Sequence record: SRR2962707_4996
Strand: one strand, 5' to 3'
DNA length: 35,167 bases
How positions within the stretch are numbered: position 1 is the first letter of the stretch; each line of letters begins with the position of its first letter. Both the position numbers and the translations under genes were made by a program. Below the pieces are notes generated by a model. It ran no database searches and was not told the origin of the DNA. It worked only from the letters and a program-made list of their open reading frames with translations. Positions 1 through 35,167 of the stretch are shown here, piece by piece.

Positions 1-36
1 CAGAGGTCGCGCGTTCGAATCGCGCCGGGTGCACCA
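1..36 (+). tRNA. 3' part of a tRNA, probably tRNA-Arg(CCG); 5' part lies outside the window
   Basis: T-arm GCGCG-TTCGAAT-CGCGC (9-25), acceptor 3' strand CGGGTGC, discriminator A and encoded CCA (34-36). The anticodon is off-window. Identity is inferred from the GGCAGAGGTC...GGGTGCACCA pattern and from the distal copy CTGACCTCTGAAGGCAG, which resembles the Arg-CCG arm CTGCCCTCCGAAGGCAG. Confidence 0.85.
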
Positions 37-170
37 GTATTTTCAATGGGTTAGCTTGATTCTTATTTTTCGGATTTTCGAAAAGTAACCACCGAATGTT
101 TTGTTTCGCGGTCACCAAACTCCTTCAGCGGACACGCAACAACACGATGCCCTATTTGTCTCGCTAACTA

Positions 171-527
171 CTATTTGTATTTAATGTGCAGCTCTACTTG
201 CTCGATGGGTAGTTTTAAATAATCAGCGTGCAACGGATTAATGCGCTTTTTGTATCCTGACTGTTGTGAAAGCCATTTGAAAAATGGCGTAAGACGACGA
301 GTGTTGAGACAGCGGTTGCATCTGTCTTTTCAGAACTCTGAAAATGCTTTCTAAATCGCATCGCGTTGTCGTTATTGAATTTTCCAAAGTCGGCTCTACG
401 CCTGAACTTCTCATATTGATCTATCGCTTTTTCTGCTCGCCAGAGCGCTCTCTGCTTTTCCATCGACATGCTCTAGATGCTGTTAATGCTTTAGTTTCAT
501 GAACTCACTTGGGTGAATTTTTTTCAT
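171..527 (-). pseudogene. Tyrosine recombinase/integrase N-terminal remnant (one stop, two frameshifts, truncated)
   Basis: ATG at 527 with an AAGGGA RBS. Stitched translation: MKKIHPSEFMKLKH*QHLEHVDGKAESAL / WRAEKAIDQYEKFRRRADFGKFNNDNAMRFRKHF...VSTLVVLRHF / FKWLSQQSGYKKRINPLHADYLKL. This resembles the N-terminus of alphaproteobacterial island integrases (recognised from memory, not searched). Confidence 0.6.
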
Positions 528-789
528 AATAATAGATCCCTTTTTAGAGAGTGAGCGTGAGATTGATCAAAAATCAAAGCTTGTTTGTGCTGACGCTTTG
601 GACGCCTTTAAGTCGGCATCCAAGCTAGGGTTACCAGTTACTAATAAGAGTTGTCTCCACGCGCTTTCTGCCGATAAAAAATGCAGAAATTGCCGCAGCC
701 AAATGGTCTTGGATTATATCCACCATCAATCTATAAGGCGGCATCACAAAAGTAGTTCGATCGCATCAGGATTGACCGAGGGCAAGAAT

Positions 790-1704
790 TTGAAACTAAG
801 AATAGCAACGAGGAGCAGTAAGTTAGCCTTGTGGCAGGCACATTACTTTGCTGACCTTATCTCAGCACATGTGCCCGGTGCGACTCCCGAAATCATGCCC
901 TTGGTTACTGATGGTGATCGCATTCAAGATCGCCCCTTGCATGAAGTTGAAGGCAAGACACTGTTTATAAAAGAAGTTGAGCATGCACTTTTGTCAGGCG
1001 CCGCAGAAATTGCGGTTCACTGCTTTAAAGATTACCATCCTCAAACTCCGCCTGAATTTTTGATTGCCGCCTACTTGCCAGGCGAATCTGATCGCGATCT
1101 TTTAATCACAAGAATGCCTATAGAAAACGTGATGGAATTACCCCACGGCGCTAAAGTTGGTACAACCAGTCAGCGCCGTAGATTTTTTATGCGAAAACAA
1201 AGGCCAGATTTAAAGTTCGCAATGCTCCGCGGCAACATTGATTCTCGGTTAGCGCGCCTAATCGCTGGTGAATTTGACGCGATTATTTTGGCAGAGGCGG
1301 GTATAAACCGGCTTAGCATAAATTTAGAAAACAGTTTGGTTTTGCCAGACGAGGTTATGCTTCCAGCCGTAGGCCAAGGTGCGCTTGCTGTAGAAGTTCT
1401 GGCTTCTAACACAGAACTCGCTGCGGCTTTGGCGCAGTTTAACCACGAACCAACGCAAGTGCGCGTTCAGGCCGAGCGCGCATTTATCAGCGGTCTTTCT
1501 GCAAATTGTAAATCCGCTGTTGGCGTCACCTGTCTATTTGAAGACGGCGGCAATATTCGCCTTAAAGGTCACGTTGGGCATCCAACGACTCTCGAAGATA
1601 TATCAGGTGAAATTACCGGCCCTGCCGATAAAGCCAAGCAAATCGGCCATGAACTCGCACAGCAATTCCTAGCGCGCGGCGCAGCCCGCCTGCTTGAAGA
1701 GTAA
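790..1704 (+). CDS. hemC: Hydroxymethylbilane synthase (porphobilinogen deaminase), divergent solitary copy
   Basis: Motifs LRIATRSSKLALWQA, GK-LF-KE, AVHCFKD (catalytic Asp), GTTSQRR, RGNIDSRL, PAVGQGAL, and cofactor Cys in LSANCKSAVG. Start moved from 598 to TTG 790 (GAGGG RBS, start of homology). Confidence 0.92.
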   Translation: MKLRIATRSSKLALWQAHYFADLISAHVPGATPEIMPLVTDGDRIQDRPLHEVEGKTLFIKEVEHALLSGAAEIAVHCFKDYHPQTPPEFLIAAYLPGESDRDLLITRMPIENVMELPHGAKVGTTSQRRRFFMRKQRPDLKFAMLRGNIDSRLARLIAGEFDAIILAEAGINRLSINLENSLVLPDEVMLPAVGQGALAVEVLASNTELAAALAQFNHEPTQVRVQAERAFISGLSANCKSAVGVTCLFEDGGNIRLKGHVGHPTTLEDISGEITGPADKAKQIGHELAQQFLARGAARLLEE

Positions 1705-1741
1705 TTATTCCTCATTACGGCGGCTTACCTATTTTCTCTTT

Positions 1742-2833
1742 CTAGACCTTGAAGGCAATTGCGTCTTCCGGCTTCCAACTTAACGTAATTTGCGAACCAA
1801 CGGCTAAGTCAGCCGGCTTCTCATAATGGCGAATGCGTGTTGTTAGCGCCCCGTCGGTGCTGGTCCCAAAAACTAAACGCAGATGATCACCATAATAAAC
1901 GGTATCAGTCACGACGGCGGCGAACGAATTTGGCGTGCCTTTGGCACTTACGTGCACATCCTCTGGACGCACCATTACTTTCACCCGCTCGCCAATTTTA
2001 CGCGGCCTATGCGAGGTCGCTAATATCTCAGCATCATATTTTTCAAGCTTTATAGCGATGAGATTGCCATATTCAACCTTGGTCACTTTTCCGTCTAAGG
2101 AATTATTTTCGCCCATAAAACTTGCGACAAATTTATTTGCGGGCTTGGCATACATTTCCTCAGGCGTGCCAATTTGTTGAATCTTGCCTTCGTTGAAAAC
2201 TGCGACGCGGTCAGACATTGTCAGCGCTTCGGTTTGATCATGTGTCACGTAAAGCATGGTAATGTTGAGCTCATGATGCAGGCGCTTAATTTCTAACTGC
2301 ATATGCTCGCGCAGCTGTTTATCCAGCGCGCCAAGCGGTTCATCCATCAAAATCATTTTGGGGTCAAAAACGATAGAACGCGCAAGCGCCACCCTTTGTG
2401 CCTGACCACCTGATAGCTGGCTGGGTTTGCGGTTTGCAAAATCGCCGAGCTTAACGATATCGAGCGTGCGTTTAACCCGTTCGGTGATTTCGCTTTTCGC
2501 GACTTTTCGCATTCGAAGTGGGAAAGCTAGATTTTCCGCAACTGTCATATGCGGAAACAAAGCGTAGTTCTGGAAAACCATGCCGAAGTTCCGCTTATAG
2601 GTCGGGACATCCGTAATTGCCTTGCCATCAAACATGATGCTTCCAGCTGACGGAGATTCAAAACCAGCAAGCATCATCAATGTTGTCGTTTTCCCAGACC
2701 CAGAAGGCCCGAGCAAAGTAAGAAACTCATTCTTGGCAATATCCAAATTAAGTCCGTGAACGACATTCACTTTTTGATCGTAGCTTTTTTCAACGTCCTT
2801 GAAGACGACGTATGGTACGATTTTGGTTGTCAT
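1742..2833 (-). CDS. Polyamine/opine-type ABC transporter ATP-binding subunit (PotA-like)
   Basis: Walker A GPSGSGKT, LSGGQ signature, MDEPLGALD, C-terminal TOBE-like region. Confidence 0.93.
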   Translation of the reverse strand: MTTKIVPYVVFKDVEKSYDQKVNVVHGLNLDIAKNEFLTLLGPSGSGKTTTLMMLAGFESPSAGSIMFDGKAITDVPTYKRNFGMVFQNYALFPHMTVAENLAFPLRMRKVAKSEITERVKRTLDIVKLGDFANRKPSQLSGGQAQRVALARSIVFDPKMILMDEPLGALDKQLREHMQLEIKRLHHELNITMLYVTHDQTEALTMSDRVAVFNEGKIQQIGTPEEMYAKPANKFVASFMGENNSLDGKVTKVEYGNLIAIKLEKYDAEILATSHRPRKIGERVKVMVRPEDVHVSAKGTPNSFAAVVTDTVYYGDHLRLVFGTSTDGALTTRIRHYEKPADLAVGSQITLSWKPEDAIAFKV

Positions 2834-2845
2834 TGATCTTTCCTA

Positions 2846-3640
2846 CTATGCATTTTTATTGGACTTTAGCCGCTCGCCACGTCGCCTGACGAATTCGGAT
2901 ATGAATAACAGTACGAATGAGAACACCACCATAATTACCGCTGCTGCGCTGATGGTTGGGCTGAGAAACTCGCGAAGGCCGGCAAACATCTGTCTAGGCA
3001 ATGTAAATTGACCAGGGCCTGTAATGAAAATGGCGATCACCAATTCATCAAATGAGGTTGCGAAGGCAAATATTGCACCGGCAATAACACCTGGCATTAT
3101 CATGGGTAGAACAACCTCACGAAATGCAGTTACCGGATGCGCGCCGAGTGACAATGCCGCTCGCAATAAATTCATATCGAACGTCTGAAGTGAAGCCAGC
3201 ACAGTGATCACCACATAAGGCGCTGCAATAATAGTGTGCGCAATAACCAGTCCCCAAAGGGAGTTGGCAATGCCAACTGTTGAAAATGCGAGATACATTG
3301 ATGTAGCGGTCACGATCAGTGGAACGACCATTGGCAAAGACAGCGCCGCCAAAACAAGCTTTTTGCCGCGGAACTCAGAATAGTTGATACCGAACGCCGC
3401 CATTGTTCCGAGCAACCCTGCCAAGATCATTGTAGCAAATCCCACGACAAAGCTGTTTTTCGTGGCAGATAACCAGCGCTCACTGAGGAAAAAGTCCGCA
3501 TACCACTGCAGTGAGTAACCCGGAACCGGCAAGGTGAGCACAGAACTTGAAGAAAAAGACAACGGGAAAATCACAAATATTGGTGAGAGCATAAACAGCA
3601 AAACCAACATCGCAAATCCAGGTACGACAAAACGCATCAT
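2846..3640 (-). CDS. ABC transporter permease (PotC-like)
   Basis: Multiple TM helices, EAA-like loop RAALSLGA, SFDE motif. Confidence 0.92.
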   Translation of the reverse strand: MMRFVVPGFAMLVLLFMLSPIFVIFPLSFSSSSVLTLPVPGYSLQWYADFFLSERWLSATKNSFVVGFATMILAGLLGTMAAFGINYSEFRGKKLVLAALSLPMVVPLIVTATSMYLAFSTVGIANSLWGLVIAHTIIAAPYVVITVLASLQTFDMNLLRAALSLGAHPVTAFREVVLPMIMPGVIAGAIFAFATSFDELVIAIFITGPGQFTLPRQMFAGLREFLSPTISAAAVIMVVFSFVLLFISEFVRRRGERLKSNKNA

Positions 3641-3655
3641 AATGATTTATCCCCT

Positions 3656-4834
3656 TTATGCCCGAACGCCTTTGCCCATATCAGGCAAAAGAAACTTCGT
3701 GATTGCGATAGTAATACCGGTGAATAGCAACAGCAGAACCGCCAGCGATGATGCCATGCCAAGGTTGATGGTCTGGTTGGCAAAGAATGCGATGTAGTAG
3801 CTGATCATCTGATCTTGTAATCCACCGACAAGTGCAGGCGTTACATAAAAACCGACAGACAACATAAATACGATCACTGCCCCCGCCGCAACGCCGGGCA
3901 TCGTCAGTGGCAAATACACTGTTACGAATTGCCGCCAAGGCGGCGCACCGAGCGATGCCGCGGCTTTAATATATTCTGTCCCAAGGCGCTTCATCACACT
4001 GTGCAACGGCAAAATAAAGAACGGCAACAGCACATGAACCATCGCGATATAAACAGCAAAACGCGTGAAAATCATGGTCATCGGTTCTTCGATCAGACCC
4101 GCCGCCATCAGCGCAGCATTTATCGGCCCTTCACGTTGCAGCAGAATAAACCACGCAGTCGTGCGCACGAGTATTGAAGTCCAAAATGGTATGAGCACGA
4201 ATAACATCGCATAGCTGGCAGCGCGATCAGACAATGTCGAAATAAAATAGGCTGTCGGGTATCCAAGCAAGATACAAAGCAAAGTCACAATAATACTGAT
4301 CTCAAATGTGCGTTTGAATAGATCAATGAAAATGGCTTGATCATCCTCCACTCTTTGCACACTACCTTTTGCGTCCAGTTCCAAATCCATTGCACGCAGC
4401 AAAAATTGCGCTGTGTATGGATTGGAGTTCTGTTTAATAACGCGCCATATCTCAGTCTGGCCAAACTCTGGGACAGCTTCAGAAAGGCTTGACGCATAAG
4501 GCGCTTTTAATTCGTCAGCGACGCGCCTTGCCTTCATAAGTGTGGATCGTGAGCCCGATTGTTGAAAATTTAAGCGGCGCGTCATAGCGCCGAAAGACTG
4601 TCCTGTTTCAGCGGCGCGAACATCAGCAATAAAGGCAGCATATATCTCTTCTGAAGGCGGATTATCAGCGGTCCATGATTCCAATGCTGCCGTAGTTCTT
4701 GGTAGCGCAGCCGTGACTTCAGGATTTTTAATAGATTTGATGAGCGTGTAGCCAATAGGCAAAATAAACGCCATTGATATGAGCATCAGCAAGGGGGCAA
4801 CGAGCATCCACGATATTCTTGTTTTACGGCCCAT
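3656..4834 (-). CDS. ABC transporter permease (PotB-like) with periplasmic insertion
   Basis: LIPFWTSILVR, KAAASLGA and FYVTPALVGG motifs. Confidence 0.92.
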   Translation of the reverse strand: MGRKTRISWMLVAPLLMLISMAFILPIGYTLIKSIKNPEVTAALPRTTAALESWTADNPPSEEIYAAFIADVRAAETGQSFGAMTRRLNFQQSGSRSTLMKARRVADELKAPYASSLSEAVPEFGQTEIWRVIKQNSNPYTAQFLLRAMDLELDAKGSVQRVEDDQAIFIDLFKRTFEISIIVTLLCILLGYPTAYFISTLSDRAASYAMLFVLIPFWTSILVRTTAWFILLQREGPINAALMAAGLIEEPMTMIFTRFAVYIAMVHVLLPFFILPLHSVMKRLGTEYIKAAASLGAPPWRQFVTVYLPLTMPGVAAGAVIVFMLSVGFYVTPALVGGLQDQMISYYIAFFANQTINLGMASSLAVLLLLFTGITIAITKFLLPDMGKGVRA

Positions 4835-4860
4835 TGTAACGCTCCTGCACGATGAAATTA

Positions 4861-4887
4861 GTCCGCAATCATTGCATGAATGCGGAC
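4861..4887 (-). other. Intercistronic hairpin after the substrate-binding protein gene
   Basis: GTCCGCA...TGCGGAC inverted repeat between the SBP and first permease genes, a typical mRNA stabiliser/attenuator position in ABC operons. Confidence 0.55.
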
Positions 4888-4907
4888 CAAATCTAATTAA
4901 TTAGATA

Positions 4908-5939
4908 TTATTGAGCAGCCCAAGAAGTGAACCGCGCCTCTAAATCATCACCATTGGCAATCCAAAACTCAGTGCTGATGAAAAGACCCTCGTCAGCGTG
5001 GTTCAAAACCATGCCAGGATTTTTGGCACGAATGTCTGGATCTTGGTTGATTTCTTTGTTCGCTGGCGAAGAAGGATAAGCTGCAGCTTGTGCTCTTAGC
5101 GGGCCAGCATCGGTAATCCAGTCAATGAGTTCCATCGCTTCAGCTTCGTTAGCCGAGCCTTTCACAGCAGCCCAATAGTCAACAGAATACAGCAATGTAT
5201 TCCAGTTCATATCATAATTCGAACCTTCGTCATTGGCGCGAATGATGCGGCCTGTGTAACCAAATGCATAGTCTACTTCGCCGCTGCCGATAAATTGCAG
5301 CGGTTGCGCACCAGATTTCCACCAAACGATATCAGATTTGATTTCATCGAGCTTAGCAAAAGCACGATCAACACCTTCTGGAGTTGATAATACATCGTAG
5401 ACTTCGCCGGCAGGAACACCGTCAGCCATAAGTGCAATTTCGAGTGTCATTTTAGGACCGGTACGCAAAGAACGTTTACCTGGGAATGTCGCTACATCCC
5501 AAAATTCTTGCAAGTTCGTTGGTCCAGTTTCATGGCGTGCTTTGTCATAAAACACTGTAACGCCCCAACCTGCTCCACCAACACCACATTCGTGGACGGC
5601 AGATTCAACAAATTTGCTTTTGTCGATGACATTGTAATCAAGTTTTTCGAAGACACCGTCTTCGCAGCCACGAACAAGTTCAGGTGCTTCAACCATGATA
5701 ACATCGATGGTTGGATCTCCCGCTTCAACCATCGAATAAACCTTGGCCATCTCGCCATTGTAGACATCATCTACAACTTTAATGCCCTTTTCCTTTTCAA
5801 AAGACTGGAACAAATATTCGCGTGCGCTGTCTTGATAGCCGCCGCCGAAACCGACTACGGTTAGATCTCGGGCGAGTGCAGTGGATGATAACCCTACGAC
5901 AAAAGCGGCGCTCATAAAGAGTGTGGATTTTATATTCAT
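4908..5939 (-). CDS. ABC transporter substrate-binding protein (PotD/PotF-like family)
   Basis: Signal peptide ending ALA-RD. Motifs FWDVATFPGKRSLR, LEIALMADGV and GVDRAFAKLD. GGAG RBS. Confidence 0.9.
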   Translation of the reverse strand: MNIKSTLFMSAAFVVGLSSTALARDLTVVGFGGGYQDSAREYLFQSFEKEKGIKVVDDVYNGEMAKVYSMVEAGDPTIDVIMVEAPELVRGCEDGVFEKLDYNVIDKSKFVESAVHECGVGGAGWGVTVFYDKARHETGPTNLQEFWDVATFPGKRSLRTGPKMTLEIALMADGVPAGEVYDVLSTPEGVDRAFAKLDEIKSDIVWWKSGAQPLQFIGSGEVDYAFGYTGRIIRANDEGSNYDMNWNTLLYSVDYWAAVKGSANEAEAMELIDWITDAGPLRAQAAAYPSSPANKEINQDPDIRAKNPGMVLNHADEGLFISTEFWIANGDDLEARFTSWAAQ

Positions 5940-5980
5940 TGTCTTGGTTCTCCTAACTAGACATCTGGATATTGAGCAAA

Positions 5981-6006
5981 TGTATTATAGATGCTACTTT
6001 AATACA
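5981..6006. promoter_or_regulatory. Putative upper-module operator TGTATTA-N12-TAATACA
   Basis: Perfect 7-bp inverted repeat upstream of the SBP gene. Related sites at 6073, 10500 and 11369. Confidence 0.6.
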
Positions 6007-6072
6007 ATCACCTTTTAACCAATCGGTCAACACGTCATATTTTCCGAAATGGGTTGCATTAGAAATGCATAA

Positions 6073-6098
6073 TGTAGTATTGTTATGCCAATAATACA
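6073..6098. promoter_or_regulatory. Putative upper-module operator TGTAGTA-N12-TAATACA
   Basis: Near-perfect inverted repeat just upstream of the aldehyde dehydrogenase RBS. Confidence 0.6.
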
Positions 6099-6111
6099 AA
6101 TGGAGCAGGCT

Positions 6112-7647
6112 ATGCTGGACAACGCAACAAATTCAAATATTTCACCAACCCCTTTGGATAGCAATGGCTTGCGCGTTTACGACCTTTATATTGATGGTGA
6201 GTTTCGCAAATCGGAATCTGGCGCCTATTTTGAAAGCACCGATCCTGTGTCGGGAGAAGTATGGTCAAAGGTCGCGCGGGCAACACCCGCGGATGTAGAT
6301 ACAGCATGCAAAGCTGCGCAAGCAGCATTTGAAAATCCTGAATGGCGATATATGTCGCAAAGCGACCGCGGCAGGTTATTGCGTAAATTGGGCGATTTAA
6401 TTCTGGAAAACTCCGATTGGCTCGCGCAAATTGAAATGAAAGATAATGGCAAGCTGATTGCTGAACTCAGCAATCAGATGCGATATTTGGCCAATTATTA
6501 TTATTACTATGGCGGTTTGGCCGATAAGATTGAAGGTTCTACAATTCCGACGGATAAGCCGGGTGTTTTTAATTTTACGCGTTACGAACCGCTTGGCGTT
6601 GTCGCATGCATTATGCCGTGGAATTCGCCGCTACCACTCACAAGCTTCAAATTGGCACCCGCGCTCGCTGCTGGTAATACAGTTGTATTAAAGCCGTCAG
6701 AATATACGTCGGCCTCACTGCTTGAACTGGTGAAGCTTGCAGAACTCGCTGGCTTTCCCAAAGGCGTAATCAATGTCGTTACTGGATTTGGCCATGAAAT
6801 TGGTAGCGCACTCGTTTCCCATCCATTGGTTGAGCGGATTGCCTTTACCGGCGGGCCGGAAGCTGGACGAATGATCAATGAACAAGCCGCTAAATCGATG
6901 AAACGCGTAACTCTAGAGTTGGGCGGCAAATCACCAAATATCATCTTCGAAGATGCTGATCTTGACCAAGCCATTAAAGGCGCCGTCGCTGGTATTTTCG
7001 CTGCATCTGGACAAACCTGTGTCGCCGGATCGCGGTTGCTACTCCAGCGGTCCATCCATGATGCCTTTTTGGAAAAATTGTGCCTCTTTTTAGAGGATAG
7101 CAAATTCGGCCATCCTTCAGATCCTGAAACGCAAATTGCACCTATCTCAACAACGCCCCAGATGAAGAAGATCGAGGAATATGTTGAAATTGCAAAAGCT
7201 GAAGGTGCCCGCTTGGTTCGCGGTGGCAAACGCGCAACCGTCGAAGGATACCCAAATGGCTTATTTTATGAGCCCACGATTTTTGCAGATGTTGATAACA
7301 AAATGCGCATTGCACAAGAAGAAGTGTTTGGCCCCGTTTTATCAATCATTCCCTTTGACGATGAAGATGATGCCGTCCGCATAGCAAATGATATTACATT
7401 CGGTCTGGCAGCTGGCATTTGGACGCAAAATCTTGCACGTGGGATCCGCATGACGGAAAGAGTGCGTGCGGGAACGATTTGGGTCAACAACTATCGATCC
7501 ACAAGTGTGACCTCACCGTTTGGCGGATTCAAAATGAGCGGCATCGGCCGCGAAGGCGGCATTGCTGGAATGATGGAATATCTAGAATTAAAAAGCGTAT
7601 GGATTTCGACAAATGTTGAAATTCCAAACCCGTTTATCAGACGTTAA
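6112..7647 (+). CDS. NAD(P)-dependent aldehyde dehydrogenase
   Basis: Motifs PWNSP, KPSE, FTGG, LELGGKSP (catalytic Glu), GQTCVAGS (catalytic Cys) and EEVFGP. ATG 6112 is preceded by GGAG. Confidence 0.95.
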   Translation: MLDNATNSNISPTPLDSNGLRVYDLYIDGEFRKSESGAYFESTDPVSGEVWSKVARATPADVDTACKAAQAAFENPEWRYMSQSDRGRLLRKLGDLILENSDWLAQIEMKDNGKLIAELSNQMRYLANYYYYYGGLADKIEGSTIPTDKPGVFNFTRYEPLGVVACIMPWNSPLPLTSFKLAPALAAGNTVVLKPSEYTSASLLELVKLAELAGFPKGVINVVTGFGHEIGSALVSHPLVERIAFTGGPEAGRMINEQAAKSMKRVTLELGGKSPNIIFEDADLDQAIKGAVAGIFAASGQTCVAGSRLLLQRSIHDAFLEKLCLFLEDSKFGHPSDPETQIAPISTTPQMKKIEEYVEIAKAEGARLVRGGKRATVEGYPNGLFYEPTIFADVDNKMRIAQEEVFGPVLSIIPFDDEDDAVRIANDITFGLAAGIWTQNLARGIRMTERVRAGTIWVNNYRSTSVTSPFGGFKMSGIGREGGIAGMMEYLELKSVWISTNVEIPNPFIRR

Positions 7648-8464
7648 TCGGGTTTGAGGCTTGGCTTGCAGGCACCCATTTAGGCGCTTCATCAAAATGA
7701 TTCTCCCGTGACAATGTCACGTGATATTCAAAATAATTCGGATTGTAGACAGCATCGACATATTGAACGGGGTTTCTGTTTGCATCAAGCATAACGCGCC
7801 GAACGCGGATAAGTGCCTGGCCAAGCGGCAGACGCAACCTCTGGGCTTCGGTTTCGCCAGCTGAAACCGCCGTTAGCTTTTGATCGATATCCATGACAAT
7901 GGTTCCAGTTTCCTCGATCGCCGTTGTCACGGTTTTATTCCCCAAAGCATCAACGTCGAGCAATTTTGCAATAGCTGACGGCACATAAACCCTGATGTGG
8001 GAAAACGGAATATCTTCAGCCAACCGCGTATATTCGATGCAAAGAACTTCTTCGTCTGTATTTTGAGAATGGGTTTCATCAATTGCCCATTGCGGCAATG
8101 GTGTCATTTCTGAACTTATCAGGTTGACCCTAGTTGTCGCCTCGAAGTCTTTGACGTTCTGATCAAACCCGCTGTAGTTTTCCGGCACGCTGCTTATAAT
8201 CGCGCTTGGATTTACGAAGGTGCCACGCCCGCGCAAGCGGGTGATCATATCGGCTTCTTCCAGTATGCTCATTGTGCGCCTGATTGTGACGCGAGAAACA
8301 TCAAAGCGGCTCGCCAACTCATGCTCGCCCGGCAATGGCGTATCTACTGGAAAGTCTCCACGCTCAATCTGCTTACGAATAATCTCGTAAACGCGGTAAT
8401 AAAGCGGAATAACATCCTGAACGGAGTTCTCACCTTTAGATTTCTTGTCTTGATGTAGTAACAT
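7637..8464 (-). CDS. GntR family regulator, HutC/UTRA subfamily
   Basis: wHTH motifs LPGEHELASRFDVSRVTIRR and RGRGTFV, C-terminal UTRA-like domain. Confidence 0.92.
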   Translation of the reverse strand: MLLHQDKKSKGENSVQDVIPLYYRVYEIIRKQIERGDFPVDTPLPGEHELASRFDVSRVTIRRTMSILEEADMITRLRGRGTFVNPSAIISSVPENYSGFDQNVKDFEATTRVNLISSEMTPLPQWAIDETHSQNTDEEVLCIEYTRLAEDIPFSHIRVYVPSAIAKLLDVDALGNKTVTTAIEETGTIVMDIDQKLTAVSAGETEAQRLRLPLGQALIRVRRVMLDANRNPVQYVDAVYNPNYFEYHVTLSRENHFDEAPKWVPASQASNPINV

Positions 8465-8539
8465 GGTGCAACCTGCTAGCAGATACGCATTAAGAACTCA
8501 AAACAAAACCATCTAGCCGCGCGAAATACCCACCAGATA

Positions 8540-9277
8540 TTACAGTGATAGTTGCGGTACAACGCCGTCCAGTACTTTTGAACTTTTTATGCCGAGGCTT
8601 CGCATCACCCACCAAGCACTGCAAATATTAGACGATAGGAAAGGGATTTTGCTTGACTGAGAGGCTTTTTGGATCGCGGGCACAGTGATCATTCCCGTTC
8701 CAGATAGGACCACGGCATCGGCATCTGTATCACCAATTTCATTAAGTGCCGTCGCTACTTCATCTGTGGTCAGTTCATAGGCTTTGAACTCCTCGGACAT
8801 CTTGCGAATTTTCACAACTTCAAGACCGAGGCTTTCCCAGTAAGCCACGGAAAGTGCCGTTAGCCAATCAGGGTAAGGAGAGACAAGCACGATTGATCGC
8901 GCGTTTAATGTGTCTAACGCTTGCGAAATTGCGAAGCTCGCGGTCGTCACACGTGCACCAATGTCTTTTGAGAACTGTTCACACAGGGCTTTATCTTCTA
9001 TCGCTCCATTGCGATAGGATGGGCCGGTCAGACCGATTGAAAGAGCATCCAACTTTATGGAGCCAAAATCGTGAACCTGCTTTGCATATTTCTCAAGATA
9101 TATCTGATTGCGCTCGTCTAATGTCGTGTTAGGCATCGGGCTGAAGCGCGAGAAATGCAGGCCAACACTGCTTGGCAGCAAATAGCGCATTTCTGGCTCA
9201 ACGGTCGGATTGGCCGGAGGAACCAATACGCCAACGCGGTAGTCTGGATCCATAATTTTTGCGTCAATCGTATTCAT
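8540..9277 (-). CDS. Asp/Glu racemase - maleate isomerase - arylmalonate decarboxylase fold protein lacking both canonical cysteines
   Basis: GVLVPPANPTVEPE, VSPYP and SSN motifs. GLTG and SGTG sit where GCT and SCT are expected. ATGA overlap with the upstream monooxygenase. Confidence 0.85.
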   Translation of the reverse strand: MNTIDAKIMDPDYRVGVLVPPANPTVEPEMRYLLPSSVGLHFSRFSPMPNTTLDERNQIYLEKYAKQVHDFGSIKLDALSIGLTGPSYRNGAIEDKALCEQFSKDIGARVTTASFAISQALDTLNARSIVLVSPYPDWLTALSVAYWESLGLEVVKIRKMSEEFKAYELTTDEVATALNEIGDTDADAVVLSGTGMITVPAIQKASQSSKIPFLSSNICSAWWVMRSLGIKSSKVLDGVVPQLSL

Positions 9278-10476
9278 AGTGCGTCCTTAATTTTAGCTAA
9301 CTTACGCGGCGGCGCCATGTCGATCATCGAACTGGTCAATAAATAGTCGCGTGCTTTGGATGGATCAGCGGCAGCATCGGCAATGAAGGCCAGCCAATCT
9401 TGCTTACCAGTTACGTTCTTATCCGTTCTTGGAAGGAGGAAATCTGTAGCTATATGCAGCCGCTCTTTAAGGGCCGCCGCAAATATATCGACACCGCCGA
9501 TTGATGTTTCCAACTGGGAAATAATACTGGTGGCAATTCCATAGGCATCATGAAAACCGCAATTCATGTTCATGCCACCTTTTGTATTGGTCAAATGAAC
9601 CGCATCGCCGATGAGACCAATGCGCCCAAGATGGTTTTGTTTCACGACCATTTTGCTTGCGCCATATATATCCGTGCCGAGGATTTCTAAACCGCCGGCA
9701 ACCTTGGGCAAGAACTCGCGCACGATTGGCATATACCAATCTGCAGATTTTGCTTTTTCGTCACTTGTACCTTCTGGAACGCGGATGATGATGCGCCAGC
9801 AATCTGGCATTTCCAGCAAGCTCACAGATCTCTGATCTTCAGAATAAATATAGGAAACAGATGCCAACTCCGGCATCAAATCTACAATGGATTTATCGAC
9901 GATGAGGCGAAGAACGCGTCCAGGATATTTGACCCCTTCCTCATCAAAGCCAAGCGCATTTCGAACGGCGCTCTGAGCGCCATCGGCTCCAAGAACGAAT
10001 TTTGCCCGAATGGTTTCGCCATTCGTTGTGGTGACCCAAGCAGAAACATCGTCTTGCCCAACATCCTGCACCGCGGCCTGGTAACGGATCGTGGCTAAGT
10101 TTGTCGCCAGCGCTTTGGCCAATAAGTGAGGCGTTATTGCTGACTGCTCAAGGTGAACGCGGTAAGGCACCGATGTGTCTGCGCGAAGCGACACAGGCTG
10201 ATTAAATTCGCCAATTCGCTCGCCGCCGATTTTAAGATAAGCGATGCGTTCAGCTTTGCTGCCCAAATCAAGCATAACATCAAGAAGACCAAACTCATCT
10301 AGGATTTCTAAGGTCGGTGGATGAAACGTCGATGCTTTAGATGCAATATTTAGTGCATCGCGTTTTTCCAAAATGATGCTACTCACACCATGTTGCGCAA
10401 GTTTAAGCGCAGCTGTTAATCCAACCGGCCCTGCACCGCAAATTACGACATCACTATGCAACGCGGCATCTTCCAT
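9274..10476 (-). CDS. FAD-dependent monooxygenase (aromatic-ring hydroxylase family)
   Basis: GAGPVG, GADGA and GDAVH...GGMNMNCGFHDA fingerprints. Start moved to ATG 10476 (GGAGG RBS at 10482-10486 on the - strand). Confidence 0.92.
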   Translation of the reverse strand: MEDAALHSDVVICGAGPVGLTAALKLAQHGVSSIILEKRDALNIASKASTFHPPTLEILDEFGLLDVMLDLGSKAERIAYLKIGGERIGEFNQPVSLRADTSVPYRVHLEQSAITPHLLAKALATNLATIRYQAAVQDVGQDDVSAWVTTTNGETIRAKFVLGADGAQSAVRNALGFDEEGVKYPGRVLRLIVDKSIVDLMPELASVSYIYSEDQRSVSLLEMPDCWRIIIRVPEGTSDEKAKSADWYMPIVREFLPKVAGGLEILGTDIYGASKMVVKQNHLGRIGLIGDAVHLTNTKGGMNMNCGFHDAYGIATSIISQLETSIGGVDIFAAALKERLHIATDFLLPRTDKNVTGKQDWLAFIADAAADPSKARDYLLTSSMIDMAPPRKLAKIKDAL

Positions 10477-10499
10477 GGAAACCTCCAAACCAATCTTAA

Positions 10500-10524
10500 T
10501 GTATGTTGTATCTAACATAATACA
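10500..10524. promoter_or_regulatory. Putative upper-module operator upstream of the monooxygenase
   Basis: TGTATGT-N11-TAATACA containing the inverted repeat TATGTT-N6-AACATA. Confidence 0.5.
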
Positions 10525-10763
10525 ATAAGGCGCGCAACTGATCTTGAAACTGGATTATGCAACGGGAGATTAAAATGAACTTGAGCTGGAGCTGCATATC
10601 ACTGAAAAAGAACCGACCTTAGTTTTATCCAAATGTCATATTAAATTATTTACCTGCGGTTATTGATCGCGGGGTAACTTTGGATTGGATTTCCTGCTAT
10701 AGTGGACGCATAGTTAGTGATGTTTTGGCTATGCCAAAAGGTTACAAATCATTGGAGACGAAA

Positions 10764-11303
10764 ATGACTTTTGAAGCGCCATACGCACTCAATATTTCAG
10801 ATGTGGAGATTGTGACCAATAAAAAAGGGACACGCGAAGCTGTGGCTACTTTTCATGGCCGGATGGGCACGCAGACTGCAAAACAAGAGATAAAAAGCGA
10901 TGAATTTGCTGATTTATTTGATTGTTGCCGCCTGCTCGCAAAAGACATTCTGGCCAAAGAATTTCGATTAAATTCAAAAGTGGATTTAGACTTCGAACTT
11001 ACCAGTGAAGACGGAATCACCGTCTGGCATACGAAACCATCGACGTTCCTAAAAATACCGATGGAGATGAGCATGCAGTGGTCCTGCATGCATATGACGA
11101 AGAACTACAAATCGTTCACATCACTCGGTGTCGTCGAAATGCCGTCTGAATTTAAATTGGTCAATGGCGCGCTTCCAACAAAAGAAACACTCCAGTTGAT
11201 GCTCAACTCCATGGAATCAGGCATCGAATTTATGGGCATGTTGATCCAACAGCGTGACGAAATCGATCATGACAAGGAAATGGCAGCTGAAAAAGCCTCA
11301 TAA
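10764..11303 (+). CDS. Hypothetical protein, no family recognised
   Basis: 179-aa ORF with GGAG RBS before ATG 10764. Fills an otherwise empty interval. Confidence 0.65.
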   Translation: MTFEAPYALNISDVEIVTNKKGTREAVATFHGRMGTQTAKQEIKSDEFADLFDCCRLLAKDILAKEFRLNSKVDLDFELTSEDGITVWHTKPSTFLKIPMEMSMQWSCMHMTKNYKSFTSLGVVEMPSEFKLVNGALPTKETLQLMLNSMESGIEFMGMLIQQRDEIDHDKEMAAEKAS

Positions 11304-11368
11304 GGGGATGATTTAAGACTGTCATCGACTTTTCTGCGCACAACGTTGGCTGATGGTTCTTGCAATAA

Positions 11369-11399
11369 TGTAGTAATGTAGATACATTAGTATTACTAC
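11369..11399. promoter_or_regulatory. Putative upper-module operator upstream of the aminotransferase
   Basis: TGTAGTA half-site, inner palindrome TAATGTA-GA-TACATTA (11374-11389, HutC-like TGTAnnTACA) and outer GTAGTAAT...ATTACTAC repeat. Confidence 0.6.
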
Positions 11400-11406
11400 C
11401 TGAAAT

Positions 11407-12711
11407 GTGAGAAGTCTGATGGATTGTAAAAGCGCCGCATTTGAATATGGAAAAACCTATCGTGATCGCGCGCTAAAGAGCGTTGCTTTCGGCGTAAGCT
11501 CAACCCCTCGAGGCAGGCAACTACCTGCGCCTATCGTGGTAAAACGCGCTGTAAATGCGCATGTTTTTGATGAAACTGATAATAAGTTCATTGACTACGC
11601 GCTTGGTTATGGTCCCCTTATTCTCGGCCACAGCCCGCAATGCGTTATCGACGCCGTTCACCACGAGCTCGCAATGGGTATGCGCACGGCAAGCGTGCAT
11701 AAAGGCGAGGCTGAATTAGGCGAACTCATTGCCCAAACACTACCCTGCGCAGAACTATCCTCGTTCGTTAGCTCCGGCTCAGAAGCCGTGCACCTTGCAT
11801 TACGAACAGCAAGAGCTGTCACTGGTAAATTGCCAATTATAAAATTCCGCGGAAATTATCATGGCTGGCTTGATAATATCCACATAGCCAATGACGTGCA
11901 GAACGATGGGCCGGCAACGGTAGGTCAAGACAACAGCGCCGCGCAGAATATTAAGATTTTGGATTGGGGTGATACCGATGCGTTTATGCGCGAAATTTCA
12001 TCTGATTATGCAGCAGTTATTCTAGAACCAATTGCGGTCAATGGCGGATGCGTTTATCCGCCGGCAGGCTTTCTTGAGTGCGTTAGGCAAAAGACGAAAG
12101 AGTTGGGCGTCGTTCTCATTTTCGACGAAGTGATAACAGGCTATCGCCTATCGCTTGGCGGCGCGCAGGAAAAATTGGGCATCACGCCTGATTTGTCCGT
12201 AATCGGAAAATCGATGGGCGGCGGTCTGCCTATTGGCGCTATCGCCGGCACAGCTGAAGTTATGGAGCCTATTGCTTCTGGCCGCATGCTTCATCGCGGC
12301 ACTTTCAATGGCAATCCGCTAAGCGTTGCCGCTTCAATTGCTTCCATCACTTATCTTCGCGATAATAGCGCGACGCTCTACCCCAAAATTGACGCGATGG
12401 CGAAAGATTTGGAAGATCATGCAAAGCAATGCGTTGCCGCGACCAATTTAACGGCGAGCATAACGCGGACAGGCTCTGCCTTGCAGATATTTCTTGGCAC
12501 GTCCGAAATCAAAAAACTTGCCGACACGGCAAACATTAGCCGGGAGCAAACGGCCGACTTTGCCGCCGAATTATTGATACGCGGTGTGCAAACGATATCG
12601 CGCGGTTTGATGTATGTATCAAATGCCCATACGCCAACCGACATTGAGGAAACAAAACAGGCTTTCGACGGCGCATTTGAAGCCCTTGCCGCTAAAGCAA
12701 TCGCGTCATAA
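11407..12711 (+). CDS. Class-III PLP aminotransferase (glutamate-1-semialdehyde aminomutase-like, probably not true HemL)
   Basis: SSGSEA, YHGW, IFDEVITGYR, PLP Lys in GKSMGGGLP, GTFNGNP. Alternative start at ATG 11419. Confidence 0.9.
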   Translation: MRSLMDCKSAAFEYGKTYRDRALKSVAFGVSSTPRGRQLPAPIVVKRAVNAHVFDETDNKFIDYALGYGPLILGHSPQCVIDAVHHELAMGMRTASVHKGEAELGELIAQTLPCAELSSFVSSGSEAVHLALRTARAVTGKLPIIKFRGNYHGWLDNIHIANDVQNDGPATVGQDNSAAQNIKILDWGDTDAFMREISSDYAAVILEPIAVNGGCVYPPAGFLECVRQKTKELGVVLIFDEVITGYRLSLGGAQEKLGITPDLSVIGKSMGGGLPIGAIAGTAEVMEPIASGRMLHRGTFNGNPLSVAASIASITYLRDNSATLYPKIDAMAKDLEDHAKQCVAATNLTASITRTGSALQIFLGTSEIKKLADTANISREQTADFAAELLIRGVQTISRGLMYVSNAHTPTDIEETKQAFDGAFEALAAKAIAS

Positions 12712-12863
12712 TCGAGCGTGAAACATTCAGAAGACGGTGCATACATTGCGGTTCGCTTTGTTGATAGTTAACCGCCAATATTTAATTTTCGGCGCGCTGA
12801 ATTTAAAAAATGAAGAATTAAAGCGGAAATCCCTTACAACAAATCTTGTTCTATTTTTCAAAT

Positions 12864-12875
12864 AGTGTTAACACT
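12864..12875. promoter_or_regulatory. Putative lower-module operator AGTGTTAACACT
   Basis: Perfect 12-bp palindrome upstream of the lyase gene, matching sites at 14588 and 14664. Confidence 0.65.
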
Positions 12876-12913
12876 TTTGTAAATTCCAATTCAAAATAGA
12901 ACTGAGATATATA

Positions 12914-13843
12914 ATGGATAAAGCCAAGTCATCGAAGGCCCGCATTTACCGCGAAATGATTGCAAGCGGCGATCTTATCGTATCGGCGGGTGCTTATGAC
13001 GGTTATAGCGCTCGGTTAATCGAGAAAGCTGGATTTAAGACGGTCGCAACCAGCGGAGCTGCCATTTCCAATTCCCGCATGGGCATTGCAGATATGGGCT
13101 TCATGGGGCTCGCAGAGAATTTAGACCAATGCCGAGCAATCGTTCGGTCGGTTAATATTCCTGTCACCTGTGATGCTGATACCGGCTACGGGAATCCGGT
13201 TAATGTCTACCACACAGTTCAAGAATTTGAGGCTATTGGCGCAGTTGGCGTGAACATCGAAGACCAAGTTAATCCCAAGCGCTGCGGCCATATGGCGGGC
13301 AAAGAGGTGATTGACCGCGTTGAAATGATCAAGAAAGTTGGAGCCGCTTGCCGTGCTCGCCGTGATGATGATTTTGTGATTGTTGCCAGAACAGATGCCC
13401 TCGCGGTTGAGGGTATGGATAAAACGCTTGAGCGCATTCGTGATTATGTAAAAGCCGGCGCCGACATGATTTTTGCCGACGCCGTTGATTCCGAAGAGAC
13501 ACTTGCGCGCATTCTAGAAGCAAGCGATGCGCCTGTTACGGTGAATATGGGTTTTGGTATTCGCGAGCGGCCAACAACGCCATTAATTCCCCTACCCCGC
13601 CTGAAAGAAATGGGGGTTAAACGGATCAGCTTGCCGCGCATGTTGCCAGCTGCGGCCATCATGGGCATGCGTTCAGCATTAGAGGTAATGCGCGAAGTGA
13701 TGGAAACTGGAAAACCAGCTCATCGCCCAGATTTGCTGGTCGGTATCGAAGATATTATGGACCTTATGGACTATGAATCAGCGCGCGCATTGGAAGCCGA
13801 ACTCCTATCAGTGGAAAAAATCCAAACTAAATATAAAAGCTAG
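12914..13843 (+). CDS. Isocitrate lyase/PEP mutase family C-C lyase (PrpB / 2,3-dimethylmalate lyase-like)
   Basis: DADTGYG, IEDQ, catalytic loop KRCGH, VARTDA, AGADMIF. Confidence 0.92.
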   Translation: MDKAKSSKARIYREMIASGDLIVSAGAYDGYSARLIEKAGFKTVATSGAAISNSRMGIADMGFMGLAENLDQCRAIVRSVNIPVTCDADTGYGNPVNVYHTVQEFEAIGAVGVNIEDQVNPKRCGHMAGKEVIDRVEMIKKVGAACRARRDDDFVIVARTDALAVEGMDKTLERIRDYVKAGADMIFADAVDSEETLARILEASDAPVTVNMGFGIRERPTTPLIPLPRLKEMGVKRISLPRMLPAAAIMGMRSALEVMREVMETGKPAHRPDLLVGIEDIMDLMDYESARALEAELLSVEKIQTKYKS

Positions 13844-13910
13844 CTCGCTTAGATTTAGCAGCAGTCTGCTTGTCACTATTTAATTTTGGGTCCACTGCTT
13901 GCTGAACGAC

Positions 13911-14576
13911 TTAGGCGCCGTTGAGCAATTGATGTGCGTGTTCATCTGCCAATTGGGATTGAAGGCTGTGCGTCGCGCGCGCGATATGGTTACGCATCAA
14001 CGATTCTGCCAAAAATGCGTCGCGCGACTTCATCGCCTTGAGGATCTGCCAGTGCTCATTATGGGCCGTCTCACTGCGACCAGGGGTGCGGCTGGACCGA
14101 TAACGATACATGCGAAGTAAGTAGTAAAGCTCATCACAGAGATAATTTCTTATGCGCTCGTTTCCGCAACCAGCCGCTATTCGTTGATGAATATCAACCG
14201 GCTCAACGTCTGGATTTTCCAGCGCCTCTGAAAAATCATTTAAGAGCTGATCTAAGTCTGCGTCAGACATCGCCTGCGTGGCAAGGCGCACAGACATCGC
14301 CTCTACCCCCTCTCTGATTTGGAAAATTTCAATCATATGCGCGACCGTTAACTCAATCACACGGGCCTTCATAAAAGGTTCTTTTTTGATGAGGCCAACG
14401 CCTTCAAGACGTTTTACCGCCTCGCGCACGGGACCACGACTAACATCGAGCTTTTTAGCAATCGACAACTCATTAACTGGTGCGCCCTGAGGTATTTTAC
14501 CTTCGATAACTTGCGACAAAATGAGCTTAAAAATCTCATCAACCATCGTCTTACTATTTTGCTGCTGAATCATCAC
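13911..14576 (-). CDS. GntR family regulator with FCD domain, similar to methylcitrate-cycle PrpR
   Basis: VSRGPVREAVKRLEG wHTH. LCDELYYLLRMYR...EHWQIL...RDAFLAESLMRNHI resembles GntR-type PrpR proteins. Confidence 0.9.
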   Translation of the reverse strand: MMIQQQNSKTMVDEIFKLILSQVIEGKIPQGAPVNELSIAKKLDVSRGPVREAVKRLEGVGLIKKEPFMKARVIELTVAHMIEIFQIREGVEAMSVRLATQAMSDADLDQLLNDFSEALENPDVEPVDIHQRIAAGCGNERIRNYLCDELYYLLRMYRYRSSRTPGRSETAHNEHWQILKAMKSRDAFLAESLMRNHIARATHSLQSQLADEHAHQLLNGA

Positions 14577-14587
14577 TGCCCAGTTTC

Positions 14588-14600
14588 TGTCGACACTTTT
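14588..14600. promoter_or_regulatory. Putative lower-module operator TGTCGACACTTTT (autoregulatory)
   Basis: TGTCGACA palindrome 12 nt upstream of the FCD-GntR start codon. Confidence 0.55.
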
Positions 14601-14663
14601 TCCTTTTTATCAGACTCGCTGATCTGCGCCAAGATGAATAACAACGCATCGAAACTTCGGCAT

Positions 14664-14679
14664 AAAGTGTTGACACTTT
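14664..14679. promoter_or_regulatory. Putative lower-module operator AAAGTGTTGACACTTT overlapping a TTGACA element
   Basis: AAAGTGT-TG-ACACTTT inverted repeat upstream of the aconitase operon. Confidence 0.65.
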
Positions 14680-14704
14680 TACCAAAAATAGTTATTTTGA
14701 AAGT

Positions 14705-17449
14705 ATGGTTTTAGAGCAAGAAATCGACACGCCTTTAAAGCGCTTTAAATTAAGTGCGCCGGTCGATTATACCTGCGTTGACTTGCAGAAAATCACTTCA
14801 GCGCGCAGCAAACCTTTACCGAAAAGCCTACTCGTCGTGCTCGACAACCTCTCTCGCCAAAAGCGACTTGGAAAGAATGTAGATCACGAAATAGGGACGC
14901 TCATCGGCTGGCATACAGCCTCACCGGAACTCAGTTTTCCGCTTTGCGTTGATCGGGTTTTATTTCCCGATAGCAGCGGATTGCCTGCATTAATGGACTT
15001 GGCTGCGGCGCGTGATGCTATCAAGCAAAGAGGCGGCGATCCCTCGTCTATAGAGCCAACTGTACCTGTCACTTTAGTCGTCGATCATTCTTTGATGGTT
15101 GACTATTTTGGTCGCCTAGATGCTGCGGCGCTAAACGAAGCCAAAGAAATTGAGCGCAATGGTGAACGCTATGCTTTTCTTAAATGGGCCGAAAGCGCCT
15201 TTGATGCGCTTTCTATTGTACCGCCAGGATCAGGTATTATCCATCAGGTGCATTTGGAAAAATTGGCGGAACTTATCAAAGTCGATGTAAGCGACCCCTC
15301 CAGCCCCTTGGTTTGCCCAGAATTCGTGCTCGGCTGCGACTCGCATACAACTATGATCAACGCCATCGGCCTTTTAGCCTGGGGTGTAGGCGGCATTGAT
15401 GGCGAAAGCGCGATGCTTGGCCATCCTTACACTGTTCGCATTCCCCGTGTAGTCGGCGTGCGCTTAGTTGGAAAGCTTGGTGCGGGGATTATGCCGACAG
15501 ATCTCGTTTTAACGATCACACACCGGCTTCGTAAGTTCGGCGTGACCGGTGCATTCGTCGAATTCTTTGGTGAAGGTCTGGATGATTTGTCCGTCCCCGA
15601 TAGAGCAACAATTGCAAACATGGCGCCTGAATATGGCGCAACAATTGGCTTCTTCCCAATTGATGACAGAACCATCGATTACTTAAAACAATCAGGGCGC
15701 AGTACTGATCGTATTGCGTTGATCCAAGCTTACGCAACCGAGACTGGTTTGTTTCGGCGCAGCGGCGAAACTGAGCCCGAATTCAGCAGCGTTATCGAAA
15801 TTGATCTTTCCGAAATCACGCCAAGCGTGGCAGGGCCCAAGCGGCCGCAGGATCTCGTCGCGTTAAAAGACATCGCAAAAACATTTCACAATGCACTTTG
15901 GCGCGCGCCAGAGGACGGCGGCTTTGGTCTCTCCTTAGATGATTTGGAAAAATCCGCCCAAATTACTTTAGAGGGCAAAAGCCATGAATTGACCCATGGC
16001 AATATTACCATCGCGGCGATTACCTCTTGTACCAACACCTCTAATCCGACGGTTATGTTTGGCGCAGGCCTGCTGGCGCGCAATGCGCGGGCGTTTGGCC
16101 TAAAAGTGCCCCCCTTTGTCAAAACCTCGATGGCACCGGGTTCGAAACTTGTAACCGATTATTTGCGCAATGCCGATTTACTTACCCCACTTGAAGAACT
16201 TGGTTTTTATGTTGTTGGATATGGCTGCACGACCTGCTCTGGTAAATCTGGCCCTATCAACGAAAGCATCGCATCTGCTGTAATGGACAATGATCTTGTC
16301 GCCACATCAGTTCTTTCTGGCAATCGCAACTTTGAGGGTCGCATTCATAAGTCTTGCCGCGCAAACTACCTAGCATCCCCGCCATTGGTTGTTGCTTTGG
16401 CCCTCGCCGGCCGCATCGATATTGATTTTGATTTTGAGCCCTTGGGCATCGCACAAAATGGAACGCCGGTGTTTTTGCGTGATATATGGCCGGACCGCGA
16501 AGAGATCGCAACCTACGTCGGCACGAGCCAAGTGCCGCAACAATTTACGAATAGCTACAAATCTCTGTTTGACGGATCGCAATTGTGGAACGAACTTGAA
16601 TGCGCCGACGGTGAGACTTTTCCGTGGGATGCGGGCAGCACATATTTGAAGCGTCCTCCATTTTTTGAACTTGTGAAAAGTGTTCAGGCCGATGCGTTGA
16701 ACAATTGCCAGGCCCTTGTCGTCGCCGGCGATTCATTGACCACAGACCATGTGACGCCAAGCGGCGAAATTCTGCCAGAAAGTCTTGCAGGCAAATATTT
16801 GATTGAAAATGGCGTTGCACCCAAGGACTTTAATGCTGTGACGCAGCGCCGTGGCAATCATGAATTCATGGCGCGCATAACATTTGGCAATCAGCGCATG
16901 AAAAATCGGCTCGCTGGCGGCCAAGAAGGTGGGTTCACTAGGCTTGGAGACGACGAAGAGCTAATACCAATTTTTGAAGCGTCTCAATGGATGCAAAAAA
17001 ATGATGTTACGCCCATCGTTATCGCCGGACGTGATTATGGCATGGGATCGAGCCGCGATTGGGCGGCCAAAGGGCCAATGCTTCTGGGCATTAGAATTGT
17101 GCTCGCGCAATCATTCGAACGCATCCATCGCTCTAATCTGGTTGGCATGGGCATCATGCCTCTTATTTTTGAAGAGGGCACTTCAACTGAAACACTCAAT
17201 CTCACGGGCTTTGAAACTTTTGAATTTAAAGGGCTGAATAACGCAATTGCCCGCGGCGAAAAGATTAAAGTCACCGCGCGAAGCCAAGGTCAACTGGTTG
17301 CCGAGTTTGATGTCGTTTTAGATATCTCAAATGCCCATGAGCGCCACCTACTCCAAAGCGGCGGCATATTTCAAAACCTTATAGAAAACAGTGTTGCAGC
17401 TTTGCCAAGTGCAGAAGCACGCAAACACTTTAGCCAAGAGGCACAATGA
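14705..17449 (+). CDS. acnA: Aconitate hydratase A family protein (paralogue with altered substrate motifs)
   Basis: DHS, DSHT, NMAPEYGAT, AITSCTNTSNP, GCTTC, SGNRNFEGR, GSSRDWAAKG and FERIHRSNL. All three Fe-S cysteines are present. Confidence 0.93.
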   Translation: MVLEQEIDTPLKRFKLSAPVDYTCVDLQKITSARSKPLPKSLLVVLDNLSRQKRLGKNVDHEIGTLIGWHTASPELSFPLCVDRVLFPDSSGLPALMDLAAARDAIKQRGGDPSSIEPTVPVTLVVDHSLMVDYFGRLDAAALNEAKEIERNGERYAFLKWAESAFDALSIVPPGSGIIHQVHLEKLAELIKVDVSDPSSPLVCPEFVLGCDSHTTMINAIGLLAWGVGGIDGESAMLGHPYTVRIPRVVGVRLVGKLGAGIMPTDLVLTITHRLRKFGVTGAFVEFFGEGLDDLSVPDRATIANMAPEYGATIGFFPIDDRTIDYLKQSGRSTDRIALIQAYATETGLFRRSGETEPEFSSVIEIDLSEITPSVAGPKRPQDLVALKDIAKTFHNALWRAPEDGGFGLSLDDLEKSAQITLEGKSHELTHGNITIAAITSCTNTSNPTVMFGAGLLARNARAFGLKVPPFVKTSMAPGSKLVTDYLRNADLLTPLEELGFYVVGYGCTTCSGKSGPINESIASAVMDNDLVATSVLSGNRNFEGRIHKSCRANYLASPPLVVALALAGRIDIDFDFEPLGIAQNGTPVFLRDIWPDREEIATYVGTSQVPQQFTNSYKSLFDGSQLWNELECADGETFPWDAGSTYLKRPPFFELVKSVQADALNNCQALVVAGDSLTTDHVTPSGEILPESLAGKYLIENGVAPKDFNAVTQRRGNHEFMARITFGNQRMKNRLAGGQEGGFTRLGDDEELIPIFEASQWMQKNDVTPIVIAGRDYGMGSSRDWAAKGPMLLGIRIVLAQSFERIHRSNLVGMGIMPLIFEEGTSTETLNLTGFETFEFKGLNNAIARGEKIKVTARSQGQLVAEFDVVLDISNAHERHLLQSGGIFQNLIENSVAALPSAEARKHFSQEAQ

Positions 17450-17452
17450 CCC

Positions 17453-18808
17453 ATGTTTGATTTAACTTTGGCCAACGGCAACATCATATTTCCTGGTGAC
17501 AGCGTTCGCGCAGGTACACTTGGTATCAAGAATGGGAAAATTGCAGCCATCCTTCCCGCAAGTGACAAACCAAAATCTGAACGCACAATTGATTGCACTG
17601 ACAAATGGATTTTTCCAGGGCTTATTGATCCGCATACGCATATCGGTTTTGGCAATAAAGAGAATGATTGGGACACTGAATCAAAAGCAGCAGCGCTTGG
17701 CGGTGTGACCGGACTAATGAGTTTCTGGCGCGGTGATAGTCTTGCCGATTCTGCAACCAAGTGGAAGCAAGAAGCCCTTCAACGAAGCATCATCGATTTC
17801 GGGTTTCATTTTGGCATTACCTCACACCAGCATGTTGCCGAACTCGCTGAGGTGACAAAGCTGCATGGCGTCAGCTCAATCAAAGTTTATTTGATGTATA
17901 AGGGTGCGACCGGCGCGGCAAAAGGCTTTACCGAGGTTGATGACAGTCTACTTTTTGCAGCGCTAAATGCAGGCTCCAAAGTCAAAGGCGGCGTTGTCGG
18001 AGTTCATTGTGAAAACACGGAAGTAATTCCGTTTTTCCGCGGCCCTATCAAGGATTCCGGACGCGATGATCTTTTGGCATGGGATGAGCAATCGCCCGAT
18101 TTTCTAGAAACTGAAAATGTTTTCAGGGTCTGTTATTTTGCGGAAAAAACCAATTGCCCCGTCAATATTGTGCATATGTCGGCGCTCGAAAGCTTAAATT
18201 TAGTGCGCAAAATGCGGCATCGAAATCGCCCGCCAATTCATGTTGAAACATGCATTCACTATTTAAGCCTTCCCCATGATGCGCCCATCGGATCACTTGG
18301 AAAAGTGAACCCACCGCTACGCTCGCAGGCCGATATTGATGGTCTTTGGGAAGGCATTATTGCCGGTGACATTACAACTGTTGGCTCTGACCATGTTCCG
18401 CGCAAACGGTCGACAAAGGGGCCGAGCATATGGGAAGCTTCAGCCGGTTTTCCCGGTATCGGGCAAATTCTTCCAGTTTTGCTGCAGGAAGGATTTTTCA
18501 ATCGCGATGTGCCGCTTGCAACGCTTGCCGCAGTTACCAGCAAGAACGTCGCGAAATTATATAAGCTTGCCTATAAGGGTGATATCGCAATTGGCTATGA
18601 TGCCGATTTTGCCATCGTCGATCCCCATAGTGAAACACTGATCAAAGCAGACGCATCTCCCTCTTATTCGGACTACTCAGTCTACGAAGGGAAAAAATGC
18701 CAAGGGCGGATCACGCACACCATATTACGGGGCAGCATCTTGGCCGAAGACGGCGCGCTCTCTGTGAATGAAAAGCCTGCTGGACAATATTTACACCGCG
18801 CGTGTTGA
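17453..18808 (+). CDS. Cyclic amidohydrolase (dihydroorotase/hydantoinase/allantoinase family)
   Basis: DPHTH, carboxylatable Lys (SIKVY), VHCEN, VHMS, KVNPPLR, GSDH, DADFAI. Confidence 0.92.
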   Translation: MFDLTLANGNIIFPGDSVRAGTLGIKNGKIAAILPASDKPKSERTIDCTDKWIFPGLIDPHTHIGFGNKENDWDTESKAAALGGVTGLMSFWRGDSLADSATKWKQEALQRSIIDFGFHFGITSHQHVAELAEVTKLHGVSSIKVYLMYKGATGAAKGFTEVDDSLLFAALNAGSKVKGGVVGVHCENTEVIPFFRGPIKDSGRDDLLAWDEQSPDFLETENVFRVCYFAEKTNCPVNIVHMSALESLNLVRKMRHRNRPPIHVETCIHYLSLPHDAPIGSLGKVNPPLRSQADIDGLWEGIIAGDITTVGSDHVPRKRSTKGPSIWEASAGFPGIGQILPVLLQEGFFNRDVPLATLAAVTSKNVAKLYKLAYKGDIAIGYDADFAIVDPHSETLIKADASPSYSDYSVYEGKKCQGRITHTILRGSILAEDGALSVNEKPAGQYLHRAC

Positions 18809-18819
18809 AAGGAATTAAA

Positions 18820-19539
18820 ATGACACAACGAGTATGGGACAAATTCCTTACGGAAAAAGACAAGAAGATCTTTCAACTGGCCGGTTATGGAAAGCGTGGC
18901 GGCTTTGGCACGCGGCCAGCCCTGTTTATTATCGATGTTCAATATAATTTTTGTGGTGATGAGCCCGGCGAAGCGCAAGAAGAAGGCGTGAAAAAATATC
19001 GCACCCATTGCGGTGAAGTTGGCTGGAAGGCTGTGCCACATATCGAGCGCCTATTAAAAATAGCGCGCGAGAAAAATTTGCCGGTTTTCTATACCCAGTC
19101 AGAACGGCGTCCCGATATGATTGATAGCGGCGTACAGGTTGGTAAAAATCATCGCGGCTCTGAAAAGACGAGCCAAGAAGGAACACATGCCACGCAGACA
19201 GTTGCCCCGCTAAAGCCGGAGCCTCAAGATATTTTAATTGGCAAGCGAAAACCTTCGGCGTTCTTCGGCACTATCTTTATGAGCCATCTGAACTTTTTGG
19301 ATGTAGATACGCTCATCATGACCGGTTGCACGACATCTGGCTGCCTACGCGCAACATCGGTTGATGCCTATTCTCTAAATTTCAAAGTGATCATACCTGA
19401 GGAAACCGCATTTGATCGTTTTGAAGCCAGTCATGCCATTAATCTGTTTGATCTAAACTGCAAATATGCCGATGTGATACCGGTTGATGAAGTAGCCCAA
19501 TATATGGAAAGCCTACCGGTGCGCGCGAACCCAGAATAA
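18820..19539 (+). CDS. Isochorismatase family amidase (maleamate amidohydrolase / N-carbamoylsarcosine amidase-like)
   Basis: Asp-Lys-Cys triad: IIDVQ, K..PSAFFGT, TTSGCLRAT. ATG 18820 follows an AAGGA RBS. Confidence 0.92.
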   Translation: MTQRVWDKFLTEKDKKIFQLAGYGKRGGFGTRPALFIIDVQYNFCGDEPGEAQEEGVKKYRTHCGEVGWKAVPHIERLLKIAREKNLPVFYTQSERRPDMIDSGVQVGKNHRGSEKTSQEGTHATQTVAPLKPEPQDILIGKRKPSAFFGTIFMSHLNFLDVDTLIMTGCTTSGCLRATSVDAYSLNFKVIIPEETAFDRFEASHAINLFDLNCKYADVIPVDEVAQYMESLPVRANPE

Positions 19540-19611
19540 GACAATTGCGTATTATTTTCCGCACCGACCTAGAACGCAAGCCTTCGCTGATCGCACAAAA
19601 ATCAATATCCC

Positions 19612-19674
19612 CTGACCTCTGAAGGCAGAGGTCTGTTGTTCGAATCGCGCCGAGTGCACCAATAATTTCAATGG
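19612..19674 (+). repeat. Degenerate att direct repeat (copy of the tRNA 3' half from the anticodon arm, plus 13 nt of flank)
   Basis: 19626-19674 CAGAGGTCTGTTGTTCGAATCGCGCCGAGTGCACCAATAATTTCAATGG aligns to 1-49 with 7 mismatches. The T-stem is disrupted, and there is no D-arm or acceptor 5' strand upstream. Confidence 0.9.
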
Positions 19675-19919
19675 CAAATAGTGACTTAAATTTCCAATTT
19701 TATCGGAAAGAGCTATTCATGCGAAAGATGCCCCCTCCAAAGAGAATATCGCCAACAGTTCTCCAGACTATTGCAAACCAATGCTAAATGACGGTCCTGC
19801 GCTGCGTATCTTTGCAGTCTTGAACGAGCAAAATTATAAGCTGAACAAGGTCTCTACTTTATAAGTGAACTCATCCAACATCGTCGGTCATAAGCGCCGA
19901 CCAGCACTTCAACTACGCT

Positions 19920-21485
19920 CTACCAAGGCACATGCTTGATCTCAACCTGCGGAAGGCCAATAGGCTCAATCCCGCATTGATTTGCGAGCGCACCAAACGC
20001 CTCTGTTTCAATCAAGTCCTCATAGGGCAGCTCGGGGAAAATCAATCCCGCACGGTGTAATGATGCATCAACAAGCAACATACATCCCCCAACACCATCA
20101 AGTGCTACGCGCTTAAGATGTCTTAGATCACTTAAATGATACCTGCTGCCTACATCAGCAGGCGGCTGATAGAGACCTTTATTGATGGCTCTAAAATAAC
20201 GATAGTTCTTTATCAAACCACGCGTGACAAAACTATTTTGGTCAAAACTTGGACCGTTGCTAAATTTGACACAATTTGGCGCGGCGATTTTGGCATCAGT
20301 AGCCAACAATTGTTCGATAATATCAGCTGGGAAATCGCAAACATCTGCGTCCAACCACAATACCCAATCATCCTCATCACGCAGTGAATGACCAATCAAA
20401 TAATTGCGGACTTTTGCAATACGGCTGCGCCTTTGGCGCTGCTTACTTCGCGCTGATCGCTCCTCGGTGCGCAGCTCGTTTCCTGTTGTCTGTGTAAGAA
20501 TAGAAATGTCGACAAAGCTGCCACCAAACTTAGCTTTAAACTCCTCTAATTTTAGACGCGTGGAATCTGTGCTATCGCCTTCGCAAAATGCAATACGAAT
20601 GCGGTCCTTTGGGTACTCTAAACGCATCAACAAATCACCCAATGACATCAGATGCTCAGCTGCATTTCTAACCGGAATGAAAATAGCCACTTTGCCATCC
20701 TTGGGAGGAAGCTCGCTCTGGGCAACCGCAGAAACTTCTTGAATTAATTTAGCCGCATCAAATTGCGGCCCACGGCTGAGCCTATAAAGTGCTCGGTAAA
20801 TGAACTTTTTTGCAATTGGAATCCCGCTATTTTTATTCCGATTATGCCACCATGTTCCCGCCCAATGGTGAACAGACAAAGTGCTTTTCGTTTGATCGGT
20901 TTTCCCAGCCTTATCAACGGGCGCAAACAGATAATTATCGTGAATCGCGAATGCTTTTTGATCATCATAACTTAGCTGTGCGGACGTAAAAATGCATGGG
21001 CCGGTGATGTCGAGAACATCTTTTTCACTGCTGCTGTTCATCTTAAGGTATTTTAAAAGGTGAGGCCAAAACGGATGGTTTTTGGGACTCGCTATCGTAC
21101 CATTGAAAAGGAGGTAAGGTTGTCCGCGCCAGTCCGCTTGGGTTTTTGTATGGGCGTCCGGTTCTTTACAAACGACGACCCTATCTTCCGCAACAATCGA
21201 ATCAAACGAGCGAACACATTCACAGTCGAGATCGGCATATACGCCGCCGAAATGATGCAACAGCATATAGCGGGCAGCATCTGCGCGCATAACGCCCCGT
21301 GGGTACTGGACATATGTGGACAGAAAGTCAGGATAAAACTCAGCAACGAAGTCTAGTAGGCTGCGATCTGTCCAAAGTATGCGCTTCCAGTTGGGATTAT
21401 GCGTTTCCCATGTTTCCACATAAGTTTTGAACTCATCTGGAATCTCGCTGGTTTTCCAGGTCTGATGTAAAATTTTAGGAATCAT
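19920..21485 (-). CDS. Two-domain glycosyltransferase: N-terminal Och1/GT32-like plus C-terminal Anp1/Mnn9 (GT62)-like
   Basis: N-terminal: MIPKILHQTWK, RADAARY, GGVYADLD, HPFW, TGP, HHWAGTW. C-terminal: AKVRNYL, WVLWLDADV, LDGVGG, HRAGLIFP, IETEAFG. Confidence 0.85.
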   Translation of the reverse strand: MIPKILHQTWKTSEIPDEFKTYVETWETHNPNWKRILWTDRSLLDFVAEFYPDFLSTYVQYPRGVMRADAARYMLLHHFGGVYADLDCECVRSFDSIVAEDRVVVCKEPDAHTKTQADWRGQPYLLFNGTIASPKNHPFWPHLLKYLKMNSSSEKDVLDITGPCIFTSAQLSYDDQKAFAIHDNYLFAPVDKAGKTDQTKSTLSVHHWAGTWWHNRNKNSGIPIAKKFIYRALYRLSRGPQFDAAKLIQEVSAVAQSELPPKDGKVAIFIPVRNAAEHLMSLGDLLMRLEYPKDRIRIAFCEGDSTDSTRLKLEEFKAKFGGSFVDISILTQTTGNELRTEERSARSKQRQRRSRIAKVRNYLIGHSLRDEDDWVLWLDADVCDFPADIIEQLLATDAKIAAPNCVKFSNGPSFDQNSFVTRGLIKNYRYFRAINKGLYQPPADVGSRYHLSDLRHLKRVALDGVGGCMLLVDASLHRAGLIFPELPYEDLIETEAFGALANQCGIEPIGLPQVEIKHVPW

Positions 21486-21645
21486 TTGGACATCAATGAT
21501 TCATCGTGCTGTCGGTGTCCATATCAATTTCTCTATTTTTAGGCAGGACGCTCTTTTCTTTTCTTGGCGTTTTTTCACCTTGATTTGCACAGTATGTTTC
21601 GGTGTTAAAACTCTTCACGAGGGCAATCTAAATTTTAGGTAAATA

Positions 21646-22809
21646 TTAAGAGGCTCTCAACTCTTCGCAAACGGCGCTTCTGATCAAATCAAATGTGTGG
21701 TTTTCGCGAACAAATTGTCTGGCCCGTTCTGCAATTTGAAAGGCTTTCGCGGGGTTTTTCGTTAAATGTAGAATTTCCTGGGCGACCATTTGCGCTGTAT
21801 CCGCACGGATAAAATGTTCGCCTTCAACAATAGTAAGACCCTCAACCGCCTTGGCGCTGGCACATACGACGACGCCTGCAGCCATCGCCTCTAGAACTTT
21901 AATTCTCGTTCCACTTCCAAAGCGCATCGGCATTGGTGCATAGGCTGATTTAGCAAGAAGAGGCTGAACATCAGCTGGGTTTTCGATTAGTTCAATTTGC
22001 GGGCCTTTGCACAGTTTTCGGATTTTCCGATTAGGACTGCGACCCGCCACAACAAATTTACCATTGCTATTGAGAAAATTTGGCATGCCCGCATCAATGA
22101 ATTGCGAAATGGCGTCCACATTAGGGAAATAGAACAAATGGCCGATATAGGCCATATGAGCGAAACGATAACGCCCTACTTCAATTGGAATGTTAAATAG
22201 ATTTTCATTGGGAATTGGGTTTGGAATAATCCGAGCCGTTACATCCGGTGTCAAATCGAGCAATGCCGCCTGATCTGTGCTTGAACAAACCCAAACAGAC
22301 GTCGCCAAATGCGCCGCGTCAATATCATCCCTTTCGGCCACTTTTATTTGCTCAGCAAAATTATGACCCCGAAATAGGCGCTTGAAAAGGGAGAATTGTG
22401 AAGTCTGATCTTTTAGCAACGCGGATTCGATATTGTGCATATCAAGGATGACCGGAATTCGTTGTTTTTTAAATGCTGGCATCAATTCAGCCAAAGAAAT
22501 GCCTTCCAGAATGACGATATCTGGTTTGAATATTTTCACTTCACGCTCAATCTCTTCGCATTGAGCGGCCGAGAAGGTCAAAACCGTAGGATGACCAGAA
22601 TTTCTCATATGGCTGAGTTTACCGGAACCTGTTGAGCCCAAAATGCGGCTATCTATACCATCAGGTTCGCTCGATAATTTTTCACCAGAAAGGCTTAAGT
22701 TTAAAAAATCACCGAGCGATTTCGATGCCATCGCGATAGCAAAATTACGGATATCTGCTCCCGACGTCGCAGCAAATGGATATTCAACAGTCATTTGTAG
22801 AATTCGCAC
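21646..22809 (-). CDS. Glycosyltransferase family 4 (GT-B)
   Basis: DMHNIES, YFPNVDA and FGSGTRIKVLEAMAAG motifs. Confidence 0.9.
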   Translation of the reverse strand: MRILQMTVEYPFAATSGADIRNFAIAMASKSLGDFLNLSLSGEKLSSEPDGIDSRILGSTGSGKLSHMRNSGHPTVLTFSAAQCEEIEREVKIFKPDIVILEGISLAELMPAFKKQRIPVILDMHNIESALLKDQTSQFSLFKRLFRGHNFAEQIKVAERDDIDAAHLATSVWVCSSTDQAALLDLTPDVTARIIPNPIPNENLFNIPIEVGRYRFAHMAYIGHLFYFPNVDAISQFIDAGMPNFLNSNGKFVVAGRSPNRKIRKLCKGPQIELIENPADVQPLLAKSAYAPMPMRFGSGTRIKVLEAMAAGVVVCASAKAVEGLTIVEGEHFIRADTAQMVAQEILHLTKNPAKAFQIAERARQFVRENHTFDLIRSAVCEELRAS

Positions 22810-22847
22810 TGGCTAGGTTACCAAAATAAGCGTTGATCTTAATATCT

Positions 22848-23618
22848 TCAGTTTTTAAATCGGCGATTATGAATTTTAGATCTAAACGTCTTCACTGCGG
22901 CCAGAACATTACCCCATTTAGCACGTGCGACTTTGCGGTCACGCTTCATATCGAGCCTATTTTGTTCAATCAATGAGCCGCCAAGTACGCTGCTTATTTC
23001 GGCTATAGGATTTGGTGTGACAGACCAAACACGAATGTTAAATTCCCAAGTATGGGCAATATCTTCATCCACCGGCCGGAAAATACGTGATCTATTTAAA
23101 AGCCTTTTGGCTGCGGGTTTTGTAATCAAATAGCAAACGAGCCCCGAAGCTGGATATTTATAAAGAACAAAATTGACATCATCTATCGTGTGCAGAACTT
23201 CGACTTTCTTGGGTTGAAAATCAAATAATTTCACGATGTCCCAATGGCTTGGATTTGAAAGTGAAACATTTAGACAATGAATAAAATGTCGGGCATCTAT
23301 TATAGAAAAATCATCTTCAAATACCAATCCAGCGTCAAAATCGCTATCGGCGATCTGTTGCCAAATTTTGCGATGACCTGCATAGGCCGCCACTTCTGCT
23401 AGCCCCAAGGATCGCTTTGACAATATTCTATTTAACCAAGGCGAGTAGAGCTTTTGAACAATTGGGCTTTCTTTACCGACTCCAGTTACAAAGGTGCCCT
23501 CAAAACCAAGAGCGCTAAGTTGTTCCTGCGCGCTTTTCCGGCGCGGTCCATTCTCCTCCTCCATAGTCAAAATGAAGGTGGGTAATTGTTTAGCACTTAG
23601 GATTAAGTCAGATTTCAA
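22848..23618 (-). CDS. Glycosyltransferase family 25
   Basis: EVAAYAGHRKIW, VFEDD, YLITKPAAKRLL and PVD motifs. Confidence 0.88.
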   Translation of the reverse strand: MKSDLILSAKQLPTFILTMEEENGPRRKSAQEQLSALGFEGTFVTGVGKESPIVQKLYSPWLNRILSKRSLGLAEVAAYAGHRKIWQQIADSDFDAGLVFEDDFSIIDARHFIHCLNVSLSNPSHWDIVKLFDFQPKKVEVLHTIDDVNFVLYKYPASGLVCYLITKPAAKRLLNRSRIFRPVDEDIAHTWEFNIRVWSVTPNPIAEISSVLGGSLIEQNRLDMKRDRKVARAKWGNVLAAVKTFRSKIHNRRFKN

Positions 23619-23880
23619 AATTAAAGGATACCCGTTTTTGCAACTATTGATTTATCGGCTCCGTCCTTCAACACAGCTACACCCAAAAAGCTAGACCGCC
23701 ATTCCTAAAGTGTAAATCAAAACACACCGAAAAAGTACCTATTGGCTTACTATCTTCGCTCTTGTGTCCCGTGCGCGCACTGTGCAGCGCATGGCTGCCT
23801 CACCGCTAAAGAAGTGCGTTCTATACATCGCTTCCATCTGCCTATAGATATTCCAGACAATACCAGCGGGATAATCAACG

Positions 23881-25251
23881 ATGCCAAATTCGTCACTTCA
23901 AAAAGCACCTTTTTCTGAGGCCAAAAAATTTCTTGAGACCTATCCGGATTTGCAAGCAATCGACATTGTTTTGAGTGATTTAAACGGCATTGGACGCGGA
24001 AAAATTATTCGGCGCCATGAATTGGAAAGCCTTTTTAATTCAGGTCGCGGCATGCCCGCATCGCTGTTTGCGCAAGATGTTTCAGGCCATGATGTTGATG
24101 CGGCAATTGCTCTGGTAAATGATGGCGGCGGCGATAGTCGCTGTTGGCCCGTGCCCAACACGCTTGGTTATCAGACAACCACTGGCCGTGGGATGGTGCT
24201 GCTGCAAATGGAGACGCCCAACGGTAACCCAACACCGACCGACCCTCGCAATGCGATGATGATGCAAATCGCGCGTGCAAAAGCCATGGGATATAATCCC
24301 ATGGGTGCGATGGAACTTGAATTTTATCTGGTCGACAAAGAACGTGATGGCGATGGCAAACCGCAACCAGCTCGCGCGCCGATGACTGGACGCCGTTTGT
24401 CAGCCACCAATTGCATGTCGGTGGATGAGCTTGATGAAATGGCACCGCTGTTTGATGCCGTTTATGAGGGCGCTGCGGCGCTTGATATTCCGATGGAAAG
24501 TTTAATTTCCGAATATGCCATCGGGCAATTTGAATTAACGCTTAGATATCGGGATCTGGCGCGTGCGGCCGATGATATCGTACGCTCTAAACGCCTTTTG
24601 CGCAGCACGGCACGGCGCTTTGGCATGGAGGCCTGCTTCATGTCGAAACCCTTTGCGCAGAGTTCCGGCTCAGGCATGCACTTGCATCTGTCTATGACGG
24701 ATGAAACCGGCGTAAATATTTTTGCAGACAAAGCAGATGGTTCACTCGATCCGCGCATGCTTAACGCTATTGGCGGCATTCGCGAAAGCATGGCGGATTC
24801 CATGTTGGTGCTGGCACCTGTGCTTAACAGCTGGCGGCGTTTTGCAGGCACTGTTTATTCTCCAGCGGCCAACACATGGGGCACTGAAGACCGCAATGTC
24901 GCGCTGCGCATTCCGTCGGGCGGCGCGAAAACACGCCATTTTGAACACCGCGTGGCTGGCGTCGATGCCAATCCCTATTTGGTTTCAGCCATTGTATTGG
25001 GTGCAGCCTTAGATGGCATCGAAGCTAAAATAGAACCTGGCGTCGAAGGCGCTTCCGGCGAGGCGGCATATCCGCCAATGCCTGGCGGCTGGCTTGATGC
25101 AATTAACCGCTTTGAAGATTCCGAAGCCATGAAATCTATATTAGGCGCGCCACTACATCAGCTTTTTGCGGCGGTGAAGCGCGGCGAACATGATGCGCTG
25201 GCCATTGAGGTGACGGATTTAGAGTGGCAGCTTTACGGCACCACGATTTAA
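23881..25251 (+). CDS. Glutamine synthetase family protein (gamma-glutamyl-amine ligase, PuuA-like)
   Basis: DLNGIGRGK, ELEFYL, EYAIGQFE, GSGMHLHLS, EHRVAGVDANPYL. Confidence 0.9.
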   Translation: MPNSSLQKAPFSEAKKFLETYPDLQAIDIVLSDLNGIGRGKIIRRHELESLFNSGRGMPASLFAQDVSGHDVDAAIALVNDGGGDSRCWPVPNTLGYQTTTGRGMVLLQMETPNGNPTPTDPRNAMMMQIARAKAMGYNPMGAMELEFYLVDKERDGDGKPQPARAPMTGRRLSATNCMSVDELDEMAPLFDAVYEGAAALDIPMESLISEYAIGQFELTLRYRDLARAADDIVRSKRLLRSTARRFGMEACFMSKPFAQSSGSGMHLHLSMTDETGVNIFADKADGSLDPRMLNAIGGIRESMADSMLVLAPVLNSWRRFAGTVYSPAANTWGTEDRNVALRIPSGGAKTRHFEHRVAGVDANPYLVSAIVLGAALDGIEAKIEPGVEGASGEAAYPPMPGGWLDAINRFEDSEAMKSILGAPLHQLFAAVKRGEHDALAIEVTDLEWQLYGTTI

Positions 25252-25273
25252 GTAAACCTGTCGCAGCGACAAT

Positions 25274-25492
25274 TTAAATTTCGGCTTCAATCATTTTGCG
25301 AATTTTGAGTGCCTTTTCAAAATGATCGAGTTGGTGGGTTTTAATCCACCAAACTGCCGCTTCCATAAGCAAATCAGGGTCATCATTTTTGTTAGCAAAA
25401 AAAGCATAAAATGAGAGACCAACACCATCGCCTTTTTTGGCGATTTTCTCGTCGCAAACGGTCAAGGCTTTTTGTTGGAGAGATGGTCTCAT
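25274..25492 (-). CDS. Small conserved alphaproteobacterial protein (DUF6500-like)
   Basis: KIAKKG..VGLSFYAFFANKNDDP.LLMEAA.WWI..H.LDHFEKA pattern. Start moved to ATG 25492. Confidence 0.75.
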   Translation of the reverse strand: MRPSLQQKALTVCDEKIAKKGDGVGLSFYAFFANKNDDPDLLMEAAVWWIKTHQLDHFEKALKIRKMIEAEI

Positions 25493-25533
25493 GCGATTGA
25501 TGCTTTCTTCGGTTTTATTAACTAAGCTAAAAA

Positions 25534-25965
25534 TTACTGCGTACATTCGACTTTAGAAATCGTCGCCCCAAGACCTAATTCGGGTGCGCCGCCTTCAATG
25601 ATCGCTTTTGTGTCTTCTACAACAATCGTGATTGGTGTCGATGTTTTCGCGCCTTCTTGGCTAAATTCATAGTCTGCCGTAATTGTCGAACCTGCGACAG
25701 TACCGCCAAATTTTCCGAGCCTACGATCTTTAAATTGCGGCAACCAATTATATTCACCCGCCGCTTTGCTTCCACTGACGTTGAACTTCAATTCTTGAAC
25801 ATCGGTAACATCGCCGTTTGAAAATGTCTGCGTGAAACAATAATCACCGTCTTTTAATTCGTTGGTAGCGGTTTGCGCGGCCGTCACATTTTGCTCGGTG
25901 CATCCCGCTATTGCCAAGGTAGCCACGGCAAAAAGCGTTGTTTTAACAGTCAAAGCGTTCATCAT
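25534..25965 (-). CDS. Putative lipoprotein
   Basis: Signal peptide with lipobox IAG-C when started at ATG 25965 (AGGA RBS). Confidence 0.7.
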   Translation of the reverse strand: MMNALTVKTTLFAVATLAIAGCTEQNVTAAQTATNELKDGDYCFTQTFSNGDVTDVQELKFNVSGSKAAGEYNWLPQFKDRRLGKFGGTVAGSTITADYEFSQEGAKTSTPITIVVEDTKAIIEGGAPELGLGATISKVECTQ

Positions 25966-26103
25966 TTTTATTCCTGTTTGTCGGCGACGCGGAAATGTCG
26001 CTTCGCAATTAGTTGGCAGTTCTTTTTCTGCTGCCAATTTAAGGCCGTATTATGAGTTTCTCATTGAACTTAAATGCAAATTGCTATTTTGTAATATTCA
26101 GCT

Positions 26104-26658
26104 TTGGGAGAGATTTTGGCAGACGCATCCAATATTGATGATTTGATCGCACAATGCGCGCTTAAAAACCAAGCGGCGTTCACTCAGCTATATAATTTGA
26201 CATCCGCGAAACTTTTTGGCGTCGTTCTTCGTGTTCTTAATAACAGGGCTGAAGCTGAAGACGCATTGCAAGAGATTTATATCAAAATCTGGAAGAATGC
26301 TGGCAAATTTGCCGTCAACCAATACAGCCCCATGTCTTGGCTTGTTGTTGTGGCAAGGAACCACGCCATTGATATTATCCGCGCCCGCAAACCGGTCGCC
26401 GTGGATATTGACGATGCTTTTGACGTGTCAGACGATAGCAAGACGCCGGAAGAAGAGGCGGTGAATAGTTCAGAAGGCAAGCGCATAGACCATTGCTTGT
26501 CAGAATTAGAAGAGAATAAAGCCCATGCAGTGCGCGGTGCTTATGTCGATGGTTATAGTTATGACGAATTGGCCGAGCGCTATGACGTGCCTATTAATAC
26601 AATGAGAACATGGCTGCGCCGCAGCCTAATGAGCCTAAAGGAATGTTTAGAGAGATGA
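26104..26658 (+). CDS. ECF RNA polymerase sigma factor (SigK/ECF26-like)
   Basis: AEDALQE, WLVVVARNHAID, YSYDELA, TMRTWLRRSL. True start may be TTG 26116 (GGAG RBS). Confidence 0.93.
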   Translation: MGEILADASNIDDLIAQCALKNQAAFTQLYNLTSAKLFGVVLRVLNNRAEAEDALQEIYIKIWKNAGKFAVNQYSPMSWLVVVARNHAIDIIRARKPVAVDIDDAFDVSDDSKTPEEEAVNSSEGKRIDHCLSELEENKAHAVRGAYVDGYSYDELAERYDVPINTMRTWLRRSLMSLKECLER

Positions 26659-27359
26659 GTTCGCCCCTTAACGATAATGAGCGTGATGACGTTCTAGCTG
26701 CAGAATATGCGCTAGGCACATTGCCTCATGGCGAGCGCATTTTATTTGAGCAAAGGTTATTCAATGAAGCGTTGCTGCAAGAGCGTGTGACGTGGTGGAA
26801 CGAGCAATTTATGCCGCTTGGCGATGAGATTGCACCGGTTGCGCCACCAGCTACCGTTTTAAAAAATGTAGAGACCCGCCTCTTTGCCTCCACCACGGCG
26901 CGCCGCTCATGGTGGGAGAGCGTTGGCTTTTGGCGCGGTCTTTCCATCGCTTCGCTTGCTGGCGTGATTGTGCTTGGCGGGCTGCTTGCGAACAACACAT
27001 TTAATCAAACTGCCCCCACTGCGCAGAGCTATGTCGCTCAGTTGGCTGCCGAAGGCTCTGAATTAAAAGTCGCTGCGCTTTATGATTCTGCAAGCGGCAA
27101 GCTGAAGCTAAACCGCTTGTCAGGCACTGCGCCAACCGGCCGTGATTTGGAATTGTGGGTTATCCCAACGGGACAAGCACCGATTTCGCTTGGTGTTTTA
27201 CCGGCGCAAGCGGGTGCTGAGATTGAAATTCCAGCGCAATTGCAAAATGTCATGGTTGCTGGCGGTGTTCTTGCGGTCACAGATGAACCGCTCGGCGGCT
27301 CGCCATCAGGCAACCCAACCGGCTCCGTTTTGGCCGCCGGCGACATTATTTCAATTTAA
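26655..27359 (+). CDS. Anti-sigma factor (RskA-like)
   Basis: AAEYALG N-terminus, one TM helix, LELW...P.SLG and EP.GGSP.G.PTG. ATGA coupling to the sigma gene. Confidence 0.9.
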   Translation: MSSPLNDNERDDVLAAEYALGTLPHGERILFEQRLFNEALLQERVTWWNEQFMPLGDEIAPVAPPATVLKNVETRLFASTTARRSWWESVGFWRGLSIASLAGVIVLGGLLANNTFNQTAPTAQSYVAQLAAEGSELKVAALYDSASGKLKLNRLSGTAPTGRDLELWVIPTGQAPISLGVLPAQAGAEIEIPAQLQNVMVAGGVLAVTDEPLGGSPSGNPTGSVLAAGDIISI

Positions 27360-27371
27360 TTTCTGATTTCT

Positions 27372-27398
27372 TGAAACTTTTTGGAGCCTGGCTCCGTC
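27372..27398 (+). promoter_or_regulatory. Putative ECF promoter TGAAAC-N17-CGTC
   Basis: Same motif and spacing upstream of three consecutive genes. Confidence 0.7.
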
Positions 27399-27440
27399 TA
27401 CCTATTATCCGATGATGGATAATATGGATAGGAGACCATT

Positions 27441-27863
27441 ATGACATTTACAAAAACAATACTGACATCTGTGGCAGCTATCGCGATCACAGCTACATCT
27501 GCATTTGCAGCGGGCCATATGAAAATTGGCGTCATGGCAGAAGACCAAGACGTATCTGGCGGCACTGTAACTGCAGCTGAAGTTGTTGCCGGCGAAAATG
27601 GTTGGTTGGTTATTCACCGTTCTGAAGACGGTATGAAGCCTGGTCCGGTTCTTGGCTATGCACCGCTTAAAGAAGGCATGAATATGGATGTAGCGGCTAT
27701 TCTTACTGAGCCGGTCGCATCTGGTGATAAACTCATGCTTATGATCCACAGCGAAAAAGGTGGCATGCAAACAGGCGGCTTTGAATATACGCTTGGCGCC
27801 AAAGAAGACGGTCCAATCCGGATCGATGAGAAATTGGTCATGGCTGTTATCTCAGCGAAATAA
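27441..27863 (+). CDS. Secreted beta-rich protein (DUF7282-like)
   Basis: Signal peptide ending AFA, GWLVIH...GPVLG.APL..G motif, AGGAG RBS. Confidence 0.75.
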   Translation: MTFTKTILTSVAAIAITATSAFAAGHMKIGVMAEDQDVSGGTVTAAEVVAGENGWLVIHRSEDGMKPGPVLGYAPLKEGMNMDVAAILTEPVASGDKLMLMIHSEKGGMQTGGFEYTLGAKEDGPIRIDEKLVMAVISAK

Positions 27864-27884
27864 GCCTCAGATACAGAGTTCCCT

Positions 27885-27915
27885 AAGCCGTCCGTTCATA
27901 GCGGGCGGCTTTTTT
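27885..27915 (+). terminator. Rho-independent terminator
   Basis: AAGCCGTCCG...CGGGCGGCTT stem followed by a T-run. Confidence 0.8.
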
Positions 27916-27946
27916 ATGGCGATCAAAATCTTTTTTTGAACATATT

Positions 27947-27973
27947 TGAAACTTTTTTGCGCTGCGTCTCGTC
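27947..27973 (+). promoter_or_regulatory. Putative ECF promoter TGAAAC-N17-CGTC
   Basis: Second copy, upstream of the fasciclin gene. Confidence 0.7.
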
Positions 27974-28019
27974 TCTTCTAATGCCCATGCAAAAGCATGA
28001 TTTAAAAAGGGAGACTAAA

Positions 28020-28577
28020 ATGAGAAAATTTAACAAAGTACTCGGGTCAATCGCTGCATTGGCCATTACAATTTCTTCAACTACAGCATTTGCCATGAAC
28101 CCAGAAGTGGGCGGCGCACCAATGTTTGAAAACAAAAACATTGTTGAAAATGCCGTAAACTCAAAAGATCACACGACACTTGTTGCGGCTGTCAAAGCCG
28201 CTGGCTTGGTGGACACTTTGATGACACCTGGACCGTTCACTGTTTTCGCACCGGTCAATTCTGCTTTTGACGCATTGCCAGCAGGCACTGTCGACACATT
28301 GCTGAAGCCAGAAAGCAAAGACACTTTGGTTAAAGTGCTTACTGCACACGTGGTTGCAGGCAAACTATCAGGCGCGGATCTGATGAAAAAAGCTAAAGCC
28401 AATGGTGGTCGCTACAACATGCAGGCCGTTAGCGGCGATGCGCTGACAGCAGTTGTTAAAGGCAAAAACCTTTACATCTTTGATGAAAGCGGCGGCGCAG
28501 CAAAAGTGACAATCGCAGATGTGAACCAGTCAAATGGCGTTATCCACGTCGTGAATAAAGTTTTGCTTCCTAAATAA
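28020..28577 (+). CDS. Fasciclin (FAS1) domain secreted protein
   Basis: TLVAAVKAAGL, GPFTVFAP.N.AF, SNGVIHVV. Signal peptide. ATG 28020 follows GGGAG. Confidence 0.93.
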   Translation: MRKFNKVLGSIAALAITISSTTAFAMNPEVGGAPMFENKNIVENAVNSKDHTTLVAAVKAAGLVDTLMTPGPFTVFAPVNSAFDALPAGTVDTLLKPESKDTLVKVLTAHVVAGKLSGADLMKKAKANGGRYNMQAVSGDALTAVVKGKNLYIFDESGGAAKVTIADVNQSNGVIHVVNKVLLPK

Positions 28578-28646
28578 GCATAAACTCGCGTCTTAGCACG
28601 CAGTGTGTATGTGGCTTGCATTGCCCCTACAAGCAGGCCACTTGGG

Positions 28647-28683
28647 ATCCCTCTGTCAGCAATGGCAGGGGGATTTTCCTTTT
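28647..28683 (+). terminator. Probable Rho-independent terminator
   Basis: ATCCCTCTGTCA-GCAA-TGGCAGGGGGAT hairpin followed by a T-rich tract. Confidence 0.7.
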
Positions 28684-28689
28684 ATAAGA

Positions 28690-28716
28690 TGAAACTTTTT
28701 CGCCCGGCCACTCGTT
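28690..28716 (+). promoter_or_regulatory. Putative ECF promoter TGAAAC-N17-CGTT
   Basis: Third copy, upstream of msrB. Confidence 0.7.
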
Positions 28717-28747
28717 ACTATATATGAAACATGGAGGACTTAAGATT

Positions 28748-29260
28748 ATGAAACGCAGAAGCTTTTTAAAATATGGCGCACTATTGGGTGCTAATATCGC
28801 CGCGCTTGGCAGCGGTGTTCGCCTTGCGAATGCGCAGTCAGATCAATACCCGCCAATGTCTGGCGATATGGCTTATGAAGTGACCCGTAGCGAGGCTGAA
28901 TGGCGCGCTATGCTTAGCGAACAGCAATTTGCCGTGTTGCGAGAAGAGGCGACAGAAAAGCCAAACTCAAGCCCGCTTAACGCCGAGAAGCGTGAAGGTA
29001 CATTCCACTGCGCAGGCTGTGATTTGCCAGTGTATTCATCGGAAACAAAATTTGAGAGCGGCACAGGCTGGCCGAGCTTTTTTGATAATATCGACGATGC
29101 CGTGCGCACGAAGGAAGATAATTCCTTTTTCTCAACACGCACAGAAGTGCATTGTCGCCGTTGCGGCGGCCATTTCGGCCATATCTTCGATGATGGCCCG
29201 CAGCCAACTGGATTGCGCCACTGCCTCAACGGTGCAGCGCTGACATTTACGGCAGCGTAA
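28748..29260 (+). CDS. msrB: Peptide-methionine (R)-S-oxide reductase with Tat signal
   Basis: KRRSFLK Tat motif, two CxxC, SGTGWPSF, GHIF.DGP.PTGLRHCLNG. ATG 28748 follows GGAGG. Confidence 0.95.
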   Translation: MKRRSFLKYGALLGANIAALGSGVRLANAQSDQYPPMSGDMAYEVTRSEAEWRAMLSEQQFAVLREEATEKPNSSPLNAEKREGTFHCAGCDLPVYSSETKFESGTGWPSFFDNIDDAVRTKEDNSFFSTRTEVHCRRCGGHFGHIFDDGPQPTGLRHCLNGAALTFTAA

Positions 29261-29284
29261 AGAACAAGAAGATTTCGCCCGTAT

Positions 29285-29917
29285 TTATCGCGGGCGAATT
29301 CCTTTTAGAATGATAGACAAAACGGCTTGAGCAGACTGCTCATAAAAGCCCGGATTGTCCACCTGCTTGCCCAAAACCGCTCTGATTTGCGCGTCAAAAT
29401 CTGCATAGTGCTGCGTGGTTGCCCAAATCAAAAAGATCAAATGATGCGGATCAACAGGCGCTAACTTCCCCTCATCAATCCATTGACGAATAACTTTTGC
29501 CTTTTGGTTGACCAACGTCTTTAGGCGGGTCTCAAGAAAGACTTTGATAAGCGGTGCGCCACGCTGAATTTCATTGGCAAAGAGGCGCGAAGCTTCGGGC
29601 CGCTGATGCGACATACGTAGTTTAAATGTGATATAACGCCGCAGCTCTTCAATCGGGTCGCCATCAGCTGAAATTGACTCCAATGGATCGAGCCACATCT
29701 CAACCGTCTGCTCTAATGCTTCGCGATAGATGTCTTCTTTTGACGGAAAATAATAGAGAACATTGGTCTTTGACATCCCCGCCGTGTCGGCGATCCTGTC
29801 GAGTGTGGCACCGCGGTAGCCATTAACGGAAAACTCCGTCAGTGCGGCCTCAATAATGAGTGCGCGATTTTCAACTTGAATTCGGCTCTGCTTCTTCTTT
29901 TTTAAAACCGTCGGCAT
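29285..29917 (-). CDS. rutR: TetR family pyrimidine-utilisation regulator
   Basis: TetR HTH, SRLFANEI, and FLIWATTQHYADF typical of RutR/PydR. Divergent from the pyrimidine operon. Confidence 0.9.
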   Translation of the reverse strand: MPTVLKKKKQSRIQVENRALIIEAALTEFSVNGYRGATLDRIADTAGMSKTNVLYYFPSKEDIYREALEQTVEMWLDPLESISADGDPIEELRRYITFKLRMSHQRPEASRLFANEIQRGAPLIKVFLETRLKTLVNQKAKVIRQWIDEGKLAPVDPHHLIFLIWATTQHYADFDAQIRAVLGKQVDNPGFYEQSAQAVLSIILKGIRPR

Positions 29918-29983
29918 CCATCATCCTTCAAACTTGTTATTATCACGCTTGACCAGACTTCAATACTTTCATAGCCTCCAAAT

Positions 29984-29999
29984 TTGACCAGTTAGTCAA
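29984..29999. promoter_or_regulatory. RutR box TTGACCAGTTAGTCAA
   Basis: One mismatch to the consensus TTGACCAnnTGGTCAA. Lies between rutR and the operon. Confidence 0.8.
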
Positions 30000-30029
30000 G
30001 TTTTAAATCTGGAGGCTACAATACCTAAT

Positions 30030-31280
30030 ATGGCAGTACCGGGCGAAAATCTACGCATTAATGGCGACCGACTTTGGGACACAATTCACGAAATTGCAAA
30101 AATAGGTCCCGGCATCGCTGGTGGCTCGAACAGACAGACCGTCACCGATGAAGACGCTGAAGGGCGGGCGCTGTTTCAAAAATGGTGTGAAGACGCCGGA
30201 TTGACGATGGGCGTTGACGAAATGGGCACGATGTTCATGACCCGCCCTGGCACAGACCCTGATGCATTGCCTGTTTATGTTGGCTCGCATTTGGACACAC
30301 AGCCTACAGGCGGACGCTATGATGGCGTGCTCGGTGTTTTGGCTGGATTAGAAATCGCCCGCACCCTTAAAGATCTCGATATTAAAACAAAGCACCCCAT
30401 CGTTGTGACCAATTGGACCAATGAAGAGGGTACGCGTTTTGCTCCTGCGATGATGGCATCAGGCGTTTTTGCCGGCATTTTTTCCAAGGAATGGGCTTAC
30501 GATAAGACCGATGCCAAGGGTTTGAAATTTGGCGACGAATTAAAGCGGATTGGTTGGCTGGGCGATGAAGAAGTGGGCGCGCGCAAAATGCACGCCTTTC
30601 TCGAGCTGCATATTGAGCAAGGCCCAATTCTTGAAGCTGAAGGCAAAGATATCGGGGTTGTCACACACGGCCAAGGCCTGCGCTGGATTCAAATTACCGT
30701 TACAGGCAAAGAAAGCCATACCGGCTCAACGCCGATGCCAATGCGCAAAAATGCCGGACGCGGCCTCGCGCAAATCACTGAGCTTGTGCATCAAATTGCG
30801 ATGGACAACGCGCCCAATGCTGTGGGCGCCATCGGCCATATCGATGTGTATCCAAATAGCCGCAATATTATTCCGGGTAAGGTGGTTTTCACCGTCGATA
30901 TGCGCAGCCATGAGATTGATACGCTCACCGGCATGGTTGACCGCCTGATGGACGAAGCGCCGAAACTGTGTGAAGCGCTGGGCGTGACATTTGAAGCCGA
31001 AATCGTCGGCGAATTTGATCCGCCAGCTTTTGATGAGAAACTCGTCGGCTCTATCCGTGATGCGGCGGTGCGTCTTGGGTATTCTCATATGGACATCATA
31101 TCAGGTGCCGGTCATGATGCTTGCTGGATTAACCGTGTGGCACCGACAGCCATGATTATGTGCCCTTGCGTTGATGGCCTATCGCACAATGAAGCCGAAG
31201 ACATTTCCAAGGAATGGGCAAGCGCTGGCTGTGATGTGCTCTTCCACGCAGTGATCGAAGCAGCGGAGATTGTTGGGTGA
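30030..31280 (+). CDS. pydC: Beta-ureidopropionase / N-carbamoyl-amino acid hydrolase (M20 Zn hydrolase)
   Basis: GSHLDTQPTGG, NEEG.RF, ELHIEQGP, SGAGHDA, SHNEAE. Context with dihydropyrimidinase. Confidence 0.9.
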   Translation: MAVPGENLRINGDRLWDTIHEIAKIGPGIAGGSNRQTVTDEDAEGRALFQKWCEDAGLTMGVDEMGTMFMTRPGTDPDALPVYVGSHLDTQPTGGRYDGVLGVLAGLEIARTLKDLDIKTKHPIVVTNWTNEEGTRFAPAMMASGVFAGIFSKEWAYDKTDAKGLKFGDELKRIGWLGDEEVGARKMHAFLELHIEQGPILEAEGKDIGVVTHGQGLRWIQITVTGKESHTGSTPMPMRKNAGRGLAQITELVHQIAMDNAPNAVGAIGHIDVYPNSRNIIPGKVVFTVDMRSHEIDTLTGMVDRLMDEAPKLCEALGVTFEAEIVGEFDPPAFDEKLVGSIRDAAVRLGYSHMDIISGAGHDACWINRVAPTAMIMCPCVDGLSHNEAEDISKEWASAGCDVLFHAVIEAAEIVG

Positions 31281-31330
31281 TTTAGTTCACCCCGCTCTAC
31301 TGAGTAACAATATTAAATAGGAATAGCACC

Positions 31331-32785
31331 ATGACCAAAATCATCAAAAACGGCACCATTGTCACTGCAGACCTGACCTATAAGGCCGATGTGAAAATTG
31401 AAGATGGTATCATCACGGAAATTGGCCCGAATCTTTCCGGCGGTGAAGAGCTGGATGCGACCGGTTGTTATGTGATGCCGGGCGGCATTGACCCGCATGT
31501 GCATTTGGAAATGCCTTTTATGGGCACCTATTCTTCTGATGATTTTGAAAGCGGCACGCGCGCGGCCTTAGCGGGCGGCACCACAATGGTGGTTGATTTC
31601 TGCCTGCCTAATCCGGACCAATCATTGCTTGATGCGCTGCAGCGCTGGGACAATAAATCGACCCGCGCCAATTGCGACTATTCCTTCCACATGGCGATCA
31701 CATGGTGGGGCGAACAGGTATTCAACGAGATGGAAACCATCGTCAACGACAAAGGCATCAACACCTTTAAGCACTTCTTGGCCTATAAGGGCGCGTTGAT
31801 GGTCAATGATGATGAACTTTATAACTCATTTAAACGCTGTGCAGCGCTGGGCGCAACGCCGATGGTTCATGCAGAAAACGGCGATGTGATCGCCGAGCTT
31901 TCTGCCAAACTTCTCGCCGAAGGCAATAATGGCCCTGAGGCTCATGCCTATTCGCGGCCATCACAAGTGGAAGGTGAAGCCACCAATCGCGCCATCATGA
32001 TTGCTGATATGGCGGGCGCACCGCTTTATGTGGTGCACACATCCTGCGAAGAATCCCACGAAGCCATTCGCCGCGCTAAATTGAATGGCAAACGCGTTTG
32101 GGGTGAGCCGCTGATCCAGCATCTAACACTGGACGAAAGTGAATATTTCAACGCGGATTGGGACCATGCAGCGCGGCGCGTTATGTCACCGCCATTCCGC
32201 AATAAAAGCCATCAAGATTCGCTCTGGGCCGGTTTGCAATCTGGTTCTCTTTCTGTTGTTGCAACGGACCACTGCGCGTTCACCACCGAGCAAAAACGCT
32301 TTGGCGTTGGCGATTTCACAAAAATTCCGAACGGTACAGGCGGCTTGGAAGATCGTATTCCAATGCTTTGGACCTATGGCGTTGCCACCGGCCGCATCAC
32401 CATGAACGAGTTCGTTGCGGTGACATCGACCAATATTGCCAAGATCATGAATATGTATCCGAAAAAAGGTGCGATCCTCGTCGGCTCTGATGCCGATATT
32501 GTTGTGCTTGATCCAAACAAAGAAAAGACAATTACTGCCAACGCACAGCAATCAGCGATTGACTACAATGTGTTTGAAGGCAAACATGTCAAAGGCTTAC
32601 CGCGCTTTACCTTATCGCGCGGTCATGTCTCAGTGATGGACGGGGAAATGCGGACGCAAGAAGGTCATGGCAAATTTGTTAAACGGGCGCCAAACGCGCC
32701 GGTGAACGCCGCCCTTTCAAAATGGAAAGAGCTGACCGCCCCAACACCGGTAAAACGCACCGGTATTCCAGCGACAGGGGTTTAA
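31331..32785 (+). CDS. hydA: Dihydropyrimidinase
   Basis: GGIDPHVHLEMPFMG, FLAYKG, HAENG, HAYSRP, VMSPP, TDHC. Confidence 0.95.
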   Translation: MTKIIKNGTIVTADLTYKADVKIEDGIITEIGPNLSGGEELDATGCYVMPGGIDPHVHLEMPFMGTYSSDDFESGTRAALAGGTTMVVDFCLPNPDQSLLDALQRWDNKSTRANCDYSFHMAITWWGEQVFNEMETIVNDKGINTFKHFLAYKGALMVNDDELYNSFKRCAALGATPMVHAENGDVIAELSAKLLAEGNNGPEAHAYSRPSQVEGEATNRAIMIADMAGAPLYVVHTSCEESHEAIRRAKLNGKRVWGEPLIQHLTLDESEYFNADWDHAARRVMSPPFRNKSHQDSLWAGLQSGSLSVVATDHCAFTTEQKRFGVGDFTKIPNGTGGLEDRIPMLWTYGVATGRITMNEFVAVTSTNIAKIMNMYPKKGAILVGSDADIVVLDPNKEKTITANAQQSAIDYNVFEGKHVKGLPRFTLSRGHVSVMDGEMRTQEGHGKFVKRAPNAPVNAALSKWKELTAPTPVKRTGIPATGV

Positions 32786-33565
32786 GTGTCTAACATCGTT
32801 ATTTCCACGCAGAATCTCGATCTCACATTTCAGACAGCGGATACGCCAGTTCAGGCGCTGTCTGACATCAATCTCGACATTGAAAAGGGCGAATTTGTTT
32901 CGCTCATTGGCCCTTCGGGCTGTGGCAAAACCACCCTATTGCGGGTGATTGCCGATTTGGAAAAGCCAACAGGCGGCACGATTTCCGTCAATGGTATGAC
33001 ACCGGAAGAAGCGCGTATTGCACGCGCCTATGGCTATGTATTTCAGGCGGCAGCTCTTTATCCGTGGCGCACGATTGAAAAGAATGTGGGCCTTCCGCTG
33101 GAAGTCATGGGCATTGATGGCGCTGAACAGAAAAAGCGCATTGCCGATAATCTTGCGCTTGTTGATTTGGAAGGCTTTGAGAAAAAATATCCTTGGCAGC
33201 TTTCGGGCGGTATGCAGCAACGCGCTTCCATCGCGCGCGCATTGGCTGTGCAGCCTGACATGCTTTTGATGGATGAGCCTTTTGGCGCGCTTGATGAAAT
33301 TGTGCGCGATCATTTGAATTTACAATTATCCAAACTTTGGGCCCGCACGCAAAAAACCGTTGTGTTTGTCACCCACTCCATTCCCGAAGCGGTGTTTCTT
33401 TCGACCAAGATCGTGGTGATGAGCCCGCGCCCTGGTAAAATCTATGATATTATTGATTGCGATTTAGGCACGGACCGGCAACTAGAAATTCGCGAAAGTG
33501 AGGCCTTTTTGAAAATTGCCCACCGAGTGCGTGAAGGCCTAAAAGCGGGACATGCCTATGACTAA
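32786..33565 (+). CDS. ABC transporter ATP-binding protein (NitT/TauT family, pyrimidine uptake)
   Basis: GPSGCGKT, LSGGMQQR, MDEPFGALD, VTHS. Confidence 0.93.
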   Translation: MSNIVISTQNLDLTFQTADTPVQALSDINLDIEKGEFVSLIGPSGCGKTTLLRVIADLEKPTGGTISVNGMTPEEARIARAYGYVFQAAALYPWRTIEKNVGLPLEVMGIDGAEQKKRIADNLALVDLEGFEKKYPWQLSGGMQQRASIARALAVQPDMLLMDEPFGALDEIVRDHLNLQLSKLWARTQKTVVFVTHSIPEAVFLSTKIVVMSPRPGKIYDIIDCDLGTDRQLEIRESEAFLKIAHRVREGLKAGHAYD

Positions 33566-34448
33566 CAGTCCAGCCAGTTTCAAAGAACGCGTGATGCCTA
33601 TCCTCACTATTCTGGCTGCCATATTGGTGATCTGGTATATCGCCGCATACATGCTCAATGCACCCATTCAGCGCGATATCGATAAACGCGCTGGCGTCAC
33701 GTCTACTCCCATCGAACTTCTAACCAAGTCGATGTATCAGGCCAAACCCACTTTGCCTGCACCGCACCAAGTGGCGGTCAATGTGTTTGAAAATACGTTC
33801 CTGCGGAAAGTCACGAGCCGCCGCAGTCTTGTTTATAATGGCTGGGTCACGCTTTCCTCGACTTTGGTTGGCTTTCTCATGGGAACCGCGCTTGGCATCG
33901 TCATCGCCGTTGGCATTGTCCATGTGCGCACATTAGAACGCAGCCTGATGCCGTGGATCATTGCCTCGCAAACAGTGCCGGTTCTGGCTATCGCACCGAT
34001 GGTGATTGTTGTTCTTGGTGCGGTTAATATTACCGGCCTTATCCCCAAAGCGCTGATATCAACATATCTGTCGTTCTTTCCAGTGGCCGTTGGCATGGTC
34101 AAAGGTCTGCGCTCACCCGATTCCATGCACCTTGATCTGATGCAAACCTATCATGCGAGCACCTCGCAGACTTTCTGGAAACTGCGGTTTCCTGCATCTA
34201 TTCCCTATCTCTTTACCTCTATGAAAGTTGCAGTTGCCGCCAGCCTTGTTGGCGCCATCGTTGCCGAACTACCAACGGGCGCTGTGGCGGGTATTGGCGC
34301 GAAGCTTCTGGCTGGCGCTTATTACAGCCAGACGATTGAAATCTTCGCAGCTTTAGTTGCGGGTTCTGTGCTCGCCGCGTGTCTTGTTGTCTCCGTTGAT
34401 ATTGCCGGACGCATGACACAGCGGGCTATGGGCGGGAGACCGCAATGA
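33552..34448 (+). CDS. ABC transporter permease (NitT/TauT family)
   Basis: SQTVP.LAIAP and VGAIVAE motifs, TM helices. Confidence 0.9.
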   Translation: MPMTNSPASFKERVMPILTILAAILVIWYIAAYMLNAPIQRDIDKRAGVTSTPIELLTKSMYQAKPTLPAPHQVAVNVFENTFLRKVTSRRSLVYNGWVTLSSTLVGFLMGTALGIVIAVGIVHVRTLERSLMPWIIASQTVPVLAIAPMVIVVLGAVNITGLIPKALISTYLSFFPVAVGMVKGLRSPDSMHLDLMQTYHASTSQTFWKLRFPASIPYLFTSMKVAVAASLVGAIVAELPTGAVAGIGAKLLAGAYYSQTIEIFAALVAGSVLAACLVVSVDIAGRMTQRAMGGRPQ

Positions 34449-35167
34449 TGATGAAAAAGAACTGGCAATCCATAGGTGCTTTGCTTTTAGCAGCACTTGC
34501 GCTCATCAAAATGCCTTTGACATTAGCTGACGCTGCCAACCCAGTAAGTTCCACCTACACAATCACCATCTATGCCGTTATTTTGCTTGCCGCGCTTATT
34601 CCGCTTGCAAAAATCAACACAGCTACGCGCGCTGCAATCTTGTTTATCGGTGCGCATTTAGCGGCGTTTCTTCTCATTGCTACGCTCAATGGTAATCAAG
34701 GCGAAATGTCTGCGGCCTTCTTTTTGCTGATTGGCGCTGCTTGGTTGATCGCCTGCGGCAGTGTCAGCGCGCTATCTGCGTTAAACCCTAAAGAAGGCTG
34801 GATGGACAAAGCATTGCGCCTGATTATCCCTGCGATCTTTGGCGCGTGGATATTGATCCTTTGGGAAGCTGCAACGCGCGGATTTGGTGTGCCGTTTATT
34901 CTGTTGCCACCGCCAAGCGCCATCGGTGCAAAGTTTGCGTCATCTCTGCCCATTCTCGCCGCTGATGTGCGCCAGACAATTTTCAAAGCCGTATTGTTTG
35001 GCTTTGTCGTGGGAAGTCTTGCCGGTTTTCTGACTGCGGTTTTAGCGGATCGTTATCTGTTCTTAAAGCGCGGGCTCATTCCAATTGGTAATATGGTTTC
35101 TGCCCTGCCGATCATTGGCGTTGCCCCGATTATGGTCATGTGGTTCGGCTTTGACTGGCAGTCAAAA
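34445..35167 (+). CDS. ABC transporter permease, truncated by the window end
   Basis: ATGA coupling at 34445. Open frame MMMKKNWQSIG...LLPPPSAIG...ALPIIGVAPIMVMWFGFDWQSK running off the end. Confidence 0.88.
   Translation, partial: MMMKKNWQSIGALLLAALALIKMPLTLADAANPVSSTYTITIYAVILLAALIPLAKINTATRAAILFIGAHLAAFLLIATLNGNQGEMSAAFFLLIGAAWLIACGSVSALSALNPKEGWMDKALRLIIPAIFGAWILILWEAATRGFGVPFILLPPPSAIGAKFASSLPILAADVRQTIFKAVLFGFVVGSLAGFLTAVLADRYLFLKRGLIPIGNMVSALPIIGVAPIMVMWFGFDWQSK

Follow-up and report, generated by a model that had tools for sequence, protein, structure and literature searches.

The window, meaning the whole stretch of 35,167 nucleotides analysed here (sequence record SRR2962707_4996), contains between positions 790 and 19539 a hemC gene, a PotABCD-like importer, an aldehyde dehydrogenase (ALDH), two GntR regulators, an Amdase-fold protein, a FAD monooxygenase, a 178-aa protein (hyp178), a GSAM-like aminotransferase, a PrpB-like lyase, an AcnA-like protein, a hydantoinase-like hydrolase and an isochorismatase-family amidase, distributed over five transcription units (Table 1). 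The genes named in the initial annotation were all recovered at their positions using the ORF list, Pfam and NCBIfam, and its gene list was extended by hyp178, an overlooked but real conserved gene with 20 homologues. All island enzymes apart from HemC scored under the cut-off of every named NCBIfam equivalog. The segment is flanked by a 49-nt direct repeat (86% identity between copies). Bases 1-36 of the left copy are the 3' part of a tRNA-like gene, comprising T-arm, acceptor strand and ACCA, the rest of which lies beyond the window edge; this copy weakly and partially matches the tmRNA 3' end (E 0.0015, with 12.8 bits under the gathering score). The RNA family search returned no match for the right copy, ARAGORN detected no tRNA in the window, and a scan of 34 ORFs revealed no integrase family. 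The host is an alphaproteobacterium, since the window dihydropyrimidinase is 80-85% identical to alphaproteobacterial counterparts.

Table 1. Features of the repeat-bounded segment (positions in the window)
Feature	Position	Strand	Basis and remarks
Direct repeat, left copy	1-49	+	Repeat search; tRNA/tmRNA-like
hemC (hydroxymethylbilane synthase), divergent "HCxKDYHP" clade	790-1704	+	Pfam, NCBIfam; within repeat-bounded segment
ABC importer: ATPase (1742-2833), permeases (2846-3640, 3656-4834)	1742-4834	-	Pfam, NCBIfam; PotA/PotC/PotB-like
Periplasmic solute-binding protein of importer	4908-5939	-	SBP_bac_8 (Pfam); importer overall 1742-5939
NAD(P)-dependent ALDH	6085-7647	+	Pfam; under all equivalog cut-offs
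GntR/UTRA (HutC-type) regulator	7637-8464	-	Pfam
Amdase/maleate-isomerase-fold protein	8540-9277	-	Pfam
Group-A FAD monooxygenase	9274-10518	-	Pfam
hyp178, conserved 178-aa protein	10764-11303	+	20 homologues, aligned
Class-III aminotransferase, GSAM/HemL-like branch	11407-12711	+	Pfam, NCBIfam
Palindromic putative operator AGTGTTAACACTTTT, upstream of lyase gene	12864-12878	+	Exact match; 15-mer pattern also exact at 14666
PrpB-like C-C lyase, ICL/PEP-mutase superfamily	12914-13843	+	Pfam; TIGR02317 241.9 bits, below cut-off (354.4)
GntR/FCD regulator of lower module	13911-14576	-	Pfam
Two putative operator copies, GntR(FCD)-aconitase intergenic	14586-14680	+	14586-14600, 3 mismatches; 14666-14680, exact
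AcnA-like Fe-S hydratase, PDSSG subfamily	14705-17449	+	Pfam, NCBIfam
Cyclic amidohydrolase (hydantoinase/dihydropyrimidinase/imidase-like)	17453-18808	+	Pfam; TIGR02033 262.5 bits, below cut-off (393.25)
Isochorismatase-family amidase	18802-19539	+	Pfam
Direct repeat, right decayed copy, att-like remnant	19626-19674	+	Repeat search

The GntR/UTRA protein is the likely regulator of the upper module; the exact 11-mer ATAATGTAGTA, found at 6069 and 11365, probably belongs to this protein. The GntR/FCD protein recurs next to the lyase or the aconitase in seven loci (L010, L015, G443, G446, G487, G158 and L024), and AGTGTTRACACTTTT occurs exactly 5' of the lyase (12864) and 5' of the aconitase (14666). 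Neither AGTGTTRACACTTTT nor ATAATGTAGTA lies upstream of hemC, as had been remarked for this gene from the start.

The closest solved relatives of the solute-binding protein have agropine, mannopine or GABA as ligand (E 2e-40 to 4e-39). The ATPase and permease genes show 59-87% identity and conserved synteny in L001, L002, L004, L005, L006 and also L020, whereas the clusters of Shinella and G487 have a binding protein of the NMT1 family, unlike that of the window; the importer type thus varies between lineages. The ALDH of Shinella is 71% identical to that of the window, and those of the other alphaproteobacterial loci are 83-85% identical. The aminotransferase scored 303.3 bits with TIGR00713 (below the cut-off of 527.3) and 252.9 bits with GntE, and outside the cluster it is most closely related to HemL enzymes. 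The FAD monooxygenase is closest, among enzymes of solved structure, to PnpA (E 9.5e-29), rifampin monooxygenase and HspB (E 1.4e-24). The Amdase-fold protein had been presented both as a decarboxylase-fold enzyme and as a Cys-less racemase-fold protein: the fold was retrieved and Cys is absent at the two canonical catalytic positions, but a decarboxylase role would have to do without this catalytic pair, and the protein is not devoid of conserved Cys, C99 and C219 being invariant in six of six orthologues. hyp178 matched no family and no atlas entry, and its predicted model (pLDDT 76) had no convincing fold match.

The lower module consists of the hydrolase, amidase, aconitase and lyase. The PDSSG and KRCGH motifs announced for the last two are both present, PDSSG at residue 88 of the aconitase in place of the substrate-binding QDFTG, and KRCGH (PrpB-type) at residue 122 of the lyase. 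All six cluster aconitases compared have PDSSG, C[S/G]GKSG and G[C/G]DSHT, unlike the housekeeping AcnA of the same genomes (two of two), in which QDFTG, CIGNSG and GTDSHT are kept. The Fe-S Cys and the Arg/Ser carboxylate binders are conserved in the cluster aconitases, and PDSSG is present in 119 of the best 120 database matches. Judged from these motifs, the cluster aconitase constitutes a distinct subfamily with an altered substrate pocket. The cyclic amidohydrolase carries a DPHTH metal motif. Among solved proteins, the amidase most resembles N-carbamoylsarcosine amidase (E 4e-31) and entries 4l07 and 3ot4/3uao of the isochorismatase family, some of which we take to be maleamate amidases; the amidase is 82-92% identical across genera, in all contexts.

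A search for the co-occurring set found it complete and co-located in all eight full-length records, in four gene orders (that of the window; of L001, L002, L005 and L020; of L004+L024 and L006+L025; and of L010). This persistence of the enzyme set through four orders bears out the proposal of a single conserved, transferable functional unit, which spans two orders of Alphaproteobacteria plus a plasmid. Thirteen of the genes point the same way in a single block in L004 and L006, where the lyase and its regulator lie next to this block in divergent orientation. Cluster carriers are marine and soil alphaproteobacteria, among them the isolates Rhizobiales bacterium IMCC20636 and Shinella sp. WSC3-e. 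The lower module, with its remodelled aconitase pocket, also recurs as a unit of its own: it was found without the upper module in L015, G443, G446 and G158, and in G487 it is accompanied only by the monooxygenase and the Amdase-fold gene. Its occurrences alone, on the plasmid of a diatom-culture isolate and in three further genomes, are associated with other oxidoreductases (SnoaL-like, SDR, luciferase-like monooxygenase) and their own importers. The gene families, conserved co-location and modular structure of the cluster are established by these comparisons.

The window hemC scored 280.9 bits with TIGR00212 (cut-off 164). Its listed ORF begins at 598, but the start at 790 is sound, since the domain begins at ORF residue 67 and the homologues are 304 aa long. 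Twelve homologues share 65-76% identity with it and the remaining ones at most 49%; it is at most 44% identical to the hemC of 122 of 151 sampled Alphaproteobacteria, its clade is small and separate in the tree (support 100/99), and this type was seen in none of 401 sampled genomes from the family of G002. The suggestion that hemC might recur near homologous clusters was borne out in Shinella (L010), where a hemC of another lineage adjoins a distant, rearranged cluster on a plasmid. This is a Rhodobacterales-type extra copy (tree sister Haematobacter, 100/97), 51% identical to the chromosomal hemC of Shinella, compared with 73% between the Shinella and Rhizobium chromosomal copies. By these sequence comparisons, the window and Shinella plasmid copies are of unrelated lineages and represent two independent recruitments to the cluster; the residues that we take to be catalytic and cofactor-binding are invariant in both types.

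hemC adjoins the cluster in two of the four gene orders and is missing from six of the eight full-length records; the cluster-bearing genomes G001-G005 each have a single hemC, located elsewhere. All loci in which it was seen also contain the amine-processing genes, and it was seen in none of the five loci without the aminotransferase. Equal longest-contig sizes, each time within one metagenome source, were found for hemC P0023 and hyp178 P0004 (41,980), hemC P0142 and aconitase P0149 (36,823), and hemC P0025 and aconitase P0181 (8,333), an indirect link between the hemC clade of the window and genes of the cluster. To our knowledge, porphobilinogen (PBG) is the only substrate of the hemC product. 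hemB was found in all five cluster-bearing genomes tested, so PBG salvage is not needed in them, and rescue of a PBG auxotrophy is ruled out as a driver for these five.

Our tentative interpretation, to which we give a little less than even odds, is that this modular island was acquired horizontally and catabolises a carboxylated monopyrrole-type N-heterocycle; in the version of the window the imported substrate would be a primary amine, most likely PBG or a very close aminomethyl-pyrrole. The six steps of the proposed flow are drawn from family chemistry. The amine would be taken up by the ABC importer, and its ring-CH2NH2 group converted to ring-CHO and ring-COOH by the GSAM-like aminotransferase and ALDH. 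The FAD monooxygenase would then hydroxylate the ring, possibly with loss of the ring carboxyl, to a cyclic imide or lactam, and the Amdase-fold protein and hyp178 may assist. Ring opening by the cyclic amidohydrolase and NH3 release by the amidase would give a substituted maleate, to be hydrated by the PDSSG aconitase and cleaved by the KRCGH lyase into central acids, e.g. succinate and 2-oxoglutarate. hemC would be an optional accessory, either routing some of the imported PBG towards tetrapyrroles or protecting heme synthesis during induction of PBG-consuming enzymes. Two hydroxylations bring a pyrrole only to the oxidation level of a succinimide, so that an aconitase-type (ene/hydroxy) substrate needs further oxidation; the cluster holds no ring-cleaving dioxygenase, and the early reservation that one monooxygenase does not fully account for the redox steps from pyrrole to maleimide was well founded. 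Of the PBG island as first proposed, the conserved mobile unit and the lower module are retained, whereas hemC is not universal and the redox path from pyrrole to maleate is incomplete. PBG is further favoured by the HemL kinship of the aminotransferase and by a table of roseobacter exometabolites that includes a PBG formula (PMC5643483).

Several observations count against PBG: hemC lacks the operators, hemC is missing from six of eight records, solved relatives of the binding protein bind GABA or opines (agropine, mannopine), the Amdase-fold protein has no canonical catalytic Cys pair, hyp178 is foldless by search, Shinella and G487 use NMT1 proteins, and hemB is present in five of five genomes. 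The first three, together with the inconstant importer type and the failure of any enzyme to reach a named equivalog cut-off, would suit a reading that we regard as doubtful, in which the substrate is some other heterocycle or cyclic amide, amine-bearing and carboxylated (e.g. a kainoid-like, an opine-like or another algal metabolite), and hemC a passenger carried along twice. Such a passenger is hard to reconcile with two phylogenetically unrelated hemC at the edges of two divergent, rearranged cluster versions, with the three contig-size matches of the window clade, and with the position of the Shinella plasmid copy, which has no other heme gene nearby, the other plasmid-borne hemC inspected being beside hemE/hemF, hemD/hemY or unrelated genes. 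It is unlikely that maleimide or succinimide fragments of degraded tetrapyrroles, such as hematinic-acid-type imides, are mineralised by the lower module while the upper module feeds in a related non-PBG monopyrrole amine. The lone lower modules, the high amidase identity in all contexts (suggesting a single common intermediate), the presumed maleamate amidases among its solved relatives and the PrpB-type lyase motif are consistent with this, but the literature search gave no experimental or published link, the intact hemC is left unexplained by imides alone, and the idea overlaps with PBG catabolism instead of excluding it.

5-Aminolevulinate (ALA), a GABA analogue, is a very improbable substrate. 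The GSAM-like enzyme and ALDH would convert it to 2-oxoglutarate via 4,5-dioxovalerate, hemC handling PBG from excess ALA, in agreement with the aminotransferase type, the kinship of the binding protein with GABA binders and the presence of hemB; seven conserved genes (monooxygenase, Amdase-fold protein, hyp178, cyclic amidohydrolase, amidase, aconitase and lyase) would however have no role, although they accompany the aminotransferase in all eight full-length records. That unrelated operons sharing no pathway came together in the island by chance, as its five transcription units and two regulators could suggest, is hardly credible: it is contradicted by the co-location conserved in eight of eight records, through four gene orders, two alphaproteobacterial orders and a plasmid, and by the thirteen-gene run of L004 and L006.

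The literature search found no described pathway of such a kind, in keeping with the initial annotation, and catabolism of PBG, if true, would be a new route for this heme and chlorophyll building block into central metabolites.

Loci related to the repeat-bounded segment of the window were gathered using hyp178 (the gene for a 178-aa protein) as a marker, and were mapped by tblastn and genome searches. These loci came from species-representative genomes (6), metagenome contigs (6, of which one is long) and two near-identical Shinella plasmids; the flanks of the short contigs (L003, L018, L019 and L021-L023) were not informative. The full enzyme set, composed of an importer, an ALDH, an Amdase-fold protein, a monooxygenase, hyp178, an aminotransferase, a lyase, an aconitase, a cyclic amidohydrolase and an amidase, is found together in all eight full-length records, and the set of co-occurring enzymes proposed in the initial annotation thus recurs as a unit. 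Four gene orders were distinguished: that of the window, an IMCC20636 type (L001, L002, L005 and L020), a Rhodobacterales type (L004 with L024 and L006 with L025) in which thirteen genes follow one another in the same direction, and that of the Shinella plasmid (L010), where the importer is a different one, of NMT1 type. Identity to the proteins of the window ranges from 37% (hyp178) up to 89% (amidase). The coordinates of the features are collected in the table, together with those of neighbouring genes.

Location of features in the window and at three related loci
Record	Coordinates	Strand	Feature
Window	1-49		Direct repeat, copy 1
Window	50-789		Interval between repeat copy 1 and hemC; small ORFs only
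Window	215-469	minus	84-aa ORF, the sole sizeable one between the tRNA-like end and hemC, the expected site of an integrase
Window	8540-9277		Amdase-fold protein
Window	10764-11303		hyp178
Window	18802-18808		Overlap of the cyclic amidohydrolase and amidase reading frames
Window	19626-19674		Direct repeat, copy 2
Window	19920-23618		Three glycosyltransferase genes just beyond the right repeat, one combining Gly_transf_sug and Anp1 domains; lowest GC of the window (0.43-0.46)
Window	23881-25251		Glutamine-synthetase-family protein (type III GS 196.5 bits, gamma-glutamylputrescine synthetase 175.8 bits; all equivalog cut-offs missed); could be a gamma-glutamyl-amine ligase of another amine pathway
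Window	25274-28577		Run of DUF6500, ECF sigma factor, RskA-type anti-sigma factor, DUF7282 and fasciclin-domain protein
Window	29285-35167		Separate reductive pyrimidine-catabolism cluster: RutR/YcdC-type TetR regulator, M20 amidohydrolase, dihydropyrimidinase (80-85% identical to annotated hydA), ABC transporter running off the window
L002 (IMCC20636 type)	558-941		RidA gene (enamine/imine deaminase family) directly adjoining the importer; absent from the window
L024 (genome G002)	9209-12210		HGLS (2-oxoadipate dioxygenase/decarboxylase) and ALDH genes beside the lyase; recombinase fragment a few kb off
L010 (Shinella plasmid)	18349-32495		Second catabolic cluster, of tricarboxylate type, directly past the main cluster: divergent aconitase (LNCAAG for QDFTG), PrpD-family protein, TctABC genes, PcaC and aldolase

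All genes named in the initial annotation between 790 and 19539 were recovered by ORF listing and family scans, the conserved hyp178 gene being the one that it had overlooked. This gene has 20 metagenomic homologues; its product matched none of the Pfam and NCBIfam families, no Foldseek match reached E 0.001, the atlas search was empty, and the top VIA-align score (Z 6.9, to the regulatory domain of LeuA/citramalate synthase) lies inside the stated noise range of the tool. Family scans identified the importer as PotA/B/C-like, and among solved proteins those closest to its binding protein are binders of agropine, mannopine or GABA. The aminotransferase is GSAM/HemL-like, at about 34-36% identity to annotated HemL proteins and below both the HemL equivalog cut-off (TIGR00713, 303.3 bits vs 527.3) and that of NF000818 (311.7 vs 398). 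The lyase is PrpB-like and below its equivalog cut-off (TIGR02317, 241.9 bits vs 354.4), and retains K(R/K)CGH, the catalytic loop of ICL/PrpB-type lyases (KRCGH at residue 122; PKRCGHM in nine of ten orthologues and PKKCGHF in the distant locus L017). The cyclic amidohydrolase is closest to D-hydantoinase and allantoinase and carries the HxH metal motif (DPHTH), with a TIGR02033 score under the D-hydantoinase/dihydropyrimidinase cut-off (262.5 bits vs 393.25). The isochorismatase-family amidase (PF00857, 91 bits) reaches no NCBIfam equivalog; a candidate catalytic triad was read by eye, among solved proteins it matches N-carbamoylsarcosine amidase best (E 4.4e-31), and some of its closest solved entries are presumably maleamate amidases. 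The closest solved relatives of the FAD monooxygenase are PnpA, rifampin monooxygenase and HspB, which we take to swap a para substituent for OH. As for the protein first described as having a decarboxylase fold, the fold was confirmed (PF17645, 55.5 bits vs a cut-off of 25.9), but the canonical catalytic cysteines were not: both positions, those of the isomerase Cys pair and of the decarboxylase's lone C-terminal Cys, are substituted, aligning to Leu and to an invariant GTG in 6/6 orthologues, and invariant Cys residues occur elsewhere (99 and 219).

The aconitase, which scores above the cut-offs of NF006757 (1129.9 bits vs 686) and TIGR01341 (1075.8 vs 945), was aligned to human IRP1 and to housekeeping AcnA copies of the same genomes. 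In all six cluster aconitases QDFTG is replaced by PDSSG, CIGNSG by C[S/G]GKSG and GTDSHT by G[C/G]DSHT; QDFTG and CIGNSG are kept in both housekeeping copies and in human IRP1. The Fe-S cysteines (SCTNTSN, GCTTC) are retained, as are the Arg and Ser residues of the carboxylate-binding positions. The Gln of the aconitase QD(F/A)TG motif has a role in substrate binding, and the change from Asn to Lys places an additional positive charge close to the active site, which would favour a substrate bearing one more carboxylate. PDSSG is present in 119 of the 120 best database hits for this region, each hit representing one 90%-identity cluster, and many of these proteins belong to named marine alphaproteobacteria in which they are annotated simply as AcnA. 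A separate housekeeping AcnA (48-50% identity) exists in 3/3 genomes checked. From these alignments, the cluster enzyme is not an ordinary AcnA, and its substrate pocket is altered.

The cluster is modular. Its lower module (lyase, GntR(FCD) regulator, aconitase, cyclic amidohydrolase and amidase) is carried without the other cluster genes by a plasmid of Antarctobacter heliothermus, beside a SnoaL-like protein, SDRs, a luciferase-like monooxygenase and other importers. A cluster-type amidase was found in 5 of 401 sampled genomes from the family of G002, one of them G002 itself; three of the four new genomes have the lower module alone, and in the fourth (G487) its only additions are the monooxygenase gene, the Amdase-fold gene and an importer of NMT1 type. 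In Methylobacterium nodulans there is a distant variant in which PrpD-family proteins take the place of the aconitase. An exact 15-mer palindrome precedes both the lyase gene and the aconitase operon of the window, as would be expected if the FCD regulator controlled the lower module.

The segment, hemC included, is flanked by a 49-nt direct repeat whose copies are 86% identical and resemble the 3' end of a tRNA-like gene in shape. In copy 1 a weak, partial match to the tmRNA 3' terminus was found (E 0.0015, under the gathering score), and the decayed copy 2 had no match in the RNA-family search. The segment agrees with a tRNA/tmRNA-targeted genomic island in its flanking repeat and differs from one in that no integrase or recombinase family was found among the 34 ORFs scanned. 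The host is an alphaproteobacterium: a dihydropyrimidinase encoded beyond the island shares 80-85% identity with its counterparts in Rhodobacterales and Sinorhizobium.

What the sequences show is which gene families are present, that their linkage is conserved, that the cluster is modular and that the pocket of its aconitase is altered; a generic model in which the cluster breaks down a heterocycle is well supported. From the chemistry of the families, an amine would be imported and converted to an aldehyde and then to an acid by the aminotransferase and ALDH, the ring would be hydroxylated by the monooxygenase, a cyclic imide or lactam would be opened and then deamidated, and the product would undergo hydration by the aconitase followed by C-C cleavage by the lyase. 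On gene context, the best single candidate for the substrate is porphobilinogen (PBG), an assignment that we make tentatively and regard as slightly short of an even bet. Its structure, with an aminomethyl group and carboxymethyl and carboxyethyl side chains, fits such a pathway unusually well, since with these two side chains the opened ring would be a poly-carboxylated maleate suited to the aconitase and lyase. A pyrrole hydroxylated twice has reached no more than the succinimide level, and the route would need a further oxidation. A formula assigned to PBG appears in the exometabolites listed for Phaeobacter inhibens and Dinoroseobacter shibae (PMC5643483). Openly available full-text literature yielded no account of PBG uptake or catabolism, of catabolism of monopyrrole fragments, or of such a cluster.

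The hemC of the window scores above its family cut-off (TIGR00212, 280.9 bits vs 164) and has both Pfam domains. The columns of K83, D84, R131, R132, R149, R155, R176 and C242 (E. coli numbering), presumably the catalytic and cofactor-binding residues of HemC, are invariant in the 17 aligned sequences, including the window and Shinella plasmid copies. In 122 of 151 sampled Alphaproteobacteria, HemC shares no more than 44% identity with the window protein (one row of this sample is an unpublished genome, G045, without effect on this statement). Its database matches are 12 proteins at 65-76% identity, followed by five at 45-49% and then by the bulk; its clade, a small one, set apart in the tree with support of 100/99, has a distinctive HCxKDYHP motif vs the canonical HSMKDVP, and includes one member annotated from a Rhodobacteraceae MAG. 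No hemC of this type occurs in the 401 sampled genomes of the G002 family. A Sinorhizobium meliloti protein annotated as hydroxymethylbilane synthase (database match P0035), of the divergent KDFHR/KDYHP group, is 49% identical to the window protein, and would give a rhizobium a second hemC.

The hemC of the window was at first taken for an incidental neighbour, on the basis of the absence of hemC from L001-L006 and of its foreign look, and several observations speak against a link: no hemC lies near the IMCC20636-type and Rhodobacterales-type clusters, whose five genomes have a single hemC elsewhere; none was found at the four new loci or at the annotated Antarctobacter locus; the metagenome scan gave only one long contig, without hemC; and no tetrapyrrole genes were found in the flanks of the other clusters, which hold RidA, asparaginase and LysR, or HGLS, ALDH and a recombinase, or MFS, amidase and TRAP genes. 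This reading was dropped because of the Shinella plasmid, the hemC tree and the equal contig sizes. On the Shinella plasmid hemC directly adjoins the aminotransferase at the edge of the cluster, so that the recurrence of hemC near homologous clusters, put forward as a check in the initial annotation, is borne out at this locus; the 18 kb upstream hold no other heme gene. This copy is 51% identical to a chromosomal hemC of Shinella and 64% to one of Haematobacter; in the tree it is sister to Haematobacter (100/97) inside the canonical alphaproteobacterial clade, and it is therefore an extra copy of foreign type. Indirectly, window-clade hemC and cluster proteins from one source have an equal longest-contig size three times (41,980, 36,823 and 8,333 bp). 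The recruitment of two unrelated hemC genes to two divergent versions of the cluster is hard to explain by chance, and hemC is confined to cluster versions with amine-processing genes.

A plasmid-borne hemC means nothing by itself: of the 97 plasmid records with a hemC match, three besides the Shinella plasmid were inspected, and in these the gene lies beside hemE/hemF, beside hemD/hemY or beside unrelated genes, so its use as a marker was rejected. The proposal that the cluster remedies an auxotrophy was likewise rejected for the cluster-bearing genomes G001-G005, as hemB is present in 5/5 and the cluster is therefore catabolic. For the accessory hemC of a catabolic cluster, two roles can be proposed: it may safeguard heme synthesis during induction of the PBG-consuming enzymes, or channel imported PBG towards tetrapyrroles.

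These elements can be joined in a wider reading, about which we are more doubtful than hopeful: PBG, from which all tetrapyrroles are built, would be traded and scavenged in algal-bacterial and soil communities, and used by a dedicated, mobile alphaproteobacterial pathway with a co-evolved HemC clade. It would be imported and stripped of its aminomethyl carbon, its oxidised pyrrole ring would be opened, and the product would enter the TCA cycle via the new aconitase subfamily and the lyase, while the specialised HemC clade would share the substrate with heme synthesis. The lower module, which is widespread, would in that case be a general mineralisation route for monopyrrole and maleimide debris of heme, chlorophyll and bilins. 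In soil and in sunlit ocean water these pigments are formed and broken down in very large amounts, and the reading, if true, would fill a gap in the cycling of their nitrogen and carbon, provide a function for an aconitase subfamily presently labelled AcnA, and give HemC a second, accessory role. It is directly testable, since culturable strains such as Rhizobiales bacterium IMCC20636 and Shinella sp. WSC3-e carry the cluster.

Several known systems resemble parts of the cluster. The lower pathway of nicotinate and nicotine degradation (nic) uses a NicC/HspB-type monooxygenase, the maleamate amidase NicF/Ami and the maleate isomerase NicE, to which the FAD monooxygenase (a relative of HspB and PnpA), the amidase with its maleamate-amidase-like relatives and the maleate-isomerase-fold protein correspond, and the logic is similar, a ring being hydroxylated and opened to an amide-acid from which NH3 is released. 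Unlike in nic, no NicX-type dioxygenase, NicD deformylase or molybdenum hydroxylase/NicAB was found in the 16 ORFs scanned from 598 to 19539, the isomerase-fold protein is without both catalytic Cys, and the end product would pass to a dedicated aconitase and lyase and not to fumarate. The succession of an aconitase-family hydratase and a KRCGH lyase of the ICL/PEP-mutase superfamily resembles the last steps of the 2-methylcitrate cycle (AcnA/AcnD with PrpB) and the 2,3-dimethylmalate dehydratase and lyase of nicotinate fermentation, and the closest solved relatives of the lyase are 2-methylisocitrate lyases and 2,3-dimethylmalate lyase. The cluster differs from the 2-methylcitrate system in a lyase below the PrpB cut-off, in an aconitase with PDSSG and with Lys for the Asn of CIGNSG, in having no prpC-, prpD- or prpE-like genes, and in the linkage of the aconitase/lyase pair to two amide hydrolases.

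Cyclic-imide and hydantoin utilisation, including creatinine breakdown with its N-carbamoylsarcosine amidase (CSHase), pairs an imidase or hydantoinase with a half-amidase or carbamoylase, much as the hydantoinase-like ring-opening hydrolase of the cluster directly adjoins a CSHase-like amidase; both cluster hydrolases are, however, below the equivalog cut-offs, and the aconitase and lyase coupled to them imply that the product is a tri- or tetracarboxylate and not an amino acid. Aspartate or 2-oxoglutarate is the end product of histamine (hin) and pyrrole-2-carboxylate catabolism; a paper on pyrrole-2-carboxylate monooxygenase is cited in PMC6165268. The likeness to the cluster lies in a class-III aminotransferase and an ALDH that take an amine to an aldehyde and an acid, and in a flavin monooxygenase hydroxylating a five-membered N-heterocycle, followed by ring opening by an amidohydrolase without a dioxygenase; unlike the cluster, these pathways have no need of an aconitase and lyase and no hemC. 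The window hemC itself resembles canonical HemC in passing the family cut-off and in its invariant putative catalytic and cofactor residues, and differs from it in forming a separate clade (100/99) and in its placement in a catabolic island rather than among heme genes.

Follow-up and report, generated by a model that had tools for sequence, protein, structure and literature searches.

The gene cluster at positions 12864-19539 of SRR2962707_4996 (the window, i.e., the whole 35,167-nt stretch of DNA that was analysed) likely encodes, with a probability of about 65%, a catabolic pathway for a carboxylated nitrogen heterocycle that has its own aconitase and lyase, is repressed by an FCD-GntR regulator and is supplied in this locus by an amine-type feeder. 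What was read directly comprises gene content, synteny, the operator, the standing of the aconitase as a paralog, the preserved catalytic residues and the active-site changes specific to its clade. Pfam and NCBIfam profiles recovered all five genes of the original prediction at the positions given for them:

12914-13843, plus strand: lyase of the PEP-mutase/isocitrate-lyase superfamily (Pfam PEP_mutase, E 4.9e-54)
13911-14576, minus strand: GntR-family regulator with FCD ligand domain, presumed repressor (Pfam FCD, E 6e-20; GntR, E 3.7e-8)
14705-17449, plus strand: AcnA-type aconitase, dedicated paralog (TIGR01341, 1075.8 bits)
17453-18808, plus strand: binuclear-metal cyclic amidohydrolase, putative ring opener (Pfam Amidohydro_1/3)
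18802-19539, plus strand: isochorismatase-fold cysteine amidase (Pfam Isochorismatase, E 1.2e-25)
19614-19633, plus strand: terminator-like hairpin 3' of the operon (hairpin scan; the total of such hairpins across the region is no higher than in shuffles)

The amidohydrolase gene begins 4 bases past the aconitase stop, and the amidase start overlaps the amidohydrolase end by 7 bases. The predicted operon of an aconitase with a ring-opening amidohydrolase and an amidase is borne out beyond the window, as these three genes are same-strand neighbours in 51 of 57 alphaproteobacterial loci, contig ends interrupting the remaining six. The lyase occurs in 50 of the 57 and was not found in the fetched DNA of three full-flank loci (L041, L053, and L056). 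Core gene order is kept across orders.

From this gene set we infer each chemical step, the order of steps, the substrate and the role of the repressor. The cyclic amidohydrolase would open a cyclic imide or lactam with water (step 1), and the isochorismatase-fold amidase would hydrolyse the resulting half-amide and free ammonia (step 2), leaving an unsaturated aconitate-like polycarboxylic acid, probably with an extra or bulkier acidic group. The dedicated aconitase paralog would then hydrate this acid (step 3), and the PrpB-like lyase would cleave the resulting hydroxy-acid, yielding a dicarboxylic acid together with a 2-oxo acid (or glyoxylate), both of which pass to central metabolism (step 4).

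Judged by gene content, one or the other of two upper modules supplies the core, namely a tricarboxylate-type transporter plus a flavin dehydrogenase, or an amine module; none of the 57 loci carries both. A SnoaL-like gene lies between aconitase and amidohydrolase in 27 of the 57 loci. Seven of these 27 were annotated; all seven have tripartite tricarboxylate transporter genes flanking the core, and most also encode a flavoprotein of the TcuA/flavocytochrome-c-like type. This protein recalls TcuA of tricarballylate utilisation, but its similarity (122–147 bits) is well under the cut-off of 369. A tricarboxylate-type transporter combined with a tricarballylate-dehydrogenase-like enzyme points to a polycarboxylate. 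The amine module adjoins the core in 22 of the 57 loci and comprises the following genes in the window:

1742-12711, no single strand: amine upper module, whole (profile and structure matches)
1742-5939, minus strand: ABC transporter (ATPase, two permeases, binding protein)
6085-7647, plus strand: aldehyde dehydrogenase
7637-8464, minus strand: GntR/UTRA regulator
8540-9277, minus strand: maleate isomerase-like or arylmalonate decarboxylase-like protein (nearest maleate isomerases; 2xed, E 1e-11)
9274-10518, minus strand: FAD monooxygenase (resembles HspB and PnpA)
about 10731-11303, plus strand: conserved protein, no known family
11407-12711, plus strand: class-III aminotransferase

This feeder would import an omega-amino acid-like compound, convert its amine to a carboxylate via the transaminase and aldehyde dehydrogenase, and hydroxylate the ring with the flavin monooxygenase, and the maleate-isomerase-like protein would act as a decarboxylase or alter the geometry of a double bond. 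With this Amdase-family protein, the HspB- and PnpA-like monooxygenase and an amidase akin to 4l07 and 3ot4, the neighbourhood resembles the maleamate branch of aerobic nicotinate/nicotine degradation (NicF or Ami amidase; NicE maleate isomerase). However, unlike that branch, it contains no ring-cleaving dioxygenase and no deformylase; the proposed ring opening is hydrolytic, and the product would be passed on to aconitase and lyase instead of becoming fumarate.

In its sequence, the amidohydrolase resembles a hydantoinase, dihydropyrimidinase or allantoinase, and it scores under all NCBIfam equivalog cut-offs. Its HxH, Lys, Tyr, His, His, and Asp positions align with D-hydantoinase 1nfg, with the hydantoinase-type metal ligands, the carbamylated-Lys position and the Tyr all present and a conserved 7-residue insertion after the Tyr. 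The amidase in turn resembles N-carbamoylsarcosine amidase or maleamate amidohydrolase; its Asp, Lys, and Cys motifs are invariant among the alphaproteobacterial copies, and its identity across loci (71–91%) is above that of every other cluster gene. Since the best solved relatives of the two enzymes are D-hydantoinase (E 1.1e-55) and N-carbamoylsarcosine amidohydrolase (E 4.4e-31), a ureide ring would fit as well. Accordingly, a carboxylated hydantoin or dihydropyrimidine could be opened to an N-carbamoyl amino acid, from which the amidase removes the carbamoyl group, and the amino-polycarboxylate would be deaminated elsewhere before reaching aconitase and lyase. The class-III aminotransferase encoded in the window agrees with such a route, yet we consider it unlikely. 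Solved maleamate amidohydrolases (4l07, E 5.2e-25; 3ot4, E 1.9e-18) match the amidase almost as well as the carbamoyl amidase does, and transporter-type loci, which have the same core, show no gene for an aminotransferase or another deaminating enzyme in view except in L022, so that a ureide route would stall there.

Opening of a cyclic imide or lactam, the preferred reading, has parallels in known metabolism. Cyclic imides are metabolised by an imidase and a half-amidase in Blastobacter sp., and the enzymes of the fungal nicotinate pathway are named cyclic imidase and amidase. As in the proposed pathway, an imide ring is opened and the half-amide is then hydrolysed to a di- or polycarboxylate and ammonia; these systems differ in that they use other enzyme families and their products enter metabolism directly, and we know of no dedicated aconitase or lyase in them. 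The fungal nicotinate pathway is treated in one report (PMC9304392), and two others describe hydantoinase-family enzymes that convert 3-substituted glutarimides to monoamides by hydrolysis (PMC13098106, PMC11424739).

An anaerobic analogue bears on the same question. Two Oscillospiraceae loci encode the same two hydrolases as the core (amidohydrolase 36–39% and amidase 43–44% identical), followed by a YbhJ-type aconitase-family hydratase, CitF, a PrpF-like or 4-oxalomesaconate tautomerase-like protein and CitE. The hydratase (1064 bits against NF008503) is a different member of the aconitase family from the AcnA-type copy of the cluster. That the same hydrolases occur here with another hydratase of the aconitase family, with a PrpF-type isomerase and with CitF/CitE lends independent support to an aconitate-like product; it also argues against the ureide route, as the hydrolases are here linked directly to hydratase, isomerase and lyase, and no deaminase was identified among the genes scanned in either locus. 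The predicted origin of an aconitate-like acid from cyclic-amide hydrolysis rather than from citrate-synthase chemistry is thus the best fit to the data. The pairing of a YbhJ-type hydratase with a YbhH/PrpF-type isomerase is shared with E. coli ybhH-ybhI-ybhJ, described as genes without known function in a passage of PMC9068703.

The cluster aconitase passes the AcnA model (1075.8 bits against TIGR01341, cut-off 945). Its assignment as AcnD was rejected at 717.6 bits against a cut-off of 1419.85, and so was its assignment as the housekeeping AcnA. A second AcnA, the housekeeping one, is encoded in every one of the five relatives' genomes searched and is 48–50% identical to the window aconitase. 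Aligned to human IRP1, the cluster aconitase retains the Fe-S cysteines and the catalytic motifs. The 55 cluster copies and the five housekeeping copies are separated by only nine fixed differences. Four of these (Q88P, F90S, T91S, and V96L) fall in the QDFTG loop, conserved from bacteria to human IRP1, which reads PDSSG in 55/55 cluster aconitases and QDFTG in 5/5 housekeeping AcnA; a further one, N514K, is the Asn-to-Lys change in the CxxCxGN motif next to the Fe-S cysteines (55/55 vs. 5/5). Cluster aconitases form a single clade in a FastTree phylogeny, stated without support values. As far as sequence can tell, the enzyme is a dedicated paralog with an altered loop, which we take to be the substrate loop. 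Fixed changes in so conserved a loop argue for a different substrate, and it is from these residue changes only that we describe it as probably aconitate-like with an extra group.

For the lyase, PrpB is the best family match, but the score of 241.9 bits is below the TIGR02317 cut-off of 354.4, and the cluster lyase is under that cut-off in the window and all five relatives. DADTGYG, EDQ, and PKRCGH (the catalytic KRCGH loop and metal motifs) are kept, whereas 'NMGFGIRxRPTTPL' and 'LPRMLP' depart from genuine PrpB in the alignment, and additional Arg residues occupy the place where PrpB binds the leaving acid. Among solved structures, 2-methylisocitrate lyases (E 1.5e-46) and 2,3-dimethylmalate lyase (3fa3, E 2.8e-40) come nearest; the C-terminal half is unlike both PrpB and isocitrate lyase. 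We thus class the enzyme by its sequence as PrpB-like, not PrpB. The original prediction of a re-tooled methylcitrate cycle is not supported, given this score, the genuine PrpB encoded elsewhere in two of five relatives' genomes (G002 and G005, one of which also has PrpF) and an aconitase that is neither housekeeping AcnA nor AcnD. Its observation that PrpC, PrpD, and PrpF are missing holds among the large ORFs of the window scanned with Pfam or NCBIfam, and the closest complete genome, G001, keeps the cluster yet has no PrpB, PrpC, PrpD or PrpF over cut-offs. The methylcitrate cycle (PrpB with PrpC and PrpD, or with AcnD and PrpF) does share with the proposed pathway homologous lyase and aconitase (AcnA/AcnD), the KRCGH loop, and an overall logic in which a substituted aconitate is hydrated and then cleaved in a retro-aldol-type step. 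Nevertheless, a role of lyase and aconitase in propionate oxidation or in the TCA cycle, with the hydrolases as mere neighbours, is highly improbable despite the PrpB match and the passed AcnA model, given also the housekeeping AcnA in every genome searched, the gene order conserved across orders and the operator common to loci.

A special case of the preferred explanation would yield an unsubstituted product. Here a citrazinate-like ring (2,6-dihydroxypyridine-4-carboxylate) or its reduced form would be hydrolysed to the monoamide of trans-aconitate or tricarballylate and then to the free acid; an isomerase or dehydrogenase would give cis-aconitate, the aconitase isocitrate, and the lyase would be an isocitrate lyase. 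Judged by geometry, opening of a six-membered ring would give the trans acid, hence the need for an isomerase, and every version of the cluster offers a candidate (maleate-isomerase-like, SnoaL-like or PrpF-like). TcuA-like flavoproteins in many transporter-type loci are in line with this route, CitF/CitE of the anaerobes fits citrate, and a conversion that requires water alone suits anaerobes. However, a dedicated aconitase would be unnecessary for plain cis-aconitate where housekeeping AcnA already exists, as in all five genomes, and the changed aconitase loop and the divergent C-terminal half of the lyase likewise make this variant doubtful. We are not aware of any source of citrazinate in nature, and searching the literature returned none.

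The palindrome AAAGTGTYRACACTTT stands upstream of all three transcription units (lyase, GntR, and aconitase operon). The motif TGTYRACACTTT has exact matches at 12866 (+), 14588 (+), and 14664 (-)/14668 (+), and with at most one mismatch it occurs six times, vs. 0.47 expected and a count attained in none of 100 shuffles. Two of the three operator sites are full palindromes:

12862-12877, no strand: operator site 1, ATAGTGTTAACACTTT (exact match at 12866 (+), one-mismatch match at 12862 (-)), 37 bases upstream of the lyase ATG
14588-14599, no strand: operator site 2, CTGTCGACACTTT, right half alone conserved (motif search), 12 bases upstream of the GntR start codon
14664-14679, no strand: operator site 3, full palindrome AAAGTGTTGACACTTT (motif search), 26 bases upstream of the aconitase ATG

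The predicted sites ahead of three transcription units were all recovered, the position 12864 given originally falling inside site 1. Site 1 overlaps a promoter-like TTAACA-18-CAAAAT (12868-12897), and the best promoter-like match, TTGACA-17-TATTTT (14670-14698), has the TTGACA of site 3 as its first hexamer. The site 3 16-mer recurs in the GntR-aconitase spacer of many genera, and an asymmetric counterpart of site 2, CTGTCAACACTTT, lies beside the GntR start in other genera; being conserved at the same place, the motif is no chance match. Of 41 loci arranged in this way, 20 have a strict 10-mer, GTGTYRACAC, in this spacer and 40 a relaxed 8-mer core, the latter count standing without a background rate. 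These spacers make up 13,960 of 1,052,701 bases and hold 22 of 49 strict sites, the others being mostly upstream of transporter or monooxygenase genes; the FCD-type operator also precedes the monooxygenase in L007, L014, L042, and L046. Window enrichment and conservation in other genera together support an operator of the module's own, as predicted. The regulator, called PrpR-like in the original prediction, is a generic FCD-type GntR whose best NCBIfam match is far under its cut-off; its gene sits next to that of the aconitase in 47 of the 57 loci. It would keep three transcription units repressed, those of the lyase, of the regulator itself and of the aconitase operon, through palindromes lying across the -35 regions, and a pathway intermediate presumably releases it. 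This form of regulation is not universal, since the closest relatives (L002–L004) have neither FCD-GntR nor operator.

Among known systems, the tail of nicotinate fermentation in Eubacterium barkeri comprises an enamidase, the dimethylmaleate hydratase DmdAB and the 2,3-dimethylmalate lyase Dml. It likewise unites a ring opener of the amidohydrolase superfamily, a hydratase of the aconitase family whose substrate is a substituted maleate, and a lyase of the PEP-mutase/ICL family that splits the substituted malate, and the solved 2,3-dimethylmalate lyase 3fa3 is among the closer relatives of the cluster lyase. The cluster differs in its single-chain, 914-residue AcnA-type hydratase in place of a two-subunit LeuCD-like one (a likeness drawn by description), in its separate isochorismatase-fold amidase, in having no B12 mutase, reductase or dehydrogenase steps, and in its hosts, aerobic Alphaproteobacteria. 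A literature search found no published description of the cluster, which most likely represents a conserved and so far undescribed bacterial pathway.

We read the lower module of the window (12914–19539) as a route that would hydrolyse, hydrate and cleave a nitrogen heterocycle, and we give this general scheme a probability of about 0.65, every chemical step being inferred. The cyclic amidohydrolase would open a carboxylate-bearing cyclic imide or lactam, the isochorismatase-type amidase would hydrolyse the half-amide with release of ammonia, an aconitase paralog would hydrate the resulting unsaturated polycarboxylate, isomerised first where needed, and the lyase would split the hydrated product into a 2-oxo acid or glyoxylate and a dicarboxylate. 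The genes are arranged as follows.

Genes of the lower module
12914–13843, + strand, lyase of the PEP-mutase/isocitrate-lyase superfamily
13911–14576, − strand, GntR regulator with an FCD domain (Pfam GntR and FCD)
14705–17449, AcnA-type aconitase of 914 residues, first gene of a tightly packed three-gene operon
17453–18808, cyclic amidohydrolase of 451 residues, beginning 4 bases past the aconitase stop
18802–19539, isochorismatase-family protein (the amidase) of 245 residues, overlapping the amidohydrolase gene by 7 bases

The tight packing of the last three genes in one operon agrees with the original prediction that the aconitase is co-transcribed with the amidohydrolase and the amidase. 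As also predicted, prpC, prpD and prpF are missing beside the core, with no PrpC, PrpD or PrpF among the window's large ORFs scanned. Three glycosyltransferase genes follow the operon (19920–23618, − strand); in the 521-residue product of one of them, a DXD sugar-binding region is joined to a mannosyltransferase domain of the Anp1 type (Pfam E 2.4e-40), which is familiar mainly from fungi. At 29285–35167 lies another cluster of the hydantoinase type, separate from the module; it comprises a RutR/YcdC-like TetR regulator, an M20 amidohydrolase, a 484-residue amidohydrolase and ABC transporter genes; judged by its parts, it looks like a cluster for reductive pyrimidine or hydantoin utilisation.

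The description of the module as a re-tooled methylcitrate cycle is not supported. The window lyase scores 241.9 bits on the PrpB equivalog model TIGR02317, under the curated cut-off of 354.4, and the cluster lyases of five relatives score 232.7–248.4 bits on the same model. The aconitase reaches 717.6 bits on the AcnD model TIGR02333 (Fe/S-dependent 2-methylcitrate dehydratase), far under its cut-off of 1419.85. PKRCGH, DADTGYG and EDQ are kept in the window lyase and in all cluster copies aligned, and presumably represent the KRCGH catalytic loop and the Asp and Glu motifs with which enzymes of the ICL/PEP-mutase superfamily bind metal; since they are common to the whole superfamily, they do not prove PrpB identity. 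The stretches NMGFGIRxRPTTPL and LPRMLP, which both add arginines, set the lyase apart from genuine PrpB in the alignment. Among the five relatives' genomes searched, a genuine PrpB lies outside the cluster in G002 (399.2 bits) and G005 (418.8 bits), adjoining a genuine PrpF in the latter; PrpD was found in none of the five, nor was a 2-methylcitrate synthase above cut-off. The closest complete genome, G001, has no match over the cut-offs for PrpB, PrpC, PrpD or PrpF genome-wide and retains the cluster nonetheless. Judged by these model comparisons, the lower module is not a METHYLCITRATE cycle, and we consider a methylcitrate or chance reading extremely improbable.

The gene combination recurs across genera. 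When one genome per species was scanned for the gene pattern, 57 alphaproteobacterial loci (Hyphomicrobiales, Rhodobacterales) and two loci of Oscillospiraceae came up; gene presence at the loci was scored by tblastn. Aconitase, amidohydrolase and amidase occur together at 51 of the 57 alphaproteobacterial loci, the other six being cut by contig ends; the lyase is present at 50 and the FCD-GntR at 47. At L041, L053 and L056, three loci with full flanks, the lyase was not found within the fetched DNA. The amidase is the most conserved cluster gene (71–91% identity). An ortholog of at least 80% identity occurs in two of 401 sampled Alphaproteobacteria, and no genome among 400 other sampled Pseudomonadota gave a match at E ≤ 1e-40; the cluster is rare. 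Isochorismatase paralogs of 44–50% identity in nine more of the 401 Alphaproteobacteria were rejected as cluster members, their neighbours being unrelated at all five of the nine loci that were fetched.

The aconitase appears to be dedicated to the cluster. It scores 1075.8 bits on the AcnA model TIGR01341 (cut-off 945), and alignment to human IRP1 shows the three Fe-S cysteines and the Asp-His, Asp-Ser-His, Asn/Glu, Arg and Ser-Ser-Arg catalytic motifs intact. All five relatives' genomes searched hold a second AcnA, 48–50% identical to the window copy, and in a FastTree tree the cluster aconitases form one clade, separated by a long branch from these housekeeping copies. The sister of the clade is a third AcnA-type paralog of Rhodoplanes (genome G005; L070 253–2934) with an intermediate loop, QDSSG; assignment of this paralog to AcnD was ruled out (762.6 bits, cut-off 1419.85). 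Only nine differences are fixed between the 55 cluster and five housekeeping copies: Q88P, F90S, T91S, V96L, V130L, C179I, T207F, N514K and Y653F. The first four all fall in the QDFTG loop, which reads PDSSG in 55 of 55 cluster copies and QDFTG in five of five housekeeping AcnA and, identically, in human IRP1, and N514K lies in CxxCxGN, adjoining two Fe-S ligands. The Gln of the (M/L)QDFTG loop is, we assume, the equivalent of mitochondrial aconitase Gln72, a residue in contact with a substrate carboxylate. Loss of this Gln and of the Phe, together with gain of a Lys, suggests a substrate larger or more acidic than aconitate. A plain route from citrazinate to aconitate, a special case of our scheme, seems unlikely given the exchanged loop.

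Seven residues of the amidohydrolase (H61, H63, K144, Y149, H185, H241, D313) show no variation across 16 sequences and line up with the corresponding motifs in D-hydantoinase 1nfg. We take the HxH, the carbamylated Lys, the two His and the Asp to be the binuclear metal centre, with the Tyr five residues after the Lys, and these residues place the enzyme among the cyclic amidohydrolases (hydantoinase, dihydropyrimidinase, allantoinase, dihydroorotase). It stays under every named equivalog cut-off (D-hydantoinase/dihydropyrimidinase TIGR02033, allantoinase TIGR03178, ErtD, dihydroorotases), its best scores being 262.5 bits against a cut-off of 393.25 and 260 bits against 357.85. Directly after the catalytic Tyr (residues 150–164) it carries seven residues more than 1nfg; this conserved insertion contains two invariant lysines and may bind a substrate carboxylate. 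The amidase (Pfam PF00857, E 1.2e-25) keeps an Asp ('IDVQ'), a Lys ('KRKPS') and a Cys ('SGC') invariant across alphaproteobacterial copies, presumably the Asp-Lys-Cys catalytic triad of isochorismatase-like cysteine hydrolases, and is closest to N-carbamoylsarcosine amidohydrolase and to maleamate amidohydrolases. The former likeness, and that to hydantoinases, would also accommodate a ureide ring, with the amidase acting on a carbamoyl group; with the maleamate-type relatives, we hold this to be improbable. Under the scheme we prefer, the ring would be an imide or lactam, and the parts of the cluster are reminiscent of cyclic-imide metabolism and of the maleamate pathway. Two papers report hydantoinase-family enzymes that open 3-substituted glutarimides to monoamides (PMC13098106, PMC11424739). 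Searches of the literature turned up no description of these genes in combination; the proposed chemistry is a variation on known catabolic kinds.

That the product of the hydrolases is an aconitate-like acid is argued for most strongly by the Oscillospiraceae loci, where the same two hydrolases are paired with a different hydratase, isomerase and lyase.

Oscillospiraceae loci, from animal guts
L058, 1–9757
L059, about 6242–18384

Their gene order is metallo-beta-lactamase-fold protein, LarA-like nickel-pincer isomerase, GntP permease, amidohydrolase, amidase, YbhJ-type aconitase-family hydratase, CitF, PrpF/4-oxalomesaconate-tautomerase-like isomerase and CitE; CitE is visible in L059 only, L058 stopping inside the PrpF gene. 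Identity to the window is 36–39% for the amidohydrolase and 43–44% for the amidase, and the hydratase matches NF008503 with 1064 bits. After the two hydrolases, other families would thus take over hydration, isomerisation and cleavage. The E. coli homologues ybhH and ybhJ are uncharacterised (PMC9068703). The Oscillospiraceae cluster is apparently an undescribed anaerobic counterpart of the alphaproteobacterial one. For the scheme as a whole, the nearest known logic is reportedly that of the last steps in the fermentation of nicotinate by Eubacterium barkeri.

The regulator belongs to the FadR-like (FCD) GntR family, with an N-terminal GntR winged helix, a C-terminal FCD domain and a palindrome with the core TGTYRACA; operators of this family are palindromes with a GT-N-AC core. 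The NCBIfam model that it matches best, that of a phosphonate-associated regulator, gives 96 bits, far short of the cut-off of 271.5. Exact copies of TGTYRACACTTT occur at 12866, 14588 and 14664/14668, and allowing one mismatch gives six matches against 0.47 expected, a number reached in none of 100 shuffles. Two of the operator sites are fully palindromic, ATAGTGTTAACACTTT and the 16-mer AAAGTGTTGACACTTT, and the site at the start of the GntR gene has one good half only. In the site before the aconitase, the central TTGACA is the first hexamer of the region's best promoter-like match (TTGACA-17-TATTTT, 14670–14698), and the site before the lyase overlaps a promoter-like TTAACA-18-CAAAAT; the total of 11 promoter-like sites in the region is not above the 10.1 in shuffles. 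We propose that the FCD-GntR would repress three promoters via palindromes at their -35 regions.

In a set of 41 related loci whose GntR and aconitase genes diverge, the strict 10-mer GTGTYRACAC lies in the spacer at 20 and the relaxed 8-mer core at 40, usually twice and about 83 bases apart (80 in the window). These spacers make up 13,960 of 1,052,701 bases and hold 22 of 49 strict sites; the remainder mostly precede transporter genes or, in L007, L014, L042 and L046, the flavin monooxygenase gene of the upper module. By this recurrence the operator motif is a phylogenetic footprint, and the claim that the module has its own operator is sustained by enrichment in the window and conservation at the matching place across genera. 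The closest relatives, L002–L004, with an amidohydrolase 74–76% identical, have neither the FCD-GntR nor the strict operator; their module presumably answers to another regulator, perhaps one of the GntR/UTRA type. At these three loci the lyase gene lies directly upstream of the aconitase gene on the same strand.

Two types of upper module accompany the core. The first carries a small SnoaL-like gene between aconitase and amidohydrolase, at 27 loci; at all seven SnoaL-type loci annotated, genes for a TctA/B/C tripartite tricarboxylate transporter border the core, and most also have a flavoprotein of the flavocytochrome-c/TcuA kind. Cultured carriers of this type are Stappia stellulata DSM 5886, Roseovarius halotolerans CECT 8110, Nitratireductor spp. 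and Afifella pfennigii DSM 17143; Bosea lupini carries the amine type. The second, an amine module, is present at 22 loci and in the window, often with a class-III aminotransferase nearest HemL. It includes an ABC transporter whose binding protein is closest to GABA- and opine-binding proteins, an aldehyde dehydrogenase, a flavin monooxygenase closest to PnpA and HspB, and a protein closest to maleate isomerases. At no locus does the SnoaL-like gene occur together with the monooxygenase or isomerase genes.

Genes confined to one type of upper module
L020 9531–9998, L053 6934–7320 and 25 further loci, SnoaL/NTF2-like gene of 128–155 residues, at tricarboxylate-transporter-type loci only and absent from the window
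about 10731–11303, + strand, conserved family-less protein of ~175–190 residues, at amine-type loci only

As two feeder types share one core, the core would receive one kind of intermediate by two routes, one starting, we infer, from an imported acid and the other from an imported amine. The family-less protein has invariant Cys, His and Trp in the motifs EFRxN, WHTxP, WSCxH and SGxEFxG, gave no Pfam or NCBIfam match and no usable ESM Atlas match, and bears no relation to the SnoaL-like protein found in clusters of the other type. With its AlphaFold model from eight sequences (mean pLDDT 72.7), Foldseek gave nothing at E ≤ 0.001; LeuA regulatory domains came closest (E 0.014), a weak likeness at best.

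One conceivable source of the intermediate is tetrapyrroles, and the cluster would then recycle their building blocks or breakdown fragments. In the amine version, porphobilinogen or a similar aminomethyl-pyrrole acid would be imported, and its aminomethyl group and ring oxidised to a maleimide- or pyrrolinone-type imide with acetate and propionate side chains. The core would hydrolyse the imide to a tetracarboxylic 'aconitate', whose hydration and cleavage might yield, for instance, 2-oxoglutarate and succinate. In the transporter version, the compounds taken up would be the corresponding imide acids, among them hematinic-acid-like substances that arise when haem, bilins and chlorophyll are photo-oxidised. 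The HemL-like aminotransferase, the GABA/opine-type binding protein and the adjacency of hemC (hydroxymethylbilane synthase) hint faintly in this direction, and the Lys gain and Gln/Phe loss of the aconitase and the Arg gains of the lyase might loosely suit an extra carboxylate. Three Hyphomicrobiales lineages, no two with the same gene order, have hemC directly next to the amine version.

hemC genes beside the amine version
window, 598–1704, + strand
L044, 5825–6769
L083, 5047–6192

The window hemC converges on the transporter ATPase gene, and at L044 the sole hemC of the MAG converges on the HemL-like aminotransferase gene. In Bosea lupini a convergent hemC/aminotransferase pair adjoins the cluster, and coordinates in three further genomes of the Bosea lupini group, two with a second hemC, fit the same arrangement. 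hemC is not adjacent in G001, is absent from the fetched flanks of the Rhodobacterales loci, and turns up 6 kb from an unrelated isochorismatase paralog too, a chance neighbourhood. It is for these reasons a weak clue to the substrate; together with the HemL-like aminotransferase it allows a tenuous link to porphobilinogen or tetrapyrrole-derived imides, and we regard an origin from tetrapyrroles as distinctly doubtful.

Under the general scheme of hydrolysis, hydration and cleavage, the automatic labels of these genes (aconitate hydratase AcnA, methylisocitrate lyase, dihydroorotase, isochorismatase hydrolase) would mask the pathway, and PDSSG plus the Lys forms a diagnostic active-site signature usable for finding the route in genomes. 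The conserved operator and its regulator would make a ready-made biosensor for a pathway metabolite, and the aconitase, if its substrate becomes known, a natural example of specificity retuning. The data point to an unrecognised route from heterocycle nitrogen compounds to central metabolites in marine and soil Alphaproteobacteria, with another form in gut anaerobes. Its substrate, once identified, would be a new compound class among the carbon and nitrogen sources of these bacteria.

Follow-up and report, generated by a model that had tools for sequence, protein, structure and literature searches.

The window analysed here, a stretch of 35,167 nucleotides from sequence record SRR2962707_4996, encodes a full-length paralogue of the AcnA/IRP1-type aconitases with intact Fe-S ligands and catalytic residues; sites that do not vary among AcnA sequences carry clade-specific substitutions. 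The gene belongs to a group that is conserved in marine bacteria and has remained unstudied, a core of five genes encoding, in conserved order, a PrpB-like lyase, a GntR regulator with an FCD domain, the aconitase paralogue, a hydantoinase-like amidohydrolase and an isochorismatase-like amidase. This context speaks against a role in the citric acid cycle, and we do not regard the paralogue as an enzyme of that cycle. Instead, we consider it fairly probable that it serves specifically to hydrate a substituted aconitate or maleate, which would arise from a carboxylated cyclic imide or amide by ring opening and deamidation, and whose hydrated product would then be cleaved by the lyase. An overview of the features of the window is given in Table 1.

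Table 1. Features of the window, with positions counted from its first nucleotide; aa refers to the aconitase translation.
Feature	Position	Strand	Remark
hemC (hydroxymethylbilane synthase)	598..1704	+	TIGR00212 280.9 bits, cutoff 164
PotABCD-type ABC importer (ATPase, two permeases, binding protein)	1742..5939	-	profile matches
NAD(P)-dependent aldehyde dehydrogenase	6085..7647	+	Pfam and NCBIfam
GntR/UTRA (HutC-type) regulator	7637..8464	-	family match; also in L085
Asp/Glu-racemase-superfamily protein (arylmalonate decarboxylase/maleate isomerase-like)	8540..9277	-	maleate isomerase 2xed, 1e-11
Group-A FAD monooxygenase (PnpA/HspB-like), "type A" upper module	9274..10518	-	HspB 7da9 match, 1.4e-24
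Conserved 207-aa protein	10680..11303	+	copy in L085, 52% identity
HemL-like (glutamate-1-semialdehyde aminomutase-like) class III aminotransferase	11407..12711	+	311.7 bits, cutoff 398
Second operator copy, TAGTGTTAACACTT	12863..12876	.	upstream of lyase gene
PrpB-like C-C lyase, PEP mutase/isocitrate lyase family	12914..13843	+	profile matches; KRCGH kept
GntR regulator with FCD domain	13911..14576	-	PF00392 and PF07729; divergent from aconitase operon
Palindromic operator, AAGTGTTGACACTT	14665..14678	.	overlaps -35-like TTGACA of aconitase operon
AcnA/IRP1-type [4Fe-4S] aconitase-family paralogue, PDSSG/SGK clade	14705..17449	+	914 aa, one open frame
PDSSG (canonical QDFTG)	aa 88-92, 14966..14980	+	P88, S90, S91 in 131/131 clade sequences
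HQVHLE, N183 to H	aa 180-185, 15242..15259	+	contains H180
GIDGE	aa 230-234	+	motif placed in translation
CTTCSGKSG, I512 to S, N514 to K	aa 508-516, 16226..16252	+	ligands C508, C511 retained
DHVTPSG	aa 681-687	+	motif placed in translation
TQRR	aa 713-716, 16841..16852	+	canonical G-[S/A] ahead of conserved Arg pair changed
Hydantoinase/dihydropyrimidinase/allantoinase-like cyclic amidohydrolase	17453..18808	+	starts 3 nt after aconitase stop
Isochorismatase-family Cys-hydrolase (amidase)	18802..19539	+	family profile and PDB matches
Terminator-like hairpin	19614..19633	+	after three-gene operon

Conserved and replaced residues of the aconitase paralogue

The aconitase contains the two Pfam domains PF00330 (aa 78-569, E 1.6e-144) and PF00694 (aa 697-824, E 1.6e-31) in a single chain, and the structure of IRP1 (2b3x) is matched with an E value of 9.4e-241 over 847 residues. 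Among the NCBIfam models, it lies above the cutoffs of TIGR01341 (1075.8 bits, cutoff 945), NF006757 (1129.9, cutoff 686) and NF009520 (1096.8, cutoff 905), and below that of the AcnD model TIGR02333 (717.6 bits, cutoff 1419.85). Since the curated AcnA cutoffs are passed, the product may have some citrate/isocitrate activity. In the alignment, the Fe-S ligands C442, C508 and C511 correspond to C358, C421 and C424 of mAcn, and H180 and D212 to mAcn His147 and Asp165. Also kept are the catalytic or carboxylate-binding residues D127-H128, H180, D212-S213-H214, N540-R541, R546, R715-R716 and S782-S783-R784. Some of these residue roles are described in PMC8184944. The Arg of TQRR is presumably equivalent to mAcn Arg580 and IRP1 Arg699. 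The preliminary description of this DNA had called the Fe-S ligands and catalytic motifs intact, which is borne out by their invariance in 131/131 sequences of the clade described below and in 50/50 canonical AcnA sequences.

The paralogue belongs to a monophyletic clade, referred to as PDSSG/SGK, with 131 tips, a support of 0.989 and a stem of 0.46; the 131 sequences are composed of 106 protein clusters (query included) and 25 locus translations with duplicates kept, where L041 and L071 represent one gene and clusters of the protein set are probably sampled a second time by some loci. The clade signature is present in 105 of the 120 best homologue clusters. Q88P, T91S and N514K occur in 131/131 clade sequences, as does F90S, for which canonical AcnA has F in 48/50, and they are joined by I512S (129/131), N183H (127/131), G713T (126/131) and T211C (113/131); except for position 90, the canonical residue is found in 50/50 AcnA sequences at each of these sites. 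The AcnA-invariant residues replaced are at aa 88, 90, 91, 93, 117, 183, 206, 211, 512, 514, 684, 686, 713 and 882. Further signature sites of the clade are (V/Y)TQRRGNH for YG[SA]RRGN, GCDSHT for GTDSHT and EFVL for DTLV, together with MGSSRD. This clade-specific replacement of AcnA-invariant residues is beyond chance.

The translation places all five motifs listed in the preliminary description exactly where they had been reported, and the accompanying claim that near-invariant AcnA motifs are changed holds for PDSSG, HQVHLE and CTTCSGKSG. GIDGE is not diagnostic, as GIEAE, GIDAE and GIEGE are all present inside the clade, and DHVTPSG is only partly diagnostic, with T684 in 114/131 and S686 in 115/131 clade sequences. 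That the gene is a paralogue and not the housekeeping copy agrees with the presence of a canonical AcnA, 46-48% identical to it, in 4/4 carrier genomes checked.

The idea of a remodelled substrate pocket gains from the position of the changes. S512 and K514 lie one and three residues past the cluster ligand C511, H183 lies three residues past H180, and C211 directly precedes D212, so that the changed residues adjoin catalytic landmarks; moreover, they occupy the same alignment positions at which AcnD differs from AcnA. Judged by these neighbours and by the AcnD parallel, the altered residues are probably close to the bound substrate, and their smaller side chains may give room in the pocket.

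The five-gene core, its operator and the variable upper module

For the gene context, 31 comparison loci were used, which are a biased sample since they were selected by a nucleotide pattern encoding CTTCSGKSG. The lyase is present in 20/22 loci, the GntR-FCD gene adjoins the aconitase gene in 20/22 loci whose upstream DNA extends to 2 kb or more, the amidohydrolase gene follows it in 22/25, and the amidase is present in 21/24 with 72-92% identity. The amidohydrolase is absent from L097, L099 and L104, whose related aconitases show 47, 52 and 43% identity, respectively. An annotated example of the module is found on plasmid pSMS3-3 of Antarctobacter heliothermus (strain SMS3), and Stappia indica is a further carrier. 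The context check of PDSSG homologues proposed earlier yielded a conserved core, and genes of the type expected for porphobilinogen (PBG) breakdown in few loci.

In an alignment to E. coli PrpB, the lyase retains KRCGH, DADTGY (DADxG), EDQ and ARTDA, and is changed at PrpB positions 43-47, 188, 210-214 and 231-241, which we take to be the substrate pocket, with Arg or Lys gained at at least four pocket positions. It scores below the cutoff of the prpB model TIGR02317 (241.9 bits, cutoff 354.4) and matches 2,3-dimethylmalate lyase 3fa3 at 2.8e-40. The closest relatives of the amidohydrolase are D-hydantoinase (1nfg, 1.1e-55) and allantoinase, and it stays below the NCBIfam cutoffs of three named equivalogs, D-hydantoinase (262.5/393.25), allantoinase (260/357.85) and ErtD (242.3/650). 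Its translation contains DPHTH, IKVYLMYK (K154), HCEN, VHMS and SDH, which presumably form the binuclear metal site (HxH, carboxylated Lys, two His, Asp). The amidase, the true start of which is likely the ATG at 18820 with an AGGA-type ribosome-binding site, matches N-carbamoylsarcosine amidohydrolase (4.4e-31) as well as 4l07/4l08 and 3ot4/3uao; these four entries we take to be maleamate amidases, the database label being only isochorismatase-family hydrolases. D45, K148 and C176, read from the translation in IIDVQ, GKRKPS and TGCTTSGC, are candidates for its Asp-Lys-Cys catalytic triad. The best solved relative of this amidase hydrolyses a carbamoyl group, a reaction that would yield an amine instead of an aconitate-like acid, which is a point against the pathway favoured here.

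The operator palindrome precedes the aconitase start by 34-56 nt in 11/23 loci with enough upstream DNA, and occurs again within the variable module in 14 loci. Counting the strict form, 27 copies were observed in 443 kb of loci, compared to about 0.1-0.2 expected from base odds, and the two sites in the window represent a count reached by 0/100 shuffles. Through this shared palindrome, the genes of the core are connected with one another and with the variable modules for uptake and oxidation, and the GntR-FCD protein is presumed to be the repressor acting at it. Promoter- and terminator-like sites in the window are no commoner than in shuffles.

In most carriers, this core is accompanied by genes for a tricarboxylate (TTT) transporter, a flavoprotein and an SDR. 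In the window, the upper module is of another composition, parts of which recur elsewhere: the FAD monooxygenase gene is found together with the core in six further loci (L080, L085, L087, L091, L102, L103), the same six that carry the racemase-superfamily gene, orthologues of the ABC importer adjoin the core in L080, L083, L091 and L103, and the aldehyde dehydrogenase gene adjoins ABC genes in L080, L085, L091 and L103. The binding protein of the importer is nearest to opine- and GABA-binding proteins, and therefore an amino-carboxylate ligand is probable. Within the window and the 31 comparison loci, the HemL-like transaminase is restricted to the window and L085. The 207-aa protein has zero matches in Pfam, NCBIfam and Atlas. 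The GntR/UTRA regulator presumably controls the upper module, and TAATGTAG repeats with weak statistics lie at 6070, 11366 and 11374. HemC retains all aligned catalytic positions (alignment A1), and its gene neighbours those of the ABC transporter both in the window and in 1/31 loci, namely L083, where a 65% identical hemC lies on the same strand 22 nt after the ABC ATPase gene, an arrangement unlike that in the window; hemC is a doubtful member of the system.

Proposed pathway in the context of known systems

A possible pathway, with its reactions, their sequence and its substrate, is inferred from the gene content. The upper module would take up a carboxylic compound that contains nitrogen and oxidise it to a cyclic imide or amide bearing a carboxyl group, in the window by means of the amine-type ABC importer, the HemL-like transaminase, the aldehyde dehydrogenase, the PnpA/HspB-like monooxygenase and the racemase-superfamily enzyme. 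The ring would then be opened by the hydantoinase-like metallo-amidohydrolase; hydrolysis of cyclic imides by D-hydantoinases is described in PMC13098106. Subsequently, the isochorismatase-family Cys-hydrolase would free the remaining amide nitrogen as ammonia, leaving a substituted polycarboxylate of the cis-aconitate or maleate type. The aconitase paralogue would hydrate its double bond, or shift the hydroxyl group, to give a 2-substituted isocitrate analogue, with the enlarged pocket and the added Lys taking up the extra substituent, which probably bears a further carboxylate. An extra carboxylate on the substrate had already been suggested from the aconitase, and the Arg/Lys gain of the neighbouring lyase is consistent with it. 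Finally, the PrpB-like lyase would cleave the product to a 2-oxo acid and succinate or another acid. The GntR-FCD repressor would act via one palindrome on the aconitase operon, the lyase gene and, in most relatives, the upper module.

With AcnA and IRP1 (2b3x/2b3y; TIGR01341), the paralogue shares the four-domain architecture, the three Cys ligands, the catalytic Ser, His and Asp and the four substrate Arg residues, but it is an extra copy in a catabolic operon with amide hydrolases. A parallel in its deviations is AcnD, the Fe/S-dependent 2-methylcitrate dehydratase, which likewise departs from AcnA in the QDFTG motif, just past the second cysteine of CxxC and in the loop before the Arg pair, and which also partners a lyase of the PEP mutase/ICL family. 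However, the residues themselves are HDILG, CTTCNGMSG and ATHR in AcnD as opposed to PDSSG, CTTCSGKSG and TQRR in the paralogue, and while the acnD context in Diaphorobacter is prpC-acnD-prpF, the window is without prpC and prpF, the partners here being a cyclic amidohydrolase and an amidase.

The logic proposed for the window is the same as in the nicotinate fermentation of Eubacterium barkeri, which comprises an enamidase, the dimethylmaleate hydratase DmdAB and 2,3-dimethylmalate lyase, so that an amidohydrolase-family enzyme opens the N-heterocycle, an aconitase-family enzyme hydrates a substituted maleate and an ICL/PEP-mutase-family lyase cleaves the product. The hydratase of this anaerobe is a two-subunit LeuCD-type enzyme, whereas the one here is a single-chain AcnA-type protein of aerobic marine Alphaproteobacteria, and a separate amidase step is a feature of the window. 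In cyclic-imide metabolism (imidase and half-amidase; fungal HxnM/HxnN), the half-amide produced by ring opening is deamidated to a di- or polycarboxylate, as proposed here; the substrates described are simple imides or hydroxyglutarimide, and we know of no aconitase-family or lyase step in these pathways. D-hydantoinase-type enzymes act as imidases (PMC13098106, PMC11424739; PMC9304392). The window also contains relatives of enzymes of the lower nicotinate/nicotine pathway (HspB/NicC, NicF/Ami, NicE/Iso), namely of HspB and maleate isomerase, and matches to the isochorismatase-family proteins 4l07 and 3ot4/3uao. In contrast to that pathway, neither a ring-cleaving dioxygenase nor a deformylase is present in the window, which is why hydrolytic ring opening is assumed, and the product would pass to an aconitase-type hydratase and a lyase instead of ending as fumarate.

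Alternative explanations

The five-gene core could, more specifically, form the missing lower part of a pathway that makes the carbon and nitrogen of single pyrrole rings available, in which monopyrroles from tetrapyrrole metabolism are converted to cyclic imides, hydrolysed to alkyl- or carboxyalkyl-maleates, hydrated and split to 2-oxoglutarate and succinate or propionate. The source would be porphobilinogen in loci with the HemL-like transaminase and hemC, and maleimides of the hematinic-acid type or their dihydro forms, from haem, bilin or chlorophyll breakdown, in loci with the TTT transporter. We hold this to be rather unlikely; if true, it would mean a new reaction of the aconitase family and a new route for recycling tetrapyrrole debris in phytoplankton-associated bacteria. 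Its porphobilinogen branch, already put forward in the preliminary description, would begin with import of PBG, followed by transamination and oxidation at its aminomethyl group. Hydroxylation of the pyrrole would produce an imide, whose opening and deamidation would give (carboxymethyl)(carboxyethyl)maleate ("carboxyethyl-aconitate"), to be hydrated by the paralogue and split by the lyase into 2-oxoglutarate and succinate. A gain of basic residues, as seen in both the aconitase (K514) and the lyase, would be expected for such a tetracarboxylate. The HemL-like transaminase in an operon with the lyase, the bona fide hemC beside the ABC importer and the kinship of the binding protein all fit as well. 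However, the transaminase and hemC each occur in the window and 1/31 loci only, the same core is accompanied in most carriers by the TTT transporter, flavoprotein and SDR, and a single literature search returned no paper on PBG catabolism. HemC, moreover, is biosynthetic with its catalytic positions kept, and its gene may therefore be a mere housekeeping copy. PBG as the substrate is unlikely for these reasons.

The two amide hydrolases could also act as hydantoinase/dihydropyrimidinase and decarbamoylase, converting a cyclic ureide to an amino acid, in which case the aconitase and lyase would belong to another branch or to one further along, e.g. once the product has been transaminated. The nearest solved relatives, D-hydantoinase/allantoinase and N-carbamoylsarcosine amidohydrolase, sub-threshold NCBIfam matches to the hydantoin-5-propionate amidohydrolase ErtD and to biuret and ureidoacrylate hydrolases, and the transaminase and aldehyde dehydrogenase of the window would agree with this. 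In most loci, however, no transaminase accompanies the core, which leaves an amine product without a route to the aconitase substrate, and the translational coupling of the three genes (3-nt gap) and the operator common with the lyase favour a single linear pathway, so that we regard a ureide route as quite improbable. For a variant methylcitrate cycle, in which an AcnD-like enzyme dehydrates 2-methylcitrate and propionate is catabolised with the PrpB-like lyase, the probability appears very small: the lyase does adjoin the aconitase, a relative (G113) has a PrpD-family gene beside the module, and AcnD is a precedent for an AcnA paralogue in such a role, as described in PMC5690661, but the score against the AcnD model and the signature-site residues are unlike AcnD, prpC and prpF are absent among the window ORFs, the lyase is below the prpB cutoff with an altered pocket, and the close link to two amide hydrolases would be left unexplained. 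Equally improbable is an ordinary second aconitase, an AcnA isoenzyme placed in this neighbourhood by chance. The three AcnA cutoffs passed and the retention of all catalytic residues would suit it, but at thirteen positions without variation in 50/50 canonical AcnA, a different residue has become fixed throughout a deep clade, gene order and operator are conserved, and the paralogue, which all four carriers possess in addition to canonical AcnA, is rare, occurring in 1/401 and 3/401 sampled genomes.

Signature and phylogenetic position of the aconitase

The open frame at 14705-17449(+) comprises 914 codons, and both aconitase Pfam domains were found in its product. The protein aligns with human IRP1/cytosolic aconitase over 847 residues (E 9.4e-241) and with mitochondrial aconitase (mAcn) in three stretches; it lies above the cutoffs of the curated NCBI AcnA models and fails that of the AcnD model. 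All mAcn landmarks named in the available part of the structural source (PMC8184944) were recovered by the IRP1/mAcn alignment, in line with the preliminary description, which had held the Fe-S ligands and catalytic residues to be intact. The five altered motifs quoted there (PDSSG, CTTCSGKSG, HQVHLE, GIDGE and DHVTPSG) lie in the translated frame exactly where they had been placed.

Among the 120 best-scoring protein clusters, 15 are canonical AcnA, the housekeeping citrate enzyme, and 105 carry a signature consisting of PDSSG, HQ[VI]H[LI]E, CTTCSGKSG, xT[QM]RRGNH and MGSSRD, which is retained even in sequences only about 50% identical to the query. The comparison set, which includes aconitases translated from fetched loci, contained 50 canonical and 131 signature-type sequences, the latter made up of 106 protein clusters (query included) and 25 locus translations without de-duplication, so that loci L041 and L071 contribute the same gene. 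In the FastTree phylogeny all 131 form a single clade with no canonical sequence within it; its support is 0.989 and its stem is long, at 0.46. The catalytic and arginine positions are invariant in both groups, and residues 117, 206 and 882, invariant in canonical AcnA, are changed in the clade. As diagnostic markers the five motifs fared unevenly: GIDGE does not separate the groups and DHVTPSG does so only in part, at T684 and S686, while several stronger diagnostic sites had been overlooked. The positions are collected in the table. At aa 682 (nt 16748-16750), the His of DH(I/V)xP, canonical AcnA has H in 50/50, and the 131 clade sequences have H in 89, F in 37 and Q in 3. Two protein clusters (P0110, P0111) and loci L082, L089 and L090 form a basal sub-branch of intermediate signature, with PDSSG and CTTCGGKSG yet HQLNLE, Y[VA]xRR and TGSSRD; in L082 and L089 the amidohydrolase and amidase still lie downstream.

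Positions of retained, diagnostic and regulatory features of the aconitase gene and its surroundings
Feature	Position	Canonical AcnA or mAcn	Clade or query	Basis or remark
Cluster ligands	C442, C508, C511	mAcn Cys358, Cys421, Cys424		alignment; landmarks from PMC8184944 (in part)
Catalytic pair	D212-H214	mAcn Asp165-His167		alignment; landmarks from PMC8184944 (in part)
Catalytic His	H128	mAcn His101		alignment; landmark from PMC8184944 (in part)
Base	S782	mAcn Ser642		alignment; landmark from PMC8184944 (in part)
Catalytic His	H180	mAcn His147	present in query	
Arg residues	R541, R546, R715/R716, R784		all present in query	
Diagnostic site	aa 88	Q 50/50	P 131/131	
Diagnostic site	aa 90	F 48/50	S 131/131	
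Diagnostic site	aa 91	T 50/50	S 131/131	
Diagnostic site	aa 93	V 50/50	L 127/131	
Diagnostic site	aa 183	N 50/50	H 127/131	
Diagnostic site	aa 211	T 50/50	C 113/131	
Diagnostic site	aa 512	I 50/50	S 129/131	
Diagnostic site	aa 514	N 50/50	K 131/131	
Diagnostic site	aa 684	S 50/50	T 114/131	
Diagnostic site	aa 686	A 50/50	S 115/131	
Diagnostic site	aa 713	G 50/50	T 126/131	
Palindrome AAGTGT(T/C)(G/A)ACACTT	nt 14665-14678			overlaps best -35-like hexamer (TTGACA) 5' of aconitase
Second palindrome copy	nt 12863-12876			upstream of lyase

The designation as a paralogue holds, as a second, canonical AcnA with 46-48% identity is encoded elsewhere in all four carrier genomes. The clade is rare: in a sample of 401 alphaproteobacterial genomes, a tally that takes in the unpublished genomes G041 and G241, an aconitase match was obtained in 319, more than 55% identity was reached only in genome G113, and the next 29 best places were all canonical AcnA. 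The CTTCSGKSG DNA pattern matched 3 of 401 Rhodobacterales genomes, and the reversed control none. Clade members that bear a name are all annotated as "aconitate hydratase AcnA". Cultured carriers include Antarctobacter heliothermus SMS3, Stappia indica, Sulfitobacter sp. D7 and Pararhizobium sp. IMCC21322. The preliminary finding is real and rests on firmer ground than could be seen at that stage. The query is a member of a distinct, conserved and mis-annotated AcnA-type subfamily in a self-regulated catabolic module.

Conserved gene context and candidate operator

The proteins of the window were compared by tblastn with 31 loci, namely 26 metagenome loci (20 kb) retrieved by motif pattern, four genome regions, and the annotated plasmid pSMS3-3 of Antarctobacter heliothermus, a diatom-associated strain. 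Since the loci were picked by the CTTCSGKSG motif, the counts describe the clade and not aconitases generally. The context of PDSSG homologues, which the preliminary description had singled out for inspection, proved to be conserved in these loci, where the core gene order is retained. Of the 25 loci that extend 1.5 kb or more past the aconitase, 22 have the hydantoinase-like amidohydrolase after it (exceptions L097, L099 and L104, with 47, 52 and 43% aconitase identity); the isochorismatase-like gene follows in 21/24. Of the 22 loci that reach 2 kb or more upstream, 20 contain the PrpB-like lyase and 20 the GntR-FCD regulator. Only 3 nt separate the aconitase stop from the amidohydrolase in the window, and the following start overlaps or is near. 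The clade is a marker of a compact, self-regulated module in marine Alphaproteobacteria. No published description of this module was found in the literature searched, nor any article that treats aconitase, isochorismatase, methylisocitrate lyase and dihydropyrimidinase together.

Two types of upper module accompany the core. Type A (window, L080, L085, L087, L091, L102, L103) combines a flavin monooxygenase of PnpA/HspB-like type with a maleate-isomerase/arylmalonate-decarboxylase-like protein and in most cases also includes an aldehyde dehydrogenase and a PotABCD-type importer, whose binding protein resembles GABA- and opine-binding proteins. A HemL-like transaminase, a 207-aa protein and a GntR/UTRA regulator occur only in the window and L085. 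The 207-aa protein (10680-11303(+)) is conserved, being 52% identical to the ORF at the same position of L085, and gave no Pfam, NCBIfam or usable Atlas match. Type T comprises a TctABC tricarboxylate transporter, a flavocytochrome-c/TcuA-like flavoprotein, an SDR and a small SnoaL-like ORF. Going by ORF clusters, each annotated from one representative, TctC is present in 8 loci and TctA in 7; 6 loci have the flavoprotein. Genome G113 has a PrpD-family gene, the flavoprotein and an NMT1-type binding protein. The SnoaL/NTF2-like ORF of about 135 aa lies between aconitase and amidohydrolase in the loci with a TTT transporter (L071, L072, L076-L078, L084, L086, L088, L092, L093, L095, L100, L101); neither the window nor any other type A locus has it.

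The number of palindrome copies in the window was reached in none of 100 shuffles. The strict 12-mer of the palindrome was counted 27 times over 443 kb of comparison loci. In 11 of the 23 loci that extend far enough upstream, a copy stands 34-56 nt 5' of the estimated start of the aconitase, a spacing that relatives conserve; near-matches are seen in other loci. We propose AAGTGTYRACACTT as a candidate target of the GntR-FCD regulator. In 14 loci the promoter region of the variable module has a further copy, at a distance of 2.8-5 kb, which places the variable modules in the regulon of the core. Taken together, promoter- and terminator-like sites were not enriched over shuffles. Within 14665-14705, a -10-like TATTTT ends 7 nt ahead of the aconitase ATG, so that the transcript may have no leader or almost none. 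Repeats of TAATGTAG, including the palindrome TAATGTAGATACATTA, lie at 6070-6079 and 11366-11383, just 5' of the aldehyde dehydrogenase and transaminase genes, and may be a putative operator of the GntR/UTRA regulator; with one mismatch allowed their count was reached by 24 of 100 shuffles, which is weak statistically.

Changed residues and partner enzymes

Several changed residues are neighbours of catalytic ones in the sequence: S512 and K514 follow the cluster ligand C511, C211 immediately precedes D212 (mAcn Asp165), H183 is three residues past H180 (mAcn His147), and T713 and Q714 stand just before the conserved Arg pair. From the classical structural papers we take mAcn Gln72, Ile425, Ser571 and Arg580 to line the substrate site. 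The AcnD comparator, an annotated protein from a prpC-acnD-prpF operon, differs from AcnA where the query does in the alignment: QDFTG is HDILG in AcnD and PDSSG in the query, CTTCIGNSG past the cluster Cys is CTTCNGMSG and CTTCSGKSG, and GSRR in the loop preceding the Arg pair is ATHR and TQRR, respectively. AcnD is the one AcnA-like enzyme known for another substrate (PMC5690661, in part). Proximity to catalytic residues in the sequence and the AcnD parallel are two indirect arguments that the changed residues may lie at the pocket, which had been proposed to be remodelled. Judged from sequence, the smaller side chains at 88, 90, 91 and 512 point to a bulkier substituent on the substrate, and the new Lys near the cluster, together with new Arg/Lys residues of the lyase, points to one more acidic group than in (methyl)isocitrate.

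KRCGH, the catalytic loop of ICL/PrpB enzymes, is retained in the lyase together with the Mg-binding motifs; the protein scores below the prpB cutoff. Compared with E. coli PrpB, NITEFG is replaced by N[IL]RxRPT and VAMALYPLSAFR by V[KR]R[VI][TS]LPRMLPA, in segments which we take to be the PrpB substrate pocket; the net gain of at least four basic residues is kept in 14/14 aligned family members. The amidohydrolase shows a complete set of binuclear metal-site motifs and is equidistant from D-hydantoinase and allantoinase. The best solved relatives of the amidase are N-carbamoylsarcosine amidohydrolase, 4l07/4l08 and 3ot4/3uao, the latter two pairs presumably being maleamate amidases of nicotine/nicotinate catabolism. 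The amidase (window 18802-19539, orthologues in 22 loci) is 72-92% identical, and the aconitase 57-67% in the same loci. This conservation is odd, as aconitase, amidohydrolase and lyase are only 50-68% identical across those loci.

Candidate substrates and other genes of the window

The module likely mineralises a ring acid that contains nitrogen, with ammonia and central metabolites as products, and we consider it reasonably probable that the five core genes open, deamidate, hydrate and cleave such an acid in one line. A carboxylated cyclic imide or amide ring would first be opened and then deamidated to an unsaturated polycarboxylate, which the aconitase paralogue would hydrate and the lyase would cleave by a retro-aldol reaction. 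This is the simplest single line that employs the whole five-gene core. Nicotinate fermentation follows the same logic with other enzymes. The same applies to imide metabolism, including the fungal nicotinate pathway, as far as described in the available part of PMC9304392.

As for the ring acid itself, the preliminary description had favoured a substrate derived from porphobilinogen (PBG), whose skeleton would map neatly onto 2-oxoglutarate plus succinate. The window encodes a HemL-like transaminase and an amino-carboxylate-type importer, its hemC keeps every aligned catalytic position of E. coli HemC, and in L083 a 65% identical hemC lies on the same strand 22 nt past the importer ATPase gene, beside GntR and aconitase. 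These features are suggestive. However, within the loci compared this hemC linkage is confined to the window and that one locus, in differing arrangements (convergent with the ATPase gene in the window), the transaminase linkage likewise extends to one other locus only, most carriers have the type T module, and no paper on PBG catabolism was found in the literature searched, which makes a PBG-specific substrate quite improbable. A broader range of pyrrole-derived imides, including hematinic-acid-type maleimides, is in our view unlikely; such maleimides are breakdown products of haem, bilirubin and chlorophyll according to the available parts of two sources (PMC10343206, PMC7318184). Both hemC ORF calls (window 598-1704(+), L083 3557-4642(+)) have an N-terminal extension of 60-80 aa without HemC counterpart, and the start may be called too long.

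Other routes were set aside: homarine catabolism, as the available part of the hom operon paper contains no occurrence of "aconitase"; an isonicotinate/citrazinate route, for which no paper was found in the literature searched; histamine-, ergothioneine- and pyrimidine-type ureide routes, whose amino-acid products need no aconitase; and the AcnD-dependent methylcitrate cycle, given the failed AcnD cutoff. To our knowledge, AcnD is the sole single-chain AcnA-type aconitase so far known outside citrate chemistry, and the clade would be the second such departure. Its clear residue signature escapes automatic annotation, the query itself passing the curated AcnA cutoffs. If the substrate were identified, the aconitase family would gain a reaction, and four other genes, now mis- or under-annotated, would gain a function. 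Its identification could also bring to light a pool of dissolved organic nitrogen, so far unrecognised, on which these marine Alphaproteobacteria draw.

At 29285-35167 lies a second, separate cluster with the look of an ordinary gene set for the use of hydantoin or pyrimidine: it contains a RutR/YcdC-like TetR regulator, an M20 amidohydrolase, ABC transporter genes and another hydantoinase-like amidohydrolase (31331-32785). The gene at 19920-21485(-), which two further glycosyltransferase genes adjoin, encodes a 521-aa glycosyltransferase with a DXD sugar-binding region and an Anp1 domain; the Anp1 family is known chiefly from mannosyltransferases of fungi.
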